From assembly GCA_964594735.1 (NCBI GenBank), contig CAZQMS010000004.1, positions 13,241-77,240 on the forward strand: a stretch of 64,000 bases of DNA. The letters run 5' to 3'. The stretch comes from an uncultured Candidatus Saccharibacteria bacterium. Its GTDB lineage: Bacteria > Patescibacteriota > Minisyncoccia > Phycocordibacterales > UBA2100. Each line of letters starts with the position of its first letter. Within the stretch, counting starts at the first letter, position 1. The notes under the pieces were generated by a model. The model worked only from the letters and a program-made list of their open reading frames with translations. It was not told the DNA's origin and searched no databases. Of this stretch, positions 1 to 64,000 are shown in pieces. The position numbers were made by a program, and so were the translations under genes.

Positions 1-820
1 CGTCGAGTCCGGCACTGTTGAGGCCGCCAGCGCCGCCCCCACCCTGTCCTCCGGTGCCTCCCGTACCGCCCGTCGATTTCGCCCCACCTCCGCCACCGGC
101 GTACCATTTCGTGCTGCCGCTAATTGACGAGCTCTTGCCTAACCCGCCAGCACCCGCCGAATATTTTGACGTACCGCTGGCGCCGGCTGCGCCAGCACCC
201 CCACCTCCACCTCCAGATACATATTCATTCTGATTTGATGCGTTGCCGCTACCGCCCGCATGACCCTGCCCTGAGGTTCCGCTGCCGGGTGCTCCGCTTG
301 CCGTGGGGTTGTGAGCGACAGCTGCGCCTCCGCCCGAGGCCCCGTTGCGCCCATTCCTATTGCTAAATGCTGAGTCCACGCCGTGACCGCCTCCGCCGCC
401 TCCCGCTGCGCTCACGAGCGAGCCTATGCGCGAGCTTGCGCCGTTTTTACCCTGACCGCCCCCTCCCGCGCCGCCCGCGCCCACGGTGATGGTCTGTGAG
501 GTAGAGATGGTCATTGAACCGGAGAGGAATCCTCCCGCGCCCCCACCTCCGCCGACTTTTGCGAGGTCGGGCGCACCTCTCCCGCCGCCGCCGCCACCTC
601 CGACTACCAAGTACTCGACAATGCCGGGCGAGACGGCTGTCAGCGTGCCGGATGATGTAAAAGTGTGGATGCGATACTCACCAGAAATCGTCACGGTGCC
701 ACCCGTGTACCAAGGAGAACATGTTGTGCTCGTGCATGACGCGGCGTCGCCGTGCGCGAGTAGGGGGGCAAGTGCGAAGAGGAATACGAAAAGCGTATGG
801 CGCAGCGTTGGATGCACCAT
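1..820 (-). CDS. Glycine-rich secreted protein, 5' part only. The start codon is ATG at 820 (MVHPTLRHTLFVFLFALAPLLA signal peptide) and the gene runs off the left edge. A beta-rich N-domain (ISGEYRIHTFTSSGTLTAV..VEYLVVGGGGGGG) is followed by poly-Gly/Ser/Ala repeats.
   Basis: Manual translation of the minus strand. It is a paralog of 38883..39788. The plus-strand proline-rich ORF 18..233 is its antisense artefact. Confidence 0.6.
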   Translation of the reverse strand, partial: MVHPTLRHTLFVFLFALAPLLAHGDAASCTSTTCSPWYTGGTVTISGEYRIHTFTSSGTLTAVSPGIVEYLVVGGGGGGGRGAPDLAKVGGGGGAGGFLSGSMTISTSQTITVGAGGAGGGGQGKNGASSRIGSLVSAAGGGGGGHGVDSAFSNRNGRNGASGGGAAVAHNPTASGAPGSGTSGQGHAGGSGNASNQNEYVSGGGGGGAGAAGASGTSKYSAGAGGLGKSSSISGSTKWYAGGGGGAKSTGGTGGTGGQGGGGAGGLNSAGLD

Positions 821-917
821 CTCATTCTAATCGGAGCATGGGCAAGTTGCTGCATCAAAAAAAATGCAAAGTGGGGACACGGTGTGATGCGGCGTAGGGG
901 TGCGAGTCGCGAGAGAT

Positions 918-1511
918 CTACGAGAGCACTTTGTCGATGATGCCGTATTTGACCGACTCCTCCGCGTCCATAAAGAAGTCGCGGTCCACGTCTTTCTCGA
1001 TGCGGTCGAGTTTCTGACCGGTGTTCTTGGCAAGGATTTTGTTGAGGCGCTCGCGCATCTTGAGGATTTGCTTCGCCGTGATTTCGATGTCCGCCGCCTG
1101 ACCTTCCGCGCCGCCGTGCGGCTGGTGAATCATCACCTCGGCATTGGGAAGCGCGAAGCGTTTGCCCTTTTCGCCCGCAGAGAGAAGTACCGCTGCCATC
1201 GATGCCGCCATGCCCACACACACGGTGGAGACGTTGGGCTGGATGTGATTCATGGTGTCGAGAATCGCGAAACCAGCCGAGACCTGACCGCCGGGGGAGT
1301 TGATGTAGAAAGAGATGTCTTTCTTCGGGTCTTCGGATGCGAGGAAGAGGAACTGCGCGACCACGAGGTTGGCCACATCGCCGTCTATCGGACCGCCGAG
1401 GAAGACAATGCGCTCTTTGAGGAGGCGTGAGTAAATGTCGTACGCGCGCTCGCCCATGGAAGTCTTCTCGACGACCATCGGAACCAACATTTGAGAACGG
1501 GGTGTATTCAT
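918..1511 (-). CDS. clpP: ATP-dependent Clp protease proteolytic subunit
   Basis: Conserved ClpP sequence ([31 protein letters not shown]). Start at MNTPRSQ. Sits downstream of tig. Confidence 0.9.
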
Positions 1512-1761
1512 ATAGAGCGGAGTGTAGCAAAGTCTTTCCGCTCCGCGCAAATCGCCTAGCCGAGATGCAAAAACGCGGCTGGTCGAAAGACCAGCCGCGT
1601 GAAGTGTCGAGAGCATAAGAACGTTAGGTGCGCTTTTTGGCGTTTTCGCGCACCTGCCGACGTCATTTACTTTTCATCCAATTGTGCTATAATTATGAGA
1701 GTAATTGTTGCGTGTAGCGTTTGCGTCCCAGAGAAACATCCAACAAAAGGGACCAAATCGA

Positions 1762-2049
1762 ATGCAGCCACCTAGCTACGCAGTCATTGTTTCCCGCGTG
1801 GATCGCGGAGGCCGAAACCTGGTGGAACAGTATCCCAATGGTGTTGTCCCAGCGGAAGCGTACGTGCGGATTGCGGCGGAGTGCGACCTGCCTCTCGCGG
1901 CAGTGACTCCGCAAGAAATCAACCGGCACCCCGTTGCGATTGCGATGTACGTCGCGGGGTTCTGCAGGGAAGCGCTTGAGGTCTTGCAATGCAGCTACGA
2001 CGCTGTGTACGCGTTGTTCTGGATTCCGGACAAGCGCACGTTCCACTAA
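1762..2049 (+). CDS. Hypothetical small protein (start uncertain)
   Basis: ORF 1705..2049 has protein-like composition. A GGGA motif lies 9 nt before the ATG at 1762 and a TATAAT-like box lies upstream. Confidence 0.3.
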   Translation: MQPPSYAVIVSRVDRGGRNLVEQYPNGVVPAEAYVRIAAECDLPLAAVTPQEINRHPVAIAMYVAGFCREALEVLQCSYDAVYALFWIPDKRTFH

Positions 2050-2095
2050 TTAATTGTAGGCGCGTAAGGGCTCCCGATTGGGAGTCCTTTTGCTT

Positions 2096-3196
2096 TTAGT
2101 GGTGATGCTCGTGGCCGTGCGAGATGGGTTCGGGGTTGCCTTCGAGGAAGCGCAGCACCATCTCGTTGCGCATCATATGGATGATGTGCGCGCGCAGTGC
2201 CGCAGGATTTGCCTTGGGGTAGTGCTCGCGAGCGTGGCCGAGCTCGTGCTCCACGTCTTTCTCCTCAGGATTGATTTTTTCTTCCTGTGCAATTTTGCCC
2301 AAAATGAGCCGCACCTTTGCGCGCTTGTCCGCGCCCTCTTTCCAACTTTCGCGGATTTCTTCGCGCGTTTTCTTCACTTGAGCGAGGTAGCTCTCAAATG
2401 TCTGGCCGATGCGCGCGAGGTCGTCGGTCATGCGCGCCTCCATGTCGGCGAGTTCGTAGTCGAGCAGCGTCTTGGGGTAGCGGATTTTTGATTTCTCGAC
2501 GAGTTCATCGAGTATCGCGGTGCGCTTCTTCTCTTGTGCCCGCGTCTTCTTCTCGTTGCCTAAATTCTTGCGCACCGCGTCGGAAAACGCAGCGGCATCG
2601 GGATAGCCAAGCGACTGGACGAACGCGTCGTCGAGCTCCGGCAAATCTTTTACGTCGGCAGCGCGCGACTCTTCGGCAGCTTTCTGCGGCTCCGTGCCCG
2701 CTTCTACCTGCCCGATGCGATGCCGTTCGCGGCGCAGATGTGTGAGCGCTTCTTCGTGCTCCTTGTCTGTCACCTCGGTATCCTCGTGCTCTGCCTTGTG
2801 CTTGTCAGATACTTTCTTGTAGTCGGCGAGCTCGATGTCTGGCGCAAGGGCAGCGCGGGCGGTAAAGGAAAGTGGCTTGCCAGCCTGAGGTTCATCGGTG
2901 GTGACGCGCGGGGTATCGACGATGGTGAAATCCTGCTTCGCGATGAGCTCGGGTAGTTCGTGCTGGATAGCTTCTTCAGCAGCGGCACGCATGATAGCTC
3001 CTTCGCCGTAGACGCGGACTATTGCCTCCTCGGGAGCCTTGCCTTTGCGGAATCCGTCGAGTGAGGCATCGCGCTGGATGTTTTTCAGTGCCTGCGCCCG
3101 ATATTTTTGTACAGCTTCCGGCGGAAGCTCGGCCTTGAGTTCCATCTCCCACGCACTCTCGTCGCGCGAGACTTTTACATTGGTCGCAAGTGTCAT
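2096..3196 (-). CDS. tig: Trigger factor (short form, no obvious PPIase domain)
   Basis: N-terminal ribosome-binding motif GFRKGKAP. Classical tig-clpP gene order. Confidence 0.85.
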   Translation of the reverse strand: MTLATNVKVSRDESAWEMELKAELPPEAVQKYRAQALKNIQRDASLDGFRKGKAPEEAIVRVYGEGAIMRAAAEEAIQHELPELIAKQDFTIVDTPRVTTDEPQAGKPLSFTARAALAPDIELADYKKVSDKHKAEHEDTEVTDKEHEEALTHLRRERHRIGQVEAGTEPQKAAEESRAADVKDLPELDDAFVQSLGYPDAAAFSDAVRKNLGNEKKTRAQEKKRTAILDELVEKSKIRYPKTLLDYELADMEARMTDDLARIGQTFESYLAQVKKTREEIRESWKEGADKRAKVRLILGKIAQEEKINPEEKDVEHELGHAREHYPKANPAALRAHIIHMMRNEMVLRFLEGNPEPISHGHEHHH

Positions 3197-3204
3197 CGCA
3201 GGAG

Positions 3205-3298
3205 TCTACCCCATGAGATAAGAACTCTCAAGAATGTGTGAACATCTCCGAACGTTCTATCTCACGGGGTCTACCCCATGAGATACGTACTCTCAAGG
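3205..3298. repeat. Family-B inverted repeats: CTACCCCATGAGATA (x2) and TATCTCACGGGGT, directly upstream of the tig start codon
   Basis: Seen in sequence. The same motif sits upstream of rnhA, the M50 protease and rpmB. Confidence 0.7.
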
Positions 3299-3323
3299 TG
3301 TGGCGCGCAGCGCGCTGGGCGAT

Positions 3324-3545
3324 TTAGGAATTGACTGAGTCGCCTGGGATGAAAGGGAGGGGTTGTGCGTCGGCTCTGTTGAGCTCGGCGCCCCAGAAGT
3401 AGAGCGCGCCCACCACAAGAAGCAGGACGATGATAAAGACACCGACGATGGGACCCGTCCCGCTGCGACGCTTGGGCGCTGCGTGCTCGGGAATCATGTG
3501 AGACGTGTCGCTCGACGGCGTTCCCGGCTGAGGAGTCGGAGGCAT
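3324..3545 (-). CDS. Small single-TM membrane protein
   Basis: ORF 3324..3674 trimmed to MPPTPQPG. Hydrophobic segment GVFIIVLLLVVGALYFW. Confidence 0.35.
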   Translation of the reverse strand: MPPTPQPGTPSSDTSHMIPEHAAPKRRSGTGPIVGVFIIVLLLVVGALYFWGAELNRADAQPLPFIPGDSVNS

Positions 3546-3787
3546 GTGTGTAGTGTACCCCGTAGTAGATGGTGGCGAAAGAAAATCTGTGCAGTGGATA
3601 ACTTCGATTTCGGTTGGAATTACTGAGAGCACGACTGACCCGACTTCTGCGCTGTGCGCATCGCCACCATTCACTACCGGGTGTACCGCGCAGAGTGCGC
3701 ACTACATAATCGCGCTCACCCTGTGGACAAGTGCAAATAGCACCGCCCGGCGTATGCCGGGCGGTGCGTGCGTTCATGATGACTTCT

Positions 3788-4099
3788 TTACAAGCTTGAA
3801 GCAGCCGCCTCGGCGTCTGCATTCATGTTGTTCTCGAATTCGGCCATGCTGGTGGCTTCGAGCTCGGCCTGAATCGATGCGGCGTCGTCGGAGCCGCCCG
3901 TCTGCGGCATCCATGACTCGCTGTCGACATCTGAGTACGTGCTCTCCATTGTGGCGCGCGAGCCGTCGGACATCTGCGAGAGGTAGATGCCTCCGAGGAT
4001 GAGAACGACAAGCACTGCCGCACCGACGAGGAGCGGTCCCGTGAGGGCTGAGCCTGGCTCCCGCGTAACTTGGTTTTCCTGATTCATCGTGGGTTCCAT
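3788..4099 (-). CDS. Small single-TM membrane protein, weak paralog of 3324..3545
   Basis: TM segment LLVGAAVLVVLILGGIY followed by an acidic C-terminus. Confidence 0.4.
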   Translation of the reverse strand: MEPTMNQENQVTREPGSALTGPLLVGAAVLVVLILGGIYLSQMSDGSRATMESTYSDVDSESWMPQTGGSDDAASIQAELEATSMAEFENNMNADAEAAASSL

Positions 4100-4109
4100 G
4101 GTGGCGAGA

Positions 4110-4871
4110 TTAGTTGCTAGTTTCTACTTCTGCACCGACTGTCGCAGTGGCGGAAAGCTGCGCGAGCGCGCGGGCCGTCGAGAGGAGGGCGCTGTGTGCG
4201 GCCTTGATGCTCGAGGTGACTTTCTGAATCGCCGCACGTACTTGTGCCTTGACCTCTTCTGCATTGCTCGATGCGTCTACCGACGCGACGAGGTCTTGGA
4301 GTGATTTGAGGTCTGCCTCCGTGGTCGCGACGAGCGAGACGGAGCTCGCTAGAGATGCCTCGACAGACGCTGTCGCGGCACCAGCCGCCTGAAGCTTGTC
4401 AATACGGCTTTCCATGCGCTCCACCAGGTTGTGGAACATGTTGATGGCGTTTTCGGAGCGTCGTATGGCGCCACCGATGTGCGAACGCAGGAGTGCTTCG
4501 ATGCGTTCCTTTATATTGCCGCGGATTTCCGCTGCCCGCTCGCGCCTCTCCTCGGCATTCTCCCGCATGTCGCGGATGATATTGCGATTTTCGCTCGATT
4601 TCGCTTCTCCTCGCATTTCTGCGCGGGTTTCGAGACGCTGCTCCACCATGCCGTCCCGGAGCTGCATGATGCGCATCTCTGCCTCCTCGCGCAGCTCGAT
4701 GAGCGGCTGCGGACGCGGTCCCGGCGGAAGTGGCCTCGATGTGGTGGCTCTGACCTGTACCGATACCTCGGCGCTTCCGGACACTTCCTGTGCGCTCGCG
4801 AAACTCCCGCCAAAGAGTCCGAGAGTGCCGGCCAGTCCTGCGACGAGGATTTTGCTAATGCTGACATTCAT
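4110..4871 (-). CDS. Secreted coiled-coil protein (signal peptide, Glu/Arg-rich helices)
   Basis: ORF 4110..4877 with signal peptide ILVAGLAGTLGLFGGSFASA. Confidence 0.5.
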   Translation of the reverse strand: MNVSISKILVAGLAGTLGLFGGSFASAQEVSGSAEVSVQVRATTSRPLPPGPRPQPLIELREEAEMRIMQLRDGMVEQRLETRAEMRGEAKSSENRNIIRDMRENAEERRERAAEIRGNIKERIEALLRSHIGGAIRRSENAINMFHNLVERMESRIDKLQAAGAATASVEASLASSVSLVATTEADLKSLQDLVASVDASSNAEEVKAQVRAAIQKVTSSIKAAHSALLSTARALAQLSATATVGAEVETSN

Positions 4872-4947
4872 ATACATAGGTTTCGCTATGAGTAATACCT
4901 GACGGTCATTGTACCGTCTCCATGAAGACGCACGAGCGGGCGGGGGA

Positions 4948-5535
4948 TTACTGTGTGAGCTTAGGCTTGTACTCTTTCTCGTATCGTTCCATCGATTCCT
5001 TAACTACATGCACAGCCTGCTCAGCAGAGAGGAATTCGTTGACCTGGCCGGTGCCCGGTTTTTTCAGTGCCTTGTAATTCTCCCAGTAATACTTCGCTTC
5101 TTTCTTGAAATACTCACCAAGGCTTTCCAGAGAAGTAATGTGCTCTACGCGCTTGTCATCTGCGAGTACGGCAATAATCTTGTCGTCGATTTCGCCACCA
5201 TCAACAAACTTCATGCCGCCGATAATGCGCGCTGCAACGTGAGCGCCGGGAACGAGGGGCTCGGTCACGCTCTCGATGACGATGTCGAGCATGTCGTTGT
5301 CGAGGTCCCACGTCTGCGGGATAGCTCCGTATGTGAAAGGATACGCGAGTGATGAATAGCCGACTCGGTCGAGTTTCAGGTGTCCGGTTTCATTCACGAG
5401 CTCGTACTTGTTGATAGTCCCTGCCGGTACCTCGACAATCGCGTTAAGAATTCCGCTCGCTTCGTCGGCGAATGTAGGTAACACATGCAAAAGATTAGGC
5501 ATGTACATCGTCGGTTTCAAATCAAGATTTGCCAT
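4948..5535 (-). CDS. ppa: Inorganic pyrophosphatase (family I)
   Basis: Family I PPase motifs (AIVEVPAGTINKYE, DGDPLDVL-like block). Start is ambiguous between 5535 and 5508. Confidence 0.85.
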   Translation of the reverse strand: MANLDLKPTMYMPNLLHVLPTFADEASGILNAIVEVPAGTINKYELVNETGHLKLDRVGYSSLAYPFTYGAIPQTWDLDNDMLDIVIESVTEPLVPGAHVAARIIGGMKFVDGGEIDDKIIAVLADDKRVEHITSLESLGEYFKKEAKYYWENYKALKKPGTGQVNEFLSAEQAVHVVKESMERYEKEYKPKLTQ

Positions 5536-5624
5536 AGTGATGCAAAGTGTAGCAGGCAAGCCCCTTTTGACAAGATTCAAGCGTCGGTGTTGGATGCGGG
5601 TAGCAATCAGCAACGGAGGAGCGT

Positions 5625-5963
5625 ATGAATACGCTTATCACGATGCATCCCGCGCTTGCGACCCACGCCGCTGTCATACTCGTAGGCATCTTCATCGGCA
5701 CCTACTCACCTCGCATCTGGGTGGGACCGCCACCTACGAGTGAGGACCTACGACTCTACAGCGTGGCGCTTAGCGTCTGCTGGCTGTACTCGCTCGGGGT
5801 TGTCGCCTCTATCGCCGAAGCGACCAACAGTCAGGTGTCGTGGCTCATGCTGCCGCTGCTCGTTCTCACCAATATTCTGTTCGGAATGTTTGGTGCGTTC
5901 ATCGGGGTCGCGATGGGTTACCTCGGCAGGCTGCTCATCTTTGTGCTTGCGCTCAGTCGGTAG
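5625..5963 (+). CDS. Small polytopic membrane protein
   Basis: GGAGGAG ribosome-binding site 6 nt upstream. Three hydrophobic segments. Confidence 0.5.
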   Translation: MNTLITMHPALATHAAVILVGIFIGTYSPRIWVGPPPTSEDLRLYSVALSVCWLYSLGVVASIAEATNSQVSWLMLPLLVLTNILFGMFGAFIGVAMGYLGRLLIFVLALSR

Positions 5964-6030
5964 TGAGAATGGCCTGCGCAAAAACCGGGCCCGCTTCTGC
6001 GGGCCCGGCTGAAACTTTTCTTGGGGACGC

Positions 6031-7362
6031 CTATGCAGCGTCTTTTTCTTTGCTTTCGTCTGTTTCTTCCTGCTCTTCCTCTACCTTCTCATCCGCAATG
6101 TCGCGGTCCTGCGCGACGGGCTCGAGATTTTCCTCTCCGTCGGCCTTATCCTCCGCAGCGATATCAGTCTTCGTCTCCTCGAAGGCATCTTCCTTGGCGC
6201 TTACATTCTCGACGTCGGTCGGTTGCGACTCCACCGGCGCGGCGCCGTCTTCAGAGACGACCTCGCCGCCCATCGAGCGGATGTCTATCTTCCAACCGGT
6301 GAGGCGTGCCGCGAGGCGGACGTTCTGGCCGCCGCGGCCGATGGCGAGCGACTGCTGGTCTTCCGCTACCTGCACGACAGCACGGTTTTCATTTTCGAAG
6401 AGTTCGATGCCGAGCACCTGCGCGGGCTTGAGCGCCTCCTTTACGTAGTCACCGGCATTCTCGCTCCACTCGACGACATCGATTTTCTCACCGCCGAGCT
6501 CCGAGGTCACGACTGCGACGCGTACGCCGCGTTGACCGACGAGCGCACCCACGGGGTCGATGTGGTCGTCGTTGGAAAAGACAGCAATCTTGGCGCGGCT
6601 GCCCGGCTCGCGGACGATACCTTTGACCTCCACGATTCCCTGTGCCATCTCGGGCACTTCTGTCTCAAACAGCTTCGTGAGGAATTTGGGGTGCGAGCGC
6701 GAGAGGCGGATGAATGTGCCGCGTACGCCTTCGTCGACGCGCAGGAGGAGTGCTCGCACGCGCTCGCCCTGGCGGTACCGCTCGCCGGGAATTTGTTCAT
6801 CGTAGGGGAGTATCGCGGTCGCGCGGCCGAGGTCGATGAAGAGATTGCCGCGTTCGAAGCGCTGCACGTGACCAGTGACGATTTCGCCTTCGCGCGCACC
6901 GTATTCCTGGATGATGCTCGCGCGCTCTGCTTCGCGGACTTTCTGCATGATGACCTGCTTGGCGGCCTGCGCGGCGATGCGTCCGAAGTCTTCCTGCGCC
7001 TCAAGCGGGAAGGAAATCTCTTCGTCGAGCTGCGCGTCGCGCTTTATGCGGCGGGCGTCCTCGAGCATGATGTGCTGCTCAGGATTGAAGCGTGAGCGGT
7101 GGTCGTCTTCGCCAGAGGTCTCCTCATCCTCGCGGCGCACGAGCGTGTCGTCGACGACGATTTTCGCCTGGCGGAATTCGAGGTCGCCCGTTTCTGGGTT
7201 GAAGGTCGAGCGGATGATTTGTCCGCGCTTGCCGTACTCGCGGCGGTACGCAGCGGCCAGCGCGGTCGCTATCGCGTCGATGACGCTGTCGCGCGAGATA
7301 CCGCGCTCTGCCTGGAGCTCATCGAGGGCTGAGTTGAGAGTTTTGAGGTCAAAGAGTGCCAT
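6031..7362 (-). CDS. nusA: Transcription termination/antitermination factor NusA with an acidic C-terminal tail
   Basis: S1 and KH domains (AIGRGGQNVRLAARLTGWKIDI). No rimP or infB neighbours. Confidence 0.9.
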   Translation of the reverse strand: MALFDLKTLNSALDELQAERGISRDSVIDAIATALAAAYRREYGKRGQIIRSTFNPETGDLEFRQAKIVVDDTLVRREDEETSGEDDHRSRFNPEQHIMLEDARRIKRDAQLDEEISFPLEAQEDFGRIAAQAAKQVIMQKVREAERASIIQEYGAREGEIVTGHVQRFERGNLFIDLGRATAILPYDEQIPGERYRQGERVRALLLRVDEGVRGTFIRLSRSHPKFLTKLFETEVPEMAQGIVEVKGIVREPGSRAKIAVFSNDDHIDPVGALVGQRGVRVAVVTSELGGEKIDVVEWSENAGDYVKEALKPAQVLGIELFENENRAVVQVAEDQQSLAIGRGGQNVRLAARLTGWKIDIRSMGGEVVSEDGAAPVESQPTDVENVSAKEDAFEETKTDIAAEDKADGEENLEPVAQDRDIADEKVEEEQEETDESKEKDAA

Positions 7363-7584
7363 ATGGATTATGTTGTATGAACGTCCTTTCTAAAAAAACG
7401 TCCGCCCCAAGGGCGGTACTAATGCGGGAATATTACATTCGACGATTGGCCAAGTCAAGTGCTGACTCGTAAGCCAACAGCGTGCACTTTTTATGCGATT
7501 ATCTCCTTCGCGAATGCTATATAATGAGTCCATCCGGTATGAGTTCCTCTGTTAACTGTCACCTGTAAACTGTCAGCTGTTTTT

Positions 7585-9318
7585 ATGTACATCTCCGACA
7601 CGCACCTCAAATCATTTCTTGCCGACGCGGGGCTTGTCTCGCAGAAAGATTTCGATGCGGCGGAGACTGAAGCCAAAGCGAGCGGGCAGCCTGTGGGCGA
7701 TATCCTCATCGCGAAGAGTGCGATAGGCGAAGACGAACTGCGTCGCACGTATGCGTACATCCTCGGCATTCCCTTCGTCTCGCTCATGGGGACCAACATA
7801 AAGTACGAGACGCTTAGCCTCATCCCCGAGCCCGTCGCGAGGCGCAACAACATCATCGCGTACAACCACCGTGGCGATGAACTAGAAGTCGCCATGCTCG
7901 ACACCGACGACCTCGCAGCGATCGACTTCATAAAGAAGAAGACGCACCTCAAGATTCTCCCGCGCCTCACCGATGCCGCATCGGTAAAACACGCCCTCAA
8001 GCTCTACCAGCAGTCGCTCAAGAATAATCTCGGCGACGTCATCAAGCAGGAGACAGAGGCGCTCGCGCTGCACTCGGCAGAAGCAAAAGATGAAAAGGAA
8101 ATGGCAGAAGGCGTCCCGGCTGTGCGCATCGTCGATACGCTCCTGCGCCATGCCAACGCGCAGGGCGCATCCGACATTCACATCGAGCCGCTCGAGGATT
8201 CGCTCCTCATCCGCTACCGCATCGACGGACTCCTCCACGATGCGATGGAATTGCCGAAACACGCTGCCGCAGCCATCACGGCGCGCATCAAGGTGCTCTC
8301 GAGCATGAAGCTCGATGAAAAGCGTCTGCCGCAAGACGGTCGCTTCGGCACGGAAAATGGCGGTGAGCGCGTTTCGTTCCGTGTATCGATACTCCCGACA
8401 TACTTTGGCGAGAAAATCGTGATGCGCTTGCTTCGCGATTCTATTTCCGGCTTCACGCTCGAGAGCATTGGTTTCCACGGGACAGGGCTCGAGCGCATGC
8501 ACGAAGCAATCCGCAAAACGACCGGCATGATTCTCACCACTGGTCCGACCGGGTCGGGTAAATCCACAACGCTCTACACACTCCTCGACCTCGTGAACAC
8601 GCCCGATGTGAATATCTCGACCGTCGAGGACCCCATTGAGTACCAGATGGCGCGTGTGAACCAGACGCAGGTACGGCCGGAAATCGGATTTACCTTTGCC
8701 AATGGTCTGCGCACACTGGTCCGCCAAGATCCGGACATCATCATGGTGGGCGAAATCCGCGATAAAGAGACAGCAGCGCTTGCGGTCAACGCTTCGCTCA
8801 CCGGCCACCTCGTCCTCTCGACACTCCACACCAACTCCGCCGCGGGCGCCATCGCGCGCCTCCTCGACATGGGCATCGAGCCGTTCCTTCTGGTATCGAC
8901 ATTGCGCGTGGTCATCGGTCAGCGCCTCGTGCGCCGCCTTGCGCCCGACAGGGAAGCGTATGACCTCTCGCGCGACGAGCAGGCGCAGCTTGAACGCATC
9001 GTCGATGCGGGCACGGTGCTCAAGACGCTCAAAGACGAAAAAGCAGTCAAAGCGGATGCGACGTGGAACAAAATCCCGTTCTACAAACCGAAAGAGGGCG
9101 GACAGACGCCGAGCGGCTACTCCGGGCGCGTAGGCATTTATGAAGTGATGCCTGTCACGAGCACCATCAAGGAGCTCATTATGAAAAATGCCACGGGCGA
9201 TGAGATAGAGGCGCAGGCGAAAAAGGAGGGCATGCTCACCATGAGCGAAGATGGCATTTTCCGAGCAGCACAAGGGATGACTACTATCGAAGAAGTGCTC
9301 CGGGTCGTCGCTGAATAA
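7585..9318 (+). CDS. pilB: Type IV pilus assembly ATPase PilB / GspE family
   Basis: Walker A motif GPTGSGKSTT, Asp box and His box. GspE N-terminal domain. No tetracysteine zinc motif. Confidence 0.9.
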   Translation: MYISDTHLKSFLADAGLVSQKDFDAAETEAKASGQPVGDILIAKSAIGEDELRRTYAYILGIPFVSLMGTNIKYETLSLIPEPVARRNNIIAYNHRGDELEVAMLDTDDLAAIDFIKKKTHLKILPRLTDAASVKHALKLYQQSLKNNLGDVIKQETEALALHSAEAKDEKEMAEGVPAVRIVDTLLRHANAQGASDIHIEPLEDSLLIRYRIDGLLHDAMELPKHAAAAITARIKVLSSMKLDEKRLPQDGRFGTENGGERVSFRVSILPTYFGEKIVMRLLRDSISGFTLESIGFHGTGLERMHEAIRKTTGMILTTGPTGSGKSTTLYTLLDLVNTPDVNISTVEDPIEYQMARVNQTQVRPEIGFTFANGLRTLVRQDPDIIMVGEIRDKETAALAVNASLTGHLVLSTLHTNSAAGAIARLLDMGIEPFLLVSTLRVVIGQRLVRRLAPDREAYDLSRDEQAQLERIVDAGTVLKTLKDEKAVKADATWNKIPFYKPKEGGQTPSGYSGRVGIYEVMPVTSTIKELIMKNATGDEIEAQAKKEGMLTMSEDGIFRAAQGMTTIEEVLRVVAE

Positions 9319-9352
9319 GTATCTAGTATTTTGTATGTAGTATTTGGTATGG
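9319..9352. repeat. GTAT-heptad repeat, left arm of hairpin element R1 (GTATCTA GTATTTT GTATGTA GTATTTG GTATGG)
   Basis: About 22 of 30 nt are complementary to the arm at 9755..9784. Confidence 0.7.
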
Positions 9353-9729
9353 AAGCTGCCAAGGCCACCATACGACACTTTACCGACTTGCATGCTTGGA
9401 AGAGCGCAAAGGCTCTCGTGATTTTCGTTTATACATCAACCCAAGCGTTTCCGGTGTCGGAGCAGTTTGGACTAACAAATCAGATGCGCAGGGCCGCGGT
9501 GTCAGTAGCCGCAAACATAGCTGAAGGATTCGCCCGCCGTACAGGCAAGGATAAGCGAGGCTTCTACCAAACAGCGCTCGCATCTCTAGCTGAACTCGAG
9601 AGTCATTTCCTCATTGCGCGTGAACTTAATTTTATTGACCAAAAAAGTTTGGACGAGTTGCGTGGGGCAATAAGTCAGAGCGGCAAACTTCTTACCGGGC
9701 TTATCCGATCTGCGTTGGACCGAACTTAA
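9349..9729 (+). CDS. Four-helix-bundle protein of the 23S rRNA intervening-sequence protein family. It is encoded inside the loop of hairpin R1.
   Basis: Family-typical sequence (HFTDLHAWKSAKALVIFVY...VAANIAEGFARRTGKDKRGFYQTALASLAELESHF). ATG at 9349. The ORF-track start at 9331 is a TTG. Confidence 0.75.
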   Translation: MEAAKATIRHFTDLHAWKSAKALVIFVYTSTQAFPVSEQFGLTNQMRRAAVSVAANIAEGFARRTGKDKRGFYQTALASLAELESHFLIARELNFIDQKSLDELRGAISQSGKLLTGLIRSALDRT

Positions 9730-9754
9730 TCCCCGTTTCTCGCTTCACCTGCAA

Positions 9755-9784
9755 GATACTAAATACGACATACCATATACTGAC
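9755..9784. repeat. ATAC-heptad repeat, right arm of hairpin element R1
   Basis: Complement of 9319..9352. pilC begins 6 nt downstream. Confidence 0.7.
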
Positions 9785-9789
9785 AGGTA

Positions 9790-11007
9790 ATGTCGCACTT
9801 TATCTACACCGCCGAAAAGGGTGATGGCGAAGTCTACAAAGGCACAGCCGAGGCGTCTGATCGATTCGAGCTATATCAAATAGTGCGTCGCGAAGGTGGG
9901 CGCATTATTTCTGTGACAGAGGAGCGTTCCAATAACTGGCTCAGCATCAAATTCTGGAACTCGAAATTTACGACCATAAAGGAGTACGACAAGATAGTGA
10001 CCGCGCGCAACTTGGGCGCGATGCTCACCGCGGGGCTCTCGCTCTCTCGCGCGCTCGCAGTCTTGGAGCGACAGACCAAGAATCCACGCCTCGCAGAAGC
10101 GGTATCAGAAATCTCGAGCGACGTGAGGCGCGGCGATACTCTCAACCAGAGCCTCGCCAAGTATCCGCGCATTTTCACGCCGCTATTCGTGGCGATGGTG
10201 CGCGCAGGTGAGGAGAGCGGCGACCTCGCCGGGTCGCTCAAGGTCACGTCGGAGCAGATGGAGCGGATGTACGATTTGCGAAAAAAAATACGCGGCGCGC
10301 TTCTCTATCCATGCATCATCCTCGTCGCGATTTTCGGCATCGGCGTCCTTATGATGACGCAGGTGGTCCCGACGCTCGCGCAGACATTTGCAGAGATGGA
10401 CGCGGAGCTCCCCGCGTCGACGCAGGCGGTCATCGCGACGAGCCACTTTCTCACGCAGTATTCCTACCTGGCCGCTGCGCTCTTCGCCGCGATTATTGCC
10501 GCGTTCTACACGGGTCTCAAGACGACCGCAGGCAGGCGCATTTTAGAATTCACCATCCTCCATATGCCGGCGATTAGTACTATCGCGAAGGAAATCAACG
10601 CCGCACGCACGTCGCGCACGCTCGCGTCGCTTCTCTCTGCAGGCGTCGATGTCCTCTCGGCGCTCGATATTTCGCGCGAGGTCGTGCAAAACTCCTATTT
10701 CCAAGCAGTACTTCTCGAAGCTAGGAACAATGTGGGGCAGGGCGAACCGCTCTCGAAGGCATTTACGCGCAGCGAACACCTCTACCCACCGTTCGTAGGC
10801 GAAATGATGGCAGTCGGCGAAGAGACGGGGCAGACCTCGGAAATGCTCAAGAGGCTCGCAATCTTTTATGAGGAGGAGGTCGACCGCAAAACCAAAGACA
10901 TGTCGACGATTATCGAGCCATTCCTCATGGTTTTCATCGGCATCGCCGTCGGATTCTTCGCGGTGTCGATGATAACGCCTATCTACTCGCTCTCGCAGAA
11001 CATATAA
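9790..11007 (+). CDS. pilC: Type IV pilus inner-membrane platform protein PilC / GspF
   Basis: Two GspF domains and three TM segments. Confidence 0.9.
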   Translation: MSHFIYTAEKGDGEVYKGTAEASDRFELYQIVRREGGRIISVTEERSNNWLSIKFWNSKFTTIKEYDKIVTARNLGAMLTAGLSLSRALAVLERQTKNPRLAEAVSEISSDVRRGDTLNQSLAKYPRIFTPLFVAMVRAGEESGDLAGSLKVTSEQMERMYDLRKKIRGALLYPCIILVAIFGIGVLMMTQVVPTLAQTFAEMDAELPASTQAVIATSHFLTQYSYLAAALFAAIIAAFYTGLKTTAGRRILEFTILHMPAISTIAKEINAARTSRTLASLLSAGVDVLSALDISREVVQNSYFQAVLLEARNNVGQGEPLSKAFTRSEHLYPPFVGEMMAVGEETGQTSEMLKRLAIFYEEEVDRKTKDMSTIIEPFLMVFIGIAVGFFAVSMITPIYSLSQNI

Positions 11008-11077
11008 AAGTATTTTGTATTTAGTATTTGGTATATCGCATGCATACAAGATACGAAATACGAGATACTAGATACTG
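11008..11077. repeat. Hairpin element R2. GTAT heptads x4 are followed directly by ATAC heptads x5. The right arm contains the ATG at 11040.
   Basis: Seen in sequence. The arms are complementary. Confidence 0.7.
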
Positions 11078-12794
11078 TGCCTCCCGAGGCGTGACGCTTA
11101 TCGACACGCTCGTCGGCTCTGCGCTCATGCTCGTCGTCTTTCTGGGCATAGCTGCTGCATTCCAGCTCTCCGTCGAAGTCGTCACGAGCAACAAGGCGCG
11201 TGCGGGCGCCATCGCGCTCGCCAATGAGCGCATGGAGTACCTCAAAAGCCTCACGTATCCGCAAATCGGCGTCGAGGGTGGCATCCCGGCGGGCAACGTG
11301 CCACAGATAGAGTCGCTAGACCTCAATGGTGTCGACTACACGCGGCGTACTTTCGTGTCGTACGCAGACGACCCCGAAGACGGACTGGGCGAGGCGGACA
11401 TCAACGACATCATCGCCGACTTCAAGAATATTCGTGTCGAGGTCTCGTGGGAGTCTCGGCAGGGATATCGCAGTATTGAACTCATCGGGCGTGTCTCACC
11501 GGCGGGAATAGAAACAGCGGTGCCGGGCGGTACGCTCACTATCATCGTAGTAGACGCAGACGATGTGCCGCTCTCCAATGCGCAGGTACGCATCGTCAAC
11601 ACGACTGTTTCGCCAAACATCAGCATCACGACGTTCTCCGGTGACGACGGGACAATCTCTTTCATCGGTGCTCCGGCCACAAGCGGCTACGAGGTCGTCG
11701 TGTCGAAGAGCGGGTATTCGACCGCGCAGACGTACGCAGCAACAGTCGGAAATCCCAACCCGACACCGAGGCACCTCACGGTCTCAGACAACCAGACGAC
11801 CTCCTCGACGTTTGCCATCGACGTCCTCGGCTCGAAAACAATACGTGTATTCAAACAAATCGTGCCTATCTCGTGGAGCGACACGTTCAATGATTCCGCA
11901 TCCATCGCAACATCGTCGAGTGTCACGGTAGAGAGTGGTGAGGCGAGGCTCTCGGGCGAGCCATACGAATCGGAGGGATTCCTCAGGTCAATCACCGTAG
12001 AGCCCACGATTCTCGCAGGATGGAATGAGGTGAGTTGGGTAGACGCGACGCCGGCGGGGACCGAGCTGCGCTACCGTGTATACGATGCTACCGGTGGTGC
12101 GGATTCGCCGCTTTCTGATTCAGTATTGCCAGGCAACGGCGCGGGATTCACTGATTCGCCGATTGATATATCAGCGCTCGCGACTTCCACCTACCGCGCA
12201 CTCAAAGTGCATGTGGACTTCGCTACCACCGATACTGCCGTGACGCCGAGTGTGCAAGAGATAGTGCTCTCGTACGATTATGGTCCGGAACCGTTCCCCA
12301 ATTTCCTCTTCACGCTTCGAGGAGGCAAGACCATAGGGAATAGCCCGACGGTGTACAAGTACGATTCAGAGCTCACGAGTGATTCCTCCGCACTGGTCTC
12401 TCTCGCTCACGTAGAGTGGGATTCGTACACGATAGGTGTGACGGCGACGAGTACGTATGAGATTGCCGAGGCATGCGGCCCGCAGCCAGAATCACTCGAG
12501 CCAGGCGCGAGTCAGGCGACGAGCATCTTCCTTCTGCCCGCGACGGCGCACTCGGTCCTCATCGATGTGCGCGACGGCAGTGGGGCGCTCGTCCCTGGTG
12601 CGAGTGTGAACGTGACACGGACTGGGTACGACGAGACAGAGACCACTTCTTCGTGCGGGCAGGTATTCTTCTCTGGGCTCTCAGAGACAACCTACAGCGT
12701 CCTCGTGACAAAAGCGGGCTACCAAGACAACACAACCTCTGGCTTCAATGTCTCAGGTGATTCGCGACTCTCCGTCGTCCTCCAAGGCATATGA
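11040..12794 (+). CDS. Large prepilin-like protein (pseudopilin or tip protein). Class III signal RG|VTLIDTLVG. Contains two CarboxypepD_reg-like beta-sandwich domains.
   Basis: Prepilin N-terminus plus a hydrophobic helix. ORF-track start 11028 is a TTG; the ATG at 11040 lies in the hairpin. Confidence 0.6.
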   Translation: MHTRYEIRDTRYCASRGVTLIDTLVGSALMLVVFLGIAAAFQLSVEVVTSNKARAGAIALANERMEYLKSLTYPQIGVEGGIPAGNVPQIESLDLNGVDYTRRTFVSYADDPEDGLGEADINDIIADFKNIRVEVSWESRQGYRSIELIGRVSPAGIETAVPGGTLTIIVVDADDVPLSNAQVRIVNTTVSPNISITTFSGDDGTISFIGAPATSGYEVVVSKSGYSTAQTYAATVGNPNPTPRHLTVSDNQTTSSTFAIDVLGSKTIRVFKQIVPISWSDTFNDSASIATSSSVTVESGEARLSGEPYESEGFLRSITVEPTILAGWNEVSWVDATPAGTELRYRVYDATGGADSPLSDSVLPGNGAGFTDSPIDISALATSTYRALKVHVDFATTDTAVTPSVQEIVLSYDYGPEPFPNFLFTLRGGKTIGNSPTVYKYDSELTSDSSALVSLAHVEWDSYTIGVTATSTYEIAEACGPQPESLEPGASQATSIFLLPATAHSVLIDVRDGSGALVPGASVNVTRTGYDETETTSSCGQVFFSGLSETTYSVLVTKAGYQDNTTSGFNVSGDSRLSVVLQGI

Positions 12795-13393
12795 CACACC
12801 CTAATCAGAGGCGAAGGGGGATGACGCTCATCGAGGCGATGGTATGGATAGCGGTGCTCGTCATTGTTTTCGAAGCGCTCGGGATGACGCTCCAGTACTT
12901 CTATCGCACGAATCGGTACGCGCTCGAGCAGGCGAATGCGGTCACGTCGGGTCAGCGCGGGCTCGAACAGATGGTCAAAGTGATTCGTGAGGCCGCGTAC
13001 TCGAGTCAGGGAGCATTTCCCATCGTCTCTATCGACGACGACGAGTTCGTCTTTTATGCCGACGTTGATTCCGACGCGCTCATAGAACGTGTGCACTACT
13101 ACCTGAGTGGGACTGAGCTCATGCGCGGCATCATAGAACCCACAGGAAATCCGCCGGATTACGTGGGGGCAGAGAGTGTATCGCAGGTGGCGAGCTACGT
13201 GCGTAATACGTCGCTCGCGACGCCAATCTTTACCTACTACGATGAGCTCGGCAACCAAATAACAGACTACGACAACTGGGCTTTCGTCAGATTCGTGCAG
13301 GTGACGCTTGTGGTCAATATCGACGCAAACTCTCTTCCGAATCAGCTCTCGCTCAATTCTTCGGCGGCACTCCGCAATCTTGTGGGACAATAA
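12791..13393 (+). CDS. Type IV minor pilin / pseudopilin (RRRG|MTLIEAMVWIAVLVIV)
   Basis: Canonical G|MTLIE prepilin motif. ATGA overlap with the upstream gene. Confidence 0.7.
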   Translation: MTHPNQRRRGMTLIEAMVWIAVLVIVFEALGMTLQYFYRTNRYALEQANAVTSGQRGLEQMVKVIREAAYSSQGAFPIVSIDDDEFVFYADVDSDALIERVHYYLSGTELMRGIIEPTGNPPDYVGAESVSQVASYVRNTSLATPIFTYYDELGNQITDYDNWAFVRFVQVTLVVNIDANSLPNQLSLNSSAALRNLVGQ

Positions 13394-13398
13394 ATAAA

Positions 13399-13499
13399 AG
13401 TATGTGGTATGTAGTATCTAGTATGTTGTCTAGAAGAGAGCGGCGTTCAGCGCGATGCCGGTGCCATACCATATACCGTGTACCAAATACCAAATACTG
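13399..13499. repeat. Hairpin element R3. GTAT heptads at 13399-13428, a 37-nt loop, and ATAC heptads at 13466-13499.
   Basis: Seen in sequence. Confidence 0.7.
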
Positions 13500-14907
13500 T
13501 TCTCGCGGTGTGACCGTGATGCTCGTCCTCGCGTTCATGGGCATTTTCACGCTCATTTTGGGGACGATTTCCAGCTACGCGCTCATGCAGGCGCGGTACG
13601 GTCGCGCAATTGCAGTGCGCGAACAAGCGCTGCACGTCGCGGAGGCGGGGCTCGAATACTACCGATGGTTTCTCAACAAAAATCCTTCCATCATGAGTGC
13701 CGGTGTCGGGCTCGTGAGCCCCGATTCGTACACTGTAGTGGACCCGGAAGGGGGTGAGCTCGGGACCGCTACTATCACAGCGACTGCAAGCCTGCAGTGC
13801 AACGCCGTGCGGTGGATCGACATCACGTCGCGCGGCGAAGCCGACATCAACCCCAACTACCCGCGCACGCTTTCGGCACGCTATATGCGGCCTTCGGTTG
13901 CGGAATACTCGTACGTGGTCAACACCAACGTGTGGGCAGGCTCCGACCGCATCATTCGCGGGCCGTACCACAGCAACGGTGGTGTGCGTATGGATGGCAC
14001 GCACAATGCCGACGTGACGAGCGCCGTATCTTCATGGCAGTGTACGTCTTCGTACAACTGCAGTCCGACGCAAAATAGTGCGCCCGGGGTCCTCGGGAGT
14101 GGTAGCAATCCCTCGCTCTGGGAGTATCCCGTCTCTACCGTAAACTTCGCCTCGATAGCCGTCGACTTTTCGGACCTCAAATCTCGGGCGCAGACGGCGG
14201 GCGGCATCTACTACGGCCCAGCTTCGGGCAGCGTCAACAATCGCGGCTACCGGCTCATCTTCAATGCAAACGGCACGGTGACAATCTATAGGGTGAGCTC
14301 GACGACAGGATTCCCGAGCTATTCGACACAGTACGGAGATACGACTGAGTACAGTCGCATCAACAACCAGACACTCCTCGGTACATTCAATATTCCATCA
14401 TCGTGCAGCCTGATGTTCTTCGAGGACAGGGTGTGGATTGAAGGCACTGTCAACGGAAAGGTGACTGTGGTCGCTGCGACTCCGACGACAACGAGCACGA
14501 GCCCCGATATCTACCTCAACGGCAATATTCTCTACGCATCGCAAGACGGCACTGATGGTCTCACAGCGATTGCGGAGCGCAACGTGCTCATTCCGCTCGT
14601 TGTTCCCGAGAATATGGAAATTCACGGTGTCTTCGTCGCGCAATCGGGGCACTACGGGCGCGACTACTTCTCGACAAGCGACCTCTCCTCTCAGTACGAC
14701 CCGTACGTACAGCTTCAGAGCCTCACGACCGTTGGCACTGTAGTCTCCAACGGCCGCACGGGGACCTCGTGGAGTTGTGGCGGCTCATTCTGTTCAGGCT
14801 TCCAGCAGCGGTACGATTACTACGACCAGCTTCTCGCGTTCTCGCCGCCACCTTTCACGCCGACGGCAACGACCGACTACGAGTTTGCGCTCTGGCAAGA
14901 GAATTAA
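13402..14907 (+). CDS. Large pilin-like secreted protein (CSRG|VTVMLVLAFMGIF N-terminus). Start uncertain because ORF 13402 reads through the hairpin.
   Basis: Hydrophobic N-terminal helix preceded by an RG-type leader similar to 11040 (TRYCASRG versus TKYCSRG). Confidence 0.5.
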   Translation: MWYVVSSMLSRRERRSARCRCHTIYRVPNTKYCSRGVTVMLVLAFMGIFTLILGTISSYALMQARYGRAIAVREQALHVAEAGLEYYRWFLNKNPSIMSAGVGLVSPDSYTVVDPEGGELGTATITATASLQCNAVRWIDITSRGEADINPNYPRTLSARYMRPSVAEYSYVVNTNVWAGSDRIIRGPYHSNGGVRMDGTHNADVTSAVSSWQCTSSYNCSPTQNSAPGVLGSGSNPSLWEYPVSTVNFASIAVDFSDLKSRAQTAGGIYYGPASGSVNNRGYRLIFNANGTVTIYRVSSTTGFPSYSTQYGDTTEYSRINNQTLLGTFNIPSSCSLMFFEDRVWIEGTVNGKVTVVAATPTTTSTSPDIYLNGNILYASQDGTDGLTAIAERNVLIPLVVPENMEIHGVFVAQSGHYGRDYFSTSDLSSQYDPYVQLQSLTTVGTVVSNGRTGTSWSCGGSFCSGFQQRYDYYDQLLAFSPPPFTPTATTDYEFALWQEN

Positions 14908-15100
14908 TACTCGTGGCGGTCGTGCGCCAGAGTACGAAACTTCTCTGGTGAGAAGTTTCTCCGCGTGACCGCCGTCGCGGTCACGAGCCTCCGCCGCACG
15001 ACCGCCAGCTCGCGGAGGGTGGTCGAAGGTGCCGTCGCGTCCAAGAGCCTCCCACAGGTACGTGCCCACTCGCGGGAATTGTTAGTGGTACAATCGCCGC

Positions 15101-15853
15101 ATGAAGTACATCCTCGTCGCGAATTGGAAGATGCATCCGGCGACGTATAGGGAAGCAAAAAGATTGCTCGATGTGACGAAGGCGGCCGCAGAGAGCGCAA
15201 AGGGCGTGAGCGTGGTCGTCGCGCCGCCCTCCATTTACTTTCGTGAGCTCCGGGGTGCGTACAAGGGGAAGCGGCTCGCGTTTGCCGCGCAGACGGCTCA
15301 TTTTGAGAACGAAGGCTCACACACGGGCGAGGTTTCCCCGGCGCAGCTGAAAGATTCTAAAGCAGCATATGTCATCGTGGGTCACGCCGAACGTAGAGCA
15401 TCCGGCGAGAGTGACGACGATACGAGAAAAAAAGTGCATGCGGTGCTGGAGAGCGGCATGACGCCGATACTCTGTGTGGGCGAAAAGCTGAGGGGGCAAG
15501 GCGGAGAGCACTATACTTTTGTCCGCGGGCAGCTCACGGCAGCGCTCCGCGAGGTCCCGCAGACGAAAATCGCGCGCGTACTGATTGCCTATGAACCGGT
15601 TTGGGCTATAGGCGGTGATAGGGCGATGGGTCCTAGGGAGATGCACGAGATGGCGATATTTATCCGCAAGACTATTGTCGAGATGCACGGCGCTCAGGGC
15701 ATGAACATGAAAATCCTCTACGGTGGCTCGGTAGATGAAACGAACGCGGCGACCATGCTGACCGAGGGGGAAGTAAGCGGGCTTCTCGTCGGCCGCGCAT
15801 CTGCCAATCCTTATAAAATAAAAGCACTCATCGAGGCAATCGCAGAGCTATGA
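15101..15853 (+). CDS. tpiA: Triosephosphate isomerase
   Basis: VANWKMH, AYEPVWAIG and GGS motifs. Confidence 0.9.
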   Translation: MKYILVANWKMHPATYREAKRLLDVTKAAAESAKGVSVVVAPPSIYFRELRGAYKGKRLAFAAQTAHFENEGSHTGEVSPAQLKDSKAAYVIVGHAERRASGESDDDTRKKVHAVLESGMTPILCVGEKLRGQGGEHYTFVRGQLTAALREVPQTKIARVLIAYEPVWAIGGDRAMGPREMHEMAIFIRKTIVEMHGAQGMNMKILYGGSVDETNAATMLTEGEVSGLLVGRASANPYKIKALIEAIAEL

Positions 15854-16983
15854 AGTGCATCGACGAACTTTCTCCCGCAGAACTCAAGGGAAAACGCGTA
15901 TTTCTACGCACGAGCCTCAATCTCCCGCTCGCCTCGGACGGAACGGTCGAAGACATCTTCCGACTACAGCGCGCACTCCCCACGGTGCGTTTTCTTGTGC
16001 AGTGCGGCGCGAAGGTCATCATCGCTGGCTACCTGGGTCGCAAGGGCGACTCGATGCGCCCCGTCGCTGAAGCGCTGATTAAGCGCACGCCCGATATCAG
16101 GATGTACTTTTTTGGGACGCCATTTGAGATGGCACAGGCCGAATCGCATGCGCTTAAAGAAGGCGAGTGTCTCATTTTGGAAAGTACACGGCGCGATCCG
16201 GGCGAAGAGACAAAAGACCCGGCGTTCGTCGAGCTGCTCGCTAGCCTCGCCGACATCTTCGTGAGCGATGCATTCGCTGAAGCGCACCGCGACTACGCGT
16301 CGAACGTCGCGCTCGCGAAAAAGCTCCCCGCGTACGCGGGTCTGCTGCTGCGAGACGAGGTGCGAGAGCTCTCGCTCGCGCGAAGTCCCGAAAAGCCGTC
16401 GCTCGCCATCTTGGGCGGTGCAAAGTTTGAGACCAAGGCGCCGCTCATCCGACAGCTCCTGAGTACGTACGACCATCTGTTCATTACCGGCGCGCTGGCA
16501 AACGACGTGTTTAAGGCGCGAGGCCTTCCCGTCGGCCGGTCGCTCATATCCGCGGAGCTTCCGGGTAGGGATGTGCTCGAGCACCCGCATTTCGTCGTGC
16601 CAGTTGATGTCACCATCGAACGACTCGACAAGCAGGCACGGGTCAAAAAGCCCGAAGACGTCGAACCGCAAGACAAAATCGTCGACATTGGCCCCGACTC
16701 AGTGCAGCTCATCGCACCGCTTGTTGCCTCGGCGAAGTTTATTCTGTGGAACGGACCGACGGGCCTCTATGAAGACGGCTACAGTTCGTATACGCACGCA
16801 ATCGCCGAACTTATCGCAAAGAGTTCTGCGAAGAAAATTATTGGAGGCGGAGATACCATCGCAGCCATAAAGGAATCCGGAGTGCCGGATGATGAACTTG
16901 GCTTTCTCTCGACCGGTGGTGGCGCTATGCTCGAGTACCTGCTCAGGGGCTCGCTTCCTGGCGTGGAGGCACTCGAGCAGTAA
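15850..16983 (+). CDS. pgk: Phosphoglycerate kinase
   Basis: PGK hinge and nucleotide motifs. ATGA overlap with tpiA. Confidence 0.9.
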   Translation: MKCIDELSPAELKGKRVFLRTSLNLPLASDGTVEDIFRLQRALPTVRFLVQCGAKVIIAGYLGRKGDSMRPVAEALIKRTPDIRMYFFGTPFEMAQAESHALKEGECLILESTRRDPGEETKDPAFVELLASLADIFVSDAFAEAHRDYASNVALAKKLPAYAGLLLRDEVRELSLARSPEKPSLAILGGAKFETKAPLIRQLLSTYDHLFITGALANDVFKARGLPVGRSLISAELPGRDVLEHPHFVVPVDVTIERLDKQARVKKPEDVEPQDKIVDIGPDSVQLIAPLVASAKFILWNGPTGLYEDGYSSYTHAIAELIAKSSAKKIIGGGDTIAAIKESGVPDDELGFLSTGGGAMLEYLLRGSLPGVEALEQ

Positions 16984-17045
16984 GAGGATATAGACTCTCG
17001 CGTCTAGAGAGTACCCAGGGCAGACAGGGGTACAATATACATACT

Positions 17046-18677
17046 ATGAATAAGACCGTACGAAATGTCTTTATTGCTTCGCTTATATCCGCATCGATAA
17101 TCGGCTCCGCTGCGCTCGCGACGCCGGCGGCCGCGCAGAGCGTCGGCGATTTACAGAAGCAGATACAGGAACTTCTCGCCAAGCTCACGGCGCTGCAGGA
17201 GCAGTTGAGGCTCACAATCGCCGCACAGGGGAACGCCTCATCGAGCTCGGCACCTGTCAGCGACATCTCCTTTACGGCCGTGCCGCGCATATGCAAAATC
17301 TTTCCGGAGCACGCGCTTGCGCTTGGGAACCGCGGGGAAGAGGTGCTCGGGCTCCAGGAATTCCTCCAGGCAGAAGGCTACTTTACGGCTTCGGGCACAG
17401 GCTTCTTTGGACCTCTGACTCGCGATGCGCTTGCGCGCTGGCAAGCAGCACAGGGTTTTGAGGCGGCGGGCGCCATGGGACCGCTCACGCGCGAACGCAT
17501 ACGAGCGCGATGCGACGGAAATCAAACGCAGCAATTTACCGCAACCCCCACGCGCGGCGCAGCGCCGCTTACGGTGACATTTAACACGTGGCTCAGTGGG
17601 TTTCGCGTGCCGTCTGTTTCGTACACGATTGATTACGGCGATGGCTCTCAAGAGCGCGCCGCAAATTGCCCAGCGCCGGCAGATGCCTGCGTCGGTCCCG
17701 GTCAGAACACGCATACGTACGTGAGTGACGGGGTGTACACGGCGACGTTGAACAGAGTTACGGACCCATGCTACGGGCAGCCCGCGTGTCGTGCCGCGAT
17801 TCATTCTGAGGTCATCGCAAAAATACAGATATCTGTCGGACAGATTGCATGCACCAAGGAGTACCGACCTGTGTGCGGGCAGAAGCAGGTTGTCTGCATT
17901 ACGACGCCGTGCAACCCGGTTCAGCAGACGTACGGCAATCGCTGCATGGCTGAAGCCGACGGTGCGACGGTGCTCTACGAAGGCCAGTGTCGCCCCGATG
18001 CCACCGATCCGGCAGCGGATCCACGGTGCAAATCGTGGTACGACGGGTGCAATACGTGCTCGCGGCAATCGCCCGGTTCACCCGCTATGTGTACACTCCG
18101 TGCGTGCACACCAGAGAGCATGACAAAGCCCTACTGCACGAGCTACTTCGATGGCACTGGGGGCAATCGCCCGCCGACCATCAGTGCCTTCTCGGGACCC
18201 ACGACGCTTTCGGCGAACGAAAGCGGCACATGGACCGTGCGTGCCTCGGATCCGGAGAATGAATCACTCTCGTACTCAGTTACGTGGGGCGATGAACACC
18301 TGAGCAATGTACAAAGCGGGTATGGTACGGTCTCGGCCCAAAATTCTTTCGTGCAGACAACGACCTTTACACATGCGTATGCGCGAGCGGGCACGTACAC
18401 GGTCGTGGTAGTCGTGCGCGATGCATCAGGACAAGAAGCGAAGACGTCGACAACGGTGCGCGTAGGCCAAGAGCAGGTCGCCTGCACGATGGAATACGCC
18501 CCCGTGTGCGGGAGGCCGACAGGCTGTGCCAACACATGCCCGCCAGGCCAGTACTGCGCACTGCTCTGTCGACTGCACGACCCAGTGACGTACGGCAACC
18601 GCTGCCAGATGAACGCGGCGGGAGCAACCTTCCTCCATCAAGGCGAATGCACGGCGAATAGTTCGAGCATTTACTAG
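17046..18677 (+). CDS. Secreted multidomain protein: signal peptide, peptidoglycan-binding domain, PKD-like domain and two Kazal-type inhibitor-like domains
   Basis: PG_binding_1-like LQEFLQAEGYFTASGTGFFGPLTRDALARWQ. Two Kazal-like signatures: C..Y.PVCG...TYGNRC...GA..L..G.C. Confidence 0.75.
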   Translation: MNKTVRNVFIASLISASIIGSAALATPAAAQSVGDLQKQIQELLAKLTALQEQLRLTIAAQGNASSSSAPVSDISFTAVPRICKIFPEHALALGNRGEEVLGLQEFLQAEGYFTASGTGFFGPLTRDALARWQAAQGFEAAGAMGPLTRERIRARCDGNQTQQFTATPTRGAAPLTVTFNTWLSGFRVPSVSYTIDYGDGSQERAANCPAPADACVGPGQNTHTYVSDGVYTATLNRVTDPCYGQPACRAAIHSEVIAKIQISVGQIACTKEYRPVCGQKQVVCITTPCNPVQQTYGNRCMAEADGATVLYEGQCRPDATDPAADPRCKSWYDGCNTCSRQSPGSPAMCTLRACTPESMTKPYCTSYFDGTGGNRPPTISAFSGPTTLSANESGTWTVRASDPENESLSYSVTWGDEHLSNVQSGYGTVSAQNSFVQTTTFTHAYARAGTYTVVVVVRDASGQEAKTSTTVRVGQEQVACTMEYAPVCGRPTGCANTCPPGQYCALLCRLHDPVTYGNRCQMNAAGATFLHQGECTANSSSIY

Positions 18678-19087
18678 AAAGACGCTCGAATCCTTTCCTG
18701 GTGCGTTTCCGCTTCACCCTCTTTGTAATCCTTGTGCTTCCACTGCGTGAGCCCGTCGCCTTTGTAGCGTGGGATGACATGTATGTGCGGGTGGTGGATG
18801 ACCTGGCCTGCATTGGAGCGATTGTTCATCATGATATTCACGCCGTCGGCGAGCATAGCTTTCTCTACGGCGTGGGCCACCTTGCGCGCGGTCTCTGTGG
18901 TCGCGAGCCAGTCTTCTGGTGACACATCAAAAATATTCTGGGTGTTTTCGGCTTTCGGAATGACGAGCGTGTGCCCGGGATTCACCGGGTGAATATCGAG
19001 AAATGCGAGCGTTTTTTCGTCTTCGTACACTTTAAAGGAGGGGAGTTCTCCTCGGACGATTTTGCAGAACACGCAATCGTTGGCCAT
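18674..19087 (-). CDS. HIT family hydrolase
   Basis: HIT motif HPHIHVIP. Start at MANDCVFCKI. Confidence 0.85.
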   Translation of the reverse strand: MANDCVFCKIVRGELPSFKVYEDEKTLAFLDIHPVNPGHTLVIPKAENTQNIFDVSPEDWLATTETARKVAHAVEKAMLADGVNIMMNNRSNAGQVIHHPHIHVIPRYKGDGLTQWKHKDYKEGEAETHQERIRASF

Positions 19088-19093
19088 AGGGAT

Positions 19094-19172
19094 GTGTATG
19101 TTGTATCTAGTATGCCGTACGTAGTATGAAAATTGCGTACAAAATACCAGATACCACATACTATATACTACG
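19094..19172. repeat. Hairpin element R4 (GTAT/GTAC heptads then ATAC heptads) in the divergent HIT/recJ intergenic region
   Basis: Seen in sequence. Confidence 0.65.
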
Positions 19173-19176
19173 CGGG

Positions 19177-20832
19177 ATGGGACTTTCTGAGCTCGTACAG
19201 ACACTCCTCAAAAAGCGCGGTATCGAAGACACCGCCGCATTCCTCTCTCCCGACTATGAGCTCCACACGCATTCGCACGCACTTTTTGCAGACATGGAAG
19301 CGGCAGTTTCGCGCGTGCTCGCAGCAGTAGAGAAAGGTGAACGCATCGCTATCTACGCGGATTTTGATTGCGACGGTATTCCTGGCGCCGCACTTCTCTC
19401 TGACGTGTTTCAGAAAATCGGGTACGGAAACTACGAAATATACATACCGCATCGCGACAAAGAGGGCTACGGCCTGCATACAGATGCTATCGATGCGCTG
19501 CGAGAGAGGGGTGTGACGCTCATGATAACGGTCGATGTGGGTACGACAGCGGTAGACGCTGTTGCCTACGCGTCGGAGCGCGGTATCGACACGATTGTGA
19601 CGGACCACCACGAGCTTGGCGCGGAGCTTCCGCGCGCTGTTGCAGTTCTCAATCCGAAGCGAGAGCCCTACCCGTACCCACATTTGTGCGGTGCCGGGGT
19701 CGCGTTCAAGTTTGCGCAGGCACTCATCGAAGCGGGCAAGAAGCGTGGCGTAGCGGGATTCGCGCCTGTTGCTCCAGGGTGGGAAAAGTGGCTCCTCGAT
19801 CTCGTAGCAATCGCCACGGTGGCGGATATGGTCCCACTCATCGGCGAGAATCGCGTGCTTGCGCACTGGGGACTCACCGTGCTCCGTAAGTCGCCGCGGC
19901 CGGGCATTACAGCGCTTCTCTCGCAGCTCCGCATGCGGAAAGCGGAACTCACCGAAGAGGATATTGGATTTTCCATCGCGCCGCGCATCAATGCCGCGTC
20001 GCGTATGGACAATCCTGACCTTGCGCTGAAACTCCTCACGGCCAAAGACCCGAAAGAAGCAGAAGAGATTGCGGCGAGCCTCGAGAAACTCAATGCGTCG
20101 CGCAAGGGTGTTGTCGCGGGAATCGTGCGCGAAGCAAAAAAGCGAACGCGCGCGCGGTTCCAGCCGGGCGAAGTTGTCGTGCTCGGCGACCCTGAGTGGA
20201 AGCCGGCACTCCTTGGTCTCGCTGCAAATTCAATCATGGGTGATCGCGGTGGTGTCGTGTGCCTGTGGGGACGCGATGCGCTCGGTCGCATCAAGGGCTC
20301 GTGCCGTTCCGACGGGGAAATGTCCGTCGTCGAACTTCTCACCGGCGCGGGGGATGCCTTTACGGAATCGGGCGGGCACGCTGCGTCGGGAGGATTCACT
20401 GTTGCGGAGGGGGCAGTGCACACGCTCCCGGAGAGGCTTGCGAGTGTCGCGCAGAATCTCGTGCGCAAGACGGCCGCGGAGGTGGCGCGTGAGGATGCAT
20501 CCATAGCGCTCCGCGAGGTTTCGTTCGCGCTTCTGCGTGACATCTCACAGCTCGCGCCGTTTGGTATTGGCAACCCGAAGCCCCTGTTTCGTATACGCCG
20601 CGTTCGCGTCTGCGAAGTGCGCCGCTTCGGCAAAGAAAAGAACCACGTCGAGGTGACGCTCGCGTGTCGGGAGACCTCTGCGACTGCGCGCGGATTTGAT
20701 TTTTTCCGAGCCCCTGAGGATTTTACTTATGCACCCGTACCGCAGGCTGAGGCATCGGTGCTTGCGACGGTGGAGCGCGATACGTACCGCGGCGGCCTCG
20801 CGCTCAGGCTTGTCGATATCCTTCCCGCCTAG
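19177..20832 (+). CDS. recJ: Single-stranded-DNA-specific exonuclease RecJ
   Basis: DHH motifs (DFDCDGI, VTDHH) and a DHHA1 domain. ORF-track start 19126 reads through repeat R4. Confidence 0.85.
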   Translation: MGLSELVQTLLKKRGIEDTAAFLSPDYELHTHSHALFADMEAAVSRVLAAVEKGERIAIYADFDCDGIPGAALLSDVFQKIGYGNYEIYIPHRDKEGYGLHTDAIDALRERGVTLMITVDVGTTAVDAVAYASERGIDTIVTDHHELGAELPRAVAVLNPKREPYPYPHLCGAGVAFKFAQALIEAGKKRGVAGFAPVAPGWEKWLLDLVAIATVADMVPLIGENRVLAHWGLTVLRKSPRPGITALLSQLRMRKAELTEEDIGFSIAPRINAASRMDNPDLALKLLTAKDPKEAEEIAASLEKLNASRKGVVAGIVREAKKRTRARFQPGEVVVLGDPEWKPALLGLAANSIMGDRGGVVCLWGRDALGRIKGSCRSDGEMSVVELLTGAGDAFTESGGHAASGGFTVAEGAVHTLPERLASVAQNLVRKTAAEVAREDASIALREVSFALLRDISQLAPFGIGNPKPLFRIRRVRVCEVRRFGKEKNHVEVTLACRETSATARGFDFFRAPEDFTYAPVPQAEASVLATVERDTYRGGLALRLVDILPA

Positions 20833-20833
20833 G

Positions 20834-20940
20834 CTATACCCCGTGAGATAGACTCGCCAATCTTAGATCAATAGAATGAAAACTGCTGATTCTTTGTTTA
20901 TGTAAATCGGAGTGCGTATTATCTCATGGGGTATACTCGC
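20834..20940. repeat. Family-B inverted repeat pair: TATACCCCGTGAGATAGACTC ... TATTATCTCATGGGGTATACTCGC
   Basis: Seen in sequence. The second arm ends 3 nt before the rnhA ATG. Confidence 0.7.
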
Positions 20941-20943
20941 TGC

Positions 20944-21651
20944 ATGTCCCGCATCATTATTTTCTGCGACGGCGCATCGAAGGGCAATCCTGGACCCGGC
21001 GGATGGGGTGCGCTCGTCGCGACAGAGACGCACGTCGAAGAGCTCGGTGGCGCTGAGGCGCAGACGACCAATAATCGCATGGAACTGAAGGCCGCATTCG
21101 AGGCACTCGCAAAAGCAAAAGATTTTGGCGCGGAGACCGTCGATGTGTACGCAGACTCGCAGTATGTGATTGGCGGTACGACGGCGTGGGGGAAAGGATG
21201 GCAGCGCAACGGCTGGATTACTTCTACGAAGCAGCCCGTCCTCAATCGCGACCTGTGGGAGCCGCTCCTCGAGCTGCTCGATTCTATGGATTCAAAAATT
21301 AGTTGGCACAACGTCGGCGGCCATGTCGGCGTCGGGGGGAACGAACGTGTTGACGAAATCGCATCTGGGTTTGCGACGAATGATGCGCCTCCTCTCTACT
21401 CAGGCGCACGAAGTGAGTACCCCATTGATCTCACGAATATCGAGGTTGACGCATCGCTCCAAAAAAAGAAATCCGAATCCCGCAATCGTTCCAAGGCGAA
21501 AGCCTACTCCTACGTGAGCGAAGTCGAGGGGAAAGTCGAGGTCCACAAGACGTGGGCTGAATGCGAAGCTCGCGTCCGGGGCAGAAAAGCACGGTTCAAA
21601 AAAGCGCTCACGCAGGAAGACGAGACCAGTATCGTGCACAGTTTTTCATAG
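20944..21651 (+). CDS. rnhA: Ribonuclease HI with a C-terminal Cauli_VI-like hybrid-binding extension
   Basis: RNase H motifs (DGASKGNPGPGGWG, TNNRMEL, HVGVGGNERVD). C-terminal YSYVSEVEGKVEVHKTWAECEARV..FKK. Confidence 0.85.
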   Translation: MSRIIIFCDGASKGNPGPGGWGALVATETHVEELGGAEAQTTNNRMELKAAFEALAKAKDFGAETVDVYADSQYVIGGTTAWGKGWQRNGWITSTKQPVLNRDLWEPLLELLDSMDSKISWHNVGGHVGVGGNERVDEIASGFATNDAPPLYSGARSEYPIDLTNIEVDASLQKKKSESRNRSKAKAYSYVSEVEGKVEVHKTWAECEARVRGRKARFKKALTQEDETSIVHSFS

Positions 21652-21764
21652 TGGCTTTTATTGCAACTTTCCACAGTAGGTGTACCGTAAATTGTGGAAT
21701 GCTCGTTTCAGCTAGCTAAAGGCGGGTATTCCATCGTTGCAACGAAACAGGAGCTCGTACGAAC

Positions 21765-22205
21765 ATGTGCGACTATAGCCTCGAGAATGTTGTCTCGCGT
21801 CCGGCCGTGGCGGCCGACCGTCTCGTGACGACGTCGTTTCCGCGCACTGTCTCCCGCGGCTTCGCTGATGGAGCCAAAGGTGTCGATAAGACCGTGGCGG
21901 TCTGCTTGCGTCCTGGCACGGAAATCGCGTTTGACTCACCGCCGGTCTTTGAGCACCCGGTGACGTACCAGGAGGTCGTCGCGCCCGGCAAGGTCGCGCG
22001 CTTTGCGCAGGTGGACATGCACATCAGGCACAAGCATCACGACACGCTCGTCTTCGCTGACGGCACCTTCGTTCCGGTCACCCGTCTCGTCGTGGGGCAG
22101 TACGCGACCGTGCTGCAGTTGCCGAGCGTGCGGCTGCACGAACGCGCGCACACGGCCGGCGAAGAGAACTCTGGTGCTCCGGCGCGCGAGCTCAAGAACG
22201 CCTGA
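21765..22205 (+). CDS. Hypothetical protein (begins MCDYSLE)
   Basis: AGGAG ribosome-binding site. Consistent codon usage. Confidence 0.5.
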   Translation: MCDYSLENVVSRPAVAADRLVTTSFPRTVSRGFADGAKGVDKTVAVCLRPGTEIAFDSPPVFEHPVTYQEVVAPGKVARFAQVDMHIRHKHHDTLVFADGTFVPVTRLVVGQYATVLQLPSVRLHERAHTAGEENSGAPARELKNA

Positions 22206-22281
22206 ACGACACGGCTAGTGCTCACAACGAACGACCCTCGGGACTCCGGCCCCGAGGGTTTTCTTTTGATACGCTTTCAGT

Positions 22282-23775
22282 ATGTCCGGCAAGATTGTCT
22301 GGGCGGTGTGCGCGGGGATTCTTCTTGGGGTCCTCTTTCGCTCGTTCGTCCCACTTTCGTGGCCATTAGCAGCGTTTCTCGCGCTCGCCGGCGTGTTCGT
22401 GCTCGGGTTCTCCACTCTCGACAGGCGGAGTGTCTACGCTCTCATCGGTATCGGCTGCATCGCTTTTGCGGGCGGAATGCTCCGGATGGACGCGGCGCGA
22501 CTCGTGCACGACCCGGCCTTGTACGAGAGGCTTGATAAGGATGTCGTTTTAATCGGGAAAGTCGTGGCGGAACCCGACGTGCGAGAGAAAAGCGTCAGGC
22601 TGCGCGTGCGTGCAAGCGATATGATTTATCATAACGCCACGACTTCTGTTGATGCCGGCGTGCTCGTCGTCGCACCACTTCACTCCGAAGTTGCATACGG
22701 TGACACTGTCCGCGCGGAGGGGAGACTACGGCTTCCCGAGGCGTTCGATACAGGTTCCGGACGGGTCTTCGACTACCCGATGTTCCTCGCGAAAGACGGC
22801 GTGCTCTACGAGCTCGCGTTTGCGGAAATCGAAGTGCTCGAAACTGGGGGCGGCAATGTGGTGAAGAAGGCTGCGCTCGCCATCAAACAGCTCTATCTCA
22901 CCGGTCTCAAGCGCACTTTGCCCGAGCCCGCTGCGGGACTCGCGGGTGGCATCACGGTGGGCGACAAGCGTTCTATAGGTGAAGAACTCTCGCAGGCGTT
23001 TATCAATGTCTCGCTCATCCACATCGTCGTCCTCTCCGGCTACAACATGACCGTGGTTATCAACGCGGCGGCGCGCCTCCTCACGTATGTTCCTCGAGTG
23101 CCGCGCCATGCACCCTTTGCCGTAAGCGGAATTATCGTCTTGCTCTTTGTGCTTATGACAGGTGGTGCGGCGAGTGCGACGCGTGCAGGTGCGATGGCGC
23201 TTATCGCGACGTACGCGCGGCTTTCAGGGCGCTCGTTTCTCGCGCTACGCGTGCTCGCAGCTGTCGCGGCGGCGATGGCACTGTGGAATCCATTTATCGT
23301 CGCGTTCGACCCCGGATTCCAGCTTTCCATACTCGCGACGGCAGGACTCATTCTCTTTACGCCACTCATAGCTCCGTACCTGCCGTTCATATCGGAGCGG
23401 TGGGGACTGCGTGAGATAGCCGCCTCCACAATCGGCACTCAAATTGCAGTACTCCCGCTTCTCCTGTATCAAAACGGACTCCTCAGCATCGCTGCTGTCC
23501 CCGCGAACTTACTCACGCTCATCATCGTCCCGTCGGCGATGCTTTTCTCTTTCTTCGCGTCGCTCGCGGGACTACTCCTCGGAAACTTCGGGACCATAGT
23601 GGCACTCCCGGCGCTTGCGCTGCTCTCCTACATCATCAAAGTTGCTGAAATTCTCTCTGCAATTCCGTATGCATCTGTCACCGTCCCCGCATTCGGCGTC
23701 TGGCTCATGGTTCTCATGTATGTATTGCTTGCCGTCGCGTACGCCTGGCTACAAAAGAAAACACCCCAGGGATGA
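22282..23775 (+). CDS. comEC: DNA internalization competence protein ComEC/Rec2, channel part (DUF4131 + Competence domain). No fused MBL domain.
   Basis: Polytopic membrane protein with the ComEC signature LIHIVVLSGYNM. Confidence 0.8.
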   Translation: MSGKIVWAVCAGILLGVLFRSFVPLSWPLAAFLALAGVFVLGFSTLDRRSVYALIGIGCIAFAGGMLRMDAARLVHDPALYERLDKDVVLIGKVVAEPDVREKSVRLRVRASDMIYHNATTSVDAGVLVVAPLHSEVAYGDTVRAEGRLRLPEAFDTGSGRVFDYPMFLAKDGVLYELAFAEIEVLETGGGNVVKKAALAIKQLYLTGLKRTLPEPAAGLAGGITVGDKRSIGEELSQAFINVSLIHIVVLSGYNMTVVINAAARLLTYVPRVPRHAPFAVSGIIVLLFVLMTGGAASATRAGAMALIATYARLSGRSFLALRVLAAVAAAMALWNPFIVAFDPGFQLSILATAGLILFTPLIAPYLPFISERWGLREIAASTIGTQIAVLPLLLYQNGLLSIAAVPANLLTLIIVPSAMLFSFFASLAGLLLGNFGTIVALPALALLSYIIKVAEILSAIPYASVTVPAFGVWLMVLMYVLLAVAYAWLQKKTPQG

Positions 23776-23862
23776 ACCCTGGGGTTTCCGGTCGAGATGT
23801 ACCTCGACCAAGGTGCTTAACGAAACGTGCGAGTCGGCCTTACGCGCGCCGACGCGCAGCCG

Positions 23863-24249
23863 CTACTGCTGATCCCGGCGCGGCTGATCGGAGCCGACGT
23901 GGCCGGTCGCTTGCGCCGCCACGGTCTGGTCGGCGGTCGCGGTGCCGGCGCCGTTCTGCTGCTGCTTGGCGAGGTCGGCCTGCTGCTGCAGCGCGAGAAG
24001 GTCGTTCTTGAACCAGTCGTCCTTGGTCACACCGAGCTGAGTGCCCTTCGTGATGAACGCGGACTCAATCTCCTTGTGGTTCTGCGGAATCTTGATGGCC
24101 GGCAGCTCGTCGTCGCCGCGGAACATCTTGCCGACGAACTGGAGGGCGTTGACGGACGTGATCGTCGCGATCATGGCCGGCAGGCCGGAGTGCAGAGCGG
24201 TCGTGGCAATCAACGCGGTCTTGGCGGTCGAAGTGGTGGACGGTGTCAC
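23863..24249 (-). CDS. Hypothetical protein in a compositionally anomalous (GC about 66%, strong GC3) segment. GTG start with an AAGAGGAGA ribosome-binding site.
   Basis: Strong ribosome-binding site 7 nt upstream of the GTG. The segment 23776-24390 has an actinobacterial-type codon bias. Confidence 0.5.
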   Translation of the reverse strand: MTPSTTSTAKTALIATTALHSGLPAMIATITSVNALQFVGKMFRGDDELPAIKIPQNHKEIESAFITKGTQLGVTKDDWFKNDLLALQQQADLAKQQQNGAGTATADQTVAAQATGHVGSDQPRRDQQ

Positions 24250-24387
24250 GTGACAGTCTCCTCTTGGGGTTCAACCAAGGCCCTAGCGGCCATGGCTGCG
24301 CGGGACAGTACCAGCGGGCGGCGGGGGTGTCAAATGCAGACGGCGCCCCAAGGAGGGGCGCCGTCTGAAGAACCAAGAGAGGCAGAA

Positions 24388-24825
24388 TTACATTACCGGT
24401 GCAGGAGCAGAGGAGCCGCGGCCTTTCCACCAGCCGATGAGTGCCGCCGGAATCAGCCAGTAGCCGAGGAGGACGACAGTCGATGCGCTGAGGAGGAACG
24501 GACCGAAGTTGGGGATGACTGCCATCATCTGCGCGAGCGAGCCGGTCTGCGTGAGCACGCCGGCGACGCCAGAGATGAAGGCGACAGCGAGCGAGAGCAC
24601 AAAACCGATGGCGCCGAATATCACGCCAGTTTTGAGGTCGCGCACGCCGTACCACATCGCGAGGAGCGCGACGACGATAGCGGAGAGAACGACAAACGAG
24701 ATGTACTGCGGCGTGAGCATGCCGGGCGTAGCGCTGGGCGGGATGAGCGCGATTATCGCCGCGACTACCGTGTTGGTGAGGTAGTTGCCGAGAAACGTGA
24801 TAAGGATTGCCTTTTGGTAATTCAT
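24388..24825 (-). CDS. Polytopic membrane protein
   Basis: Four hydrophobic segments. Confidence 0.5.
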   Translation of the reverse strand: MNYQKAILITFLGNYLTNTVVAAIIALIPPSATPGMLTPQYISFVVLSAIVVALLAMWYGVRDLKTGVIFGAIGFVLSLAVAFISGVAGVLTQTGSLAQMMAVIPNFGPFLLSASTVVLLGYWLIPAALIGWWKGRGSSAPAPVM

Positions 24826-24857
24826 AGTAAGCACTAAATGCTAATACCTAAAGGATA

Positions 24858-25457
24858 TCACGCATTTGCAGCCTCAAAGCGCTTTTCCACTACCTCCCAG
24901 TTGAGGTTCTTGAAGAACGCATCTATATATTGTGTCTTTCCCGCAGGCAGCGCCCCGTAGTCGAGGATGTATGAATGCTCCCACACGTCGAGGGCGAGGA
25001 TGATGGGGAGGGTGGCGAAGTGCCCTTGGTGCTGTTCGCCAATGAAGCCGCCGAGGAAGCTTCCGATTTCTTTATCCCAATAGAGCATCGCCCAGCCCGG
25101 ACCGCGCATTTTCGCTATCGCCGTGAGGTACCTGAGGAGGTGCTCCGGCGCCCCGAAGTCTTTGCACACCGCATCGTAAAAAGCACCACTCGAGGGCATG
25201 GGGGATGCGCCACCCTCGAATTGTGGAAAGTAGTGCTCATGCAATCGCATGCCGTCGAACTCAAAAGAGCGTCGACGTATGATTTCCGATAGTGCATGCG
25301 CGTGCTTCTCGCTGTCTTTCGCGTATTCACCGATGAGTGAGGTGAGTGTGTTGAAGTTCTTCACATACCCCTCGTAGAGCCCGATGTGCTCCTCGACCGA
25401 TTTTCTAGATATGCCCTCCAGTTCGGGGATATTGAATGTCTTTGGCGTGTATTCCAT
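24858..25457 (-). CDS. Fe/Mn superoxide dismutase
   Basis: SOD motifs (HH..HH, D.WEHAYY-like DVWEHSYI). Confidence 0.9.
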   Translation of the reverse strand: MEYTPKTFNIPELEGISRKSVEEHIGLYEGYVKNFNTLTSLIGEYAKDSEKHAHALSEIIRRRSFEFDGMRLHEHYFPQFEGGASPMPSSGAFYDAVCKDFGAPEHLLRYLTAIAKMRGPGWAMLYWDKEIGSFLGGFIGEQHQGHFATLPIILALDVWEHSYILDYGALPAGKTQYIDAFFKNLNWEVVEKRFEAANA

Positions 25458-25501
25458 ATCGCTCAATATAGCACCGCGCACGGTGAAGCTAGAATGTACG
25501 C

Positions 25502-26356
25502 ATGCAGGCCTCGTCGCGCATCCTCGCTATGGTGCTCGTTCTGCTCCTCCTCGTTTTGGGCAGCATTGCGTATGCGGTAGCGGCGGAGGACCGGCGCGGG
25601 CTGCTCACCGTCTCCTTTCTCGACGTGGGGCAAGGCGACGCGATTTTTATCGACGCGCCGTCTGGGAGACAAGTACTCATCGACGGCGGCGCGAGTGCGC
25701 AGGTACTGCGCGAGCTTGCACGCGTGAGCCCCTGGTACGACAGAAGCATCGATGTCATCATCGCGACGCACCCAGATGCCGACCACATCGGCGGGCTTAT
25801 CGACGTCCTCGAGCGCTACGAGGTGGACACGATTGTGCGCTCGAGCGTACATGGCGATACCGCGCTCGCGGAGACGTTTGATAGTCTCGCCACTTCTGGC
25901 CGATATGAGACTTTTTTCGCAGAGCGCGGACAGACAATCGACCTCGGCGGCGGAGCACGCCTCGAGATTCTCTTTCCAGACCGTCCCGTCCCCGGGATTG
26001 AGCCCAATGTGGGGTGCGTCGTCGCGCGGCTGACGTATGGCGAGACGGCATTCATGCTGCCGTGCGATGCGCCCGACGAGATAGAGCTCTATCTCGCGCG
26101 TCTTGGTGCCGAGCATCTTAGAGCCGATGTGCTGAAGGCTGCGCACCATGGCTCGAAGACTTCTTCCGCTCCCGCTTTTGTCGGCGCTGTCGCACCTGCG
26201 TACGCGGTGTTCTCGCGCGGATGCGACAACAGCTACGGTCATCCGCATCCGGAAGTCGTCGAGACGTACGCGCGCTTCGAAATCCCCACGCTCGACACCT
26301 GCGAAGAGGGGACAATTACTTTTGTGAGCGATGGACAAACGGTGTCGCTTCGGTAG
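25502..26356 (+). CDS. ComEC-type metallo-beta-lactamase domain protein (stand-alone C-terminal domain of ComEC)
   Basis: MBL motif HPDADHIGG. Typical ComEC C-terminal signature KAAHHGSKTSS. N-terminal TM anchor. Confidence 0.8.
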   Translation: MQASSRILAMVLVLLLLVLGSIAYAVAAEDRRGLLTVSFLDVGQGDAIFIDAPSGRQVLIDGGASAQVLRELARVSPWYDRSIDVIIATHPDADHIGGLIDVLERYEVDTIVRSSVHGDTALAETFDSLATSGRYETFFAERGQTIDLGGGARLEILFPDRPVPGIEPNVGCVVARLTYGETAFMLPCDAPDEIELYLARLGAEHLRADVLKAAHHGSKTSSAPAFVGAVAPAYAVFSRGCDNSYGHPHPEVVETYARFEIPTLDTCEEGTITFVSDGQTVSLR

Positions 26357-26404
26357 TGTTACGTAAGCACGCGGATTGCGTGTATCAACCCGCAAGGAGG
26401 CCGA

Positions 26405-26551
26405 ATGAAAAGATTTTTCATCGCGCTCGCCAAATTCATCGGGTACGGTGGGGCAAAGTCGCTCCTCGACCCGGCGCGCGTCGAAGGGGACGATTCCGCG
26501 GGGGCGAGGGCCCTCGTCATCGAAGGCAAGCGGAAAAACTTTGTTTTCTAA
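26405..26551 (+). CDS. Small protein (48 aa), not in the ORF track
   Basis: AAGGAGG ribosome-binding site 5 nt upstream of the ATG at 26405. Translates MKRFFIALAKFIGYGG... Confidence 0.35.
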   Translation: MKRFFIALAKFIGYGGAKSLLDPARVEGDDSAGARALVIEGKRKNFVF

Positions 26552-26571
26552 AGCATTCGCTGATCCACGCA

Positions 26572-26600
26572 CGAAAAAGGCCGCCTTCCGGGCGGCCTTT
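26572..26600. terminator. Bidirectional intrinsic terminator (AAAAAGGCCGCCTTCCGGGCGGCCTTT)
   Basis: GC hairpin flanked by A and T runs, between the small ORF (+) and rpmB (-). Confidence 0.6.
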
Positions 26601-26639
26601 GACTTTCATGGATGAGAGAACGTTGCCGGTCGGTGCTTG

Positions 26640-26885
26640 TTAGGCGAGAATCCCCGCTTTCTTGAGCGTCTGGAATGCGCCTCGCTTTTTCATGGTCTTG
26701 AGGCCCTTGGCGGAGACGTGCACGGTGATTTTCTTGCCGAGCTCGGGGATGAAAAGCGTCTTTTTCTGGAGGTTGACCTGGCGGCGGCGCTTGCCAGTCG
26801 GGTTGAACTTGGTAGCACGAACACGGTTGGAGTAGCCGCCTCCGACCTGTGAGCTCTTGCCTGTGATGACACATTCTTTCGCCAT
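26640..26885 (-). CDS. rpmB: 50S ribosomal protein L28
   Basis: MAKECVITGKSSQVGGGYS. Confidence 0.85.
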   Translation of the reverse strand: MAKECVITGKSSQVGGGYSNRVRATKFNPTGKRRRQVNLQKKTLFIPELGKKITVHVSAKGLKTMKKRGAFQTLKKAGILA

Positions 26886-26943
26886 AGACGCCCGAACTGT
26901 ACCGCAGGGGGTGTATAAAGTCAAAAAATAGGGCGCAAAAGTG

Positions 26944-27017
26944 TATACCCCATGAGATACCCCACTCTAGATCCTGGCGATATATTCGAATCTCACTATC
27001 TCACGGGGTATACTGAT
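26944..27017. repeat. Family-B inverted repeat pair in the divergent rpmB/M50 intergenic region: TATACCCCATGAGATAC ... TATCTCACGGGGTATACT
   Basis: Seen in sequence. Each arm points towards one gene. Confidence 0.7.
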
Positions 27018-27022
27018 GCACT

Positions 27023-27649
27023 ATGGAATTCAGCGACACGATATTCCTCATCGTGGTTATCATATTCTCGGCCGTCATACACGAGGTGATGCACGGCGTT
27101 GCGGCAGATAAACTGGGCGACCCTACAGCGCGCTATGCGGGTCGGCTTACGCTCAACCCCATCCCGCACCTCGACCCCATCGGCTCTGTGCTCGTCCCGG
27201 TACTCCTCGCGTTCTCGGGTGCGTCCTTTTTCTTCGCCTGGGCGAAGCCAGTGCCGTACAATCCGTACAATCTTCGACCCGGTCGCTTTTCAGAAGCGAT
27301 CGTCGCATTTGCAGGACCACTCTCCAACCTCGTCATCGCGCTCGTCACGGGGCTCCTCATGCAGACCATAGCCTTCGCACCGGAGGTCACCGCAATCCTC
27401 TTCCTCATCGTCGCGGTCAACGTGATGCTCTTCCTCTTCAACCTCTTCCCTATACCGCCGCTCGATGGCTCCAAAATACTTTCTTCTCTTCTGCCTGGCG
27501 CCATCGGCCGCACCTACGATGGGTGGCGCGCACGCATGGAATACAACCCCTTCCTTGGCATGGGGCTCGTGCTCGTGGTCATTGTCGTCTTCGGCCAGGC
27601 GTTCGGCACGTTCGTCTTCGGGGTAGCGCGTCTCATCGCGGGAGTATAG
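27023..27649 (+). CDS. Peptidase M50 (site-2 protease-like) membrane metalloprotease
   Basis: HEVMHG zinc motif and the NLFPIPPLDG motif. Confidence 0.75.
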   Translation: MEFSDTIFLIVVIIFSAVIHEVMHGVAADKLGDPTARYAGRLTLNPIPHLDPIGSVLVPVLLAFSGASFFFAWAKPVPYNPYNLRPGRFSEAIVAFAGPLSNLVIALVTGLLMQTIAFAPEVTAILFLIVAVNVMLFLFNLFPIPPLDGSKILSSLLPGAIGRTYDGWRARMEYNPFLGMGLVLVVIVVFGQAFGTFVFGVARLIAGV

Positions 27650-27721
27650 GGCTCATCCTTGCGCCCGCAGGGCATTAATAGTAGTATCTCGGCATTCCCC
27701 TCGGGGGATTTTTGATTGACA

Positions 27722-28138
27722 ATGGCTACGATAAACCAGCTCGCACGCAAAGGACGCAACCCGCGCGTGTACAAATCCAAGACCGGCGCGCTCGCGCGCG
27801 GTTTCAACACGCTCAAGAACCGCCCCTCTTTCTACCCGGCGCCCTTCAAGCGCGGTGTGTGCACTCGCGTCACGACCAAGACGCCTAGGAAGCCCAACTC
27901 CGCCATCCGCAAAATCGCCCGCGTCCGTCTTTCCAATGGTATGGAAATCACCGCCTACATCCCGGGCGAGGGACACAACCTCCAGGAACACTCGGTCGTT
28001 CTCGTGCGCGGTGGTCGCGTGAAAGACATCGGCATCCGTTACACCATCGTGCGCGGTAAGCTCGACGCTACCGGTGTGGAGAAGCGCCGCCGCGGCCGCT
28101 CTCGCTACGGCGCCAAGAAGCCCAAAGCTGCCAAGTAA
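27722..28138 (+). CDS. rpsL: 30S ribosomal protein S12
   Basis: Strongly conserved sequence. Confidence 0.9.
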
Positions 28139-28178
28139 TTTCCTATACCCTACAACCTATTCCCTCTAAAATATCTCT

Positions 28179-28640
28179 ATGCGACGCCCTGTAAAAAATC
28201 GTAAGCAGCCGAATCCCGACGAAGTGTACGGGTCTCTCAAGGTCGCGAAGCTCATCAACTACGTGATGGAGCGCGGCAAAAAGGACACCGCCCGCAAAAT
28301 CGTCTACAAGGTCATGGAAGAGCTCAAGAAAGAGGGCGACCCGGTCGCAATCCTCGAGGAGGCGCTCGACAAGGCAGCTCCGTCGGTAGAAGTACGCTCA
28401 CGCCGCGTGGGAGGTGCCAACTACCAGGTGCCTCGCGAGGTGCGCCCCGAGCGCCGTCTTGCACTTGGCCTGCGCTGGATAGTGGAGGCAGCGGAAGGCA
28501 CGAAGGGCAAGCCGATGGCAGACTCGCTTCTCAAAGAAATCCAGGCAGCATACAAGGGCGAGGGCAGCGCGGTCACCAAGAAGGAAACAACGCACCGCAT
28601 GGCAGAGGCCAACAAGGCTTTTGCCCATTTTGCCTGGTAA
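28179..28640 (+). CDS. rpsG: 30S ribosomal protein S7
   Basis: Strongly conserved sequence. The last ~30 nt are lower in GC than the duplicated copy at 29164-29197. Confidence 0.9.
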   Translation: MRRPVKNRKQPNPDEVYGSLKVAKLINYVMERGKKDTARKIVYKVMEELKKEGDPVAILEEALDKAAPSVEVRSRRVGGANYQVPREVRPERRLALGLRWIVEAAEGTKGKPMADSLLKEIQAAYKGEGSAVTKKETTHRMAEANKAFAHFAW

Positions 28641-28649
28641 GTTAAGAAT

Positions 28650-29156
28650 GTGAAGTACGTTCCTCTTATTGTGGTGGTTTTATTTCTTGCGGCGGGAGGT
28701 TTTTTGATTTGGCAGGAGCAAGCCCTAATGGGAGTCACCCCGGTGATTAAAGTGGCTGAGGAGGAAAATGTTTTAGCACGTGCCTTAGTCGGCGGAGCCG
28801 AGACACGCGAGACCGGTGAGGGCGCAACTAAACAGCACCCGACCATTCAAAGTTACATTCTTGGACCTTCATCTGTCACTGCCGGTACAGCGTGGGAGGG
28901 GGTGATTGTCATGCCGGAGAATTTGGTTGGGAAGTTTAGCCTTCCAGATATCTATTGGGGCGACGGGACTGCTGATAACGATATTTCCGGGACACTTTGG
29001 AAGTATGACGGCACTGATGTTCAGGATAACAAGGTCCGCATTTCTCACACATACAGCAAGCCCGGCGTGTATAAGGTTTTTATGACCATTAATGGTAGTG
29101 GCAAGGAGTTTGCGGCAGGTACAGTCATCCTAAATCCCATCATTACCGCTAAATAA
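28650..29156 (+). CDS. Membrane-anchored PKD-domain protein encoded on a low-GC insert
   Basis: TM helix. PKD motif YWGDGT...HTYSKPGVYKV. Local composition is AT-richer than the surroundings. Confidence 0.6.
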   Translation: MKYVPLIVVVLFLAAGGFLIWQEQALMGVTPVIKVAEEENVLARALVGGAETRETGEGATKQHPTIQSYILGPSSVTAGTAWEGVIVMPENLVGKFSLPDIYWGDGTADNDISGTLWKYDGTDVQDNKVRISHTYSKPGVYKVFMTINGSGKEFAAGTVILNPIITAK

Positions 29157-29163
29157 ATAACCT

Positions 29164-29197
29164 GGCCAACAAGGCATTCGCGCACTTCGCCTGGTAG
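29164..29197 (+). other. Duplicated 3' end of rpsG (GCC AAC AAG GCA TTC GCG CAC TTC GCC TGG TAG encodes ANKAFAHFAW*)
   Basis: Encodes the same ten residues as the end of rpsG using GC-richer synonymous codons. Confidence 0.75.
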
Positions 29198-29218
29198 CTC
29201 AGTAAAGATAAGACAAAT

Positions 29219-29255
29219 AAAACGGCTCAACACGTGTTGAGCCGTTTTGATTTGG
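29219..29255. terminator. Intrinsic terminator AAAACGGCTCAACACGTGTTGAGCCGTTTTGATTT
   Basis: Perfect hairpin followed by a T-run. Confidence 0.7.
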
Positions 29256-29277
29256 TGCTGGACTGCAGCAGCGCAGT

Positions 29278-29529
29278 CTACTGCATGAGCAGGTACTCAA
29301 TCCTGCCGAGCGCCTCATGCGGCGTCACGACGTCGAAGGTATCGAGTGCGTACTGGTGCGCGACGTTTTGAAGCCGTTGGAGCGCTGAATCTGCGCTGTT
29401 GTCGACGCATTTCGACGCGCAGTACGCGAGACTGGTGAGCACGAACGGATCGGCGTACGGCCTCTTGGCCCTTTCGATTTCGTTGAGAACAAATTGGCGG
29501 ATTTTCTCAAGATCCTCTTCGGTGGTCAT
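29278..29529 (-). CDS. Hypothetical protein (83 aa)
   Basis: GGAGAAA-type ribosome-binding site. Lies downstream of the FabA-like gene. Confidence 0.4.
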   Translation of the reverse strand: MTTEEDLEKIRQFVLNEIERAKRPYADPFVLTSLAYCASKCVDNSADSALQRLQNVAHQYALDTFDVVTPHEALGRIEYLLMQ

Positions 29530-29544
29530 GGCATTTCTCCATTG

Positions 29545-30090
29545 TCAGGGGCGAATGAACGCCGTGAGGTCTGAGATTTCACAGACACGGATGTTGTCGC
29601 ATTCCACGTAGCCGTCCGCGACCGCGAACGACCGTTTCGCTGAGACGAGGATCTTCTTCACGTCGATGCGATACTGCACGAGCGATGCACTCGGCAAAAT
29701 CTCACCGAGAAATTTGCTCGGCCCTGCGCCCGTAGCGCGACCCTTGCCTCGAGCGCCGGACCAGCCGGCGAAGAAGCCGGTGAGTTGCCAGAGCGCGTCT
29801 TGCTGCAAACACCCCGGCATCACGGGGTCATCTTTGAAGTGGCAAGCGAAGAACCAGGCGTCGCGGCGGACATCCATCTCCGCGATTGCGTAGCCCTTTT
29901 CGAACGTGCCGCCCTCGTCGCGAATGTCGAGAATGCGGTCAAGCATGCGCATGGGTGAGATGGGCAGTCGAGGCAGATTGCCCCACATGCCCCGGCCGCA
30001 GTACTCGAGTTCGTCGAGGCTGTACGATTCTTTCCTCTGGAACCCCGAGGTGCCCGGCACCCTACCTGAATCATCGAGAAGCATGGTCAT
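29545..30090 (-). CDS. FabA-like 3-hydroxyacyl-ACP dehydratase/isomerase (hot-dog fold)
   Basis: High similarity to E. coli FabA around the active site (DAWFFACHFKDDPVMPGCLQQDALWQL). Confidence 0.75.
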   Translation of the reverse strand: MTMLLDDSGRVPGTSGFQRKESYSLDELEYCGRGMWGNLPRLPISPMRMLDRILDIRDEGGTFEKGYAIAEMDVRRDAWFFACHFKDDPVMPGCLQQDALWQLTGFFAGWSGARGKGRATGAGPSKFLGEILPSASLVQYRIDVKKILVSAKRSFAVADGYVECDNIRVCEISDLTAFIRP

Positions 30091-30205
30091 GGCTTCATCT
30101 CCCTTCGGCCATCCGTTACGGAGCCGTTCTGTCGACGTTATACCGATATGATAGAGGTGTGTCGAGCGCATTTTGCGGCCTGCTGTTTACACGTACTATG
30201 TCCGC

Positions 30206-30871
30206 ATGGCAGAGGTAAAGATTGAGCAGAGTTGGAAGGCGCGGCTTGAGGGGGAGTTCGGGCAAGACTATTTCAAGCAGCTCACTGATTTTGTCCGAGA
30301 AGAGTACAAGCGGGCGGTGGTGTACCCGAATCCGAAGCAGATTTTCCGTGCGTTCGACGAGACGCCATTTGAGAAAGTGAAAGTGGTCATCTTGGGGCAA
30401 GACCCGTATCACGGCGAAGGGCAAGCAAATGGTCTTTGCTTTGCAGTAAATAGCGGTGTGCGACCGCCGCCTTCACTGCAAAATATCTGGAAAGAGATTG
30501 AAGCTGACCTCGGGAAGCCTGCGGTGCGAGACACCGACCTTTCCCGCTGGGCAAGGCAGGGAGTTCTATTATTGAACGCGACACTCACGGTAAATGCCAA
30601 GACACCCGGGAGTCATCAGGGGAAGGGTTGGGAGCAATTTACCGACGCGGCTATCAAGAAGCTGGCAGAGGAGCGCGAGGGCATCGTCTTTATATTGTGG
30701 GGCAACTACGCGCGGCAAAAAGGCGCTCATATAGATAGAGCGAAGCACTTGGTCTTAGAAAGTCCGCACCCGTCACCGTTTTCGGCGCATAGTGGCTTCT
30801 TCGGCTCCAAGCCATTCTCGAAAGCAAATGAGTATCTGCAGGCGCGCGGGGAGAACCCCATCGACTGGTGA
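30206..30871 (+). CDS. ung: Uracil-DNA glycosylase, family 1
   Basis: GQDPYHG and HPSPLSA-like (SPHPSPFSA) motifs. Confidence 0.85.
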   Translation: MAEVKIEQSWKARLEGEFGQDYFKQLTDFVREEYKRAVVYPNPKQIFRAFDETPFEKVKVVILGQDPYHGEGQANGLCFAVNSGVRPPPSLQNIWKEIEADLGKPAVRDTDLSRWARQGVLLLNATLTVNAKTPGSHQGKGWEQFTDAAIKKLAEEREGIVFILWGNYARQKGAHIDRAKHLVLESPHPSPFSAHSGFFGSKPFSKANEYLQARGENPIDW

Positions 30872-30906
30872 CATCCCCTTCTATTCGACGGCCGTCTAAT
30901 AGAGAG

Positions 30907-31455
30907 CTATAGTAGTCGGAACACTTTCCTTAATCGTTCCTCGGACTCAATTTTCTCGAGCACGCCGTACAATATGTATTTCGAGAGGGCCGATTCGCGC
31001 CGTATAAGTTGTATAAGTTCCTCACAATCGTGTGGAAAGATCCAGACACTCTGCTGTAGCTGCACAAAGCCGGCACGCTTCAATATTCCGCGCACTTGGT
31101 TGCGCAATACTCGATATTTCTCGGGGATGTCGAATACAACGATGCGCCACCGGTGGTCCCATCGGGTATCGTTTCGCAAAAGGGCTGCCGTGGAGCGAAT
31201 TGCGCCACCGAGTATATCCGCACCCCTGTCGGTAAGAGAAAGTTTTTGCCCGCGTTCAGTAATGAATTTCAGGTCCTTAAGCCGCTCAATGGCCAACTTC
31301 TTGCGATATCGAAACTGTGCGTGTTCTCGCGCCCGCTTGAACATCAGACGATTAGAGCGAGCAGATAGAAGGAACCCGTACAGCAAATCGCCAGCCGACA
31401 GATCTTCGAGGACGCTTCGTTCTATAGCGCCGAGCCGATGTCTTCGTTTTGCCAT
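30907..31455 (-). CDS. PaaX-family-like transcriptional regulator (wHTH + PaaX_C-like)
   Basis: WRIVVFDIPEKYRVLRNQVRGILKRAGFVQLQQSVWIFP. Confidence 0.5.
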   Translation of the reverse strand: MAKRRHRLGAIERSVLEDLSAGDLLYGFLLSARSNRLMFKRAREHAQFRYRKKLAIERLKDLKFITERGQKLSLTDRGADILGGAIRSTAALLRNDTRWDHRWRIVVFDIPEKYRVLRNQVRGILKRAGFVQLQQSVWIFPHDCEELIQLIRRESALSKYILYGVLEKIESEERLRKVFRLL

Positions 31456-31815
31456 ATATCCATATATTATACGGCCGTCGATTAGAGGGATGTATGAGAT
31501 GTGGATTCTGAAGTATGTGAAGTACGTGCAGGGTGGCCTTTCGAGTGGTAAGAAGCGGGCTTCAGCGGAGTCTCATAGGGGCACGTCCATGATGCGCCTA
31601 TGTCACTCTTCTCGATTTTCGTCATATTCCTGCTCGTCGCTGTCTTCGGCACGCTCATCGCCGTGGCGATAGATGAAGAGTTTTGGCTCTAGTGAGGCTT
31701 GTATTTTCGCCCCCAATCCGTTACATTGTGCACACCTGCCTGCGCAGGCAGGCGCCCAAAAGAGGTTTAGCGGGGCTCCGCCAGCCGGCGGATATTTTTT
31801 TAAACAATACATACT

Positions 31816-33957
31816 ATGAGCAGAGATTACCCCCTCGAGAAGGTCCGCAACTTCGGCATCGTCGCACACGTCGACGCGGGCAAGACGACCACGTCGGAGC
31901 GCATCCTCTACTACACCGGCGAGAGCCACAAAATAGGTGAAGTGCACGAGGGCAACACGGTTACCGACTGGATGGAACAGGAGCGTGAGCGCGGTATCAC
32001 CATCACCGCCGCGGCCATCACGTGTTTCTGGAATCCCTCGTACATGGGTGCCGATACATCTTTCAAGCATCGCTTCAACATCATCGACACGCCGGGTCAC
32101 ATCGACTTCACGTCGGAAGTGAAGCGCTCAATGCGCGTACTCGACGGTGCAGTCGTCGTATTTGACGGTGTCGCGGGCGTGGAGCCTCAGTCGGAGACCA
32201 ACTGGCGCTACGCGGAGGAAGCCGAGGTGCCCAGAATCTGCTACATCAACAAGCTCGACCGCACCGGCGCTTCATTTGAAAAGTCGTATGCTTCGATTCT
32301 CGACCGCCTCTCGACGAAAGCAGTCCGTCTCCAGATACCGATCGGCCTCGAAGACCAGTTCGAAGCGGTCATCGATGTTCTCGAGATGAAAGCGTATCGC
32401 TTCGAGGGTGAGATGGGCAAGAACGTCGTACCATTCGAGATTCCGGATCAGTACAAGGCCGATGCGGAGAAGTATCACAACGAAATCGTCGAGCGCATCG
32501 TCGAGACTGACGACGCACTTATGGCCGAGTTCCTCGACGGCAAGAAGCCCTCTCTTGAGGTGCTCAAAAAGGCGCTTCGCCAGGCCGTCGTCACCAACAA
32601 GATTTTCCCCGTCCTCACCGGCAGCAGTCTCAAGAACAAGGGTGTGCAGCGCGTGCTCGATGCGGTCGTCGACTACCTCCCGTCTCCGCTCGACCTGCCC
32701 CAGGCTCGCGGTATCAACCCCGACACTGGCGCAGAAGAGACACGCCCAGCCGACGACTCGGCGCCCTTTGCCGCGCTCGCATTCAAGCTCCAGGTGGACC
32801 CATTCGTCGGTGCGCTGACATTCTTCCGCGTCTACTCGGGCACCATCAATACGGGTGACACTGTCTACAACTCTGCCAACAACAAAAAGGAGCGCATCGG
32901 CCGTATGGTGCGCCTCCAGGCAGACAAGCGCGAGGAAATCAAATCTGTCCATGCGGGCGAAATCGCTGCCGTGGTGGGCATGAAAGAGGTGAAAATCGGC
33001 CACACGCTCTGTGTCGCGGATCACCCGATTATTCTCGAGAGCATCGTCTTTCCTGAGCCAGTGGTTTCGATGCGTGTCGAGCCGAAGACCAAGGCCGACC
33101 AGGAGAAAATGGGTATCGCACTCTCCAAGCTCTCCGACGAAGACCCGACGTTCCGCGTCCACTCCGACCCTGAGACGATGGAGACGATTATCTCGGGCAT
33201 GGGTGAGCTGCACCTCGACATCATCGTCGACCGCATGAAGCGCGAATTTGCCGTGGAGGCGACGACGGGCAAGCCGCAGGTTGCGTACCGCGAGACTATC
33301 CAGGGCACCGCGGATGTCGAGTACAAACACATCAAGCAGACAGGCGGTCGCGGTCAGTACGGCCACGTGAAAATCAAGGTCAAGCCGCTCGAACCGATTG
33401 TCGAAGGCGAGAAGGTCAAGAACAACGTCGACCGCGAAGACCACTTCGAATTCATCAACAACATCAAGGGCGGCGTCATCCCGCAGGAGTACATTCAGCC
33501 GGTCAAAAAAGGTCTCAAGGAGGGTATGGAGCGCGGTGTCCTCGCCGGCTTCCCGATGGTCGATGTGTCTGTCGACCTCTACGACGGCAGCTACCACGAC
33601 GTCGACTCATCCGAAATCGCATTCAAACTCGCTGCGCTCAATGCGTTTCAAGACGCGGTACAGAAGGCGAAGCCCGTCATTCTCGAACCGATTATGAAGC
33701 TCGAAGTCGTCATGCCAGAGAAATTCATGGGCGACGTGACCGGCATGATCAACTCGAAGCGCGGCACCATCGAAGCGATGGGTGAGCGCGGCCAGGCACG
33801 CGTCGTCACTGCCAAAGTCCCGCTCTCAGAAATGTTCGGCTTCACCACGCAGCTTCGCTCGCTCACCGAAGGTCGCGGTGTCCCGAACCTCGAATTCAGT
33901 CACTACGCGGTCGTGCCGCGCAACGTCCAGGAGGAAATCGTTTCGTCAAGAAAATAG
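31816..33957 (+). CDS. fusA: Elongation factor G
   Basis: Strongly conserved sequence over its full length. Confidence 0.95.
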
Positions 33958-34085
33958 ACACGTCTGCCACAAGGGCACTTCCGCCGAGATTTTCCAGCAG
34001 GCCCAACTGCTAGGAAAATCCAAGTGCAGTCGCTGCTGCGAGCTGCCATTTCACTAACGTCGAGTACGACGAAGTGAAATTGGTC

Positions 34086-34112
34086 GCAGGACGAAATCGT
34101 TGCGTCCAGAAA
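34086..34112 (+). other. Duplicated 3' end of fusA (GAC GAA ATC GTT GCG TCC AGA AAG TAA encodes DEIVASRK*)
   Basis: Compare the fusA end EEIVSSRK*. About 130 nt downstream of the fusA stop. GC-richer codons. Confidence 0.6.
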
Positions 34113-34145
34113 GTAAAAGAAACCCGGGCTTAGCCCGGGTTTCTT
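34113..34145. terminator. Bidirectional terminator AAGAAACCCGGGCTTAGCCCGGGTTTCTTTTAT
   Basis: Perfect hairpin with flanking A and T runs. Confidence 0.7.
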
Positions 34146-34478
34146 TTATGCGATGATGTCGGTGCCGAAGATCTCCACGTATTGCTCGTCGGTTAGATAC
34201 TCTGCGAGCGTGAGCTTCACACCCACCAAGAGTCCATACACTTCATGTGGGTCTGAATGTTCCAATTCCTTTGCCATGAGGTAGTCAATATATCCTGCCA
34301 CCTGCGCTCGCAGAGTCTCGAGCCCTGCCCGCTTGGCTTCATTGGGTACGCCTTTTCCGCCGCGACCTTCTATCGCCACGTCGAGTGCGCGCACTGCCGC
34401 CTCGACATCTTTTTTTACCTGAGCCTTTCCTTCGAGCTCTTCGCGGTTGCGTATGGGGATGATTTTCTCGAAGGACAT
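34146..34478 (-). CDS. Hypothetical protein (110 aa)
   Basis: Plausible ORF with consistent codon usage. Confidence 0.45.
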   Translation of the reverse strand: MSFEKIIPIRNREELEGKAQVKKDVEAAVRALDVAIEGRGGKGVPNEAKRAGLETLRAQVAGYIDYLMAKELEHSDPHEVYGLLVGVKLTLAEYLTDEQYVEIFGTDIIA

Positions 34479-34626
34479 ACTCAGATGATATCACCTTCGA
34501 CTCAGTGCATAGTTTCGCACGCACCATACTGCAATACTGCCGCGGGGTACGCCGCGGCGTTTACAGCGAGGGAGGGGTGTATAAGTCGTGATCGCGCTAC
34601 ATGCATACAGCTATAATGAACGTATG

Positions 34627-35112
34627 GAGATGACTCGAAAAGACGTGTACCTCGGCACAGGTGCAATCATTGTCATCGTCGTGTGCACATACCTGCTCTA
34701 TACAGATGGACAATTCGTAAAGATGGAGAGCGAAGATACTGCTCTGGTAGAAGAGGTGCCCGCGATGACGGCTCTCATGAAAGAGGTGCTCGAGAAAAGC
34801 ACAGGATTCCAGTTGCTCGTCTCATACACCGATGGCGGGTTCCAGCCCTCACATGCGTCTATCAAGCGGGGCGATACAGTCCGCTTCACCAACAACTCCT
34901 CCGGCGAAGTCTGGGTATCTGCTGCAGCGGTACACAACGGCAACATTTTTCCCGGCGGGCCGAGTTCGTGCGGACAGAGTGCGTTTGATTCGTGCACAGC
35001 GCTCCAGCCGAAGGAATTTTGGGAGTTTACTTTTGATGAATCAGGGACGTGGGGCTACATCAATGTCGCGAATCCCACACACGATGCCGCGCTTGAAGTC
35101 GTCGCACTGTAG
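34627..35112 (+). CDS. Membrane-anchored cupredoxin-like protein. Paralog of 56449..56880.
   Basis: TM anchor followed by a beta-rich domain (IKRGDTVRFTNNSSGEVWV). Confidence 0.5.
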   Translation, partial: EMTRKDVYLGTGAIIVIVVCTYLLYTDGQFVKMESEDTALVEEVPAMTALMKEVLEKSTGFQLLVSYTDGGFQPSHASIKRGDTVRFTNNSSGEVWVSAAAVHNGNIFPGGPSSCGQSAFDSCTALQPKEFWEFTFDESGTWGYINVANPTHDAALEVVAL

Positions 35113-35131
35113 TGCGTGTTAGGATTTCAAA

Positions 35132-36628
35132 GTGTCACCAGTAAAAAAATCTGCGCTCTGGATTCTCCTTGCTTTCCTCTCGCTTGCCGCGGGATATTTA
35201 GGGTACAGCTCGTACCTCGGGTACCTCGATTACAAAGCTGCTCAGGCGGAGGAGGCAGCGCGCCAGCAGATATACGCGCTCAATCGGACCACGCTTATCG
35301 AAGCGCTCTCGCGCGAGGGCGTAGGGGCAGACGAGTTGGTACGCGGCTTTTGGTACTCATACCGCGATGCTTCAGGAGGAGAAAGCGTCGGGCGTTTCGA
35401 TCTCGACACGCTTGCATGGAACGAATTGCTCGCGGCAGAGTACGTCGCCATGCTCGCATCCCGTGTCGGTGATGCGTATCGCGTCCCGCCGACTTCCATG
35501 CGCTACTTAGAGAATGAAGAATTGCCGGAAAAGCTGCAGTTCCACAATGCGCTGTACAATCCGCGCCAGCCAGGCGCGTTCCAGGGTACGCAGCAGCAGC
35601 TAGAGAGCGCGTACGCGTCGGGGGACGCGACCTCAGAAGAGCTCTGGCAGCTCGCATACACCTACGAACTGCGCGGCGAGTACGAGAAGCGCGACGAATT
35701 GAACAAGGCTAATTGCAGGCTCTTCAAAGAGCGTTGCGGCGGCGATGTGCGGATTCGCGCTTTTGGGCGAGTCGTCGACACCGATGGTCGGCCTGTGCAG
35801 GCCGCCACGGTGGAAGTGCTCAGTGCGGACGGTGCCTCGGTAGATACCAACGAAGAAGGAGAGTTTGAACTCACTCTCACGGTAGATGAAATGGAAAAAG
35901 TCCGCATCGAGGCGAGCAAGCGCAACTTTTCTTCCGGTGTCGCGAGTATCGTGGTGGTCTCCGCCGGCAAGTCCGCATACGACGTAGGGGATATTGTGCT
36001 CGGTTCACCTGTCACGATTATCACGCTCGATACTGCACGCCGCACCGTGTCCGATCCCGCGAGCGAGGCGCGACCCGACGGTAGCTTCGTCTTGCGCGCT
36101 GATGTGAGCGAATACATCATCCCGCCGGGAGCCATCGTGCGCGCCGACGGCACGCCGTACCGCGGGGCAGTCGACGCGTACATATATGAGTTCGACCGCG
36201 ATACGGTACCCGCGAACCTCGTCACGCTCGACATTTTTGACGAGGTGTACGGTTACACCGGCGACCTCATGCTCACCTTCGGGATGCCGTTCATACAATT
36301 CTTTACGCTCGATGGTGAACGGCTCGACGTACTATCGCGTACCCCGATGCTTCTTACGTACAAATTCCCGCACTTCGACAAAATGCTCACCAACGAGGAC
36401 GGTATCTTGAATGCCGGGGTGACTACGGCTGAAGTCGATACATTGATTGCCGCATCGCGTGGGAAAACGGATTTCCCTATAACCTCAGGGTTCCTCTTTG
36501 CGAATGCTATCCACAGCTTCCCACCCTTCTGGGTCATGGATAGAAAGAGTGGCGTGTGGGACAATGTCGGCATACGGATGCTCGACAACGAGGGCACGAT
36601 ACAAGCACCCTTTTATACGGCTAAATAG
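35132..36628 (+). CDS. Secreted or membrane-anchored protein with a CarboxypepD_reg-like domain
   Basis: N-terminal TM or signal peptide. RIRAFGRVVDTDGRPVQAATVEVL. Confidence 0.55.
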   Translation: MSPVKKSALWILLAFLSLAAGYLGYSSYLGYLDYKAAQAEEAARQQIYALNRTTLIEALSREGVGADELVRGFWYSYRDASGGESVGRFDLDTLAWNELLAAEYVAMLASRVGDAYRVPPTSMRYLENEELPEKLQFHNALYNPRQPGAFQGTQQQLESAYASGDATSEELWQLAYTYELRGEYEKRDELNKANCRLFKERCGGDVRIRAFGRVVDTDGRPVQAATVEVLSADGASVDTNEEGEFELTLTVDEMEKVRIEASKRNFSSGVASIVVVSAGKSAYDVGDIVLGSPVTIITLDTARRTVSDPASEARPDGSFVLRADVSEYIIPPGAIVRADGTPYRGAVDAYIYEFDRDTVPANLVTLDIFDEVYGYTGDLMLTFGMPFIQFFTLDGERLDVLSRTPMLLTYKFPHFDKMLTNEDGILNAGVTTAEVDTLIAASRGKTDFPITSGFLFANAIHSFPPFWVMDRKSGVWDNVGIRMLDNEGTIQAPFYTAK

Positions 36629-36633
36629 TACCC

Positions 36634-37443
36634 ATGAGAGATTGGCTTAATGGATTCTCAGAGCAGCACCTTGGCACGCTTACCAATGTGCTCGCGCTCC
36701 TGGTCGCGGCTCTTGCGATTTTCACTGGATTTAGCTTGGCTCGCGGCAACGTCGACATCCCATGCTGGAACGTGAGCACGACGCGAGAAGAGGGCGGTTC
36801 GTGCACGGGCGGTTCCTGGACGACATGGTCGACCACCGCTGAAGACGGCACGACGGTGACGGAGCGCCGTGTGTACACCGGAGTTCTCAACACCGTGAGC
36901 GCCGTGATTACCTACAATACCTGCGGTGGTATCTCGAACAATTCCGCGGCCAACATAACGTCGCAGAGCTCCGCATGTCAGATAGAAGAGACGCGTACCA
37001 GGTCCGGCACCGGCTCTGGTGGGAGCGGCGGTTCGGGCTCTGGGAGCGGTTTTGAAATCCTCTCGTACAACACACAGCAGACCGTGGGCGACATCATCAG
37101 CACGATGAATGTGCAGGGCACTGTGAGTGACTTCAATGATTTCGTCGAGGCACGACTCGCCACATCCAGCATTCGCGCCATACCGATGCTCGTGCGCAGC
37201 GGGGAGACGACGCGTATCGTGTGGGATTCTGAATACGTCAGGCTCTGTCGCGTGACCGGAACCAACGGCGACAGCTGGCCGCTACCGGTCGGTGGACAAT
37301 TGCCGGTAGCGCTCTCAGGCGACGAAACTTCGGCTCCTATCGTGCAGCAGACCACCTACACGCTCGCGTGCACGACGGCACTCGGCAACATAATTGGCGG
37401 TGACGTGATCGTAAACATCATCCCGACGTTCAACGAACAATAG
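36634..37443 (+). CDS. Secreted protein with the shared C-terminal ~90-aa domain (ends IIPTFNEQ)
   Basis: C-terminal similarity to 37845..38870 and 56884..58092. Confidence 0.55.
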   Translation: MRDWLNGFSEQHLGTLTNVLALLVAALAIFTGFSLARGNVDIPCWNVSTTREEGGSCTGGSWTTWSTTAEDGTTVTERRVYTGVLNTVSAVITYNTCGGISNNSAANITSQSSACQIEETRTRSGTGSGGSGGSGSGSGFEILSYNTQQTVGDIISTMNVQGTVSDFNDFVEARLATSSIRAIPMLVRSGETTRIVWDSEYVRLCRVTGTNGDSWPLPVGGQLPVALSGDETSAPIVQQTTYTLACTTALGNIIGGDVIVNIIPTFNEQ

Positions 37444-37557
37444 TAGTAGACGCGTGTTTCAGAGCCTCCGTCGCGCTTTGCGGCGGGGGCTCTGTGTAAT
37501 CCCCGAGCGATTGCGTGTCCGCAGAAGACGCAGGCGGCGGTGCGATAGAATACGTGT

Positions 37558-37842
37558 GTGGCCCGATTCTTGCACTCTCTGCGGTTTCCACTTCTTGCTC
37601 TCGCAGCACTGCTTTCAGTTATCGCGATTCTCTATGCAGTCCTCACGCTCATGAGTGGAGTCGAAGAGACGCCAGAGGCGGGCGAGCTGACGTACGAGCA
37701 AAAGATGGAAATCCTCACGTCGCTTCGCGGTGGGGAGAATATCCCGCTCGATAGGAGAGAGAATACACTTTCTGCGATTGAAGAAGCCCCGGAACCGCTC
37801 AGCAGCGATGAAAAGATGAACATTCTCCGTGGTCTCAAATAA
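37558..37842 (+). CDS. Small membrane protein (GTG start, uncertain)
   Basis: One TM segment followed by an acidic tail. Confidence 0.3.
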   Translation: MARFLHSLRFPLLALAALLSVIAILYAVLTLMSGVEETPEAGELTYEQKMEILTSLRGGENIPLDRRENTLSAIEEAPEPLSSDEKMNILRGLK

Positions 37843-37844
37843 AT

Positions 37845-38870
37845 ATGCGTTCTACTAAGCAGCTTACGGTCGTCGGCATGCTCGTGGGCGCACTCACGAT
37901 TGGCAGCATGTTCGCTCTCGCCCCATCGGCAGAATCCCAGGCGAGCGGCGGCACCGTAGCGGGTTATGCGTGGAGCGATACCATTGGCTGGATTTCGCTC
38001 AATTGCAGCAATCACAGCTCGTGCGGGACGGTGAGCTACGGACTGCAGGTCGACGCCGACGGCGTGCTTTCCGGAAAAGCGTGGAGCGAAAACATCGGGT
38101 GGGTGAGCGCTGATATTACCGATCTTCTCGGATGTCCCGACGGTGGCTGCTCCGCTCGATTCGAGGGCGATGAACTTACGGGCTGGCTGAAAGCTCTCTC
38201 TGGCGGTTCGTCGCAAAGCGGAGGCTGGGACGGATTCATCTCCCTCTCGGGCTCGAGTCCAAGCTACGGCCCCACCCTTTCGTCCGGCACTTTTTCCGGG
38301 TACGCATGGGGAGACACCAATGTCGGCTGGATCGATTTCTCTTTTGCCACGAGCGATTTCGTACCCGATGTGTGTCTCAACCTGCCTGGCGTGCAGCCTG
38401 CTGCGCCAAGTGGATACTACGAAGAAGATGGGCAGTGCCTCGTACAGTGCAATGTCGCGCACAGTTGCTTGGGTCAGACGATTCAGAAGACCGAAGCGAA
38501 CTGCGCTGTCATCAACGTGACGACATGCGTGGCGCCGCTCTTTTGTGTCGCGGGCTCTGCGGTGTGCCTCTCGCCGAGCCCCGTCTTCAACCCGGGTGCA
38601 GGTCTCTCCGGACACCTGCAGGCGCGCCCGCTCATTCTCCCAACTGGCGCTAGGACGCGCTTGCATTGGGATGTGGGCAATGTTGAGAGTTGCTCAGTGA
38701 CAGGAAGCAACGGCGATTCGTGGTCGGGTGTGGCATCGGGCGCGTCGGGACAGGAGACAAGCCCTATCCTGCAAGTCACGACATTTACTCTTACGTGCGT
38801 GAAGTTCGACGAAGCGACTTTCTCAGAAAGTGTGTCGGTGACCGTGTTGCCAGTCTTTAGGGAGATATAA
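37845..38870 (+). CDS. Secreted protein with the shared C-terminal domain (ends VLPVFREI)
   Basis: Signal peptide. Cys-rich middle region. Conserved C-terminus. Confidence 0.55.
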   Translation: MRSTKQLTVVGMLVGALTIGSMFALAPSAESQASGGTVAGYAWSDTIGWISLNCSNHSSCGTVSYGLQVDADGVLSGKAWSENIGWVSADITDLLGCPDGGCSARFEGDELTGWLKALSGGSSQSGGWDGFISLSGSSPSYGPTLSSGTFSGYAWGDTNVGWIDFSFATSDFVPDVCLNLPGVQPAAPSGYYEEDGQCLVQCNVAHSCLGQTIQKTEANCAVINVTTCVAPLFCVAGSAVCLSPSPVFNPGAGLSGHLQARPLILPTGARTRLHWDVGNVESCSVTGSNGDSWSGVASGASGQETSPILQVTTFTLTCVKFDEATFSESVSVTVLPVFREI

Positions 38871-38882
38871 TAAAAGCTACGT

Positions 38883-39788
38883 ATGCATACCATCTCATCA
38901 CGCCAACTCTTCCTCCTCCTTTTTAGTCTCTTCGCGCTCCTCTTCGCGGCGAGCGCTCTGTTCGCATGGTCAGGTCCCTCCTCTTCCGCGCCAAACGGCA
39001 ACGCTGCAGCACCGGTGAACGTTGGAGTGGACGCTCAGATAAAGGACGGTCGTCTTGGCCTCGACGCGCTCGCGGTCTATGGTTCGCAGTACATACAGAG
39101 CAAGCTTGGCATTGGCTACGAATTGCCCGTCGTGGCACTCGACATCAACGGAAGTCTCAAACTCGGGAATGGGCGCGAAGTGTGCCAGGCGGTTTCCGCC
39201 GGTGGGCTGCGTTACAACAGCAGCGACGCGGTCGTCGAGTACTGCGATGGCGATGAGTGGACTCCACTCGGAGGTGGCACAGTTGGTCCCGTGCAGACGC
39301 AGACGTACACGAGTCCGGGTTCGCGAACGTTCACGGTTCCGGCATCATTCAATGTCTTGTTTGTGCACGTCGGCGGTGGTGGAGGTGGGGGTGGAGGTGG
39401 GGGTGGCGCAGGTGCCGGTGGCACTGGAACAGCCGGTCTACAGTCTTCCTTCGGTAGTGTGATTGCATACGGCGGCGGCGGCGGCTCAGGATGTCAGGCA
39501 AGGGGAGCAGTCCCCTATGGCGGCACCTCTGGAGCCGACGGCACCTCCACAGGCGGAGATGTCAACAGGGTAGGCGGCGGCGGGACGAGCGGGTCTCCTG
39601 GAAATTGTTCAACTTCAATCGCTGGTCGGGGAGGTGCAGGAGGAACAGCGATAAAAATCTACACCCCGACGACTTTGACGCCGGGCAGTCCGGTGAGTGT
39701 ATCTGTAGGCAGAGGCGGTTCGTTAGGGTCGAGTATCTATGGGGGTTCAGCTGGCGGCGCGGGTTTCGTGAGGATTTGGTGGCAGTAA
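38883..39788 (+). CDS. Glycine-rich secreted protein. Paralog of 1..820.
   Basis: Signal peptide. N-domain AWSGP...QIKDG.LG.DALAVYGSQYIQ...YCDGDEWT. RTFTVPASFNVLFVHVGGGGGGGGGGGG. Confidence 0.6.
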   Translation: MHTISSRQLFLLLFSLFALLFAASALFAWSGPSSSAPNGNAAAPVNVGVDAQIKDGRLGLDALAVYGSQYIQSKLGIGYELPVVALDINGSLKLGNGREVCQAVSAGGLRYNSSDAVVEYCDGDEWTPLGGGTVGPVQTQTYTSPGSRTFTVPASFNVLFVHVGGGGGGGGGGGGAGAGGTGTAGLQSSFGSVIAYGGGGGSGCQARGAVPYGGTSGADGTSTGGDVNRVGGGGTSGSPGNCSTSIAGRGGAGGTAIKIYTPTTLTPGSPVSVSVGRGGSLGSSIYGGSAGGAGFVRIWWQ

Positions 39789-39791
39789 TGT

Positions 39792-40172
39792 ATGCGACGT
39801 ATTCGCATCGATGCCACAGTAGCGTTTGCCGTCGCGGGGGCGTTGCTGCTCAGCGCGAGTCTCGTGTACGCGTGGACGGGGCCAGTCTCGCTGAGTACAT
39901 CCGTACCGGCGCCGGTTACTCTACTTTCTGAGGAACAGATTAAAGACGGCGCGCTCGGCGTCGACAGTCTCGCGGTATACGGCTCGCAGTACATTCAAGG
40001 CACGCTCGGCATCGGTGTCGCGTCGACAACTTTTGCAGTGGATGTCGCCGGCACGCTCCGACTTGGCAACGGGGGAGAGACCTGTGCCGCGGGCATGGCG
40101 GGGGCACTGCGGTACGAGAGCGCGTCGGCGCGCATACAGTACTGCGACGGCGACTCCTGGACAGCAATCTAG
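39792..40172 (+). CDS. Secreted protein comprising only the N-terminal domain of the glycine-rich family
   Basis: Clear similarity to residues ~25-125 of 38883..39788. Confidence 0.5.
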   Translation: MRRIRIDATVAFAVAGALLLSASLVYAWTGPVSLSTSVPAPVTLLSEEQIKDGALGVDSLAVYGSQYIQGTLGIGVASTTFAVDVAGTLRLGNGGETCAAGMAGALRYESASARIQYCDGDSWTAI

Positions 40173-40412
40173 CAGCCCGTCTCGCTTGACGGTCAAGACC
40201 ACTTTGTTACACTGCCCCCACGCACGCTCTGTGCGCCTGCCTGCTGGCAGGCAGGTATTCTTCCGCCTAATTTTCTTCGCGCGGCCTAGCGACCCGCACA
40301 GCAGCGAAGGAAGCTAAACGGAAAAATCCCAGGGCACCCAAACGCGTTGGCACAATTATTAGTGGTCTGTTAGCTAGTCCCTAACAGCTACAAGCTATAA
40401 GCTATTAATCAT

Positions 40413-41612
<1,200 letters not shown>

Positions 41613-41646
41613 CACCGATGCTTCGCTCCGCCAGCTGGCGGACCGC

Positions 41647-41697
41647 GAAGGCGGCAAGACAGTTGGAGCGGGCGTCGTGACCAAAATCACCGTCTAA
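41647..41697 (+). other. Duplicated 3' end of tuf (encodes [16 protein letters not shown]). It is preceded by the palindrome TCCGCCAGCTGGCGGACC at ~41627-41643.
   Basis: Compare the tuf end [18 protein letters not shown]-richer synonymous codons. Confidence 0.75.
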
Positions 41698-41756
41698 GCC
41701 AACGTTTCCCGTAGCCTCCCGCTGCACAGAAAACCCGCCAGCAATGGCGGGTTTTC

Positions 41757-42392
41757 TTATTCCGATTGAGAACGGAGAACGCCTTTTACAACTCCACAAA
41801 TCCGGAAGTTTTCACCTGTGGTAACCTCGATATCTTCGTATTTTTCCTCTGGATTAGTCGACTGAAGCAAGATGTGTTGGCGTTTCTCGTTGAAGAACAA
41901 TTTCTTCACCCGCTTTATCATTGGCATGTCTTCGTAAACCACGACGGCAATTTTCCCACTATCAACATCTGACTGAATATGTGCAAGTACAAGGTCACCT
42001 TCGTGAATCAACGGCTCCATCGATTGACCCTTGGCTTTTATTAAGAAGAAATGTGATGGGTGGGCGATACCGAACATCTTCGTGGCCATTGGGACCCGGT
42101 CGATAATGTCGTCTTCAGCAAAGGTTCCGTTGGGGCCACACTGAGCAGTGGCGCGATAAAGGTTTATGTAAGCGATGTCCGAAACCGGAGTCTTTAGTAT
42201 CCGATACTCTTTCGGCGCAACCTCGCGTACGAGCCCTTTCTTTTGGAGCTGATCTAAGTGGTGGGCGACTATCTGAGCCCGGTCGTCGATACCTAGAGCC
42301 GTTCCGATGTCACGTAAGGAAAGTTCACGTAGGTCGCCCTTTCGCTTTCGGATAAGATTAAGCAGTGCGTTCTGAGTAGGGTGGAGCCTCAT
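41757..42392 (-). CDS. lexA: LexA-like S24 peptidase repressor
   Basis: wHTH N-domain. S24 motifs (KGQSMEPLIHEGDLV, IKRVKK). Confidence 0.7.
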   Translation of the reverse strand: MRLHPTQNALLNLIRKRKGDLRELSLRDIGTALGIDDRAQIVAHHLDQLQKKGLVREVAPKEYRILKTPVSDIAYINLYRATAQCGPNGTFAEDDIIDRVPMATKMFGIAHPSHFFLIKAKGQSMEPLIHEGDLVLAHIQSDVDSGKIAVVVYEDMPMIKRVKKLFFNEKRQHILLQSTNPEEKYEDIEVTTGENFRICGVVKGVLRSQSE

Positions 42393-42779
42393 ATCATTAT
42401 TTTGGCTTAAAACCGACCCTATCACAACTTGCGTGTGTGGACAATGAAGCGTCGTCCAGGAAAACTTGACAAAAGAAGCGACCTCGATTATACTTACTGC
42501 AACACGACCCAACGCCCCTACGAGAGTTAGTGCGCTCGTGCCGTGATTATCAGACTAAGTCAAACACTCCATGAGTAAGGAATCCAAGACCTCTTTGAGG
42601 GGTCGAGATGCTCGAACAGGTGAGTTCACCACAGTCGAGAAAGCTCGCAATAACCCCGCCACTCACGTTGTCGAACGCGTCCCGAAGCCGGGACACGGCG
42701 ACACGGACTAACGTCATGCGATGAGCAGCGGCGACGCATGTCGCCGCTGCTTTGAGGATTAATATTATTGTAAAGAAAC

Positions 42780-43361
42780 ATGGCAAGAAAGTGTTTTATC
42801 TCCCTCAAAACGGAGGACATGCTTTATAAAGAAGCCATCCAGAAACTGGGTGTCGATATGGTCGATAAATCGCTCGATAATCCTATCGAGTCCGATGACG
42901 AGGATTACATCATGCGCCGCATACGCGACGAGAACCTTTCAGACTCTACGGTCACGATTTTTCTCATTGGTCAACGGAGTGCCGAGGCGCTCGGCGCACA
43001 CGAACAGAGGTTCATAAAGCGTGAACTCCAGGCCTCACTTTATGACGGAGAGAACAATCCGAGAAGTGGCATTCTTGGCGTGGTGCTCCCTTCGATGACA
43101 CAGGCGGTATTTCGCGGCTCAGGTGGTTGCAGTGGTTGCAGAGAGCACATTGGTATTGTTCACGCGAATGACAGTACCATGATTAAGGAGTTCCATAAGA
43201 ATTACTATACGAAAGACGACCAATGTCATCATGGGGAAGACGAGCGCTACTGTGTCCTTGTTTCTTGGGACGATTTCATCGTGGAACCAGAAAAATACAT
43301 CGAACAAGCGTATGCTAAAAGAGAACATCCCATCTCGCAGAGCGTCAGAGTTCGACCATAA
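42780..43361 (+). CDS. TIR-like domain protein (ThsB / DUF1863-like)
   Basis: Matches the ThsB-like pattern: N-terminal ARKCFISLKTED, then VTIFLIGQRSAE..RFIKRELQAS...GILGVVLP. Confidence 0.65.
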   Translation: MARKCFISLKTEDMLYKEAIQKLGVDMVDKSLDNPIESDDEDYIMRRIRDENLSDSTVTIFLIGQRSAEALGAHEQRFIKRELQASLYDGENNPRSGILGVVLPSMTQAVFRGSGGCSGCREHIGIVHANDSTMIKEFHKNYYTKDDQCHHGEDERYCVLVSWDDFIVEPEKYIEQAYAKREHPISQSVRVRP

Positions 43362-43362
43362 T

Positions 43363-43818
43363 ATGTCTGAAACACCTGGGATCGCAAATAATGAACCGAA
43401 TTCGGGCTATGGTCGCCTTGAGGAACAGATTCGCTGGTATGATCAAAAGTCCGTAAGTGCGCAGGCTTGGTACAAGAATACAAAATTTATTGAGATGGTT
43501 TGCGCCGTTGCGTTACCCCTGGCCGCCGTTTATGAATTCAATATCGTATCCGTTGGACTCGGCGCTATCATAGTGCTGCTTGAGAGCTTGCAGCACTTGA
43601 ATCAATGGTCTCAAAACTGGGTCATGTATCGTTCGACCTGCGAGGCTCTTCGTCACGAGAAATACGCATACATGGGACGCACGGGTATGTATGACGTGAA
43701 AAATGATGAAGAAGCAAAGAAGATTCTTGTTTCGCAGGTGGAAACACTTGTCTCAACCGAGCACTCAAAGTGGAATTCACGACAAGAGTACGAAACGCAT
43801 CGAGGGAATCGGGGCTAA
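43363..43818 (+). CDS. SLATT-like (DUF4231) 2-TM effector domain protein, translationally coupled to the TIR-like gene
   Basis: LEEQIRWYDQKSVSAQAWYKNTKFIEMVCAVALPLAAV followed by a second TM segment. ATG 1 nt after the upstream TAA. Confidence 0.6.
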   Translation: MSETPGIANNEPNSGYGRLEEQIRWYDQKSVSAQAWYKNTKFIEMVCAVALPLAAVYEFNIVSVGLGAIIVLLESLQHLNQWSQNWVMYRSTCEALRHEKYAYMGRTGMYDVKNDEEAKKILVSQVETLVSTEHSKWNSRQEYETHRGNRG

Positions 43819-43820
43819 GC

Positions 43821-43881
43821 GCAAAAAACGGCTTAAAAACCGCAAGAAATCAAAAGACCGCGGCGGTGGTATTGTGTGCCT
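43821..43881. repeat. Island repeat copy 1 (short form: AAAAAACGGCTTAAAAACC-GCAAGAAATCAAAAGACCGCGG + GGTGGTATTGT 5'UTR module)
   Basis: Seen in sequence. Confidence 0.8.
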
Positions 43882-44388
43882 ATGTCAGTCATTACGTACG
43901 TTGATGAAAACGATAACGTGATAGGGCAGGGGGAGCGCACTGATGCTCTAGCGAAAGGAATTATTCACCGCATCTCTCGCGTTTTCGTATTCAATTCTCA
44001 GGGGGAGATATTGATACAGAAGCGTTCCGCGAACATATCGCTTCCGAACTTATGGGACCAGTCGGCCGCCGGCCACGTAGACCCGGGCGAGGATTATATG
44101 TCTGCCGCCGAGCGTGAACTTCGCGAAGAAACAGGAATTCAGAACGTCCCACTGCGCGAACTCGTCAAATACTATGCGGAAGAAACGGATCAAGGTGTGA
44201 CGGCGAAACGATTCAGTACGCTGTACGTCGGGACATACGATGGCGATGTACATACCACCCCGGAAGAAGTCGCGGAGTTGCGCTGGATAACGCCTGACGA
44301 GCTTGCAGCATGGATGAGAGAAAAACCCCAGGATTTCACGCAAGGATTCATAAAGTGCTTTGAGCAATACCGCCAAAAAACGGCTTAA
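43882..44388 (+). CDS. Nudix hydrolase
   Basis: Nudix box GHVDPGEDYMSAAERELREETGI. The stop codon lies inside the next repeat copy (CGGCTTAA). Confidence 0.8.
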   Translation: MSVITYVDENDNVIGQGERTDALAKGIIHRISRVFVFNSQGEILIQKRSANISLPNLWDQSAAGHVDPGEDYMSAAERELREETGIQNVPLRELVKYYAEETDQGVTAKRFSTLYVGTYDGDVHTTPEEVAELRWITPDELAAWMREKPQDFTQGFIKCFEQYRQKTA

Positions 44389-44412
44389 AAACCCCAAGAA
44401 ATCAAAACGCTG
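44375..44412. repeat. Island repeat copy 2 (short form)
   Basis: CAAAAAACGGCTTAAAAACCCCAAGAAATCAAAACGC. Confidence 0.75.
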
Positions 44413-44522
44413 CACCGACGACACCCCTATATCCTTAAGGATGTGAGGATGTCGCGGCGGGTTTGACCTGCTCTGCATACGAATGTAGAGTCCCGCGCAG
44501 GAAGCAGCCCACGGAGGAGCAC

Positions 44523-44948
44523 ATGCTCGACATCAGGATCCCGTATGCCGTAGATCGCGCCATCGCGGTCGTTCGGAGTATCAGTGACGGTACGCTCAAC
44601 TACCCGCATCTCAAGCGACCCGTATGGAACGGACTGCGCATAACGCGGGTGACGCTGGTCGAAGTCGGCAGCAATTGGCAGCACGGCGGAGCCCAGCGCA
44701 ATGGCACCTGGGAGTTTCGAGCCACTGCCCAGGTCTTCGGCTCTCGCAACTACAACAATGAGGAGCTGCTCGCAGAAGTGCACCTCAAAGGCTGCACGAC
44801 GAAGCACGAGGAAGCCGCGATCACCGCCGATCATTCGAGCTGGCGACCGACGTTTGCCACGTACCTCGGCGTTGAAGGCGCAGGCGAAGGTCAATGGAAA
44901 GAGGGGTGGATCTCGGTGTCGAACCTCAACGGCACTCCGCTCCTCTGA
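44523..44948 (+). CDS. Hypothetical protein
   Basis: GGAGGAG ribosome-binding site before the ATG at 44523. Confidence 0.45.
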   Translation: MLDIRIPYAVDRAIAVVRSISDGTLNYPHLKRPVWNGLRITRVTLVEVGSNWQHGGAQRNGTWEFRATAQVFGSRNYNNEELLAEVHLKGCTTKHEEAAITADHSSWRPTFATYLGVEGAGEGQWKEGWISVSNLNGTPLL

Positions 44949-45005
44949 ACCAGCGAGAATATCTCGAAGCGGCCGCGAACTTCGCGGCCGTTATTGCTTT
45001 TCCAT

Positions 45006-45086
45006 CCAAAAAACGGCTTAATCCGCCAGCTGGCGGACCCCAAGAAATCAAAAGACCGCGGCGCGCCTGAGCGCCGCGGTCCTTTC
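45006..45086. repeat. Island repeat copy 3 (full form: AAAAAACGGCTTAA + TCCGCCAGCTGGCGGACC + CCAAGAAATCAAAAG + GC-hairpin terminator)
   Basis: Preceded by a separate terminator at 44970-45000. Confidence 0.85.
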
Positions 45087-45107
45087 TGCTTGGAACAGCC
45101 GGCTCGA

Positions 45108-46580
45108 TTACTGAACGTAAATCGAAACCGGGGGCTTGAACTCCGAGCACACACGGTGCGCATCATGCACGGGATGGTTGAGGAACCACTGCTCGAAGTC
45201 GTGGGGCATCTGCGCGTCGTCGACCTTCGGCATCACGTCGCCGATGACCATCTGACGGAGCACCGGACCCCACTTCCGTCCGCCGAGGCGGGCGGTCACG
45301 GAGCAGTTGTCGATCAGGTAGTCGATACCACGAACGTGCATGTACGGATTGAGCGAATCCGTGGCCTCGATGATCGTCTCGTTCACGATCTCGGACCAGC
45401 AGTGCCCGTTTTCGCGAAGCACTTCCACCTGCGCGAGCATCATCCCGATGTACGAACCAGAGGTGCGTGCATCGAGCGGGACTTCGACATTGCCCTTGCG
45501 GGCGGTCTCGCCGGTGCGCCACATCTGCGTACCGTCGACCTTGGTCCAGCCGAAACGCTCGATGGCGTTCGTTTGGTCGATGACGCTGCCGATCTCGCGT
45601 CCACTCTTCACCTCGTTGTAGATCTCGGTGACGATCGGAAGCGAGTGCCTGTAGGACAGGTAGACCGTCCGCAGGAACTCGGCGCGATTCGCGACAGGGA
45701 TCGCCTCGAGAATGCCGAGCAGGCCCTTCTCTGAGATGATCTTCGAGATCGGGCCGGTGATCGCCATCGCGCTACGCGCGAAGGCCTCGTGCGGAAGCAT
45801 CTGCTTGCCGATGTAGTAGTCGTTCATCGCTTCCGCCGTCGCCCAGACGCCGCCGAGCAGAATGTTGCGTTCGCCCGAGATGTCGCTGAGGTATTCCTTC
45901 TCCAGCGTCGTCTCGAACACGTACGGCGACCCGATGGCAATCGCCCAGCCCAGCGCGATGTTGCGGGCGCGGCCCGTCACGTCCTGCTGGATTGCGTAGC
46001 TCGCGTTGATGCCGGCACCGTTGACGCTCTTGCCCTGCACATACAGCGCACGAACGGACGGACCCATGCCCTTCGGGCACACAGCGACGACGTTGATGTC
46101 GTCGCGGAACTTCATGCCGACAATCTTCATGTAGCCGAGCACGAAGCCGTGCGAGAAGCCGAGCGTAGCGCCGGCCTTCATCGACCGCTGAATGCTGTCG
46201 ACGAGCTTGGACTGCGCCGCATCGTTGATGAGCGCGATGACGAGGTCGGAAGCTGACGCCACGTCGAACATGTCGCCGGCAGTGCCGTCATCCACGGTAA
46301 AGCCGCATTCCGCAGCTTTCGCGAATGACGAGCTGTTCTTGCGAAGTCCGACGACGACGCGGATACCGCGTCCGGCGAGCGATTCACGCAGATTCTGCGC
46401 CTGAGCGGGTCCTTGCGAACTCCAGCCCAGCACCGCTATCTGCGTGACGCCCTCGAAAGCCTGCGGCAACAGGTCGAACCTGTCACGGCCGCCGACGACC
46501 ACGTCTTCCGTCGTGCCGGCGAGCTCGATGCGTCTCACCCCGAACACGTTGTCTTGAGTCTGGGTCATGCTTGTCTCCAC
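45108..46580 (-). CDS. Ketol-acid reductoisomerase, class II (IlvC-like)
   Basis: GWSSQGPAQAQNL, LGFSHGF and VAVCPKGMG motifs. Length about 490 aa. Confidence 0.75.
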   Translation of the reverse strand: METSMTQTQDNVFGVRRIELAGTTEDVVVGGRDRFDLLPQAFEGVTQIAVLGWSSQGPAQAQNLRESLAGRGIRVVVGLRKNSSSFAKAAECGFTVDDGTAGDMFDVASASDLVIALINDAAQSKLVDSIQRSMKAGATLGFSHGFVLGYMKIVGMKFRDDINVVAVCPKGMGPSVRALYVQGKSVNGAGINASYAIQQDVTGRARNIALGWAIAIGSPYVFETTLEKEYLSDISGERNILLGGVWATAEAMNDYYIGKQMLPHEAFARSAMAITGPISKIISEKGLLGILEAIPVANRAEFLRTVYLSYRHSLPIVTEIYNEVKSGREIGSVIDQTNAIERFGWTKVDGTQMWRTGETARKGNVEVPLDARTSGSYIGMMLAQVEVLRENGHCWSEIVNETIIEATDSLNPYMHVRGIDYLIDNCSVTARLGGRKWGPVLRQMVIGDVMPKVDDAQMPHDFEQWFLNHPVHDAHRVCSEFKPPVSIYVQ

Positions 46581-46624
46581 CCATGTGTGTTGGCCCCAAT
46601 GCCAACCTGGCGAAACCCTACACT

Positions 46625-46730
46625 AGGGGCGCGGAAATCAAAAGTCCGAAAAAGGGCTTAAAAATTCATCCTGAGCACGTCGAAGGACCCCAAGAATTCA
46701 GGGTCGTAAAAATCAAAGACCGCGGCGATT
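46625..46730. repeat. Island repeat copy 4 (degenerate, with a different insert in the palindrome slot)
   Basis: AAAAAGGGCTTAAAAA...CCCCAAGAATTC...AAAATCAAAGACCGCGG. Confidence 0.6.
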
Positions 46731-46780
46731 GACCGGGAGGGGGAGCAAATGTAAGGTTTCGCAGGAAAGGGAGGTGGCGA

Positions 46781-47332
46781 ATGATTACCACCTGGGATTT
46801 GCGACACATCACCAAGCCGGAAATGCTGCGGATACTGAAGAACGTTCCGGGCTTCACCCTTGTCGAACAGGTGCCGTACGAAAAGCGCGAGATCGATCTC
46901 TCGGGCTTTGAGTGCGAGCATCCCAATCAGGCGCGCATGGTCCGACGTGAGCTCGAAGAGGCGACAACGGCATGTGAGGAGTTTCTGTCCGGCATCATCC
47001 TCACCGACTCGTTCAAGAACCACATTGAGCGGCGAATCTGGCGTCGTTCGATGGCCGACTACTTCGGCGGTGCCTTCGTTGACCTGTATCGTTCAAACAA
47101 GCTGCGGGTCAATACATTGTGCTGGGTCGATATCACATTCCAGACGATTGGTCAGGGGTTGAGGATATACAAGGTCTCCTCTGACCGTGCGGCAGCGATC
47201 CGTCAGCTTGTTGCGAATATGCCGAGCCTTCGTCAATACGAGGATTCCCTCGCCATCAATCAAAAGCTCGGGTTCGTCGCGGAGTACGACAAGGTCTGCC
47301 GTTCCTTCCTCGACATCGTTGCCAAACGATGA
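46781..47332 (+). CDS. Hypothetical protein
   Basis: GGGAGGTGG ribosome-binding site. Confidence 0.45.
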   Translation: MITTWDLRHITKPEMLRILKNVPGFTLVEQVPYEKREIDLSGFECEHPNQARMVRRELEEATTACEEFLSGIILTDSFKNHIERRIWRRSMADYFGGAFVDLYRSNKLRVNTLCWVDITFQTIGQGLRIYKVSSDRAAAIRQLVANMPSLRQYEDSLAINQKLGFVAEYDKVCRSFLDIVAKR

Positions 47333-47339
47333 ACACGAA

Positions 47340-47455
47340 ATACGAAACGGCCGCGCGAATGCGGCCGTTTTGCTTTGTATACAAAAAACGGCTTAATCCG
47401 CCAGCTGGCGGACCCCAAGAAATCAAAACCCCGCGGAATTGCCGCGGGGTTTCTT
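47340..47455. repeat. Island repeat copy 5 (terminator AACGGCCGCGCGAATGCGGCCGTTTTGCTTT + full form + terminator). Nearly identical to copy 10.
   Basis: About 90 nt are ~95% identical to 50166-50258. Confidence 0.85.
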
Positions 47456-47473
47456 CGTGCAATGCGTTTGCGG

Positions 47474-47956
47474 TCAGACTGTCTCCAGGTCCCACAGAAT
47501 CGAACGAATGTTGCCGGGGCTTCCGGTCAACAGGTAGTCGGCGACGGTGTAGGTTGGCAGCGGCTGGTAGCTCGTCAGCCATTTGCGCCACGCGGCCGAC
47601 GAATCGCCGAGCCGCTTTGTCAGCGCATAGTTCATTTGGGCCCAGAGGCAGACGCGGTCCCACATCACGGCGTTCTGCTTGTCGTAGAGCTCCACGTGAA
47701 TCTGCTTGCTAAGTTCGCCAGCACTTCCGATCGTCCAGCCCATCCAGTGCATGAAGCCGAACGCTTCGCCCCGAATCGGTTCGAAATCCCAAATCTTGGT
47801 GACAGCTTCGATCGCATCGTTGATCAGGTTGCGCTCGACCCAATCGAAGTTATACGCCGGTGTCGGCGTCGCTTTCGCGAACTGTGGTGCGCCCGCGACC
47901 ATGAGGCACGCGGCGGTTGAAAGCAAAAAGTGTCGGCGAATCACTTTCATCGTCAT
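47474..47956 (-). CDS. Secreted hypothetical protein (Tat-like RRHFLLS signal)
   Basis: Signal peptide at MTMKVIRRHFLLSTAACLMVAGA. Confidence 0.45.
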   Translation of the reverse strand: MTMKVIRRHFLLSTAACLMVAGAPQFAKATPTPAYNFDWVERNLINDAIEAVTKIWDFEPIRGEAFGFMHWMGWTIGSAGELSKQIHVELYDKQNAVMWDRVCLWAQMNYALTKRLGDSSAAWRKWLTSYQPLPTYTVADYLLTGSPGNIRSILWDLETV

Positions 47957-48030
47957 CCCTCCATCCGGCGGTACGGTTCGACCGTAGCGCTCTGTGCGCC
48001 ACACTACACGAACAAGAACTCAAATCAAAC

Positions 48031-48106
48031 GCTCAAAAAACGGCTTAATCCGCCAGCTGGCGGACCCCAAGAAATCAAAAGACCGCGGTGGTGGTATTGT
48101 ATTGTC
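48031..48106. repeat. Island repeat copy 6 (full form + GGTGGTATTGTATTGTC 5'UTR module ending at the ATG)
   Basis: Seen in sequence. Confidence 0.85.
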
Positions 48107-48607
48107 ATGAACGAGTCACTGCGTCCTGCGCCGAGAGAATCCGTAGATTTGTCGGAAGAAAAGCAGGAGCTACTGAAGCTGGAAGCGGAAGAGCGTTTCG
48201 TTTTTCATGGAACAGCAGCAGATGTCGATGCGCTCGAACCGAGGCAGGCTGTCGACAACGTGCGCGGTCCGGACGGCAACCCTGCGGTTTTTGCTTCTTC
48301 AAAGGCGGACTATGCGATTTTTATGGCCATATTCAACAAAGAGAACTGTCCGACAGGGACTAAAACAACAAGCGGCTTCACCATTGATGATGCGGGCACA
48401 ATAGAAATGAAATTTAGCGCTTCGAAAAGTACCTTGGAAACTCTACGTCCAGCAGCAGCGGGTTGGGTGTACGTGTTCGATAAGAGTAACTTTGCTGTGC
48501 GCCAGCCCGGGTCTGTCGAGTTCGTAAGTGAGAAACAGGTGCATCCACTGCGCAGGATTCGTGTCACGAAGCGTGATCTACCAGAAAACATACAAGCGAC
48601 GGACTAA
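48107..48607 (+). CDS. Hypothetical protein
   Basis: ATG directly after the conserved UTR module. Confidence 0.45.
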   Translation: MNESLRPAPRESVDLSEEKQELLKLEAEERFVFHGTAADVDALEPRQAVDNVRGPDGNPAVFASSKADYAIFMAIFNKENCPTGTKTTSGFTIDDAGTIEMKFSASKSTLETLRPAAAGWVYVFDKSNFAVRQPGSVEFVSEKQVHPLRRIRVTKRDLPENIQATD

Positions 48608-48649
48608 AATTTTAGGTGAGGGAAAGGTGTCAGGTACCATTCTTCAGCA

Positions 48650-48696
48650 GACGGCTTTAAAACCCCAAGAATTCTGGGCGATGGTATTGTTAAGGT
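48650..48696. repeat. Island repeat copy 7 (short form + GATGGTATTGTTAAGGT UTR module)
   Basis: Seen in sequence. Confidence 0.7.
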
Positions 48697-49029
48697 ATGA
48701 AGATTTCTTTGGATCAAACAGATGTACACGACCTTGGGGATTTCAAGGCGAGTTTCTATGTAAAAAAAGAAGACGGGCGTGGTTTCAACGCGCTCCTCGT
48801 CGACTGCGTTACTCGTCACTACAAAACTCGCCTTATAGGATCGACGCGAGGGTATCTGATATTAGATGGTGTGGGTACGTTTACAATCAACGGGGACGTT
48901 CAGCAGGCCAAGCAGCACGATCTTTTCCTAATCGGATCTGGCGACGAATATCGATACGAAGGAAAGATGAGACTTTTTGAATTCAACGTTCCTGCGACCG
49001 ATGCGGTAAACGAAGAGCGACTAGACTGA
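48697..49029 (+). CDS. Cupin domain protein
   Basis: Cupin beta-barrel motifs (LILDGVGTFTINGD...LFLIGSGDEYRYEG). Confidence 0.55.
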   Translation: MKISLDQTDVHDLGDFKASFYVKKEDGRGFNALLVDCVTRHYKTRLIGSTRGYLILDGVGTFTINGDVQQAKQHDLFLIGSGDEYRYEGKMRLFEFNVPATDAVNEERLD

Positions 49030-49030
49030 C

Positions 49031-49115
49031 TAAAAAAACGGCTTAATCCGCCAGCTGGCGGACCCCAAGAAATCAAAAGGCCGCGGCGCGCTACTCTGCG
49101 CCGCGGTCTTTTTCT
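49031..49115. repeat. Island repeat copy 8 (full form + terminator hairpin)
   Basis: Seen in sequence. Confidence 0.85.
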
Positions 49116-49121
49116 TCGGTT

Positions 49122-49550
49122 TCATGCGGGAACAAGTCCGTCCTGCGATTCGTACGATTCGACCTCGCGCTTCACTTTGCGCTTGCGCCGCGGGCGGAAG
49201 CGGAGTCGAAAGTCGAAATAGTGCATGTTGCGGATGTTGAGCTCAACAGTAATCTCGACATCTGTACCCGGCGGCTCAGTCCAACTGGTGAGCCGTAGCT
49301 CGATGAGATGCTCTTCCCATACTTCGTTGAGCCGTACTTCTGCGACTTCGAGCCTGATGAGGACGAGAAGCGCCCAGCGCGCAAGAAGATCGCCGCAGCA
49401 GTTGAGCGCCAGCACTTCCTTGAATGTCATCCAGCGCATGACTGGCATAGTGACCGAGAGATCGAGCATGGCACGGCTCAACGCAAGAATGAAGAGAAGC
49501 ACGGCCATCCCCACAGAGATTAGGACAATTCCGGCAATGATGAATCCCAT
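49122..49550 (-). CDS. Hypothetical membrane protein
   Basis: AAAGGGGGTG ribosome-binding site before MGFIIAGIVLISVGMAVLLFILAL. Confidence 0.4.
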   Translation of the reverse strand: MGFIIAGIVLISVGMAVLLFILALSRAMLDLSVTMPVMRWMTFKEVLALNCCGDLLARWALLVLIRLEVAEVRLNEVWEEHLIELRLTSWTEPPGTDVEITVELNIRNMHYFDFRLRFRPRRKRKVKREVESYESQDGLVPA

Positions 49551-49611
49551 GGAGCACCCCCTTTCTCTCGGCTTTCTATCACTCTGGGCAGGCATAGGCA
49601 AACGTCCAACA

Positions 49612-49670
49612 ATCGGCTTAAAAACCCCAAGACCTGTCCGCCTTGGGTGGGAATCAAAAGGCCGCGACCG
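49612..49670. repeat. Island repeat copy 9 (variant with an ACCTGTCCGCCTTGGG insert)
   Basis: Seen in sequence. Confidence 0.6.
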
Positions 49671-49724
49671 GTTTGACCATGCGGTAGGGCTTAGGGTAGG
49701 GTGGCCCGAGCCAAGGAGAGCGTC

Positions 49725-50174
49725 ATGGAGAGAGGCGAATTCGTCGCGCGACTCGATAGCCGCAATCCCGGCTATCCAAAGCTTGCTGAACTTTTCGAGT
49801 GCACCAGTTTCGACATTCGTCTGTTCCGGAAGGATCGGGACATAGTCGAGATCGTGAGAAATCTGGTGGACGATGGGTTTCCGCCTGTTGTCGACAGGCG
49901 ATTCCGTCTGATCATTGGTATCGAATCGCATCAGATGGTACGAGCGGACCTGTACCGGTACCATCGCTCAATGCCGCCTGTTGAGAGTGCGAACGCAGCT
50001 GAGATTATTCGTGCGTACGACCTCGACGCCGATGCGTACACTGAGAAGGGATTCGGATACCACTTCTCAATGATGCGTCAGCCAGGACTGCCGTATCGAC
50101 CCCGAGTCGGACTGCGCTATCGCCCCGACAACCTCGACAAAGAATTGTTCCTCGCATACGATACTGAAGTGTAA
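49725..50174 (+). CDS. Hypothetical protein
   Basis: AAGGAGAG ribosome-binding site. Confidence 0.4.
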   Translation: MERGEFVARLDSRNPGYPKLAELFECTSFDIRLFRKDRDIVEIVRNLVDDGFPPVVDRRFRLIIGIESHQMVRADLYRYHRSMPPVESANAAEIIRAYDLDADAYTEKGFGYHFSMMRQPGLPYRPRVGLRYRPDNLDKELFLAYDTEV

Positions 50175-50270
50175 ACGGCCGCGCGAATGCGGCCGTTTTG
50201 CTTTTATACAAAAAAAGGCTTAATCCGCCAGCTGACGGACCCCAAGAAATCAAAAGACCGCGGCAATTGA
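50166..50270. repeat. Island repeat copy 10 (terminator + full form). Nearly identical to copy 5.
   Basis: Seen in sequence. Confidence 0.85.
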
Positions 50271-50333
50271 CTGCAGCGCAACGCTCGGGGTAGGGTGTCG
50301 TGAGGAAAATTCACGATGCCGAGGGAGGCTGTC

Positions 50334-50957
50334 ATGGAAGGTTTTTTCGACTCGGTCACCGTTCGCATTCTGGCGGGTGTCGTCGTGGCAGTGCTCGGCA
50401 TCGCCTTGTACTTCTCGTTCGACATCTACCAGTTTTTCGCCCGGCGAGACTTCACTAATCTCAATGCGTACCTCGTCCACTTCACGCGCCACGACAACGG
50501 CTCGAAAGACGACGCTGTCCGACTTGAGCTCATCGGCTACAAGATTCCGCTCAGGGACATCTGCCGCAACCGCTTTCTCTTCTGGGTCATTCTGATTCAG
50601 TCGTGGAAAGCGACCGCGGAGAATCCGGTGCTCAACTTCGGCAAGTGGCGCTATATCTTGCCGCCGGTACGCGGGCGGGTGAGTGAGTGCTGGCGTTCGA
50701 TGGTGATGAAGAGGACGGCGGGGTTTCCGTACAAGGAAATGCCGTGCCAGCTCGCGCTGGTGTACGACCCGTCGGAGAGCAACTCCAACTTTGTCATCCG
50801 CATCATCCTTATCCAGGACCGCGACCTGAAGGACTTTGCGCAATACGAGGCGAAAAGGCCTATCAACTCCAACAATCTCGACTTCGTGCGGCGCATCGTG
50901 CGCGCGCACACGGAGAAGACGGGTAGCTTCATCAACGTGCGCATCACCGCTGCCTAA
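50334..50957 (+). CDS. Hypothetical protein with an N-terminal TM segment
   Basis: GAGGGAGG ribosome-binding site. Confidence 0.4.
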   Translation: MEGFFDSVTVRILAGVVVAVLGIALYFSFDIYQFFARRDFTNLNAYLVHFTRHDNGSKDDAVRLELIGYKIPLRDICRNRFLFWVILIQSWKATAENPVLNFGKWRYILPPVRGRVSECWRSMVMKRTAGFPYKEMPCQLALVYDPSESNSNFVIRIILIQDRDLKDFAQYEAKRPINSNNLDFVRRIVRAHTEKTGSFINVRITAA

Positions 50958-51066
50958 GTGGTGCACAGCATGAAGGACGGCCGCGCCTGATAATTTCGGG
51001 GCGGCCGCTTTGCTTTATGTCGAATGCGTGGCAAAGTACGGCCGGCAACAGAAATAGGGGACATGC

Positions 51067-51414
51067 ATGCCTCGAATCAATAGAAATCCGGCGCAGGCGA
51101 TTACGGAAGCGGAATGGAGCGTCATCAGAACAACGCTCAAAGACCCGCGTCTCGTAGCAGTCGTCGACAAGCTTCGCGAACGCAAGAACTTGCCGCAACT
51201 CGAGAGCGACATCACTGTCCGCGAGACGCCGAATTGCGTCGCCGAGAAAATCAACGACATCCTGCGCGTGAACGACGTCCGGTTCCGTCTCGTCCGTATC
51301 GGTACGGTGAGGTGGCCGCAGACGCGAGGGAACAGGAGGTTGGCACTCGCGCGCTGGCCTGCGACGACACAATTCAAGCTCCGGCTTGAGCCGCGCTACG
51401 AGCATGCCTCGTAG
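51067..51414 (+). CDS. Hypothetical protein
   Basis: AGGGGA ribosome-binding site. Confidence 0.4.
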   Translation: MPRINRNPAQAITEAEWSVIRTTLKDPRLVAVVDKLRERKNLPQLESDITVRETPNCVAEKINDILRVNDVRFRLVRIGTVRWPQTRGNRRLALARWPATTQFKLRLEPRYEHAS

Positions 51415-51436
51415 CGCGAGCTTTTTATTGTGTCTT

Positions 51437-51520
51437 CAAAAACGGTTTAAAATGTATCCCGTGAGATGCTCTGCTATCTAATGGGGCCCCCAAGAATTCT
51501 TGGCGACGGGTTTGGGGATG
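51437..51520. repeat. Island repeat copy 11. The palindrome slot is occupied by a family-B-like inverted repeat (TATCCCGTGAGATG...TATCTAATGGGG).
   Basis: Chimera of the two repeat families. Confidence 0.6.
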
Positions 51521-51522
51521 TA

Positions 51523-51550
51523 TTGACAATGTATATACAATGTATATACT
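51523..51550 (+). promoter_or_regulatory. Putative dinJ-yafQ promoter/operator: TTGACA followed by two tandem AATGTATATAC units (each containing the palindrome TGTATATACA), then TATACT
   Basis: -35 TTGACA, 16-nt spacer and -10 TATACT. Palindromic operator typical of autoregulated toxin-antitoxin operons. Confidence 0.55.
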
Positions 51551-51557
51551 TGTCTAC

Positions 51558-51812
51558 ATGACTCAAATCAACGTCAGGATAGAAGCGAAAACTAAACGAG
51601 AGGCGAGTAAGGCACTTGCAGACATTGGCCTCGACCTCTCTACAGGAGTGAAACTTTTCTTGCACCAGGTCGTTACGGAAAAAGGATTACCGTTCACTCC
51701 CACCAAAAATCCTGCCGCACTTCGAGCGAAGTGGGACAGGGAAATCGCTGAGTCCAGAAAGCGTGGCAAGTTCTACACGTCCGCACAAGAGATGCTCGAG
51801 GACGTTCTATAA
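51558..51812 (+). CDS. dinJ: RelB/DinJ family antitoxin
   Basis: MTQINVRIEAKTKREASKALADIGLDLSTGVKLFLHQVV. Confidence 0.8.
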   Translation: MTQINVRIEAKTKREASKALADIGLDLSTGVKLFLHQVVTEKGLPFTPTKNPAALRAKWDREIAESRKRGKFYTSAQEMLEDVL

Positions 51813-51819
51813 TTCTTGA

Positions 51820-52107
51820 ATGTATAGGATAAACACAACGAGCAGATTTAAGCGCTCGTTGCGAAAGCTTCGTCGCTCGGGAATGTTCAAGTCGAGCGTG
51901 GAGGCGGATCTTGTCGCCGTAATAAACACGCTGGCGGCCGGTAAAGAACTCCCACGCACATTCCGAGACCATGCACTTGAAGGTAGGCTCAGCGGACTGC
52001 GTGAATGTCATATCAAAGGGGATCTGCTCCTCGTCTACCAAAAAGATGCGGGCGCGATGCTGCTAGACCTGGTGGATATTGGTAGCCACTCTGAGATATT
52101 CGGTTGA
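51820..52107 (+). CDS. yafQ: YafQ family toxin (RelE/ParE superfamily mRNA interferase)
   Basis: FKRSLRKL...DHALEG...CHIKGDLLLVY; ends ...GSHSEIFG. Confidence 0.8.
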   Translation: MYRINTTSRFKRSLRKLRRSGMFKSSVEADLVAVINTLAAGKELPRTFRDHALEGRLSGLRECHIKGDLLLVYQKDAGAMLLDLVDIGSHSEIFG

Positions 52108-52112
52108 TACAG

Positions 52113-52215
52113 ACGGAAAACGACTTAATCCGCTCGCTGGCGGACTCAAGATCTGTCAGCCTTGGGCGGGAATCAAAAGACCGCGGCGCGCCTGAGCGCC
52201 GCGGTCCCGTTGCTT
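52113..52215. repeat. Island repeat copy 12 (extended full form + terminator hairpin GACCGCGGCGCGCCTGAGCGCCGCGGTC, the same hairpin as copy 3)
   Basis: Seen in sequence. Confidence 0.8.
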
Positions 52216-52219
52216 TGGA

Positions 52220-52798
52220 TCAATGCGTGGTGCTGGTATCCAGACCGAAGTTCCGAAAGTGGTCGATCGGATACTTTCCGGTCGACCACAGGGCGCCTTC
52301 GAGGTAGCCGAGCACTCCGAGAGCGACATCGAAACCGATTGTGTTTTCTTTCGCAATCAGGAGTCGAAGTGCTTCCACTTTAGCCTGCGCAAATTTGACG
52401 TCTCGCTCGGAGGGATGGAACTGCGGGCGCTCTGCGCCATCACCGTAGATCGGATGCTTCTTGCCATTGATGAGCCAGTCGTACTCGCGGATACCGCCGT
52501 AGGTCCCAAGCAGGCGGAACGCATCTGCCGGACGACTTTTGGATTCGCGCACGAGCCACGCCGCATGCGAAAGCCGCTTCGCGTGCGTGGCTTCACCATG
52601 CCGCGACTCGTAGCGGACGGGGCTGAATCTTGCGTGCGCGAGCATCATCTCGTGGTCTTCGATGTACGGACCGAGCGCCTTGCCGACGACGAGCGTCGCA
52701 AGGCTGTACGCTTGTGCGATCAGGATCACGTGTTCCGGCTGTGCCAGGAGTTCTTCACTCCGCTGACGGACGAGTTTGGAGAGTGTGGAAGGCAGCAT
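52220..52798 (-). CDS. Hypothetical protein
   Basis: ORF 52220..52837 trimmed to MLPSTLSK. The start is uncertain. Confidence 0.4.
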   Translation of the reverse strand: MLPSTLSKLVRQRSEELLAQPEHVILIAQAYSLATLVVGKALGPYIEDHEMMLAHARFSPVRYESRHGEATHAKRLSHAAWLVRESKSRPADAFRLLGTYGGIREYDWLINGKKHPIYGDGAERPQFHPSERDVKFAQAKVEALRLLIAKENTIGFDVALGVLGYLEGALWSTGKYPIDHFRNFGLDTSTTH

Positions 52799-52841
52799 GA
52801 CGACCCCACAATTGTTGACTGATTCGCACACTAGCATAGGT

Positions 52842-52886
52842 GGCCTTTAAACCTCAAGAATTCGTGGGTAGTGGTATTCTAGTTAC
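52842..52886. repeat. Island repeat copy 13 (short form + AGTGGTATTCTAGTTAC UTR module)
   Basis: Seen in sequence. Confidence 0.65.
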
Positions 52887-53207
52887 ATGACGTTCGAAGG
52901 TCCTCGGACCCCTCGCGACGTGCCAGGAGAGCGCGAAGAATCTCGCGAGGATGAATACATTTCCACTGCGGCGCTGGAGTATCGAGGACAGGTGTTCCGA
53001 GGCGGCAATCACGGCGACGCCCTGACTGCTCTAGAAGAAGCGGTGGGCGAGGACTACATGACGCGAGATGTCCGGGACGGATTCGTGACCTCAAAGGACA
53101 GGTTCGTCGATAGGATCGAGGCGGATGAGATTGCGGAGCGCAACGACCAGATCATCGGGCGGTCTCGAGGATTCTTGGACAGTAATTGGCTCAAGAAAAA
53201 GGAGTAG
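52887..53207 (+). CDS. Hypothetical acidic protein
   Basis: ATG directly after the UTR module. Confidence 0.35.
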   Translation: MTFEGPRTPRDVPGEREESREDEYISTAALEYRGQVFRGGNHGDALTALEEAVGEDYMTRDVRDGFVTSKDRFVDRIEADEIAERNDQIIGRSRGFLDSNWLKKKE

Positions 53208-53407
53208 AGCGCATTTCTCTCTTGGCAGCGAGCCTCGATATGTTACTCTCAGAGTACACAATATGAGCGACAGAATATCTTTCAGTGTTGAGTGTGTGGT
53301 GCCATTCCCGCCGGCGTATTCGATGTACGAGCCGTGCGGCGGTCACTAATCCCTACTTTACGACCACAAAGCCCCGCACGCCGCGGGGCTTTTTAATTCA
53401 CTCACCT

Positions 53408-54397
53408 ATGAAGATCATCACAGCAAAAGACATCAGAGACTTCGGATTCACAGACCTCTTCGAAAGCGCGGTGCGCTCGCTGGAGGCAGACATCATGCGC
53501 TGGCAGACGTTCCGCAAGAGCGTCCGCCACGCGACACACTTTACCCACGGCGTCTTCGAGCTCATGCCGTGCGCCGACGACAGCTACTACACGTACAAGT
53601 ACGTCAATGCACACCCGGCAAACCCGAGCCTCGGCAAGCTCTCGATAGTCGCGCTCGGCATGCTCGCGGATATCGAGACGGGCTACCCGCAGATGGTGTG
53701 CGACATGACACTCCTCACCGCGGTGCGCACTGCCGCCATGTCGGCCATCGCGGCCAAGCACCTCGCGCGCAAAGACTCGCGTGTGCTCGGGCTCATCGGG
53801 ACGGGCGCGCAATCGGAATTCCAGACGCTCGCGGTGCGCAGTCACTTCGCGATAGAAGAGATCCGCTACTTCGACCGCGATGCGCGAGCGATGGAGAAGT
53901 ACGCACGCAATCTTGGGGGAAGCGGCGTGCGGCTCGTCGCCTGCGAGAGTGCGGAGGAGGTGGTGCATGGGGCGGACATCTTCACCACATGCATCTGCGA
54001 GAAGGCCAAGGTAGAGCTCTTTCCCTTCGACGCGATCAAAGACGCGCGCGGTCTCTACATCAATGCGATCGGCGGCGATTGCCCGGGCAAGACGGAGCTC
54101 GATCCAGAGATACTGCGCCATGCGCGCATCGTGGTGGAGTACTACGAGCAGACGAAAGACGAGGGGGAGATACAGAATCTCGCGGGTGAGAGCATCGCCC
54201 ACGACGAGCTCTGGGAGATCGTGCAGGGCAAAAAGCACGGGAGGACCGGCGACGAGCTCATCGTCTTCGACTCGGTGGGCTTCGGGCTCGCCGACTATTC
54301 GGTGATGCGGATGCTCTTTGAGCGGGGTGTGGGGCAGGACGTGTCGCTCCTCCCTGAGCCGCAAGACGCGAAAGACCTCTTCGCCCTCGTGCGCTGA
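53408..54397 (+). CDS. Ornithine cyclodeaminase / mu-crystallin family protein
   Basis: Rossmann motif LIGTGAQSEFQ and overall family architecture. A terminator hairpin lies immediately upstream. Confidence 0.7.
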   Translation: MKIITAKDIRDFGFTDLFESAVRSLEADIMRWQTFRKSVRHATHFTHGVFELMPCADDSYYTYKYVNAHPANPSLGKLSIVALGMLADIETGYPQMVCDMTLLTAVRTAAMSAIAAKHLARKDSRVLGLIGTGAQSEFQTLAVRSHFAIEEIRYFDRDARAMEKYARNLGGSGVRLVACESAEEVVHGADIFTTCICEKAKVELFPFDAIKDARGLYINAIGGDCPGKTELDPEILRHARIVVEYYEQTKDEGEIQNLAGESIAHDELWEIVQGKKHGRTGDELIVFDSVGFGLADYSVMRMLFERGVGQDVSLLPEPQDAKDLFALVR

Positions 54398-54470
54398 AAA
54401 AAGGCTTAAAAACCCCAAGAAATCAAAAGGCCGCGGCGCGCACTCGACGCCGCGGTCTTTCTATTTGTGC
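54398..54470. repeat. Island repeat copy 14 (short form + terminator hairpin)
   Basis: Seen in sequence. Confidence 0.8.
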
Positions 54471-54489
54471 CCAGATGCTGTAGGTTCTT

Positions 54490-55941
54490 GTGATGTCCGG
54501 AGGAAAAACAGTCATCCGCTTCGAGGATGTTTCGTTCGAACACGGTCCGAAGCGCCCCATTCTCAGCGAGGTGAGCTTCGGCGTGAAAGAAAAAGCGAAG
54601 CTCACGCTCATGGGGCAAAATGGCGCGGGGAAGAGCACCATATTTGGACTCATCACGCGCGAGCTCGAGCCAGAGAGCGGCGTCATCCACAGAGCGCATG
54701 GCCTCTCGATTGCCACGGCGCGGCAGGTCATCCCGCGCGCGGAGCTCGCGCTCACCGTGCGCGAATTTTTCGAGAAGATGTTCCCCAAGAAGGTGTACGA
54801 TATCGACCCTCGCATTGATGCGGTGCTCGAAGTGGTGAATCTCCACGCGCCCAAGGAGCGCCTCGTGGGCTCGTTCTCGGGGGGTCAGCAGGCGCGGCTA
54901 CTCCTCGCCTCCGCGCTCATCCAAGAGCCCGACCTCCTGCTTCTCGACGAGCCGACGAATAATCTCGACAAGAGCGGCATCGCGCACCTCACCGCATTTC
55001 TTCAGGCCTACGATAAGACAGTGATTGTGATTTCGCACGATGCGGATTTCCTCAACGCGTTCACGCACGGGGTCCTCTACCTCGACGTACACACGCGCAA
55101 AGTCGAGCAGTACGTGGGCAATTACTTCGATGTGATGGATCAGATAGCCGACCGCATCGAGAAGGAGAACATGAAGAACGCGCAGCTCGCGAAGACGATT
55201 ATCGAAAACAAAGAGAAAGCCAACTTTTTCGCGCATAAGGGCGGTCAGATGCGCCTCGTGGCGAAGCGTATGCGCGCCAAGGCAGAAGAGGCAGAAGAAA
55301 ATATGGTGGATGTGAGAAAAGAGGACAAGACCATCCGGGATTTTACGATTCCCGCGCAAGAAGGTCTCTCGGGCGATGTGATTTCCATCTCGTCTTTCAA
55401 AGTGATTCGCAACCACAAGCCGCACCTGAAAAAGAAATCGGTCGTACTGCGCAAGAATCAGCACCTCCTGCTCTCCGGTCCCAACGGCATTGGCAAATCC
55501 ACGCTGCTCGAGTCGCTCGCGAGTGGTACTGCGGAGGGTGCGACAATCGCGCCTGGTGTAAAGGTAGGGTATTACCGCCAAGATTTTTCAAACCTCGACT
55601 TCGACGCGACCGTGCACGACATTCTCTGGAACACCATGCCCAAAGGGTACGAAGAGACGCTGCGGGCGACGGCGGCGAGCTTCCTCCTCACGGGCGACCT
55701 CGTGCACACAAAAATCGGGCACCTCTCAGAAGGGCAGAAGGGGCTCGTCGCTTTTGCGCGGCTCACACTCTTGCGACCGGGGCTCCTCATCCTCGATGAA
55801 CCCACCAACCACATCAACTTCCGCCACATCCCGGTCATTGCCAAGGCGCTCGACGCGTACGAGGGCGCGATGATACTCGTCTCCCACGTCCCAGAATTCG
55901 TCGCGCAGATACGCATCGACGAGACGCTTGAGCTCAGCTAG
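54490..55941 (+). CDS. ABC-F family ATPase (two ABC domains, no TM)
   Basis: Two Walker A motifs (GQNGAGKST, GPNGIGKST), two ABC signatures and two Walker B motifs. Confidence 0.8.
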   Translation: MMSGGKTVIRFEDVSFEHGPKRPILSEVSFGVKEKAKLTLMGQNGAGKSTIFGLITRELEPESGVIHRAHGLSIATARQVIPRAELALTVREFFEKMFPKKVYDIDPRIDAVLEVVNLHAPKERLVGSFSGGQQARLLLASALIQEPDLLLLDEPTNNLDKSGIAHLTAFLQAYDKTVIVISHDADFLNAFTHGVLYLDVHTRKVEQYVGNYFDVMDQIADRIEKENMKNAQLAKTIIENKEKANFFAHKGGQMRLVAKRMRAKAEEAEENMVDVRKEDKTIRDFTIPAQEGLSGDVISISSFKVIRNHKPHLKKKSVVLRKNQHLLLSGPNGIGKSTLLESLASGTAEGATIAPGVKVGYYRQDFSNLDFDATVHDILWNTMPKGYEETLRATAASFLLTGDLVHTKIGHLSEGQKGLVAFARLTLLRPGLLILDEPTNHINFRHIPVIAKALDAYEGAMILVSHVPEFVAQIRIDETLELS

Positions 55942-56020
55942 TTGGCACGCACTGCCGTAAGGGAGTGTCGGGGCACGATATTGCCTTTTGTGGGGCTTTG
56001 GTGCATACTCTGCGAGTTCT

Positions 56021-56383
56021 ATGACAGCGGAAACGACGGCAAAAAAGAGCCGCGCCAAGGCCAAAAAGGCCGATGGCGCCTCACGACTGCGCATCAAGGT
56101 GCGTGCCTATGAGCACGGCGTCCTCGACGGCGCGGTCAAGCAGATTATCGACGTCGCCGCGAGGCACAACGCCGAAGTCGTCGGCCCCGTCCCGCTCCCC
56201 ATCGACATCAAGAAATACACCGTCAATCGCTCGTCCTTTATCGACAAGGATTCCCGCGAGCAGTTTGAGATGCGCATCCACAAGCGCATGATAGACATCC
56301 TCAATCCCGCAGCGAAAGTCATCGAAGCCCTCACCAACATCGACCTCCCCTCGGGTGTCTCGATAGACGTCAAAATGATGTAA
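56021..56383 (+). CDS. rpsJ: 30S ribosomal protein S10
   Basis: RLRIKVRAYEHGVLD... Confidence 0.9.
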   Translation: MTAETTAKKSRAKAKKADGASRLRIKVRAYEHGVLDGAVKQIIDVAARHNAEVVGPVPLPIDIKKYTVNRSSFIDKDSREQFEMRIHKRMIDILNPAAKVIEALTNIDLPSGVSIDVKMM

Positions 56384-56448
56384 GTCGGTGTCCACTGCGA
56401 CTTCGACGCGCGCACTTTGGTGCGCGCGTTTCGTACTATAATGCGTGC

Positions 56449-56880
56449 ATGCCCCCGGAGAGTGAAATCCACTCGCATAAGCTCCTCTGGATTCTTGGTG
56501 CGCTCCTCCTTATTGCTGCGGCCGCCTATGGCGTGCAGCGCTATGTTTCAATGTCGGGCTCGTATGCGCCGGGAGATCTGAATTCATTCACCCGAGAGAA
56601 TGAAGTGTGGATTCCGAATCCCGGCCTCGAGGACACCGTGCAAGCGCAGCGTGGTTTCGACTACCTTGTGTCGTACACGGGTGAGCGCTTCGAACCCTCT
56701 TTGATTACCATTCAGCGAGGGGAGCGCGTGCGACTGACCAACAACTCCGCGAGCCCCCTCACACTCGAGGGCGAAGGCATCACTATCGAACCGCTCCGAT
56801 ACGCCGAGACCCCTTTCACGAAGCCTGGTGAATTCCGCTTTATAGGCAACGGCGCGCCACTCACGATTATCGTTGAATAA
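56449..56880 (+). CDS. Membrane-anchored cupredoxin-like protein. Paralog of 34627..35112.
   Basis: ERFEPSLITIQRGERVRLTNNSASPLTLEG. Confidence 0.5.
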   Translation: MPPESEIHSHKLLWILGALLLIAAAAYGVQRYVSMSGSYAPGDLNSFTRENEVWIPNPGLEDTVQAQRGFDYLVSYTGERFEPSLITIQRGERVRLTNNSASPLTLEGEGITIEPLRYAETPFTKPGEFRFIGNGAPLTIIVE

Positions 56881-56883
56881 CCT

Positions 56884-58092
56884 ATGCGCTCACTACTCCC
56901 ACGTGTTCGTGTACTCTTGCTTTCATTCGCGCTCCTTGCCGCAGCGTATTGTGCGGTCGTGATGCTCATGCCGCATGGCGTCTTTGCGCAGGATTGCGAG
57001 GGTTGCGGATCGAACTTTGACTCCGAAAGCGGCAGTACTCCAACGGGCTCGGGAGATTCCAACTATTGGGGAGCTTCTGCCCCGCCAGGCCCTGGCTATA
57101 CGTGGTCGTATGCGTCTGGCGTCACGCTCTGCGAAGGCTGTGGCCCGGTAGGGTCGTGGGTGGCCACGGGCGGAGATGGAGGTTCTTCAGACTATCAGCC
57201 ATCCGTCGTGCTCTCCTCAGGCGTCGACCCGACGTGCGCGATTACAGTCGACAGAAGTCCTATCCCGCAAGGCGGCGCGACCACTCTTCGCTGGACATCG
57301 GAGAAGGCGACACTCTTCTATATACATGGAATCGGCTACGTGGGTTCATCTGGCTCGGCACGAGTGTCGCCCTCGCAGACGACGCAATACGCGGGCTATG
57401 TCACCTCTGGTGCGCAGTTGGGCGCGGAAGGCGAAACGCTGGGCTACTGTTCCGCCACGCTCGTCGTCGGTGGAGGTGGTGGCGGTGGGGGCGGCGCATG
57501 CACAGCATCCTCGATGAGCTGCCGCGCAGATGGCAATCTCGCCAACAACTGTGGAGAAGTCACGGTGTGCCCATTCGGCTGCTCGACTCTCACGAATCAA
57601 TGTAACGCATCGTGCACACTGCAGAGAGCCTGCGATGTCACGGGGACGTACGTGATCAACGCCTGCAATAGCCAGGTCATCGAGAACTGCACGGCGCGAG
57701 GTGCGGGATGGCGCTGCGTCGCTGGTGCTTGCCAGGTCGCGCCGGTGAGTTTTGCGTCATTCACCGGGCAGAGAAACGGGCAGGCCTTTGCGGCCGACGG
57801 TCACCTGCGCGCGGCACCCACGCTGCTAGCTCCTGGTAATACATCGCGCCTCTACTGGAATGCCACGAATGCAGCGTCGTGCACGGTGCGCGGGAGCAAT
57901 GGCGATGGTGCTCCGGGAAGTGCGACGGGAGCGTGGAACATGGACTTCTCCGGTGCAGGAGGGGTGGCGACAAGCCCCATCACTGCCAAAACCACGTACA
58001 CGCTCACGTGCCAGGCGTACCCAGGCGCGACTCCTGCGACGGTGCAAGAGTCCGTAGAGGTCAACATCGTACCGGTCTTCCGAGAGACGTAG
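56884..58092 (+). CDS. Secreted Cys- and Gly-rich protein with the shared C-terminal domain (ends IVPVFRET)
   Basis: Signal peptide. Poly-Gly stretch. C-terminus similar to 36634 and 37845. Confidence 0.55.
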   Translation: MRSLLPRVRVLLLSFALLAAAYCAVVMLMPHGVFAQDCEGCGSNFDSESGSTPTGSGDSNYWGASAPPGPGYTWSYASGVTLCEGCGPVGSWVATGGDGGSSDYQPSVVLSSGVDPTCAITVDRSPIPQGGATTLRWTSEKATLFYIHGIGYVGSSGSARVSPSQTTQYAGYVTSGAQLGAEGETLGYCSATLVVGGGGGGGGGACTASSMSCRADGNLANNCGEVTVCPFGCSTLTNQCNASCTLQRACDVTGTYVINACNSQVIENCTARGAGWRCVAGACQVAPVSFASFTGQRNGQAFAADGHLRAAPTLLAPGNTSRLYWNATNAASCTVRGSNGDGAPGSATGAWNMDFSGAGGVATSPITAKTTYTLTCQAYPGATPATVQESVEVNIVPVFRET

Positions 58093-58366
58093 CGAATCAG
58101 CGCGGATAGCATGCACAAAGCCCGCGAAAGCGGGCTATCAATATCGGAAGCTTGATGAGGTGGAAAAAGTAATGGCCAGCGTCAAGGTCCGTAGGGAAAC
58201 GACGCTGGCCATTGTTATTGCGGCACGGTGGTGACGTGCCTGCGACTGGCGGATGCAGAATCCGCGCTCGCCACTTCAAATGTACTTTCCCTCATATGAA
58301 AGTCAAATGAGGGGGAACCGACGGGCGAGGTAATCGCCCGTCGGCTTGGCGTGCTTTACAGCAGGC

Positions 58367-58549
58367 CTAGTGTTGCGTTCTCCAGATGGCCTTTTGGAAG
58401 AACGCGGGCGTTTTGTCCCACACGTCGCCGTCCTCCGAAGAGTCCGGCGCGCTAGCGACAGGCGCCACACAGCTGCGCTGCTGCTGAGCGAGTGCCGATG
58501 TCGCAACCGCGATACCGACAATCAATAGCAACGCCACTCTTTCTCGCAT
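58367..58549 (-). CDS. Small secreted protein (60 aa)
   Basis: GGAGGT ribosome-binding site 4 nt upstream. Signal peptide LLLIVGIAVATSALA. Confidence 0.45.
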   Translation of the reverse strand: MRERVALLLIVGIAVATSALAQQQRSCVAPVASAPDSSEDGDVWDKTPAFFQKAIWRTQH

Positions 58550-58722
58550 TGGACCTCCTTATGCGAGCGGGTGCGGGTCCACCACAGACCCACTACGATC
58601 CCGACCTTTTCAGGCATTCAGACCGTACCGCCTCAGCGTTCCGCAGTCAACGCATGCGCGACAATCAACAGTGCAAAGTATTCTGTCCGATACAGAAGTG
58701 TGTGCGGTGATAGAATGCAGAC

Positions 58723-59175
58723 ATGACGCGCTCGAAGTTTGTGCTCGCCTCGATGCTCATCGTCTTCGCATCGCTTCTCGGCGCGAGCTTCGTCTCGGCG
58801 CAGACATCGGACGAAGCGCTGAGTCAGACAATACGCGCCGCCATCCTCTCCGACCCGCGCTCGCAGACCATGACCGAAGCGGAAGTGGACGCGATGGTCA
58901 TCGCACTCTCAAGGCAGGCAGAGTCGGTAGGGATGACATCAGACGACATCCTCTGGCGGCCGACGGATGCGGTTGGTGCTGCAGATGGCGCGGCGTGCGA
59001 GGGATTCCTCTGCGCGCTCAACCACGCATTCGGTTTCGATGGCTCCGACTACACCATACCGGTTTGGCTCGGCGCGTCGGCGCTCATGCTCATATTCCTC
59101 ATTGCGGGCATCCTCGAGTACCGCCACATTCACAGGAAGCACCTCCTGGCGCGGCAGCAGACCCGGGTGCAATAG
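58723..59175 (+). CDS. Hypothetical protein with a signal peptide and a C-terminal TM segment
   Basis: Signal peptide, later a Cys pair, and a C-terminal hydrophobic helix. Confidence 0.4.
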   Translation: MTRSKFVLASMLIVFASLLGASFVSAQTSDEALSQTIRAAILSDPRSQTMTEAEVDAMVIALSRQAESVGMTSDDILWRPTDAVGAADGAACEGFLCALNHAFGFDGSDYTIPVWLGASALMLIFLIAGILEYRHIHRKHLLARQQTRVQ

Positions 59176-59283
59176 TTTGCATTCTGGGCTGGCGCTGTGT
59201 ATAGTGCCGACACCCATGTCCCAAGACGGGACCACTGGCGAGGCTTCTGAGGAGTCCCGCTCGTGCGGGAATTTTTCTTACCT

Positions 59284-59895
59284 ATGAAATATATGCTTGG
59301 CACCAAAGGCCGCATGACCCAGATCTTCGATGAGAAGGGCTTCGTGCGCGCCGCGACGATAATCTCTGCGGGGCCGCTCACAGTGACCCAGGTGAAGACC
59401 AAGGAAGTAGACGGCTACGATGCCCTCCAAGTCGGCCTCGGCAAGCGCGCGGAAAAGAACGTCGCGAAGCCCCAGAAAGGTCACCTCAAAGACCTCGCCC
59501 TCCCGGCTGTCATGCGCGAGATTCCTGCCTCCGGCGAATCAAAGCGCGGCGACACACTGGATATATCTGTGTTCGCACCGGGCGATATCGTGGAAGTGTC
59601 TGCCATTTCGAAAGGTAAAGGTTTCCAGGGCGTCGTGAAGCGCCACGGCTTTAGCGGTGGCCCTCGGTCGCACGGTCAGAAGAACAAGGAGCGCGCTCCG
59701 GGCAGCATCGGTGGCGGAGGCCGCGCAGGAGGCCGCGTGGTCAAGGGTATGCGCATGGCCGGACGCATGGGCGGTGACCGCATCACAGTGCGCAACCTCC
59801 AGATTCTCCAGGTAGACGCGGAAAACAATCAGCTCCTCATCTCGGGTGCTATTCCGGGACGTCCGGGCACACTCGTCGAAGTAAGGCAGAAGTAA
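59284..59895 (+). CDS. rplC: 50S ribosomal protein L3
   Basis: GTKGRMTQIF... Confidence 0.9.
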   Translation: MKYMLGTKGRMTQIFDEKGFVRAATIISAGPLTVTQVKTKEVDGYDALQVGLGKRAEKNVAKPQKGHLKDLALPAVMREIPASGESKRGDTLDISVFAPGDIVEVSAISKGKGFQGVVKRHGFSGGPRSHGQKNKERAPGSIGGGGRAGGRVVKGMRMAGRMGGDRITVRNLQILQVDAENNQLLISGAIPGRPGTLVEVRQK

Positions 59896-59896
59896 T

Positions 59897-60580
59897 ATGA
59901 AAACAGACATTTACAACATTCAGGGCAAAAAGGCCGGCTCCGTGGATCTCCCGGAGAATGTCTTCGGTCTCGCGTGGAACAACGCGCTCATGTACCAGGT
60001 CGTGACCACGATGCAGGCCAACGCCCGCACGCCGGTCGCCCACACCAAGGGTCGTGGCGAGGTTCGCGGCGGCGGCAAGAAGCCATGGCAACAGAAGGGC
60101 ACAGGCCGCGCACGTCACGGCTCTATCCGCTCTCCGATATGGAAAGGTGGCGGTGTGACGCACGGTCCGTCAAAGGATAAAGTCTACGCCCGCGAAATCC
60201 CGAAGAAGATGCGCGCCAAGGCTCTCTTTATGGCGCTCTCGAGGAAGCTCAAAGACGGAGAACTCATCTTTGTCGATTCCTTCGGTATGAATACCCCGAA
60301 GACCGCGGTGGCCAAAAAGGCGCTCACCGCGCTCTCGAAGGAGTTCAAGAATCTTTCCGCCAAGCACAACGCCGCGCTCATCGCGCTTCCCGAGAGGAAC
60401 GAGGCTGCGGAGAAATCTTTCCGCAACATCTCGTCGGTCACGTGCAACACGGTCGCCAACATGAATCCAGTGGAAGTCCTCAAGTACAAGTACGTCATCA
60501 TCGAGAATCCCGATGCGTCGGTACAGATCGTCGCGAAGCGCGCCGAGAAGCGGGCAAAGAAAGCTCAGAAGACTGCCTAA
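59897..60580 (+). CDS. rplD: 50S ribosomal protein L4
   Basis: Conserved sequence and position. Confidence 0.9.
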   Translation: MKTDIYNIQGKKAGSVDLPENVFGLAWNNALMYQVVTTMQANARTPVAHTKGRGEVRGGGKKPWQQKGTGRARHGSIRSPIWKGGGVTHGPSKDKVYAREIPKKMRAKALFMALSRKLKDGELIFVDSFGMNTPKTAVAKKALTALSKEFKNLSAKHNAALIALPERNEAAEKSFRNISSVTCNTVANMNPVEVLKYKYVIIENPDASVQIVAKRAEKRAKKAQKTA

Positions 60581-60616
60581 CTATCACCTGAAACCTACTA
60601 CCTATAACCTATCTTT

Positions 60617-60985
60617 ATGGCACTCTTCAGCAAAAAAAAGGAAAGCGATAAGGCGGCATCTCCCGCAAAGACCGAGACCAAGAAGGTCGTCTCGAATTCT
60701 GTGCGAGACCTCACACCTGTCCTCCGCCACGCACGTATCACGGAGAAGGCGACCGTGGCGCAGAGCAACAACGTCTACGTCTTCGATGTCGGCGTTGCCG
60801 CGGGGAAGCGTGACATCATGCAAGCGGTGAAGAGCCTCTACGGCGTCACGCCGCGCAAGGTTGCCGTCGTGAGCATTAGGAGGAAGAATGTCCGCAACGC
60901 GCGCACCGGACGCACTGGTGTGAAAGGAGGTGGCAAGAAGGCGTACGTGTATCTCAAAAAGGGCGATAGCATCACGCTCGCATAA
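60617..60985 (+). CDS. rplW: 50S ribosomal protein L23 (with an N-terminal Lys-rich extension)
   Basis: Conserved sequence and position. Confidence 0.85.
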   Translation: MALFSKKKESDKAASPAKTETKKVVSNSVRDLTPVLRHARITEKATVAQSNNVYVFDVGVAAGKRDIMQAVKSLYGVTPRKVAVVSIRRKNVRNARTGRTGVKGGGKKAYVYLKKGDSITLA

Positions 60986-60993
60986 AAAAGTGT

Positions 60994-61842
60994 ATGGCAA
61001 TCAAAAAATACAAACCAACATCGAAGTCGCAGAGGCAGCACACCTCCATCGATTACCGCAAGATGCTCTCTGGCCACAAGCCGCTGAAGGCACTTCTCAA
61101 GGGCAAGAAGCGCATGGGTGGTCGCAACAGCTTCGGCCGCATCACGACGCGTCACCAGGGCGGCGGTCACAAGAAGCGTTTGCGTGATGTCGACTTCACC
61201 TTCGACAAGAAGAACATCCCGGCCAAGATTACGTCTATCGAGTACGACCCGTTCCGCTCGGCTTTCATCGGCCTCGCGGTCTACGCCGATGGCGCGAAGC
61301 GCTACGTCGTGCTCCCGCGCAATGTGCAGGTGGGGGACACATTCGTCGTCTCTGAAAATGCTCCTATCAAGACGGCCAATCGCCTCATGCTCGGCAACAT
61401 GCCTGTCGGTACATTTGTCTACAACATCGAGCTCAAGCCCGGAGCGGGAGGCAAAATCGCGCGCTCCGCAGGCAACTACGCAGAAGTCGTCGCGCAAGAC
61501 GCGGGCTACACGCACCTCAAGATGCCCTCGACCGAAGTCCGCCGCATCATCGGCACTGCATGGGCCACCGTGGGAGAGGCGAGCAACGAAGAACACCGCC
61601 TTGAGAACTGGGGCAAAGCAGGTCGCACGCGTTGGAAGGGCATCCGCCCGACCGTGCGCGGTACCGCGATGAACCCAGTCGACCACCCGCACGGCGGAGG
61701 CGAAGGCCGCCAGGGTCGCGGTCACCGCAGGCAGCGCACGATGTGGGGCAAGCCCTCGGGCAAAGGTCAGAAGACAAGGACTCCGAAGAAGTACAGCAAC
61801 GTCTTCATCGTCACCCGCCGAAGAGTCGGCAAGAGAAAGTAA
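60994..61842 (+). CDS. rplB: 50S ribosomal protein L2
   Basis: Strongly conserved sequence. Confidence 0.95.
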   Translation: MAIKKYKPTSKSQRQHTSIDYRKMLSGHKPLKALLKGKKRMGGRNSFGRITTRHQGGGHKKRLRDVDFTFDKKNIPAKITSIEYDPFRSAFIGLAVYADGAKRYVVLPRNVQVGDTFVVSENAPIKTANRLMLGNMPVGTFVYNIELKPGAGGKIARSAGNYAEVVAQDAGYTHLKMPSTEVRRIIGTAWATVGEASNEEHRLENWGKAGRTRWKGIRPTVRGTAMNPVDHPHGGGEGRQGRGHRRQRTMWGKPSGKGQKTRTPKKYSNVFIVTRRRVGKRK

Positions 61843-61849
61843 ACGAAAC

Positions 61850-61890
61850 GACAAAATCAAAAGGCCCGGGGTTTCCCGGGCCTTCAACGC
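61850..61890. terminator. Intrinsic terminator AAAATCAAAAGGCCCGGGGTTTCCCGGGCCTT
   Basis: GC hairpin. Shares the AATCAAAAG+hairpin style with the island repeats. Confidence 0.65.
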
Positions 61891-61911
61891 CTTTGGCGCG
61901 AACGCTTCGCT

Positions 61912-62118
61912 TCAACGTCTGCGTCGATGAGCGACCCGTCGGGTCTTTATTCCAAGCGCTGCCGCAGCTTTACTCATCCCAGCTTTGATCCGTCGGGATG
62001 CTTCGTCGCGGTCGATGAGACCGGCATCCGAATCGAAGACAGCGTTGCGTGCCTCGTCCCAACCCGCTTTTGCCTTGGCGAACTCGCGTGAGAAAAGACA
62101 TGAACCGGTTTTGGGCAT
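61912..62118 (-). CDS. Small basic protein (68 aa) inserted between rplB and rpsS
   Basis: AAAGGAGG ribosome-binding site 5 nt upstream. Flanked on both sides by terminators. Confidence 0.45.
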   Translation of the reverse strand: MPKTGSCLFSREFAKAKAGWDEARNAVFDSDAGLIDRDEASRRIKAGMSKAAAALGIKTRRVAHRRRR

Positions 62119-62149
62119 CGTGTGCCTCCTTTGTCCTACCGATAGGGTA

Positions 62150-62195
62150 GCAAAATCAAAAGGCCCGGGGAAACCCGGGCCTTTTCGCTTCTGAA
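62150..62195. terminator. Intrinsic terminator AAAATCAAAAGGCCCGGGGAAACCCGGGCCTTTTCGC
   Basis: GC hairpin followed by a T-run. Confidence 0.65.
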
Positions 62196-62208
62196 CAAAG
62201 ATCAGGCC

Positions 62209-62538
62209 TCAGGCGCCGATGCGGCCGAGGTGTCGGCGGATGCGTCCGTTGAGGTCGGCCACCCTTCGGCTCGCTGCGTCAAAGTCTGCCAAGCTGGCCG
62301 CGTACCTGCGCTTCCAGTAGTCTGGCAGCCGAGCCGCGGCAAACCATTCTTGCTGGTGCACCACACCGTCGACGATGCCCTGGCCGAGGTCGGCACAGGT
62401 ATCGGATCGATAAAATGAGCCGTTGCGTTCGACTACCGCCGCAGCGCGCCAGCCGCTCTTCGACGTCACAAGAGCATACGGCCTGCTCTCGTGGAGAAAG
62501 ACTGGGTCGTTCGATTCGAGGGGGACAAAGCCCTGCAT
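62209..62538 (-). CDS. Hypothetical protein
   Basis: GGAGGG ribosome-binding site before MQGFVPLE. Confidence 0.4.
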   Translation of the reverse strand: MQGFVPLESNDPVFLHESRPYALVTSKSGWRAAAVVERNGSFYRSDTCADLGQGIVDGVVHQQEWFAAARLPDYWKRRYAASLADFDAASRRVADLNGRIRRHLGRIGA

Positions 62539-62665
62539 GAGATAACCCTCCATTTGACTCTAGCGAAGATACCAGACTGAGGGCCAGATGCAAAAAATTG
62601 ACAACAGGGGCGCCCTCATATACATTGTCCGCACTCCCGCGAGCTGCGGGTTTTCAATTGAACAT

Positions 62666-63004
62666 ATGGCACGAAGTCTTAAAAAGGGTCCGTTCGTCGA
62701 CGAGAAGTTGATGAAAAAGGTCCAGAATCGCAAGCCAGCTGGTGGCTCTATTAAGACGTGGGCGCGTCGCTCTCAGATTGCCCCCGAATTCGTGGGCTAC
62801 ACCTTTGCAGTGCACACCGGCAAGAACTTTGAGGAGGTGCTCGTGACCGAGGATATGGTGGGCCACCGCCTCGGCGAGTTCGCCCCGACGACCAAGTTCG
62901 TGCGTCACGGCGGCAAGATGCAGAAGGAGATTGAGCAGGCCAAGCAGCAGAGCGAAATTGCTGCCGCGCAGGCCGCAAAGAAAACGGCTGAGGCCAAGAA
63001 ATAA
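62666..63004 (+). CDS. rpsS: 30S ribosomal protein S19 with a C-terminal Lys/Ala-rich extension
   Basis: [12 protein letters not shown]... Confidence 0.9.
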
Positions 63005-63007
63005 TAT

Positions 63008-63436
63008 ATGAAGGCGCTCCTCACAAATTTTCATCAGTCCCCACGCAAGGTGCGTCTCGTCGCAAACCTCATCCGCGGTAAGTCGGTCCCGGCTGCGTAC
63101 AGCACGCTCTCGTACGACCCGCACAAATCCTCGGCTGCTATTCTCAAGCTCCTCGAGAGCGCGATAGCGAATGCGCGTCAGAAGGGAGCTTCACCCGAGG
63201 ACCTCTTCGTGAAGACCATCACCGTCAACAAAGGCGCCGTGCTGCATCGCTTTATGCCGAAGGCCCGCGGCCGCGCTGCGCGCTACGCGAAGACAATGAG
63301 CATCATCGCCCTCGAGCTCGGCCAGAAACAGTCGACAGAAAACAGCAAACAGTCAACAGCGAAGAAAACAGCTGCGAAGAAGTCAGTAAAAAAAGCAGGA
63401 AAGAAGGCAGCTAAGAAACTGTCACCTGTAACCTAA
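63008..63436 (+). CDS. rplV: 50S ribosomal protein L22 (Lys-rich C-terminal tail)
   Basis: Conserved sequence and position. Confidence 0.9.
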   Translation: MKALLTNFHQSPRKVRLVANLIRGKSVPAAYSTLSYDPHKSSAAILKLLESAIANARQKGASPEDLFVKTITVNKGAVLHRFMPKARGRAARYAKTMSIIALELGQKQSTENSKQSTAKKTAAKKSVKKAGKKAAKKLSPVT

Positions 63437-63455
63437 TCCCTGTAAGCTCTTCTTT

Positions 63456-64000
63456 ATGACACACACCGTACATCCATACGCACATCGCCTCGGTATCATC
63501 CGCGACTGGAAGAGCCGCTGGTTCGCCAAGACTCCTGCGGAGTACCGCATGAACGTCATGATAGATGCGACCATTCGCCGTTTCCTCAAAAAGCGCCTGC
63601 GCGGCATGTACATCACCTCGACCGAGATCGAACGCAGCCAGAACACTATCCGCATTCTCCTCAAGACCTCGCGCCCCGGGCTCGTCATCGGCCGCGGTGG
63701 GGAAGGCAGCACCAAAATCAGCAAGGAAATCGAGAAAATCATCCGGGCGGTGAAGGGTGCTCCGAAAATGCAGGTCCGCCTCGATATCGAGGAAGTCCGC
63801 TCGCCTGAGAGCCAGGCACCTGTCGTCGCCTATATGGTCGCCGAGGGGCTCGAGAAGCGCCAGACGTTCCGCCGTGTGCTCAAGCAGACGGTAGAGAAGG
63901 TGATGGCCAACCGCGACGTGCAGGGTGTCCGCATCGCAGTATCCGGCCGCCTCGGCGGAGCGGAGATGTCTCGCCAGGAGGAGATAAAGAAAGGTCGTGT
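63456..64000 (+). CDS. rpsC: 30S ribosomal protein S3 (3' end outside the window)
   Basis: KH domain (GLVIGRGGEGSTKI). Runs to the window edge. Confidence 0.9.
   Translation, partial: MTHTVHPYAHRLGIIRDWKSRWFAKTPAEYRMNVMIDATIRRFLKKRLRGMYITSTEIERSQNTIRILLKTSRPGLVIGRGGEGSTKISKEIEKIIRAVKGAPKMQVRLDIEEVRSPESQAPVVAYMVAEGLEKRQTFRRVLKQTVEKVMANRDVQGVRIAVSGRLGGAEMSRQEEIKKGR

Follow-up and report, generated by a model that had tools for sequence, protein, structure and literature searches.

In Deinococcus, the RDRM is a clade-wide dyad-type site of about 17 bp that lies over the -10 region or the start of mostly leaderless genes and serves the global repressor DdrO. In IncP plasmids, the operators of KorA and KorB are symmetric palindromes of 12-13 bp that are recognised by known proteins and confined to these plasmids. 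The lac (O1, O2 and O3) and gal (OE and OI) operators show how one regulator acts at two sites, usually one strong and one weaker, bridged by protein. Correia elements, which are MITEs of Neisseria, and REPIN doublets have interiors that are conserved within a genome, and each occurs only within one genus or species. Leaderless promoters with an extended -10 box and no -35 box are known in Actinobacteria and Deinococcus. The motif analysed here, TATCTCAYGGGGTAKACT, looks like a combination of promoter and regulator-binding site that is apparently undescribed. We found no paper describing it and no Rfam family for it, and searching Rfam 15 with the window (the whole stretch of 64,000 nucleotides analysed) and 16 loci gave no match at the gathering threshold and none of relevance at E ≤ 1.

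The comparison with these systems highlights both similarities and differences. Like the RDRM, the motif is a clade-conserved site, with an imperfect dyad, overlapping the -10 region and start of putatively leaderless genes. However, the RDRM is a single symmetric palindrome of a DNA-damage regulon and is unrelated in sequence, whereas our motif is asymmetric, carries a -10 box in fixed register, occurs as inverted pairs at three fixed distances and stands before housekeeping genes of widely differing function. The operators of KorA and KorB are also nearly invariant and recur throughout the promoters of a compact replicon, with one class lying over the -10 box and others at discrete distances upstream, but here the sites are chromosomal, clade-wide and asymmetric over 16 bp, and their factor is unidentified. 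As in Correia elements and REPINs, there are inverted terminal repeats starting with TATA, outward -10 boxes, discrete length or spacing classes and hairpin potential, although the interiors are unrelated and the arms identical over 63 species. As in lac and gal, sites for one regulator would be paired with one of them at the promoter, but the lac and gal sites are helically phased, unlike these inverted asymmetric 16-mers, whose spacing classes are mutually out of phase. Promoters in the genomes that carry the motif are generally of the -35-less leaderless type, in which TANNNT precedes the start by 6-8 nt, the Shine-Dalgarno sequence is missing and the -35 box is weak or lacking. Ordinary promoters there have only a weak tGC ahead of the hexamer, whereas in the motif class an invariant block of 12 nt takes its place and a partner site is added.

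In the window, TATCTCAYGGGGTAKACT with at most two mismatches has seven matches (0.00 expected from 100 shuffles), each scoring at least 27 bits, while the next-best window site reaches 14 bits and none arises in random sequence. These copies form three inverted pairs facing outward, before tig, rnhA and an M50 protease gene, whose identities are backed by Pfam (Table 1). The density is about one pair per 20 kb, and all are intergenic and at a fixed position ahead of start codons. The sequence-only reading had put the inverted copy 35-60 nt further upstream, a range that does not hold, as the gaps between core 5' ends are 37, 69 and 37 nt. What it took for a chimeric copy inside an island repeat is a degenerate short-gap pair, at 14 bits rather than 27 or more. 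At tig, the 12-nt core of the promoter copy occupies the spacer between the -35-like TTGAGA and the -10-like TAGACT, and the palindrome upstream is an overlap of two copies, one at 3258-3275 (+), which is the partner at a gap of 37, and one at 3268-3285 (-), which duplicates the tig copy in tandem and has its own TTGAGA at 3291-3296. This palindrome is within a tandem duplication of about 65 nt, in which the -35-like hexamer is repeated too. At rnhA, the partner aims at no gene because it adjoins the recJ stop codon, and an in-frame ATG at 20926 within the motif makes ORF callers begin the gene six codons early. The arm said to point at rpmB does lie in the same intergenic region as the M50 protease promoter, but it ends in TATACA and is 53 nt away from the rpmB start codon, and rpmB has a separate promoter.

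Table 1. Copies of the motif and associated features in the window.
Feature	Position	Strand	Remarks
tig promoter copy TATCTCATGGGGTAGACT	3203-3220	-	TAGACT, 6 nt, tig ATG 3196-3194 (-)
-35-like TTGAGA of tig copy	3226-3231	-	17 nt upstream of TAGACT; read from sequence
tig partner palindrome TATCTCACGGGGTCTACCCCATGAGATA	3258-3285	.	28 nt, perfect-type
rnhA partner copy TATCTCACGGGGTATAGC	20833-20850	-	adjoins recJ stop codon 20830-20832
rnhA pair spacer	20851-20919	.	69 nt, non-conserved, long gap class
rnhA promoter copy TATCTCATGGGGTATACT	20920-20937	+	TATACT, 6 nt, ATG 20944
M50 pair partner copy TATCTCATGGGGTATACA, rpmB side	26942-26959	-	ends TATACA; 53 nt to rpmB ATG (26888)
rpmB own sigma-70-type promoter TTGACT-17-TACAGT	26896-26924	-	context, outside motif
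M50 pair spacer	26960-26996	.	37 nt, non-conserved, middle gap class
M50 protease promoter copy TATCTCACGGGGTATACT	26997-27014	+	TATACT, 8 nt, ATG 27023
degenerate short-gap pair TATCCCGTGAGATG, 6 nt, TATCTAATGGGGC	51455-51487	.	repeat-rich region; 14 bits

The element is common to uncultured Patescibacteria of the Kaiserbacteria type, clade-wide. Its 17-mer is present in 112 loci from at least 63 species-level assemblies of Patescibacteria and in 120 metagenome contigs, and the metagenome scan, an independent sample, reproduces all motif statistics; the seven matches in unrelated bacteria are each single and without a partner. An inverted partner accompanies 123 of 157 copies (about 78%), compared with 9 of 3000 shuffles (0.3%), which upholds the pairing reported from the window but not the claim that it is invariable, since there are unpaired copies with TATACT followed by ATG. 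Pair gaps are trimodal (6-14, 33-39 and 67-77 nt), also in the metagenome replicate, with modes of about 9, 35 and 72 nt that correspond to centre-to-centre distances of about 25, 51 and 88 bp. Helical phasing between paired sites is not met: the three classes differ by 2.5 and 3.5 turns, and simple same-face looping therefore does not explain them. The spacers are non-conserved, as proposed from the window. When 87 were compared all-against-all they were unrelated in sequence, except for one orthologous pair and the arrays of CAYPGH01, in which a unit of 101 nt, its 73-nt spacer conserved, is repeated in tandem on three contigs. Within pairs, a C/T rule of "one of each" is observed.

That the final hexamer (TATACT or TAGACT) is a sigma-70-type -10 box for a leaderless mRNA is supported, albeit by sequence comparison alone and with no transcription start mapped. 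Across 119 genome loci, an ORF starts 6-9 nt after the hexamer in 72 of 105 copies ending in TAKACT, versus 14 of 148 with other hexamers, and copies without TAKACT show no peak of ORF starts downstream; the near starts after TAKACT are mostly ATG (77 of 85). The metagenome replicate gives 41/74 versus 6/64, and for genomes and metagenomes pooled the gap is 6 nt in 55 cases, 7 nt in 33, 8 nt in 23 and 9 nt in 8. The distance of 6-9 nt asserted in the sequence-only reading is thus exact for tig, rnhA and the M50 protease gene and general beyond them. The positional preference relative to start codons, whose absence that reading had named as its own refutation, is present across genomes and metagenomes. 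Non-motif genes of the same genomes have a peak of TANNNT 6 nt before the start (80 versus a background of about 13) and almost no Shine-Dalgarno signal, and the TANNNT-start geometry fits 37 of 68 window genes. Because ordinary genes share the TANNNT-6 nt-ATG arrangement, the last six bases of the motif would be a -10 box and the mRNAs leaderless. No Shine-Dalgarno sequence was found in the mere 6-9 nt between hexamer and ATG, and the anti-Shine-Dalgarno motif has been reported missing in one subgroup of Parcubacteria (PMC9297842). One copy lies ahead of a tRNA-Arg gene, which begins 9 nt after TAGACT (locus L049), and the element therefore works at transcription rather than translation. The TAKACT-specific start peak, this tRNA copy and the likeness of non-motif genes all agree with the leaderless -10 box first suggested from the window. 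Of the tpiA promoter cited with it, TACAAT-6-ATG stands, but TTGTTA is 4 nt and not 17 nt from TACAAT. The -35 region of promoter copies shows no column conservation, although TTG occurs at canonical -35 spacing in 16% of them, versus a background of 3.5%, which places the core in the -35/-10 spacer.

The core is likewise supported as a putative selected binding site distinct from promoter function, although no binding protein has been identified. Partner copies keep positions 1-16 (TATCTCAYGGGGTATA) at 91-100% per position, but at position 18 only 37% have T and 45% have C. There are 64 non-promoter copies that point at a gene's 3' end; partners so placed retain the 16-mer at 91-96% per position without the T that closes the hexamer, and the head-to-head 28-nt palindromes are unable to hold a functional hexamer. 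In the orthologue sets of VirD4, RF, DksA, PCD and SLT, arms are identical and spacers unalignable (substitution-saturated). Conversely, tig and clpP orthologues in sister species have TACACT or TAGACT 6-9 nt before a start codon (GTG for tig of L126, ATG for the others) without the 12-nt core. These retained partners and core-less promoters support the suggestion that the inverted pair is an operator. The sequence-only reading had offered promoter and operator as alternatives, a choice that falls away since both are supported and they are not mutually exclusive. Set against its reverse complement, TATCTCATGGGGTA agrees at 10 of 14 positions, a figure that rises to 12 of 14 in the natural variants TATCCC and TACCTC; its asymmetry is itself conserved.

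The explanation that we put at even chances is a composite promoter-operator module of Kaiserbacteria-type Patescibacteria, with an operator for an unidentified clade-specific DNA-binding factor. The last six bases would be an ordinary sigma-70-type -10 hexamer, from which RNA polymerase would start about 7 nt downstream, on or beside the A of the ATG, to produce a leaderless mRNA (a tRNA in one relative). The 12 upstream bases plus the first four of the hexamer (about -24 to -9) are inferred to be the site of the factor, which is probably a dimer given the internal imperfect dyad of TAYCYCA and YGRGRTA. Since the -35/-10 spacer is taken up by this site, which also extends over the upstream half of the -10 box, the factor most likely gates, and probably represses, promoters that we infer to be an otherwise constitutive, -35-less set. 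The direction of regulation is undetermined, repression being only probable. The second, inverted site 6-14, 33-39 or 67-77 bp upstream may allow two bound units to bridge, which would raise occupancy and perhaps form a roadblock against read-through from the upstream gene. TATAC being inside the site, a T at position 18 is enough to make the gene-adjacent site a promoter, which explains the fixed register. Several observations count against this module: conservation of about 29 bits per site, all-or-none, goes far beyond the needs of a factor with roughly one pair of sites in 20 kb; a binding protein has not been identified and unpaired copies are still promoter-like; and same-face looping does not account for the spacing classes.

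Other explanations have to be weighed against the same observations. It is possible, but we think it unlikely, that RNA polymerase itself reads all of the 18-mer as a promoter, by means of an alternative sigma factor or of a housekeeping sigma with a lineage-specific feature for recognising -24 to -13 in place of a -35 box, and that pairs are back-to-back divergent promoters. The register of core and -10 box is indeed invariant in every copy, a general -35 signal is absent, unpaired copies suffice, and starts separated by the 33-39 nt gap would, by inference, be about 83 bp apart, approximately the tightest packing of two polymerases. GGGTAT is similar to the -10 box of SigB/SigF-type sigma factors, which also speaks for a polymerase-read site. 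However, the 3'-end-facing partners that keep the 16-mer without T at position 18, and the palindromes from which initiation is impossible, speak against it, and it accounts neither for the C/T heterotypy nor for the 6-14 and 67-77 nt classes. Moreover, sister species run the same genes from a plain -10 box, non-motif promoters share the -10-to-ATG geometry, and 16% of copies have an ordinary TTG at -35, so spaced that the core falls within the spacer.

We consider it improbable that pairs derive from an inverted-repeat element like a MITE, Correia element or REPIN, either domesticated or mobile to this day, whose terminal repeats, ending in TATA, create outward -10 boxes beside the genes where it lands. 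Terminal inverted repeats with TA/TATA termini, discrete length classes, the CAYPGH01 arrays, the 65-nt duplication in the window and the variable presence of the element among orthologous promoters would all fit, but shared interiors are missing outside CAYPGH01 and the one orthologous pair. Arms identical over 63 species beside saturated spacers denote selection in place rather than recent copying, and core-less promoters that retain -10 box and ATG are not the pattern of insertion and empty site. No target-site duplication was seen flanking the window copies, and no transposase was linked to the element in the loci, whole genomes not being covered. Still less credible is a hairpin of RNA or extruded DNA between co-directional genes, acting as terminator, insulator or processing site, with the promoter secondary. 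Pairs do fold into stems of 13-18 bp (z = -2.8 to -6.1), short-gap pairs resemble classical hairpins, the majority of pairs are located between the end of one gene and the start of another, and a separate canonical terminator is found just upstream of only 8 of 121 non-promoter copies. Yet the arms are strictly conserved in sequence and not covarying, loops as long as 35-75 nt would be atypical, about 40% of read-through transcripts would have an A.C mismatch at position 8, pairs occur between divergent genes too, and there is no Rfam match. An intrinsic terminator in particular, with its GC-rich short-loop hairpin and U-tract, can be rejected for the pairs: the arms continue with ACT, six nucleotides and ATG instead of a U-tract, and a terminator scan skips them while calling canonical hairpin-plus-T terminators elsewhere.

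The 111 proteins encoded downstream fall into 94 clusters and include UvrC, RecG, DnaE, RNase HI, RNase HII, RF, PheS, enolase, SecD and VirD4, a diversity that fits a global rather than a pathway-specific regulator. DNA repair and replication account for 9 of 53 proteins in the gene set, which lacks recA and lexA. A LexA/SOS box was rejected because the genes are mostly non-repair and the motif is no direct repeat; the published LexA motif of Patescibacteria is listed among direct-repeat types by a secondary source (PMC7739468). A DNA uptake sequence was rejected too, as such sequences are very dense and occur inside genes as well, unlike a strictly intergenic motif with about one pair per 20 kb fixed before starts. 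Transcription factors are not enriched among the genes downstream of the motif. The one nearby candidate for the binding protein, a TrmB-family gene beside a variant pair in L124, was discarded as there is no motif near its homologues in four other genomes (L128-L131).

Beyond the composite promoter-operator module, we retain as a tentative and rather doubtful possibility that the 16-mer is the site of a new Paceibacteria-wide factor that substitutes for -35 recognition. Such a factor could be a novel sigma domain, a polymerase-associated protein or a global gatekeeper; the quantised inverted pairs, perhaps with HU-type bends of about 36 bp, would then form a defined nucleoprotein complex at about one tenth of transcription units, and the "one C, one T" rule would mean that the two sites of a pair are of necessity strong and weak, or heterodimeric. 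If true, a factor that replaces the -35 box would represent a promoter architecture without described counterpart; the regulator site would itself seed leaderless promoters.

The 18-mer TATCTCAYGGGGTAKACT, a 12-nt core with a terminal TAKACT hexamer (TATACT or TAGACT), occurs seven times in the window with at most two mismatches, while shuffles yield none. Sequence reading, ORF lists and Pfam place them in three stretches between genes, with an outward-facing pair in each (see the table). A search with the inverse arm returned identical window sites and, in addition, a degenerate one at 51455. Scored with a position weight matrix derived from other genomes, the seven sites reach 27-32 bits and the next best in the 64 kb has 14 bits; nothing else there exceeds 8 bits, from which we infer that motif sites are all-or-none. 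The shuffles, together with two independent collections (genomes and metagenomes), support the motif and exclude an origin by chance or artefact. The window has a G+C content of 58%, and its trigger factor lacks a PPIase domain. The degenerate pair (51455-51487) sits inside a repeat-rich, lower-GC region (43821-54472), in which at least eight copies of a 40-63-nt unit, AAAAAACGGCTTAA[TCCGCCAGCTGGCGGA]CCCCAAGAAATCAAAAGACCGCGGCG, lie between short genes; terminator-like hairpins are part of this unit.

Copies of the motif in the window
Copy	Position	Strand	Context
tig	3203-3220	-	5' of tig(-)
tig region, second	3258-3275	+	37-nt gap from tig copy
tig region, further	3268-3285	-	overlaps the 3258-3275(+) copy, giving a 28-nt palindrome, 3258-3285
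rnhA partner	20833-20850	-	directly after recJ stop codon
rnhA	20920-20937	+	69-nt gap from partner; then 6 nt, rnhA ATG
M50 partner	26942-26959	-	rpmB(-) 53 nt beyond
M50	26997-27014	+	37-nt gap from partner; then 8 nt, M50 ATG

The sequence-only reading had placed the motif 6-9 nt 5' of start codons, and this position holds across genomes. Taking an ORF of at least 60 aa as the criterion for a start near the motif, we found one at 6-9 nt for 72 of 105 TAKACT copies (38 of them at 6 nt) in the genome matches listed, which comprise 253 core copies; the near starts of TAKACT copies are ATG in 77 of 85 cases, and the 148 copies with other hexamers in these matches show no start peak. Metagenomes agree, with a start at 6-9 nt for 41/74 TAKACT copies versus 6/64 others among the matches listed. 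When the listed genome and metagenome matches are pooled, the hexamer-to-start gap is 6 nt in 55 cases, 7 nt in 33, 8 nt in 23 and 9 nt in 8. A translational role of the motif is excluded because in one locus from another assembly (L049) it stands 9 nt before a tRNA-Arg gene; no tRNA genes were found in the window itself. The hexamer is not peculiar to motif-bearing genes. In the same loci, TANNNT also peaks 6 nt upstream of the start in genes that lack the motif (80 versus about 13), and these have a weak tGC "extended -10", almost no Shine-Dalgarno signal and no -35 box. In the window, 37 of the 68 predicted genes have an in-frame start that follows TANNNT at a distance of 5-9 nt, usually 6, and lacks a Shine-Dalgarno sequence. 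Since the anti-SD motif is also reported to be absent from the 16S rRNA of a Parcubacteria subgroup (PMC9297842), we infer from the peak, the near absence of Shine-Dalgarno signals and this published loss that the clade is largely leaderless. On sequence grounds, the motif hexamer behaves like the clade's ordinary -10 box for such putative leaderless transcription. For tpiA, likewise suggested to be leaderless, TACAAT is indeed a -10-like hexamer 6 nt before the ATG, but the proposed -35 box lies 4 nt from it rather than 17.

Pairing is the second defining property of the motif. Counting as partner an inverted copy that lies no more than 150 nt upstream and differs at no more than 2 of 13 positions, we found one for 123 of 157 exact copies in the genome matches listed (versus 9 of 3000 shuffles) and for 107 of 136 copies in the metagenome matches listed; the 5' ends of paired copies face each other. 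In both sets the gap is trimodal, at 6-14, 33-39 (mode 35) and 67-77 nt (mode 71-73), and these three sharp classes share no single helical phase. It is speculation that units of about 36 bp would suit one or two HU-type bends, HU genes being present. No relation was seen between gap class and gene arrangement. As the sequence-only reading had it, the spacer is not conserved: no conserved column was found, and an all-against-all comparison revealed hardly any related spacers, spacer sequence being common only to the copies of one assembly (CAYPGH01) and to one orthologous pair. Long spacers hide no third copy (best internal matches, 3-7 mismatches), and no case of spacer inversion between orthologues was found. 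In an alternative arrangement, seen at about nine loci and in the tig region of the window, two copies overlap head-to-head on a palindromic TATA to form a 28-nt palindrome. CAYPGH01 (L021, L056 and L102) has a 101-nt unit consisting of such a palindrome, TATCTCACGGGGTAYACCCCATGAGATA, and a conserved 73-nt spacer, in two to three tandem copies on three contigs; it is the sole case of apparent recent amplification.

Conservation of the partner is informative because a copy opposite an ascertained one can be counted as an unbiased observation. Partners conserve positions 1-16 of the 18-mer at 91-100%, have C at position 17 in 60% and total about 29 bits, about twice what site density demands; at position 18, the final T of the -10 hexamer, C (45%) is commoner than T (37%). 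Paired copies without TAKACT face a gene 3' end in 64 cases, often -19 to +30 nt from the stop codon, and a gene start in 55. The 16-mer is thus kept where no transcript is needed, and the T of the -10 box is not, since partners facing 3' ends keep positions 1-16 and lose the T; to judge by this pattern in the sequences, the 16-mer is under selection independent of its putative -10 role. Orthologous promoters (VirD4-like in four genomes, release factor in three, DksA, PCD, DnaE and SLT) keep both arms with unalignable spacers, although the partner is sometimes degenerate or missing. Loci with tig and clpP were fetched via tig homologues and hence not chosen by motif. Here, the start codon of both genes is always preceded, at 6-9 nt, by TACACT or TAGACT, and the core is present in some lineages only (the window tig has the canonical one), so that the core appears to be an add-on to older leaderless promoters. 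The tig copy of L125 has a variant core, TACCTCATGGGG, and clpP of L124 a variant pair, TATCCCAYGGGG, whose two arms are altered identically and separated by a gap of 73; both variants shift the site toward the perfect dyad TACCCCATGGGGTA.

The two members of a pair also tend to differ. At position 8, one copy has C and the other T in 74 of 102 pairs from genomes and 58 of 82 from metagenomes (matches listed), irrespective of which copy is the promoter; C/C pairs number 26 and 23, and there is one T/T pair in each set versus 14 and 11 expected. Unpaired copies have C in 15 cases and T in 9. The T form, with its CATG centre and better dyad, may be the stronger of the two, and a pair of strong sites may not be tolerated. 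RNA pairing at this position finds no support, as orientation preference is absent (28 versus 23). Within the T variant lies an ATG that shares the frame of the true start at a gap of 6 nt (window 20926-20946), which is why ORF callers place the rnhA start at 20926, six codons early; similar misannotation is likely in many other MAGs. In-frame use of this ATG was rejected because gaps are distributed alike for C and T copies.

The motif is widespread in Patescibacteria. A scan for exact TATCTCAYGGGGTAKAC in one genome per species gave at least 119 loci; among the matches listed, at least 112 come from at least 63 Patescibacteria assemblies (Kaiserbacteria, Paceibacteria, 'Nomura-' and 'Campbellbacteria', and others), and seven are single, unpaired matches in unrelated bacteria, as chance would give. 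At least 120 metagenome contigs carry it. The 2.9 million viral contigs yielded four single, unpaired matches, which fit chance, and a viral origin was rejected. Homologues of the window tig carry the names Candidatus Kaiserbacteria or Paceibacterota. A third-party pipeline gave the label 'uncultured Candidatus Saccharibacteria bacterium' to MAG records (L007, L008, L013, L124 and many others) that bear the Kaiserbacteria-type motif and belong to the same group as its other carriers; the label appears wrong, because the CAZZHR01 tig is 87% identical to that of the window. A 395-kb contig labelled Bryobacterales (L103, CAWCER010000013.1) has typical short-gap pairs and is possibly a mis-binned Patescibacteria contig.

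As to mechanism, we favour, at about even odds, a promoter fused with the operator of a DNA-binding factor over three rival readings, although no binding protein has been identified. A sequence-specific protein would bind from -24 to -9, with the partner as a second site for bridging. TTG occurs at canonical -35 spacing in 16% of promoter copies (TTGAGA in the window), so the core would lie between the -35 and -10 boxes and reach over the upstream half of the latter, where repressors classically bind. Because the site itself holds TATAC, which one change to T would turn into a promoter, the fixed register can be explained without polymerase contact. A dedicated sigma-type promoter would make the motif a polymerase site, but it leaves unexplained the silent conserved partners, the palindromes and the orthologues with a plain -10 box, and we consider it unlikely.

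A mobile inverted-repeat element of the MITE type is improbable: spacers are unrelated, on which ground it was rejected, and the empty-site pattern is absent. Still less credence is due to a hairpin terminator or insulator, for which the U-tract is lacking and about 40% of read-through transcripts would carry A.C mismatches. A separate canonical terminator adjoins 8/121 silent copies versus 4/121, a weak test; because so few silent copies have one, the bound pair may still serve on the side as a roadblock or insulator. A small RNA or riboswitch was rejected, as Rfam has no matching family.

On the promoter-operator reading, the motif would be an operator embedded in a promoter and unusual in several respects. 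We found no description of it in 8 million papers and preprints searched with exact motif strings and keywords. The closest analogues are the Deinococcus RDRM/DdrO operators, which are shared by a whole clade and overlap the -10 box of leaderless genes, the KorA/KorB operators that IncP plasmids reuse, and Correia/REPIN elements; the motif differs from each of them in defining features. An SOS/LexA regulon was rejected because neither motif type nor gene set fits; PMC7739468 counts the published LexA motif of Patescibacteria among those of direct-repeat type. In L124, a TrmB-family regulator gene (15996-16960) is divergent from clpP, with the variant pair between them; its family occurs widely across the clade (57-88% conserved). 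This regulator is not supported as the factor, four homologues having no motif nearby; no further copy was found in about 1.1 Mb (window and loci to L127).

The 111 downstream proteins form 94 BLAST clusters, and 53 of the proteins were scanned with Pfam. They include replication and repair proteins (UvrC, RecG, DnaE, HolB/DnaX, RNases HI and HII, UDG, PD-(D/E)XK and GIY-YIG nucleases), translation proteins (release factor, PheS, L25), DksA-type transcription proteins, proteostasis and secretion proteins (trigger factor, M50 and M16 peptidases, SecD, PilC, VirD4-like, PrgI), metabolic and cell wall enzymes (enolase, Ddl, AdoHcy hydrolase), and many proteins of unknown function. Repair and replication (9 of the 53 scanned) are perhaps mildly enriched; the scanned set follows no one theme, and no transcription factor recurs in it. 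The window also contains a second promoter-associated repeat (9311-9350, 11009-11076, 13399-13424 and 19088-19170), made of tandem 7-nt units, approximately RGTATNT on one side and ANATACY on the opposite side, that form inverted arrays and abut a hexamer, TATACT or TAGTAT, which an ATG follows after 5-8 nt. The recJ example, aaataccagataccacatacta TATACT acgcggg ATG, suggests a putative recJ start at 19177, not 19126.

Transcription control in the ultra-small, uncultured Patescibacteria is almost unknown, and the motif offers a concrete and highly specific handle on it. It predicts transcription starts and true start codons, correcting rnhA in the window and probably many MAG annotations, and a 16-bp bait could retrieve the regulator. 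The quantised spacing without helical phase, the information content of about 29 bits per site and the C/T heterotypy all suggest that protein and DNA are arranged in an unusual way, and the motif marks a candidate global regulon of replication, repair, translation, proteostasis and secretion.

Follow-up and report, generated by a model that had tools for sequence, protein, structure and literature searches.

Prochlorococcus tycheposons are islands that reportedly accrete at tRNA genes, leave trails of partial tRNA copies and encode integrases or transposases. The locus described here resembles tycheposons in that a conserved gene end is reused and partial copies of it separate successive cargo modules in a streamlined genome. 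In contrast to tycheposons, our inserts enter the ends of protein-coding genes, and the copies are distinguished by synonymous changes. Fungal mitochondrial mORFs, described in Allomyces macrogynus and Glomus sp., display the same order of parts as our locus: gene core, foreign C-terminal piece, ORF, and displaced native remnant (PMC3630166). In both cases it is the native remnant that resembles close relatives, the inserted piece being divergent yet nearly synonymous, and several genes are affected per genome (PMC3630166). In mORFs the event is driven by the homing endonucleases that they encode, of the LAGLIDADG or GIY-YIG type (PMC3630166), whereas the cargo here was a PKD-like membrane protein, and in relatives toxin-antitoxin pairs or hairpins, with no nuclease, and the cassettes were stacked in arrays on a bacterial chromosome. 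Streptococcal ICE, IME and CIME at rpsI, rpmG, rplL and fda carry the same flanking direct repeats, one of them over the end of a ribosomal protein gene; the insert supplies a new gene end, and tandem accretion is possible (PMC5357655, PMC4701971). Those elements are kilobases long, encode a tyrosine or serine integrase, use one site per family and have near-identical att cores. In contrast, the inserts reported here were 20–1200 bp in size, had no integrase that we could find, occupied several targets with variable lengths, and were flanked by repeats that were sometimes very divergent.

The window, i.e. the whole stretch of 64,000 nucleotides that was analyzed, comes from an uncultured Kaiserbacteria-like (CPR) bacterium and contains rpsG on the plus strand (28179..28640), encoding ribosomal protein S7 of 153 aa (Pfam Ribosomal_S7, E 1.9e-50). 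The first-pass annotation had reported that the end of this gene is present twice and that both copies encode the same peptide. Comparison of the two tails bore this out: 28607–28640, at the end of rpsG, matched 29164–29197 at 28 of 34 nt, and ANKAFAHFAW* was encoded by both. The second copy was indeed located downstream, but at a start-to-start spacing of 557 nt instead of the ~520 nt first given. Repeat family detection returned 28607–28639 and 29164–29196 (33 nt, 85% identity), and the last stop base extends the repeat to 34 nt. The first 12 nt of both tails, GGCCAACAAGGC, were identical (left copy 28607..28618), and all six differences, five mismatches plus TAA/TAG, were at third-codon positions. 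Scored against a position matrix derived from 55 different genuine rpsG tails, the downstream copy reached 34–54 bits, against 13.6 bits for the best of 688,894 control positions, which speaks against a chance match.

These data demonstrate that rpsG received a 557-bp insertion within its final 34 nt. The insert contains a 22-nt AT3-rich gene end that replaces the last 22 nt of the gene (T TTT GCC CAT TTT GCC TGG TAA, 28619..28640), a 9-nt spacer from the S7 stop to the GTG start of ORF168 (GTTAAGAAT, 28641..28649), ORF168 itself (28650..29156), and 7 more nt, ATAACCT, from the ORF168 stop to the displaced tail (29157..29163), which form its right edge. All parts lie on the plus strand. ORF168 was its sole gene, and the statement that the insert carries no integrase thus held. 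Since a synonymous version of the gene end came with the insert, S7 stays intact with an unchanged protein sequence. Direct repeats lie on either side of the insert, one overlapping the rpsG 3′ end. The original rpsG end, GGCCAACAAGGC ATTCGCGCACTTCGCCTGGTAG (29164..29197), and the operon terminator were displaced downstream, and this displaced tail is in frame with neither rpsG nor ORF168. An exchange between the two tails could lie nowhere but in the identical 12-nt block (28607–28618 in the left copy). ORF168 is now the last gene of the rpsL-rpsG transcription unit, 9 nt past the S7 stop. The native rpsL-rpsG terminator (29219..29254), which has a homologue in lineage L095, now closes the rpsL-rpsG-ORF168 transcript; it formed a perfect 13-bp stem followed by Ts (29219–29248, dG −23.7 kcal/mol, z −6.2), in agreement with the strong terminator initially noted. 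The insert was also AT-richer as first described, with a GC content of 48.6% for 28641–29163 compared to 59.4% for rpsL-rpsG and 57.3% for the window. GC3 of ORF168 was 0.51, compared to 0.72–0.78 for rpsL, rpsG and fusA; it was low but not extreme among the ORFs of the window (mean 0.65, sd 0.10).

Which of the two ends is native was addressed by comparison with related lineages. The displaced tail was only 1–3 nt away from the tails of the five closest lineages, whereas the working tail had 4–6 mismatches to the same five and 0–1 mismatches to the distant lineages L113, L094, L109, L114, L130, L136 and L137, although these share only 74–84% gene-body identity. The working tail uses the codons TTT, CAT and TTT; rpsL, rpsG and fusA together prefer TTC (26:6) and CAC (17:2), while ORF168 uses TTT in five out of five cases. 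Here as well as in L095 and L088, which have different inserts, what comes after the displaced tail is the same: this terminator and a reverse-strand 83-aa gene. By these comparisons the downstream GC-rich copy, followed by the ancestral terminator, is the native rpsG end, as the first-pass annotation had proposed, and the working end is foreign. Pooled over events, GC3 was 0.58 in the working copies, 0.79 in the displaced copies and 0.68 in the 60 codons upstream. At fusA of L105 the corresponding values were 14/25, 23/25 and 0.83, with identical peptides. The foreign stretch coincides, in these comparisons, with the duplicated stretch. A mosaic rpsG was considered and rejected: no long foreign tract was seen upstream of the tail, and mismatches to relatives were evenly spread along the gene.

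The window stems from a metagenome-assembled genome, and the related strains L081 and L083 are both present in sequencing run SRR15237806, so the tandem tails could in principle be two strain variants of the rpsG end joined by the assembler. We regard such an artefact as very improbable. The shared block of 12 nt is shorter than assembler k-mers, the co-occurring strain differed by 13% in rpsG, and an independent Logan assembly of SRR15237806 was identical base for base over 3.9 kb (window positions 28009–31908). Equivalent structures were furthermore present in separate assemblies, namely in L088–L092 (five JGI samples), L096–L099 (four) and L100/L103.

Loci of relatives were collected through S7 homologues, contig look-ups and an N-terminal query. 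A total of 24 extra rpsG tails were detected in 18 of 53 related lineages and none among the 688,894 control positions; because the lineages are phylogenetically related, these counts do not represent independent events. Some loci were arrays with up to three extra tails. Relatives lacking the insert were also recovered (L082/L083 and L084), and in L107 and L115 the rpsG-fusA gap was only 4–6 nt. No empty site was recovered from GTDB representative genomes, where the scan was flooded by universal S7 motifs and the best match was 65% identical. Between the extra tails we found compact cassettes: HicAB or ParDE toxin-antitoxin pairs, small membrane proteins, and short hairpins. Many inserts consisted of 16–130-nt hairpins without cargo. 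Pfam searches on 20 cassette ORFs returned HicA/HicB, ParE, PaaX_M, or nothing. By eye, an AAA ATPase-like ORF was identified in the L155 cassette. Some cassettes were on the reverse strand, e.g. the PaaX-like gene in L121. The spacing of 9 nt between stop and start was the same in 10 lineages, before mostly unrelated first ORFs; cassette stops lay 0–12 nt from the displaced tail, and very little DNA was non-coding. At the rpsG scars, duplicated segments measured 17–96 nt. Over the copy pairs compared at rpsG and other genes, the longest identical block was between 3 and 89 nt. The left boundaries were scattered over ~80 nt of rpsG, from ~96 to 17 nt before the stop, which ruled out a single fixed junction.

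The same scar was present in four genes of the window: rpsG, fusA, tuf, and an ORF on the minus strand (3271–3822). At fusA, the event spanned 33931..34150 (plus strand), with a working tail QEEIVSSRK* (33931–33957), a structured insert of 129 nt between the two tails, a displaced tail QDEIVASRK* (34087–34116), and then a terminator (34117–34150). The tuf event (41559..41760, plus strand, terminator included) consisted of a working tail (41559–41612, GC3 3/17), a 31-nt insert with the hairpin TCCGCCAGCTGGCGGA (41613–41643), and a displaced tail (41644–41697, GC3 12/17) followed by the terminator; 14 of the 18 tail codons were recoded, in a gene with a GC3 of 0.85 in the remaining part. At the end of the ORF at 3271–3822 a 32-nt tail was repeated 35 nt downstream with 91% identity (3201..3297, minus strand). 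In related loci the scar was found at fusA, rpmB-like and UDG genes, so that the scarred genes overall were rpsG, fusA, tuf, an rpmB-like gene, UDG, and two uncharacterised ORFs. These data show a recurrent process in this CPR clade, in which compact cassettes stack behind conserved translation genes and each new cassette pushes the former gene end away, leaving a growing trail of old tails. The insert at rpsG is one instance of this general process. It is not the lone remnant of an rpsG-specific integrative element, because the scars occur in 18 of 53 lineages and at several genes, with duplicated lengths of 17–96 nt, hairpin-only inserts and short identical blocks.

That the rpsG insert entered the gene's 3′ end and supplied a replacement end, as initially proposed, is a structural reading that stands, and the flanking repeats are attL/attR-like as described; a site-specific mechanism is doubtful. 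The corresponding hypothesis is a small non-autonomous element, or a CIME-like remnant, with an attP that carried the last 34 nt of rpsG, a crossover in the 12-nt core, and an integrase acting in trans or lost. The attL/cargo/attR structure is exact: the repeat opens with the identical 12-nt core, beyond which lies a gene end of element type. Tandem trails of partial target copies are what accretion at integrase sites typically leaves, and compact cassettes with toxin-antitoxin cargo look element-like. Tyrosine integrases do enter the 3′ ends of ribosomal protein genes in streptococci (PMC5357655, PMC4701971). We still consider this hypothesis unlikely. At least five or six genes are scarred, four of them in the 64-kb window, and as many site specificities would be required. 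Duplicated lengths varied without a common left boundary, and many inserts were hairpins without cargo. Tyrosine recombinases use a core of at least ~6–8 identical bp, for which the 12 nt at rpsG of the window suffice, but several other pairs had identical runs of only 3–6 nt, among them tuf of the window (5 nt), L095 (5 nt) and fusA of L082 (3 nt). In their present sequence, such pairs could not accommodate the overlap of a tyrosine recombinase. For a serine recombinase 2 bp would be enough. No integrase, recombinase or homing endonuclease was detected by Pfam in the 20 cassette ORFs or in 18 neighboring ORFs of the window; a CIME-type derivative lacks an integrase by definition, and the absence of an integrase therefore does not count against the CIME version.

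Further candidates were rejected. Searches of viral contigs with two tail patterns and ORF168, which could have revealed a virus-borne attP, gave only two matches, both by chance and without S7 context. An RNA-family or tRNA/tmRNA target was dismissed, with no Rfam match in the window or in 10 loci and no tRNA genes. A diversity-generating retroelement was not supported, as one of six differences was at an A of the downstream copy and no reverse transcriptase was present among the neighbors. Transposon target-site duplication was rejected on the grounds of duplications of 17–96 nt that were often synonymously divergent, and no terminal inverted repeats.

The likeness to mORFs raises the hypothesis of a homing-like event, in which an endonuclease, encoded elsewhere or lost, cuts the conserved 3′ end and repair copies a resistant recoded end together with adjacent donor DNA, leaving the native end downstream. 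The architecture is identical to that of the Allomyces and Glomus atp6, atp9, cox2 and nad3 hybrids (PMC3630166). The recoding begins where the duplication begins, as expected for copying from a break, and the targets are highly conserved genes. However, no LAGLIDADG, GIY-YIG or HNH gene was present in any Pfam-screened cassette, where the cargo was toxin-antitoxin pairs, membrane proteins and hairpins, and left boundaries spread over ~80 nt of rpsG do not correspond to one cleavage site. We judge homing to be improbable.

The two tails could also have originated in place, by local duplication at insertion or by template switching at the terminator hairpin, with subsequent recoding of the working copy or with a role of its own for the second copy (RNA structure, or translation initiation of the next gene). 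Some tail pairs were near-identical (L112 35/36, L155 94/96, L119 25/27, and L143 59/60), and the hairpin within the tuf insert is similar to the terminator of tuf. An “anti-tail” able to pair with the tail was moreover observed in a conserved element after rpsG of seven lineages, and it co-varies in L158. As a general feature the anti-tail was rejected: it was significant in one rpsG element family only and absent from the window and most events. A mini-ORF reading into the displaced tail of short elements was likewise rejected, as the frame was not conserved in L113 and L137. Under neutrality a second copy would be expected to lose its sequence irrespective of codon position, but over 24 displaced copies the differences from the working tails were distributed 7/8/78 on codon positions 1/2/3, i.e. 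78 of 93 at third positions; both copies evolved as coding sequence. In addition, the unconstrained displaced copy remained near the clade consensus while the changes were in the constrained working copy, and the strong recoding of the tuf tail in a gene of otherwise high GC3 is contrary to expectation. Simple tandem duplication of tail plus terminator was ruled out, since only the tuf hairpins are alike and the sequences after the two copies are otherwise unrelated. An origin in place thus appears distinctly improbable.

Our preferred explanation, with a confidence that falls just short of even, is that foreign DNA was captured by recombination, with the conserved gene as the anchor. The source of the insert, by copying or recombination, would be another lineage that already had it immediately after the same conserved gene. 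Homology of that gene would capture the foreign DNA, by one-ended invasion, by break repair on a foreign template, or by a Campbell-type single crossover of a circularised fragment, and the far side would be rejoined inside the recipient's own gene end. Survivors would be only those products that keep a complete gene and its downstream signals. The two tails of the resulting tail-cassette-tail unit could then act as transferable homology arms and let the unit spread by natural transformation, while tail-by-tail deletion would allow cassette loss, and no cassette-encoded recombinase would be needed. Precedent exists in homology-facilitated illegitimate recombination (HFIR) and single-crossover uptake, where DNA is captured through one-sided homology without an element enzyme and a single crossover with a circular molecule duplicates the homologous segment (PMC3240628). 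The usual outcome of HFIR is a loss of ~1 kb from the recipient, not a duplication (PMC3240628), whereas recipient sequence at the joint was duplicated here, not deleted; we infer that duplication replaces the usual deletion because only such products survive. Several tail pairs were also too divergent for a RecA-dependent crossover, and tail-by-tail spread can therefore not explain every event. DNA uptake has been proposed for Patescibacteria, in which acquired genes are enriched in ribosomal proteins and tuf (PMC12455944). A ComEC (competence) gene is located in the neighborhood in close relatives, and the genes upstream of rpsL encode an M50 peptidase, L28, a metallo-beta-lactamase-fold protein, SOD and ComEC.

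Against this model, ten first ORFs starting exactly 9 nt after the stop, and cassette stops 0–12 nt from the tail, look more like defined cassette units than random joints. A bolder hypothesis is a dedicated cassette-capture system of this CPR clade that enters at the conserved last codons of essential, highly expressed genes (rpsG, fusA, tuf and rpmB), stacks promoterless cassettes and rebuilds the gene end each time, functionally an integron without intI and attC and a main route of gene gain in genomes that seem otherwise poor in mobile elements. We hold this to be possible but doubtful. The cassettes resemble integron arrays in part: they are compact and appear mostly promoterless and co-oriented behind a strongly expressed unit, although some lie on the reverse strand; the newest would be nearest the entry point, and toxin-antitoxin cassettes are present. 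Unlike in integrons, no intI was found beside the insertion point among the genes upstream of rpsL, and no attC hairpins with core sites were found; the repeats were direct copies of the coding end, with no conserved hairpin or core motif at cassette ends. No cassette in this sample was shared between diverged lineages, and mobility is therefore read from the scars rather than observed. The segments that lineages did share (UDG, FabA-like, PaaX-like and the 83-aa gene) had identities no higher than that of rpsG itself.

CPR bacteria (Patescibacteria) have tiny genomes with few recognisable mobile elements, and little is understood of the routes by which they acquire strain-specific surface proteins and defence genes. 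Our data identify the 3′ ends of their most conserved genes as recurrent entry points for new genes, and the scars point to a poorly described way for tiny genomes to stack new genes behind essential ones. A new gene that comes to lie between the genes of a strongly expressed operon and their terminator has, from its position, probably solved the problem of expression. The displaced gene end is a fossil of each entry, and gives a sequence-only route to recent gains, the order of arrays and the donor lineage. If a dedicated enzyme exists, it would represent a new recombination system, useful for engineering CPR bacteria that are hard to manipulate. If there is none, these loci would clearly illustrate, in nature, how homologous capture on one side is shaped by selection on essential neighbors.

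The cargo of the window's rpsG insert was characterized as well. The ORF168 protein was found in only one other contig, from one sample and identical to the window; beyond this contig we recovered no relative with >50% identity, no second context, and no donor lineage with ORF168 behind rpsG. The 164-aa ORF at the same position in L088 showed no homology to ORF168. ORF168 had been annotated as a membrane-anchored PKD-domain protein. The N-terminal anchor was confirmed, while the domain is a divergent, PKD-like one whose own Pfam scores were below the gathering thresholds (PKD_4 22.2 bits, cutoff 27; PKD 15.4 bits, cutoff 23.5). Membership in the PKD group rests instead on homologues: an exhaustive HMMER search recovered 783 relatives, some of them multi-PKD proteins and others small and anchored yet passing Pfam PKD; P0127 scored 41 bits for PKD, and P0122 has 14 PKD repeats. 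ORF168 is a real gene encoding a membrane-anchored divergent PKD-like protein, and its homologues align from residues 2–12, which supports the GTG start.

The rpsG gene (ribosomal protein S7, plus strand, 28179-28640) ends in a working tail, the gene end in use (its last 33-34 nt, 28607-28640), and a second, displaced tail lies downstream on the same strand (29164-29197). The two are the same at 28 of 34 positions. The 5' 12 nt (GGCCAACAAGGC) are without mismatch, the five later mismatches and the final stop base fall in third codon positions (6/6), and both copies encode ANKAFAHFAW*. Scored with a position matrix built on 55 distinct real rpsG tails, the displaced tail reached 34-54 bits, against a maximum of 13.6 bits over 688,894 control positions (plus strand upstream and entire minus strand of 70 loci). 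The repeat described in the first-pass annotation was thus confirmed, with its spacing corrected from about 520 to 557 nt, start to start. The insert was AT-richer as claimed (48.6% GC vs. 59.4% in rpsL-rpsG and 57.3% in the window) and contains ORF168, a plus-strand gene of 168 codons (GTG 28650, stop 29156), which starts 9 nt after the rpsG stop. Its GC3 of 0.51, vs. 0.72-0.78 in translation-gene neighbours, is low yet inside the range of the window. The strong terminator reported after the insert is a perfect 13-bp hairpin with a T-run (plus strand, 29219-29254; dG -23.7 kcal/mol, z -6.2). Within the final 34 nt of rpsG sits an inserted cassette that brings a synonymous gene end of its own; it has pushed the native end and terminator downstream, and ORF168 is now the last gene of the rpsL-rpsG unit, 9 nt behind S7. 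The Logan assembly of run SRR15237806 reproduced 3.9 kb of the locus exactly. An assembly artefact was excluded for practical purposes by independent assemblies and by a shared block of only 12 nt.

S7 relatives of the window fall in the Paceibacterota/Kaiserbacteria part of the CPR. The closest rpsG genes (S7 96-98% identical, DNA about 87%) end in GCATTCGC(C/G/T)CACTT(C/T)GC(C/G)TGGTA(A/G), and over 21 nt the five closest lineages were 1-3 nt from the downstream copy and 4-6 nt from the working tail. The working tail is the same as that of lineage L113 and at most 1 nt from those of L094, L109, L114, L130, L136, and L137, the gene bodies of all seven being only 74-84% identical to the window rpsG. 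Codon use in rpsL, rpsG, and fusA (TTC 26:6, CAC 17:2) bore out the claim that the downstream copy has the GC-rich codons typical here; the working tail has TTT, CAT, and TTT, and ORF168 uses TTT in 5/5 cases. The displaced tail, the terminator, and a reverse-strand 83-aa gene behind them are common to L095 and degraded in L088, where quite different inserts occupy the same site: a 40-nt hairpin in L095 and an unrelated membrane protein of 164 aa in L088. The relatives' tails, the codon use, and the shared terminator and 83-aa gene indicate that the downstream copy is the original and that the insert brought a foreign-like replacement end, as had been proposed. The displaced tail remains intact, which makes the event recent relative to the split from these relatives.

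The comparison with relatives lacking the insert, also proposed there, yielded empty sites. Neither ORF168 nor a second rpsG tail was present in L082/L083 (S7 98% identical to the window; L083 is from the same run as the window's identical Logan contig) or in L084. In L107 and L115 fusA starts 4-6 nt past the rpsG stop, and the whole 3.2 kb between these genes in the window is therefore considered secondary. The window's classical rpsL-rpsG-fusA-tuf cluster is split by 3.2 kb (28640-31816) and 6.4 kb (33957-40413) of accessory genes, some on the opposite strand; those identified were FabA-like, UDG, PaaX-like, and an Ig-like/CarboxypepD_reg protein. In GTDB Paceibacterota 58 to 3398 nt separate rpsG from fusA, against roughly 6-280 nt, in most cases below 100, for other phyla. 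The PaaX_M gene (Cas2-like fold; minus strand, 30907-31455) is flanked by 35-nt inverted repeats of 80% complementarity (30877-31489), each containing the palindrome ACGGCCGT. PaaX-like genes recur in this gap in relatives, in L121 between two displaced rpsG tails.

A survey of 53 distinct rpsG lineages of the clade, each with at least 100 nt of downstream sequence, revealed extra same-strand tails in 18 (one to three each, 24 in total); as the lineages are related, 18/53 gives a prevalence and does not count independent events. L100 and L103 carry arrays (tail-c1-tail-c2-tail-c3-tail). Cassettes, the segments between consecutive tails, carry toxin-antitoxin pairs (HicA/HicB and ParE), a PaaX-like gene, and many ORFs for small membrane proteins of no family, some of the cassette ORFs being mechanical calls; short inserts (16-130 nt) are mainly hairpins. 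Among the rpsG-fusA gap ORFs, 101/155 had no relative among the rest, and no cassettes common to diverged hosts above rpsG's own identity were found. The first downstream ORF starts exactly 9 nt past the S7 stop in ten lineages: the window (spacer 28641-28649), L088, L100, L105, L119, L125, L126, L136, L141, and L147. The ORFs behind these mostly purine-rich spacers are mostly unrelated to each other, and the spacing suggests tight translational coupling to rpsG.

The final 9-18 codons recur a short way downstream at three further window genes: fusA (region 33931-34150; working tail 33931-33957, 129-nt insert, displaced tail 34087-34116, terminator), tuf (region 41559-41760; 41559-41612, 31-nt insert with hairpin, 41644-41697, terminator), and an uncharacterised minus-strand ORF (3271-3822; working tail within 3266-3297, 35-nt insert, displaced tail within 3201-3232). 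The tuf tails differ in 14/18 codons, stop included, and 13 of these changes keep the residue or stop. Elsewhere the same scar (working tail, insert, displaced tail) was found at fusA (L082, L105, L054, L171, L177), an rpmB-like gene (L149, L155), UDG (L143), and a 291-aa ORF (L119). In L105 fusA the duplication is about 78 nt and the cargo, identified by eye, a toxin-antitoxin-like pair. The single non-CPR case is tuf of an uncultured gammaproteobacterium (L046, 9860-9990), with its last ~14 codons repeated 11 nt past the stop, synonymous differences, a 6-nt insertion, and a terminator next. Every non-rpsG scar runs from working tail through insert and displaced tail to native terminator. Because the loci were gathered via rpsG, the survey underestimates how often other genes are hit.

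Differences between working and displaced tails were distributed 7/8/78 over codon positions 1/2/3, which shows that both copies evolved as coding sequence and counts against local duplication followed by drift. The working copy was AT3-richer at 11 loci, the opposite held at 2, and 5 were ties (sign test p = 0.02). For tuf, GC3 was 3/17 in the working and 12/17 in the displaced tail (0.85 just upstream); for L105 fusA, with identical peptides, 14/25 and 23/25 (0.83 upstream). In these two genes the compositionally foreign stretch is the duplicated stretch, so the insert carries its own copy of exactly the gene part displaced; no long foreign tract was seen within rpsG. A local duplication whose second copy is functional would fit an element after rpsG in seven other lineages that pairs with the tail and co-varies with it, but this element is missing from the window, and the codon pattern, the AT3-richer working copies, and the coincidence of foreign and duplicated stretches contradict it.

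Duplications are 17 to 96 nt long with scattered left boundaries, and the longest identical block between copies ranges from 3 to 89 nt (12 nt in window rpsG, 5 nt in tuf). Judged by sequence, many tail pairs could not recombine with each other via RecA, and many, as they are now, appear to be without a tyrosine-recombinase overlap. As the first-pass annotation had stated for the insert, no integrase was present there, nor was any integrase, transposase, or homing endonuclease detected in 18 neighbouring window ORFs or 20 Pfam-screened cassette ORFs (the L143, L155, and L177 inserts were judged by eye only, outside this screen). No S7 tails were found on viral contigs. Close relatives have a ComEC gene a few kilobases upstream. 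The att-type element favoured at first, integrated site-specifically by an integrase acting in trans, fits this locus taken alone, where a 12-nt core precedes a foreign end; it fits poorly the overall picture of integrase-free scars of variable length at several genes. Homing-type replacement of the gene end matches the architecture exactly, as in fungal mitochondrial mobile ORFs (PMC3630166), but an endonuclease is missing from the ORFs screened, and the boundaries vary in position.

We favour capture of DNA from another lineage, where the cassette already stood behind the same conserved gene, and infer the steps beyond the anatomy as follows. The conserved gene would supply homology, either for one-ended invasion or repair of a break from a foreign template, or for a single crossover of a circularised fragment, and the far side of the captured DNA would rejoin inside the recipient's own gene end. 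Selection would purge products harming the essential gene or downstream signals, and we propose that duplications survive because damaging products are removed. The tail-cassette-tail unit could then spread by transformation, with tails as homology arms, and be lost by tail-by-tail deletion; the hairpins may, speculatively, be donor terminators copied before synthesis stopped. Capture would explain why conserved genes are hot spots, why foreign tails do not extend beyond the duplicated stretch, why the geometry varies, and why an enzyme gene is missing and some inserts are hairpin-only. Against it count the lack of a donor lineage among those searched, the extreme compactness of the cassettes, which look like defined units, and the fact that classical one-sided recombination gives deletion, not duplication (PMC3240628).

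Anatomy of this kind is known from integrative elements that rebuild the 3' end of the gene they target and from partial-copy accretion trails at tRNA genes. Mitochondrial C-terminus replacement is also alike (PMC3630166). The rpsG-type scars partly work like integrons, classical integrative elements, and homing-endonuclease elements but lack defining features of each. The combination of very small recombinase-free cassettes, arrays, several essential translation genes per genome, and recurrence in a CPR clade appears undescribed; the literature searched, including a recent study on Patescibacteria gene exchange, gave no account of it.

ORF168 had been described as a membrane-anchored PKD-domain protein. 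The N-terminal hydrophobic anchor held up, whereas its own Pfam PKD match was sub-threshold (22.2 bits, cutoff 27). An exhaustive HMMER search gave 783 relatives at E below 0.001, including 14-PKD-repeat proteins and small anchored single-domain proteins that pass Pfam PKD, and a membrane-anchored PKD-like protein is a reasonable reading of the sequence. Alignments of relatives begin at residues 2-12, favouring the GTG start over the shorter annotated form. No source of the exact protein was found beyond this organism.

Several other repeats were noticed. The conserved ~75-nt element directly after rpsG in seven lineages (L094 3749-3826, L114 6463-6540, L139 449-526, L158 1145-1225, L113 1442-1516, L109 2301-2394, L137 945-1074) comprises, in this order, a hairpin supported by three compensatory pairs, an anti-tail GCAAAATGG with complementarity to the working rpsG tail, and a partial displaced tail; L158 co-varies (tail CATTTCGC, anti-tail GCGAAATG). 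It had no Rfam match; a structured RNA around the S7 stop codon is one possible reading. Small GC-rich hairpin inserts with the motif CCCGTAGCC (L121 variant CCGCAGCC) interrupt displaced rpsG tails, with ...ATGGC(N)GA before and GCCAAC after them in every case (L100 7620-7680, L121 2860-2915, L104 about 4910-4975, L095 787-830); that of L095 lacks the motif and is like the others only at its two ends. Further copies follow fusA in L082 (10271-10330) and the window's displaced tuf tail (41698-41726), and the inserts look like a tiny repeated element family.

After tuf (41757-43818), a LexA-like repressor (minus strand, 41757-42512), a ThsB-type TIR protein (42780-43361), and a SLATT/DUF4231 membrane protein (43231-43818) look like a small defence island. 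A ~63-nt intergenic repeat family, AAAAAACGGCTTAA-TCCGCCAGCTGGCGGA-CCCCAAGAAATCAAAAGACCGCGG, extends over 43822-54448 (copies at 44999, 47374, 48026, 49024, and 50201; partial at 43822, 44374, and 54395) and separates small, mostly unrelated accessory genes, assessed by eye except for ThsB-type TIR and SLATT/DUF4231. Its hairpin also occurs inside the tuf insert (41613-41643), with a variant just before fusA (31777-31792). A 26-nt repeat, AGTATTTTGTATGTAGTATTTGGTAT, is present in six partly tandem copies, apparently at gene boundaries (9311-9350, 11009-11034, 13399-13424, 19088-19127).

Follow-up and report, generated by a model that had tools for sequence, protein, structure and literature searches.

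Duplicated 3' ends at fusA, rpsG and tuf

The window (the whole 64-kb stretch of DNA analysed here) contains rpsG, fusA and tuf, str-operon genes that are among the most conserved in bacteria (Table 1). Its fusA is intact, and the encoded EF-G matches protein P0001 at 100% and Kaiserbacteria EF-Gs with the full EF-G Pfam set at 83-97%. The gene ends in CAGGAGGAAATCGTTTCGTCAAGAAAATAG, which encodes QEEIVSSRK*. The first-pass annotation had described, after the fusA stop, a fragment with a fusA-like C-terminus and GC-richer codons, followed by a perfect bidirectional terminator, and each of these elements was confirmed. The fragment is a direct repeat of the gene end, starting 159 nt after it with 129 nt in between, and the two copies align at 25 of 30 positions. 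Third-position GC (GC3) rises from 0.44 in the in-frame copy through 0.67 in the downstream copy to 0.77 in the body of the gene. The five mismatches are G/C, T/G, A/C, A/G and G/A, four of which are third-position, synonymous or conservative. An in-frame TGA stands three codons before the downstream copy. The 14-bp stem of the terminator is formed by AAAGAAACCCGGGC and GCCCGGGTTTCTTT, and folding places an A-tract before it and a T-tract after it; the minus-strand ORF that converges on fusA ends within this structure. In relatives without the fusA duplication, the terminator hairpin lies directly after the fusA stop.

The first pass had also cautioned that the similarity might be confined to a short peptide and be insignificant. 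The first part held, in that the similarity begins at the Q codon, covers about nine codons plus the stop and continues with no further identity upstream of that codon. The second part did not. When each of the window's 385 stop-to-stop ORFs was represented by its last 30 nt and compared with 3 kb of sequence, with the upstream side as control, the control never exceeded 20/30, whereas the downstream scores were 25 for fusA, 24 for rpsG and 21 for tuf. The fusA repeat is far beyond chance. No third copy was found within the window, which likewise contains no tRNA or tmRNA.

Table 1 Features of the duplicated gene ends and of the DNA-uptake genes in the window
Feature	Position	Strand	Basis
PilB/PilC/pseudopilin ORFs	7585-14907		Translations
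ComEC-like ORF	22282-23775		Translation
rpsG copy 1, in-frame tail ANKAFAHFAW*, putatively imported	28607-28640	+	5 synonymous AT-shifted differences
Cargo ORF between rpsG tails, 168 aa	28650-29156	+	ORF list
rpsG copy 2, probable displaced original tail	29164-29197	+	30/30 match to functional rpsG tail of L082
rpsG terminator after copy 2	29219-29248		
fusA (EF-G), intact, 713 aa	31816-33957	+	ORF list
fusA copy 1, in-frame tail now ending fusA, QEEIVSSRK*, putatively imported	33928-33957	+	GC3, comparison with homologues and relatives
fusA spacer part S2', including hairpin 33988-34020	33958-34019	+	Homology to post-relic sequence of L178/L227, fold
fusA spacer part S1, hairpins 34026-34046 and 34048-34080	34020-34086	+	Homology to L178, fold
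fusA copy 2, probable displaced former tail, QDEIVASRK*, now non-coding relic	34087-34116	+	25/30 identity to copy 1
Original fusA intrinsic terminator, bidirectional, shared with convergent ORF	34116-34146	.	Perfect 14-bp stem
Convergent ORF, 3' end inside fusA terminator	34146-34478	-	ORF list
tuf copy 1, in-frame tail, putatively imported	41559-41612	+	GC3, third-position differences from L227
tuf spacer, 31 nt, with palindrome TCCGCCAGCTGGCGGA at 41627-41642	41613-41643	+	
tuf copy 2, probable displaced original tail	41644-41697	+	48/54 to single tuf tail of L227
tuf terminator after copy 2	41730-41755		Sequence same as L227 terminator

The same pattern had been proposed for rpsG and tuf, and duplicated ends are present at both. 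The rpsG copies start 557 nt apart, which is not a multiple of 3, and all five of their differences fall at third codon positions. The protein encoded between them has a signal-peptide-like N-terminus and a weak PKD match, and no homologue besides itself was found; the cargo region has a GC content of 47-53% compared with about 58% in its surroundings. The tuf copies are identical at 38 of 54 positions over the full repeat, with 14 of 15 differences at third positions, and their spacing of 85 nt is again not a multiple of 3. The GC3 of the in-frame tuf tail is 0.18 against 0.81 in the gene body.

Resident and imported copies

At all three genes the downstream copies look like the resident originals, because they are closer to near relatives and have host-like, GC-rich codons. 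This bears out, from sequence comparison, the earlier proposal of a short foreign 3' end with the displaced original retained, the in-frame copies being AT-shifted. For tuf, relative L227 has 94% DNA identity and a single gene end. The tail of L227 matches copy 2 at 48 of 54 positions and copy 1 at 37 of 54, and its terminator is identical to the one after copy 2; by this alignment, copy 2 and its terminator are orthologous to the single tuf end of L227. Dense third-position differences from the L227 gene start at the repeat boundary (within about 4 nt). Judged by these differences, the tuf insertion is clean and in register, and the foreign tract is the duplicated region. At rpsG, copy 1 matches the L082 tail at 25 of 30 positions, and its best matches are in distant lower-GC lineages (L106, L093 and L044).

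For fusA the assignment is weaker than for rpsG and tuf, though in the same direction. QDEIVASRK, the peptide of copy 2, is the tail of the closest, 91%-identical EF-Gs, and QEEIVSSRK of copy 1 occurs once among 120 EF-G homologues. Inspection of the fusA 3' ends of relatives, as suggested at first pass, placed copy 2 closer to every one at the DNA level (23-26/30, against 20-22/30 for copy 1); for the L227 tail the values are 25/30 and 23/30, respectively. Between the in-frame and downstream fusA copies, three of four differences are at third positions. Since the differences are almost only at third codon positions, both copies at all three genes evidently derive from functional genes and not from drift in place.

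Structure and origin of the fusA insert

The 129-nt fusA spacer is rich in hairpins and consists of two parts, S2' and S1. In L178 (z 5.7) and L227 (z 3.8), homologues of S2' stand after relic fusA tails; no such homology to post-tail sequence was found in 9 other relatives. S1 has its homologue in L178, in the 62 nt ahead of relic tail c2 (z 6.3), and the junction between S1 and the tail, AAATTGGTCG|CAGGA, is identical in the window and L178. In L178, S1, tail and S2 are contiguous, whereas in the window they are split as tail-S2 ... S1-tail, so the flanks are conserved between genomes in different arrangements. S2' makes up the 62 nt that follow the in-frame tail. Because its counterpart in two relatives comes after older relic tails, the imported piece probably originated within the same clade. 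"Foreign" here means another lineage, not a distant phylum or a recognisable mobile element. No long foreign patch was detectable within fusA upstream of the repeat. S1 and the tuf spacer were also considered as degenerate pieces of the gene itself, but the resemblance was marginal only (p 0.02-0.08). No Rfam family reached its gathering threshold at the fusA spacer, and the sub-threshold matches at 34027-34210 are terminator look-alikes.

None of the inserts could be traced to a donor sequence. Searches by blastn and tblastn with the fusA, tuf and rpsG inserts against all loci collected gave no match, and the fusA spacer hairpin and the repeat-site core had no exact match in the viral contigs scanned. 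The 15-mer junction AAATTGGTCGCAGGA had 39 matches in viral contigs, all of which were chance matches with no tail after them. A phage attP carrying a tuf fragment was likewise sought, and the 13 viral-contig matches proved to be ordinary tuf genes with no downstream duplicate.

Recurrence in relatives

In related Kaiserbacteria-like genomes the same three genes are hit, with at most three stacked relics. Tail duplications were found at fusA in L005, L026, L087, L011, L025, L002, L178, L180/181, L227 and L228, at rpsG in L081 (3 copies), L082, L180-182 and L224, and at tuf in L156; an 18-nt repeat in L183 is doubtful. These came from 115 fusA, 156 rpsG and 66 tuf tails, and duplications occurred at these genes only: there were none at rpsL (144 tails), rpsJ (61), rplC (48) or rplB (47). 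A metagenome scan with RpsG, which served as a wider survey, returned among the matches listed only relatives of at most 66% identity. The relic in L228 is annotated as a 41-aa EFG_C protein.

The repeats measure 18-123 nt at fusA, 12-67 nt at rpsG and 39-54 nt at tuf, and the inserts range from 14 nt to 3.3 kb, some reaching only 14-18 nt beyond the tail. Among the cargo in relatives are toxin-antitoxin pairs and secreted proteins. The left junctions preserve frame and register, and at the right junctions the shared sequence amounts to 0-5 nt. L081, L011, L178 (c1/c3) and L002 have identical or near-identical repeats, similar enough for RecA crossover; in the window, identity between the copies is 70-85%, and no identical stretch exceeds about 8-9 nt. 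Three tails are stacked at rpsG in L081 and at fusA in L178. Empty sites exist for fusA in L081-L084 and L001 and for tuf in L227, and the rpsG cassette site of L082 is empty compared with that of L081. Overall, boundary positions range over 12-123 nt, although the window shares rpsG -33 with L081 and fusA -30 with L178. Between the relics of the window and L178, serine and arginine codons are separated by synonymous changes of two steps. Neither the inserts examined nor the 64-kb window showed a recombinase, many of their ORFs having no Pfam match or being read by eye only, and no distant partner tail lay more than 4 kb away in 165 loci with 10-kb flanks. DNA addition at the 3' border of rpsG, fusA and tuf is recurrent in the Kaiserbacteria-like clade; the incoming DNA provides the new tail on each occasion, and older tails accumulate downstream.

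Mechanism of insertion

The locus carries the scar of an insertion, and the 3' border of such highly conserved genes acts as a recombination hot spot. At fusA a 159-bp segment, comprising the replacement tail and the spacer, has entered in register at codon Q705; the gene now ends on the replacement tail, and the old tail with the gene's own terminator lies downstream as a non-coding relic. At about even confidence, we favour border-of-homology or insertion-duplication recombination with imported DNA as the route, the joining itself being something that we infer. Imported DNA of another lineage would pair in register with the conserved gene end. Since there is no homology past the stop codon, the far end would join out of register, whether by illegitimate joining, by microhomology or by a single crossover with a circularised fragment. 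Such an event would add DNA and not replace it. Survival only of events that leave an intact essential ORF would explain why every scar starts with a complete replacement tail. The ComEC and type IV pilus genes of the genome make DNA uptake plausible, and the orthologous genes of relatives carry Pfam Competence/DUF4131 domains. The confinement of the duplications to rpsG, fusA and tuf fits a homology-driven process. The relic has no evident function; what persists is a slot for insertions, located after a highly expressed gene and ahead of the terminator of that gene.

When a gene-end fragment was used experimentally, gene-end duplications formed by a single crossover of a circular molecule made up most of the integrants (PMC3240628). 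The scars resemble insertion-duplication and homology-facilitated illegitimate recombination in that a duplicated gene end, varying in length, borders the added DNA, and in that one junction is in homologous register while the other has no homology beyond a few bases. Both processes are expected in naturally transformable cells and need no element-encoded enzyme, and the DNA-uptake machinery that characterizes them is present here. The illegitimate route has been reported before, and in its classic form it needs a long donor-derived anchor upstream of the junction. In the window, however, the donor tract does not extend upstream of the duplication, starting at tuf within about 4 nt of the repeat boundary without such an anchor. 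Also against the favoured recombination, the window copies are too divergent for a plausible RecA crossover, two apparently independent event pairs share an exact boundary, and the conserved S1/S2 flanks resemble the arm sequences of a site-specific att site.

Integrase att-site scars form a serious rival explanation, although we consider it rather unlikely. The repeats would then be attL and attR of integrase elements at the three gene ends, with attP carrying the replacement tail, S1 and S2 serving as the P and P' arms, and the short inserts being interior-deleted or trans-mobilised mini-elements. Integrative elements at the 3' ends of tRNA, tmRNA and protein genes restore the gene with their own copy of its end, and they reportedly prefer particular sublocations in tRNA and tmRNA genes. 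The scars are alike in the direct repeat of the gene 3' end flanking the insert, in the element-like origin of the gene-proximal copy with the displaced original at the far side, in the empty sites of relatives and in tandem arrays of the kind left by repeated integration, as in the three-tail stacks of L081 and L178. The clean, in-register insertion with a foreign tract beginning at the repeat boundary, the AT-richer imported tails in three of three window cases, and the boundaries common to genomes with different cargo also speak for integration, as does the arrangement of S1 and S2, which is attP-like in L178 and attL/attR-like in the window. In contrast, no integrase was seen in or beside any insert examined (many ORFs being unannotated), three adjacent but unrelated targets would require three specificities, and the boundaries and repeat lengths are variable. 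Some inserts, at 14-18 nt beyond the tail, leave no room for arm sites, and several are far too short to be elements; within the 10-kb flanks every duplicate lay at 4 kb or less, and the viral-contig scans yielded no attP-like fragment.

A local tandem duplication that diverged in place, or a functional RNA (3' UTR structure or attenuator) resembling the tail, is very improbable. The spacer and terminator fold far better than shuffled sequences (z -7.3) and the fusA spacing of 159 nt is a multiple of 3, but the rpsG and tuf spacings are not, the TGA halts read-through ahead of copy 2, Rfam gave no match, and the fusA spacer is unrelated to the sequence beyond copy 2. Moreover, the differences are almost all synonymous though copy 2 is non-coding, relatives resemble copy 2 and not copy 1, and the serine and arginine codons of the window and L178 relics are two synonymous steps apart; this explanation is already largely refuted. 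That a metagenome assembler placed two strain variants of the gene end in series is scarcely credible, even for a window that comes from a metagenome-assembled genome and whose EF-G protein occurs on one contig only, given three separate sites on that contig, a spacer end that shares at most 5-8 nt and no k-mer-length match with the gene upstream of the repeat, the same architecture in many independent assemblies of different projects, one of them (L011, OY969413.1) titled as a whole chromosome, and an identical rpsG scar in three independent assemblies (L180, L181 and L182).

Comparison with other insertion systems

Casposons reportedly integrate at the 3' end of the archaeal EF-2 gene. They share with the fusA scar the target, the 3' end of an EF-G orthologue, and the duplication of target sequence, but the scar lacks both Cas1 and terminal inverted repeats, and casposon target duplications are identical and about 14-15 bp long. 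A transposon or MITE was rejected, as the fusA copies differ at 5 of 30 positions and the spacer ends are not inverted repeats. A diversity-generating retroelement was rejected as well: the mismatches are mostly at third positions and not confined to template adenines, and no reverse-transcriptase ORF was seen.

The scars are like integron arrays in their mostly promoter-proximal, single-gene, co-directional cargo with the newest cassette nearest the gene, and in stacking downstream of a strongly transcribed point. Neither IntI nor attI was found, and integron insertion leaves its target unduplicated. A separate array lies between 43.8 and 54.5 kb of the window, in which unrelated single genes alternate with conserved repeat sites, at least 11 in all. 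Neither these sites nor the tails form attC-like imperfect palindromes with R''/R' boxes. A link of the repeat-site motif CAAAAAACGGCTTAA (QKTA*) to the C-terminus of rplD (AQKTA*) was rejected, since it involves 4-5 residues only with no flanking similarity. Nothing relevant was found in the literature on CPR integrons or tuf-end integration.

It is conceivable, though improbable, that the tail scars and this array are two stages of one clade-specific gene-capture platform of Patescibacteria. The 3' ends of the most conserved and most transcribed genes would act as portable attachment sites, cassettes with a synonymous replacement tail would insert between gene and terminator and stack there, the latest one closest to the gene, and the driving force would be a recombination activity that acts in trans or is as yet unrecognised. 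Such a platform would amount to an integron-like system without an integron integrase.

Implications for accessory-gene acquisition

Patescibacteria have tiny genomes, and their acquisition of accessory genes is poorly understood. In one clade, foreign DNA has repeatedly entered at the 3' borders of rpsG, fusA and tuf. After each event the prior gene end stays behind as a datable relic, so that stacked relics record the order of insertion; in practice, such relics can be mis-called as small ORFs. If the process is purely homology-driven, universally conserved genes would serve as landing pads for gene flow between diverged lineages, with no need for mobile-element machinery. Should a recombinase take part, the scars would represent a new family of gene-end-targeting elements in an uncultivated phylum.

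Duplication of the fusA end in the window

The window belongs to a Kaiserbacteria-like Patescibacteria organism (GC ~58%), and the proteins nearest to its EF-G all come from metagenome-assembled Kaiserbacteria, Paceibacteria or Minisyncoccota genomes. It contains both the str and S10 ribosomal operons, with rpsJ followed by rplC, rplD, rplW, rplB and rpsS, and the operon is broken up behind nearly every gene. The in-frame end of fusA (copy 1, CAGGAGGAAATCGTTTCGTCAAGAAAATAG) encodes QEEIVSSRK*, and 129 nt past it lies a second tail in direct orientation (copy 2, CAGGACGAAATCGTTGCGTCCAGAAAGTAA), which encodes QDEIVASRK* and is identical at 25 of 30 positions. Identity is limited by the Q codon, upstream of which there is no likeness. 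An in-frame TGA three codons 5' of copy 2 prevents this copy from being translated together with fusA. A perfect 14-bp hairpin flanked by A and T tracts abuts copy 2 and is shared as its end by a convergent ORF (34146-34478). These data agree with the first-pass annotation, which had described a fusA C-terminus repeated about 130 nt past the stop with GC-richer codons and followed by a perfect bidirectional terminator.

For every one of the 385 stop-to-stop ORFs, the final 30 nt were compared with 3 kb of flanking sequence. The upstream side, used as chance control, gave a top score of 20/30, versus downstream scores of 25 for fusA, 24 for rpsG and 21 for tuf (38/54 over the full tuf repeat); the fusA similarity, though confined to the Q codon onward, thus exceeds this background. 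Duplicated tails were indeed found at rpsG and tuf, where the same pattern had been claimed. A 168-aa ORF without detected homologues sits between the rpsG tails. The fusA spacer contains four stable hairpins (z -7.3 with the terminator included), to which no function could be assigned, and the spacer/terminator region matched no known RNA family.

Genes, duplicated tails and related loci in the window and in loci fetched from related genomes (L numbers); GC3 of genes refers to the gene body
Feature	Locus	Coordinates	Spacer, gap or cargo	GC3	Remarks
rpsL	window	27716-28138			
rpsG	window	28179-28640	3.2 kb to fusA	0.73	
rpsG copy 1	window	28607-28640		0.60	ANKAFAHFAW*
rpsG copy 2	window	29164-29197		0.90	ANKAFAHFAW*
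fusA	window	31816-33957	6.4 kb to tuf	0.77	
fusA copy 1	window	33928-33957		0.44	
S2'	window	33958-34019			after fusA copy 1
S1	window	34020-34086			before fusA copy 2
fusA copy 2	window	34087-34116		0.67	
hairpin	window	34116-34146			
tuf	window	40413-41612	14 kb to rpsJ	0.81	
tuf copy 1	window	41559-41612	31 nt to copy 2	0.18	
tuf copy 2	window	41644-41697		0.71	ends ...TV*
rpsJ	window	55988-56383	2.9 kb to rplC		
fusA tails	L005		65-nt spacer		in-frame copy AT-rich; relic GC-rich, with terminator
fusA tails	L026		71-nt spacer		
fusA tails	L087		65-nt spacer		
fusA tails	L011		MNT/HEPN toxin-antitoxin pair		perfect 18-nt flanking repeat; record titled as whole chromosome
fusA tails	L025		secreted hydrolase		its ORF extends into relic
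fusA tails	L002		3.2-kb insert, 827-aa secreted protein		repeat >95 nt
fusA tails	L178	12113-14317			three tails
fusA tails	L180, L181		ParE/Phd, 829-aa gene		80-nt relic
fusA tails	L227		56-nt spacer		relic QDEIVANRK*
fusA relic	L228	14390-14515	635-aa gene		tail >120 nt
rpsG tails	L081	5826-7893			three tails
rpsG tails	L180, L181, L182		18-nt spacer		identical in three independent assemblies
rpsG tails	L224		71-aa ORF		12-nt repeat
tuf tails	L156		14-nt spacer		

Origin of the two tails

Differences between the two copies are nearly all at third positions (5/5 in rpsG, 3/4 in fusA and 14/15 in tuf), which indicates that both copies come from functional genes rather than from a duplicate drifting in place. 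In the closest genome found (L227, GCA_964654205; 97.5% EF-G protein identity and 94% tuf DNA identity), tuf has one tail only, followed by a terminator of the same sequence as that in the window; window copy 2 agrees with this tail at 48/54 positions and copy 1 at 37/54. In the difference map against L227, the tuf body shows sparse changes (4.6%), and every-third-base changes begin no more than about 4 nt from the repeat boundary. GC3 strings show this abrupt switch at all three genes. For rpsG, copy 2 is identical to the functional tail of the related locus L082 (30/30), and copy 1 (25/30) has its best matches in lineages whose RpsG is just 54-65% identical. For fusA, three 91%-identical EF-Gs all end in QDEIVASRK, as does copy 2, and their DNA carries a single tail followed by a terminator. 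QEEIVSSRK was seen once among 120 EF-G homologues, and every relative compared is nearer to copy 2 than to copy 1.

Judged by these sequence comparisons, the earlier proposal of a foreign 3' end with the displaced original retained is firm for tuf and rpsG and moderately firm for fusA, where copy 2 is nearer to relatives and GC3 shifts. At fusA, a 159-bp segment comprising the new tail and spacer was probably inserted in register at Q705, and 34087-34146 probably represents the old tail with the old terminator.

Recurrence in related genomes

All fetched loci were scanned for duplicated gene tails, and the same architecture was found in many independent assemblies. In a targeted survey, duplicates occurred at fusA (115 tails), rpsG (156) and tuf (66) only, with none at rpsL (144 tails), rpsJ (61), rplC (48) or rplB (47). 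The cargo comprises toxin-antitoxin modules and secreted or cell-wall-binding proteins, and about 9 of 11 cargo genes are co-directional with the host gene. In both loci with three stacked tails (L081 and L178), the oldest and most degenerate tail adjoins the terminator, so that each locus documents a series of insertions at a single gene end. At rpsG of L081, a perfect 33-nt repeat surrounds a 237-aa ORF, and a degenerate 67-nt relic lies behind a reverse-strand gene with the terminator next; L082 and L083 are without the 237-aa cassette, corresponding to the empty site, yet have the older relic in common. In its source record, the L228 relic is listed as a protein of 41 aa carrying an EFG_C domain, a case in which a displaced tail was mis-called as a gene.

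Possible mechanisms

The insertion is clean: foreign sequence starts where the duplication does, and resident sequence picks up at the same point. Repeat lengths are 18-123 nt at fusA, 12-67 nt at rpsG and 39-54 nt at tuf (plus a doubtful 18-nt case in L183), and no common motif was found among the junctions compared. No recombinase was seen in any insert or in the 64-kb window, a negative weakened by the many ORFs that have no Pfam hit or were judged by eye only. Homology-guided, element-independent recombination, which we regard as having about an even chance of being correct, is favoured by the three distinct but highly conserved targets, the variable boundaries, inserts down to 14 nt and the lack of a visible enzyme. 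ComEC, PilB, PilC and pseudopilins are encoded in the genome. As an experimental precedent, integration of a circular molecule with a fragment of a gene end took place mostly by single crossover and duplicated that end (PMC3240628).

Alternatively, the repeats could be integrase scars made by site-specific recombination, which we consider the less likely of the two readings but a serious competitor. In its favour, the window copies are too diverged for a RecA crossover, and there is no donor tract upstream of the junction, as classic homology-facilitated illegitimate recombination would leave. Moreover, the rpsG boundary at -33 is common to the window and L081 despite unrelated cargo. A homologous S1 of 62-67 nt precedes the fusA relics in the window and L178 (z 6.3) and ends in the same junction, AAATTGGTCG followed by CAGGA. 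The 62-nt S2' is homologous to post-relic sequence in L178 (z 5.7) and L227 (z 3.8) and unlike the post-tail sequence of nine other relatives. S1, tail and S2 are contiguous in L178, whereas the window has tail-S2' and, further on, S1-tail, resembling the relation of attP to attL/attR in integrative elements. Two-step synonymous changes at serine and arginine codons separate the window relic from that of L178; S1 is therefore not merely an old shared relic.

Other readings were rejected: local duplication followed by drift, as differences are synonymous-only and copy 2 resembles relatives; an assembly chimera, as junctions lack k-mer-length identity, different assemblers and projects yield the same architecture, and one scar is present in three independent assemblies; a diversity-generating retroelement, as mismatches are not adenine-specific; and integron attC sites and transposon target duplications, whose defining features are absent.

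Other features of the window

Most of the tuf-rpsJ interval is occupied by an array (43821-54460, plus strand) of at least 11 conserved repeat sites of 70-100 nt, each consisting of AAAAACGGCTTAA, AA or TCCGCCAGCTGGCGG, ACCCCAAGAAATCAAAAGACCGCGG and a terminator hairpin, the final one (54392-54460) lying directly ahead of an ABC-F gene. The sites divide unrelated, mostly single-gene units, including a ThsB-like TIR, SLATT/DUF4231, a Nudix-like ORF (by eye), a reverse-oriented ketol-acid reductoisomerase, a cupin-like ORF and several family-less ORFs. In appearance this is a cassette array, but neither an integrase nor any attC-like structure was found for it. The 16-nt palindrome TCCGCCAGCTGGCGGA occurs exactly at 41627-41642, 45022, 47397, 48049 and 49047 and with 1-2 mismatches at 31777, 50224 and 52129. 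Some repeat sites contain it, and others that are otherwise identical lack it. It also lies in the tuf spacer directly 5' of the displaced tail and, together with a T-run, shortly before fusA, a position at which it is conserved in L005 and L084. It may represent either a small palindrome that is mobile or a terminator module put to repeated use. Directly past the tuf terminator comes a minus-strand LexA/S24-type repressor, and behind it GC falls to 43-50% in a stretch that carries defence-type genes (TIR and SLATT); the region as a whole (41757-44400) is island-like DNA starting beyond the displaced tuf tail.

In the ung-fusA interval, a PaaX-middle/Cas2-like gene (30907-31455, minus strand) lies within 30877-31494 between 35-nt inverted repeats with the palindromic core ACGGCCGT, whereas its L227 orthologue (within 8396-9034) is in the rpsG-ung interval and flanked by different 28-nt inverted repeats. 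The variable segment past rpsG carries a FabA-like dehydratase domain gene (29545-30171, minus strand; Pfam E 5e-38), which is missing at the corresponding position in L227 and is unexpected in a lineage usually regarded as lacking fatty-acid synthesis. A tandem 25/30 repeat (CTTGAGAGT and CGTATCTCATGGGGTAGAC; 3206-3290, minus strand) upstream of a trigger-factor-like gene (by eye) was scored in the tail scan but is intergenic, its first unit being a hairpin, and is not a gene end. In addition, several large secreted proteins share a C-terminal motif that may be a clade-specific sorting or anchoring signal (36634-37443, 37845-38870 and 56884-58092, with VNIIPTFNEQ*, VTVLPVFREI* and VNIVPVFRET*; L081 18001-21791, with VNILPVFNEQ*).

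Implications

The fusA end is a real insertion scar in which an imported tail and a spacer are followed by the displaced former tail with the original terminator; no function of the relic itself is evident. The scar belongs to a known kind, gene-end duplications that arise by insertional recombination. Four things set it apart: three adjacent str-operon genes are struck, no recombinase is visible, the scars recur with stacked relics across a Patescibacteria clade, and conservation of the flanking sequences from genome to genome hints at a site-specific activity that has gone unrecognised.
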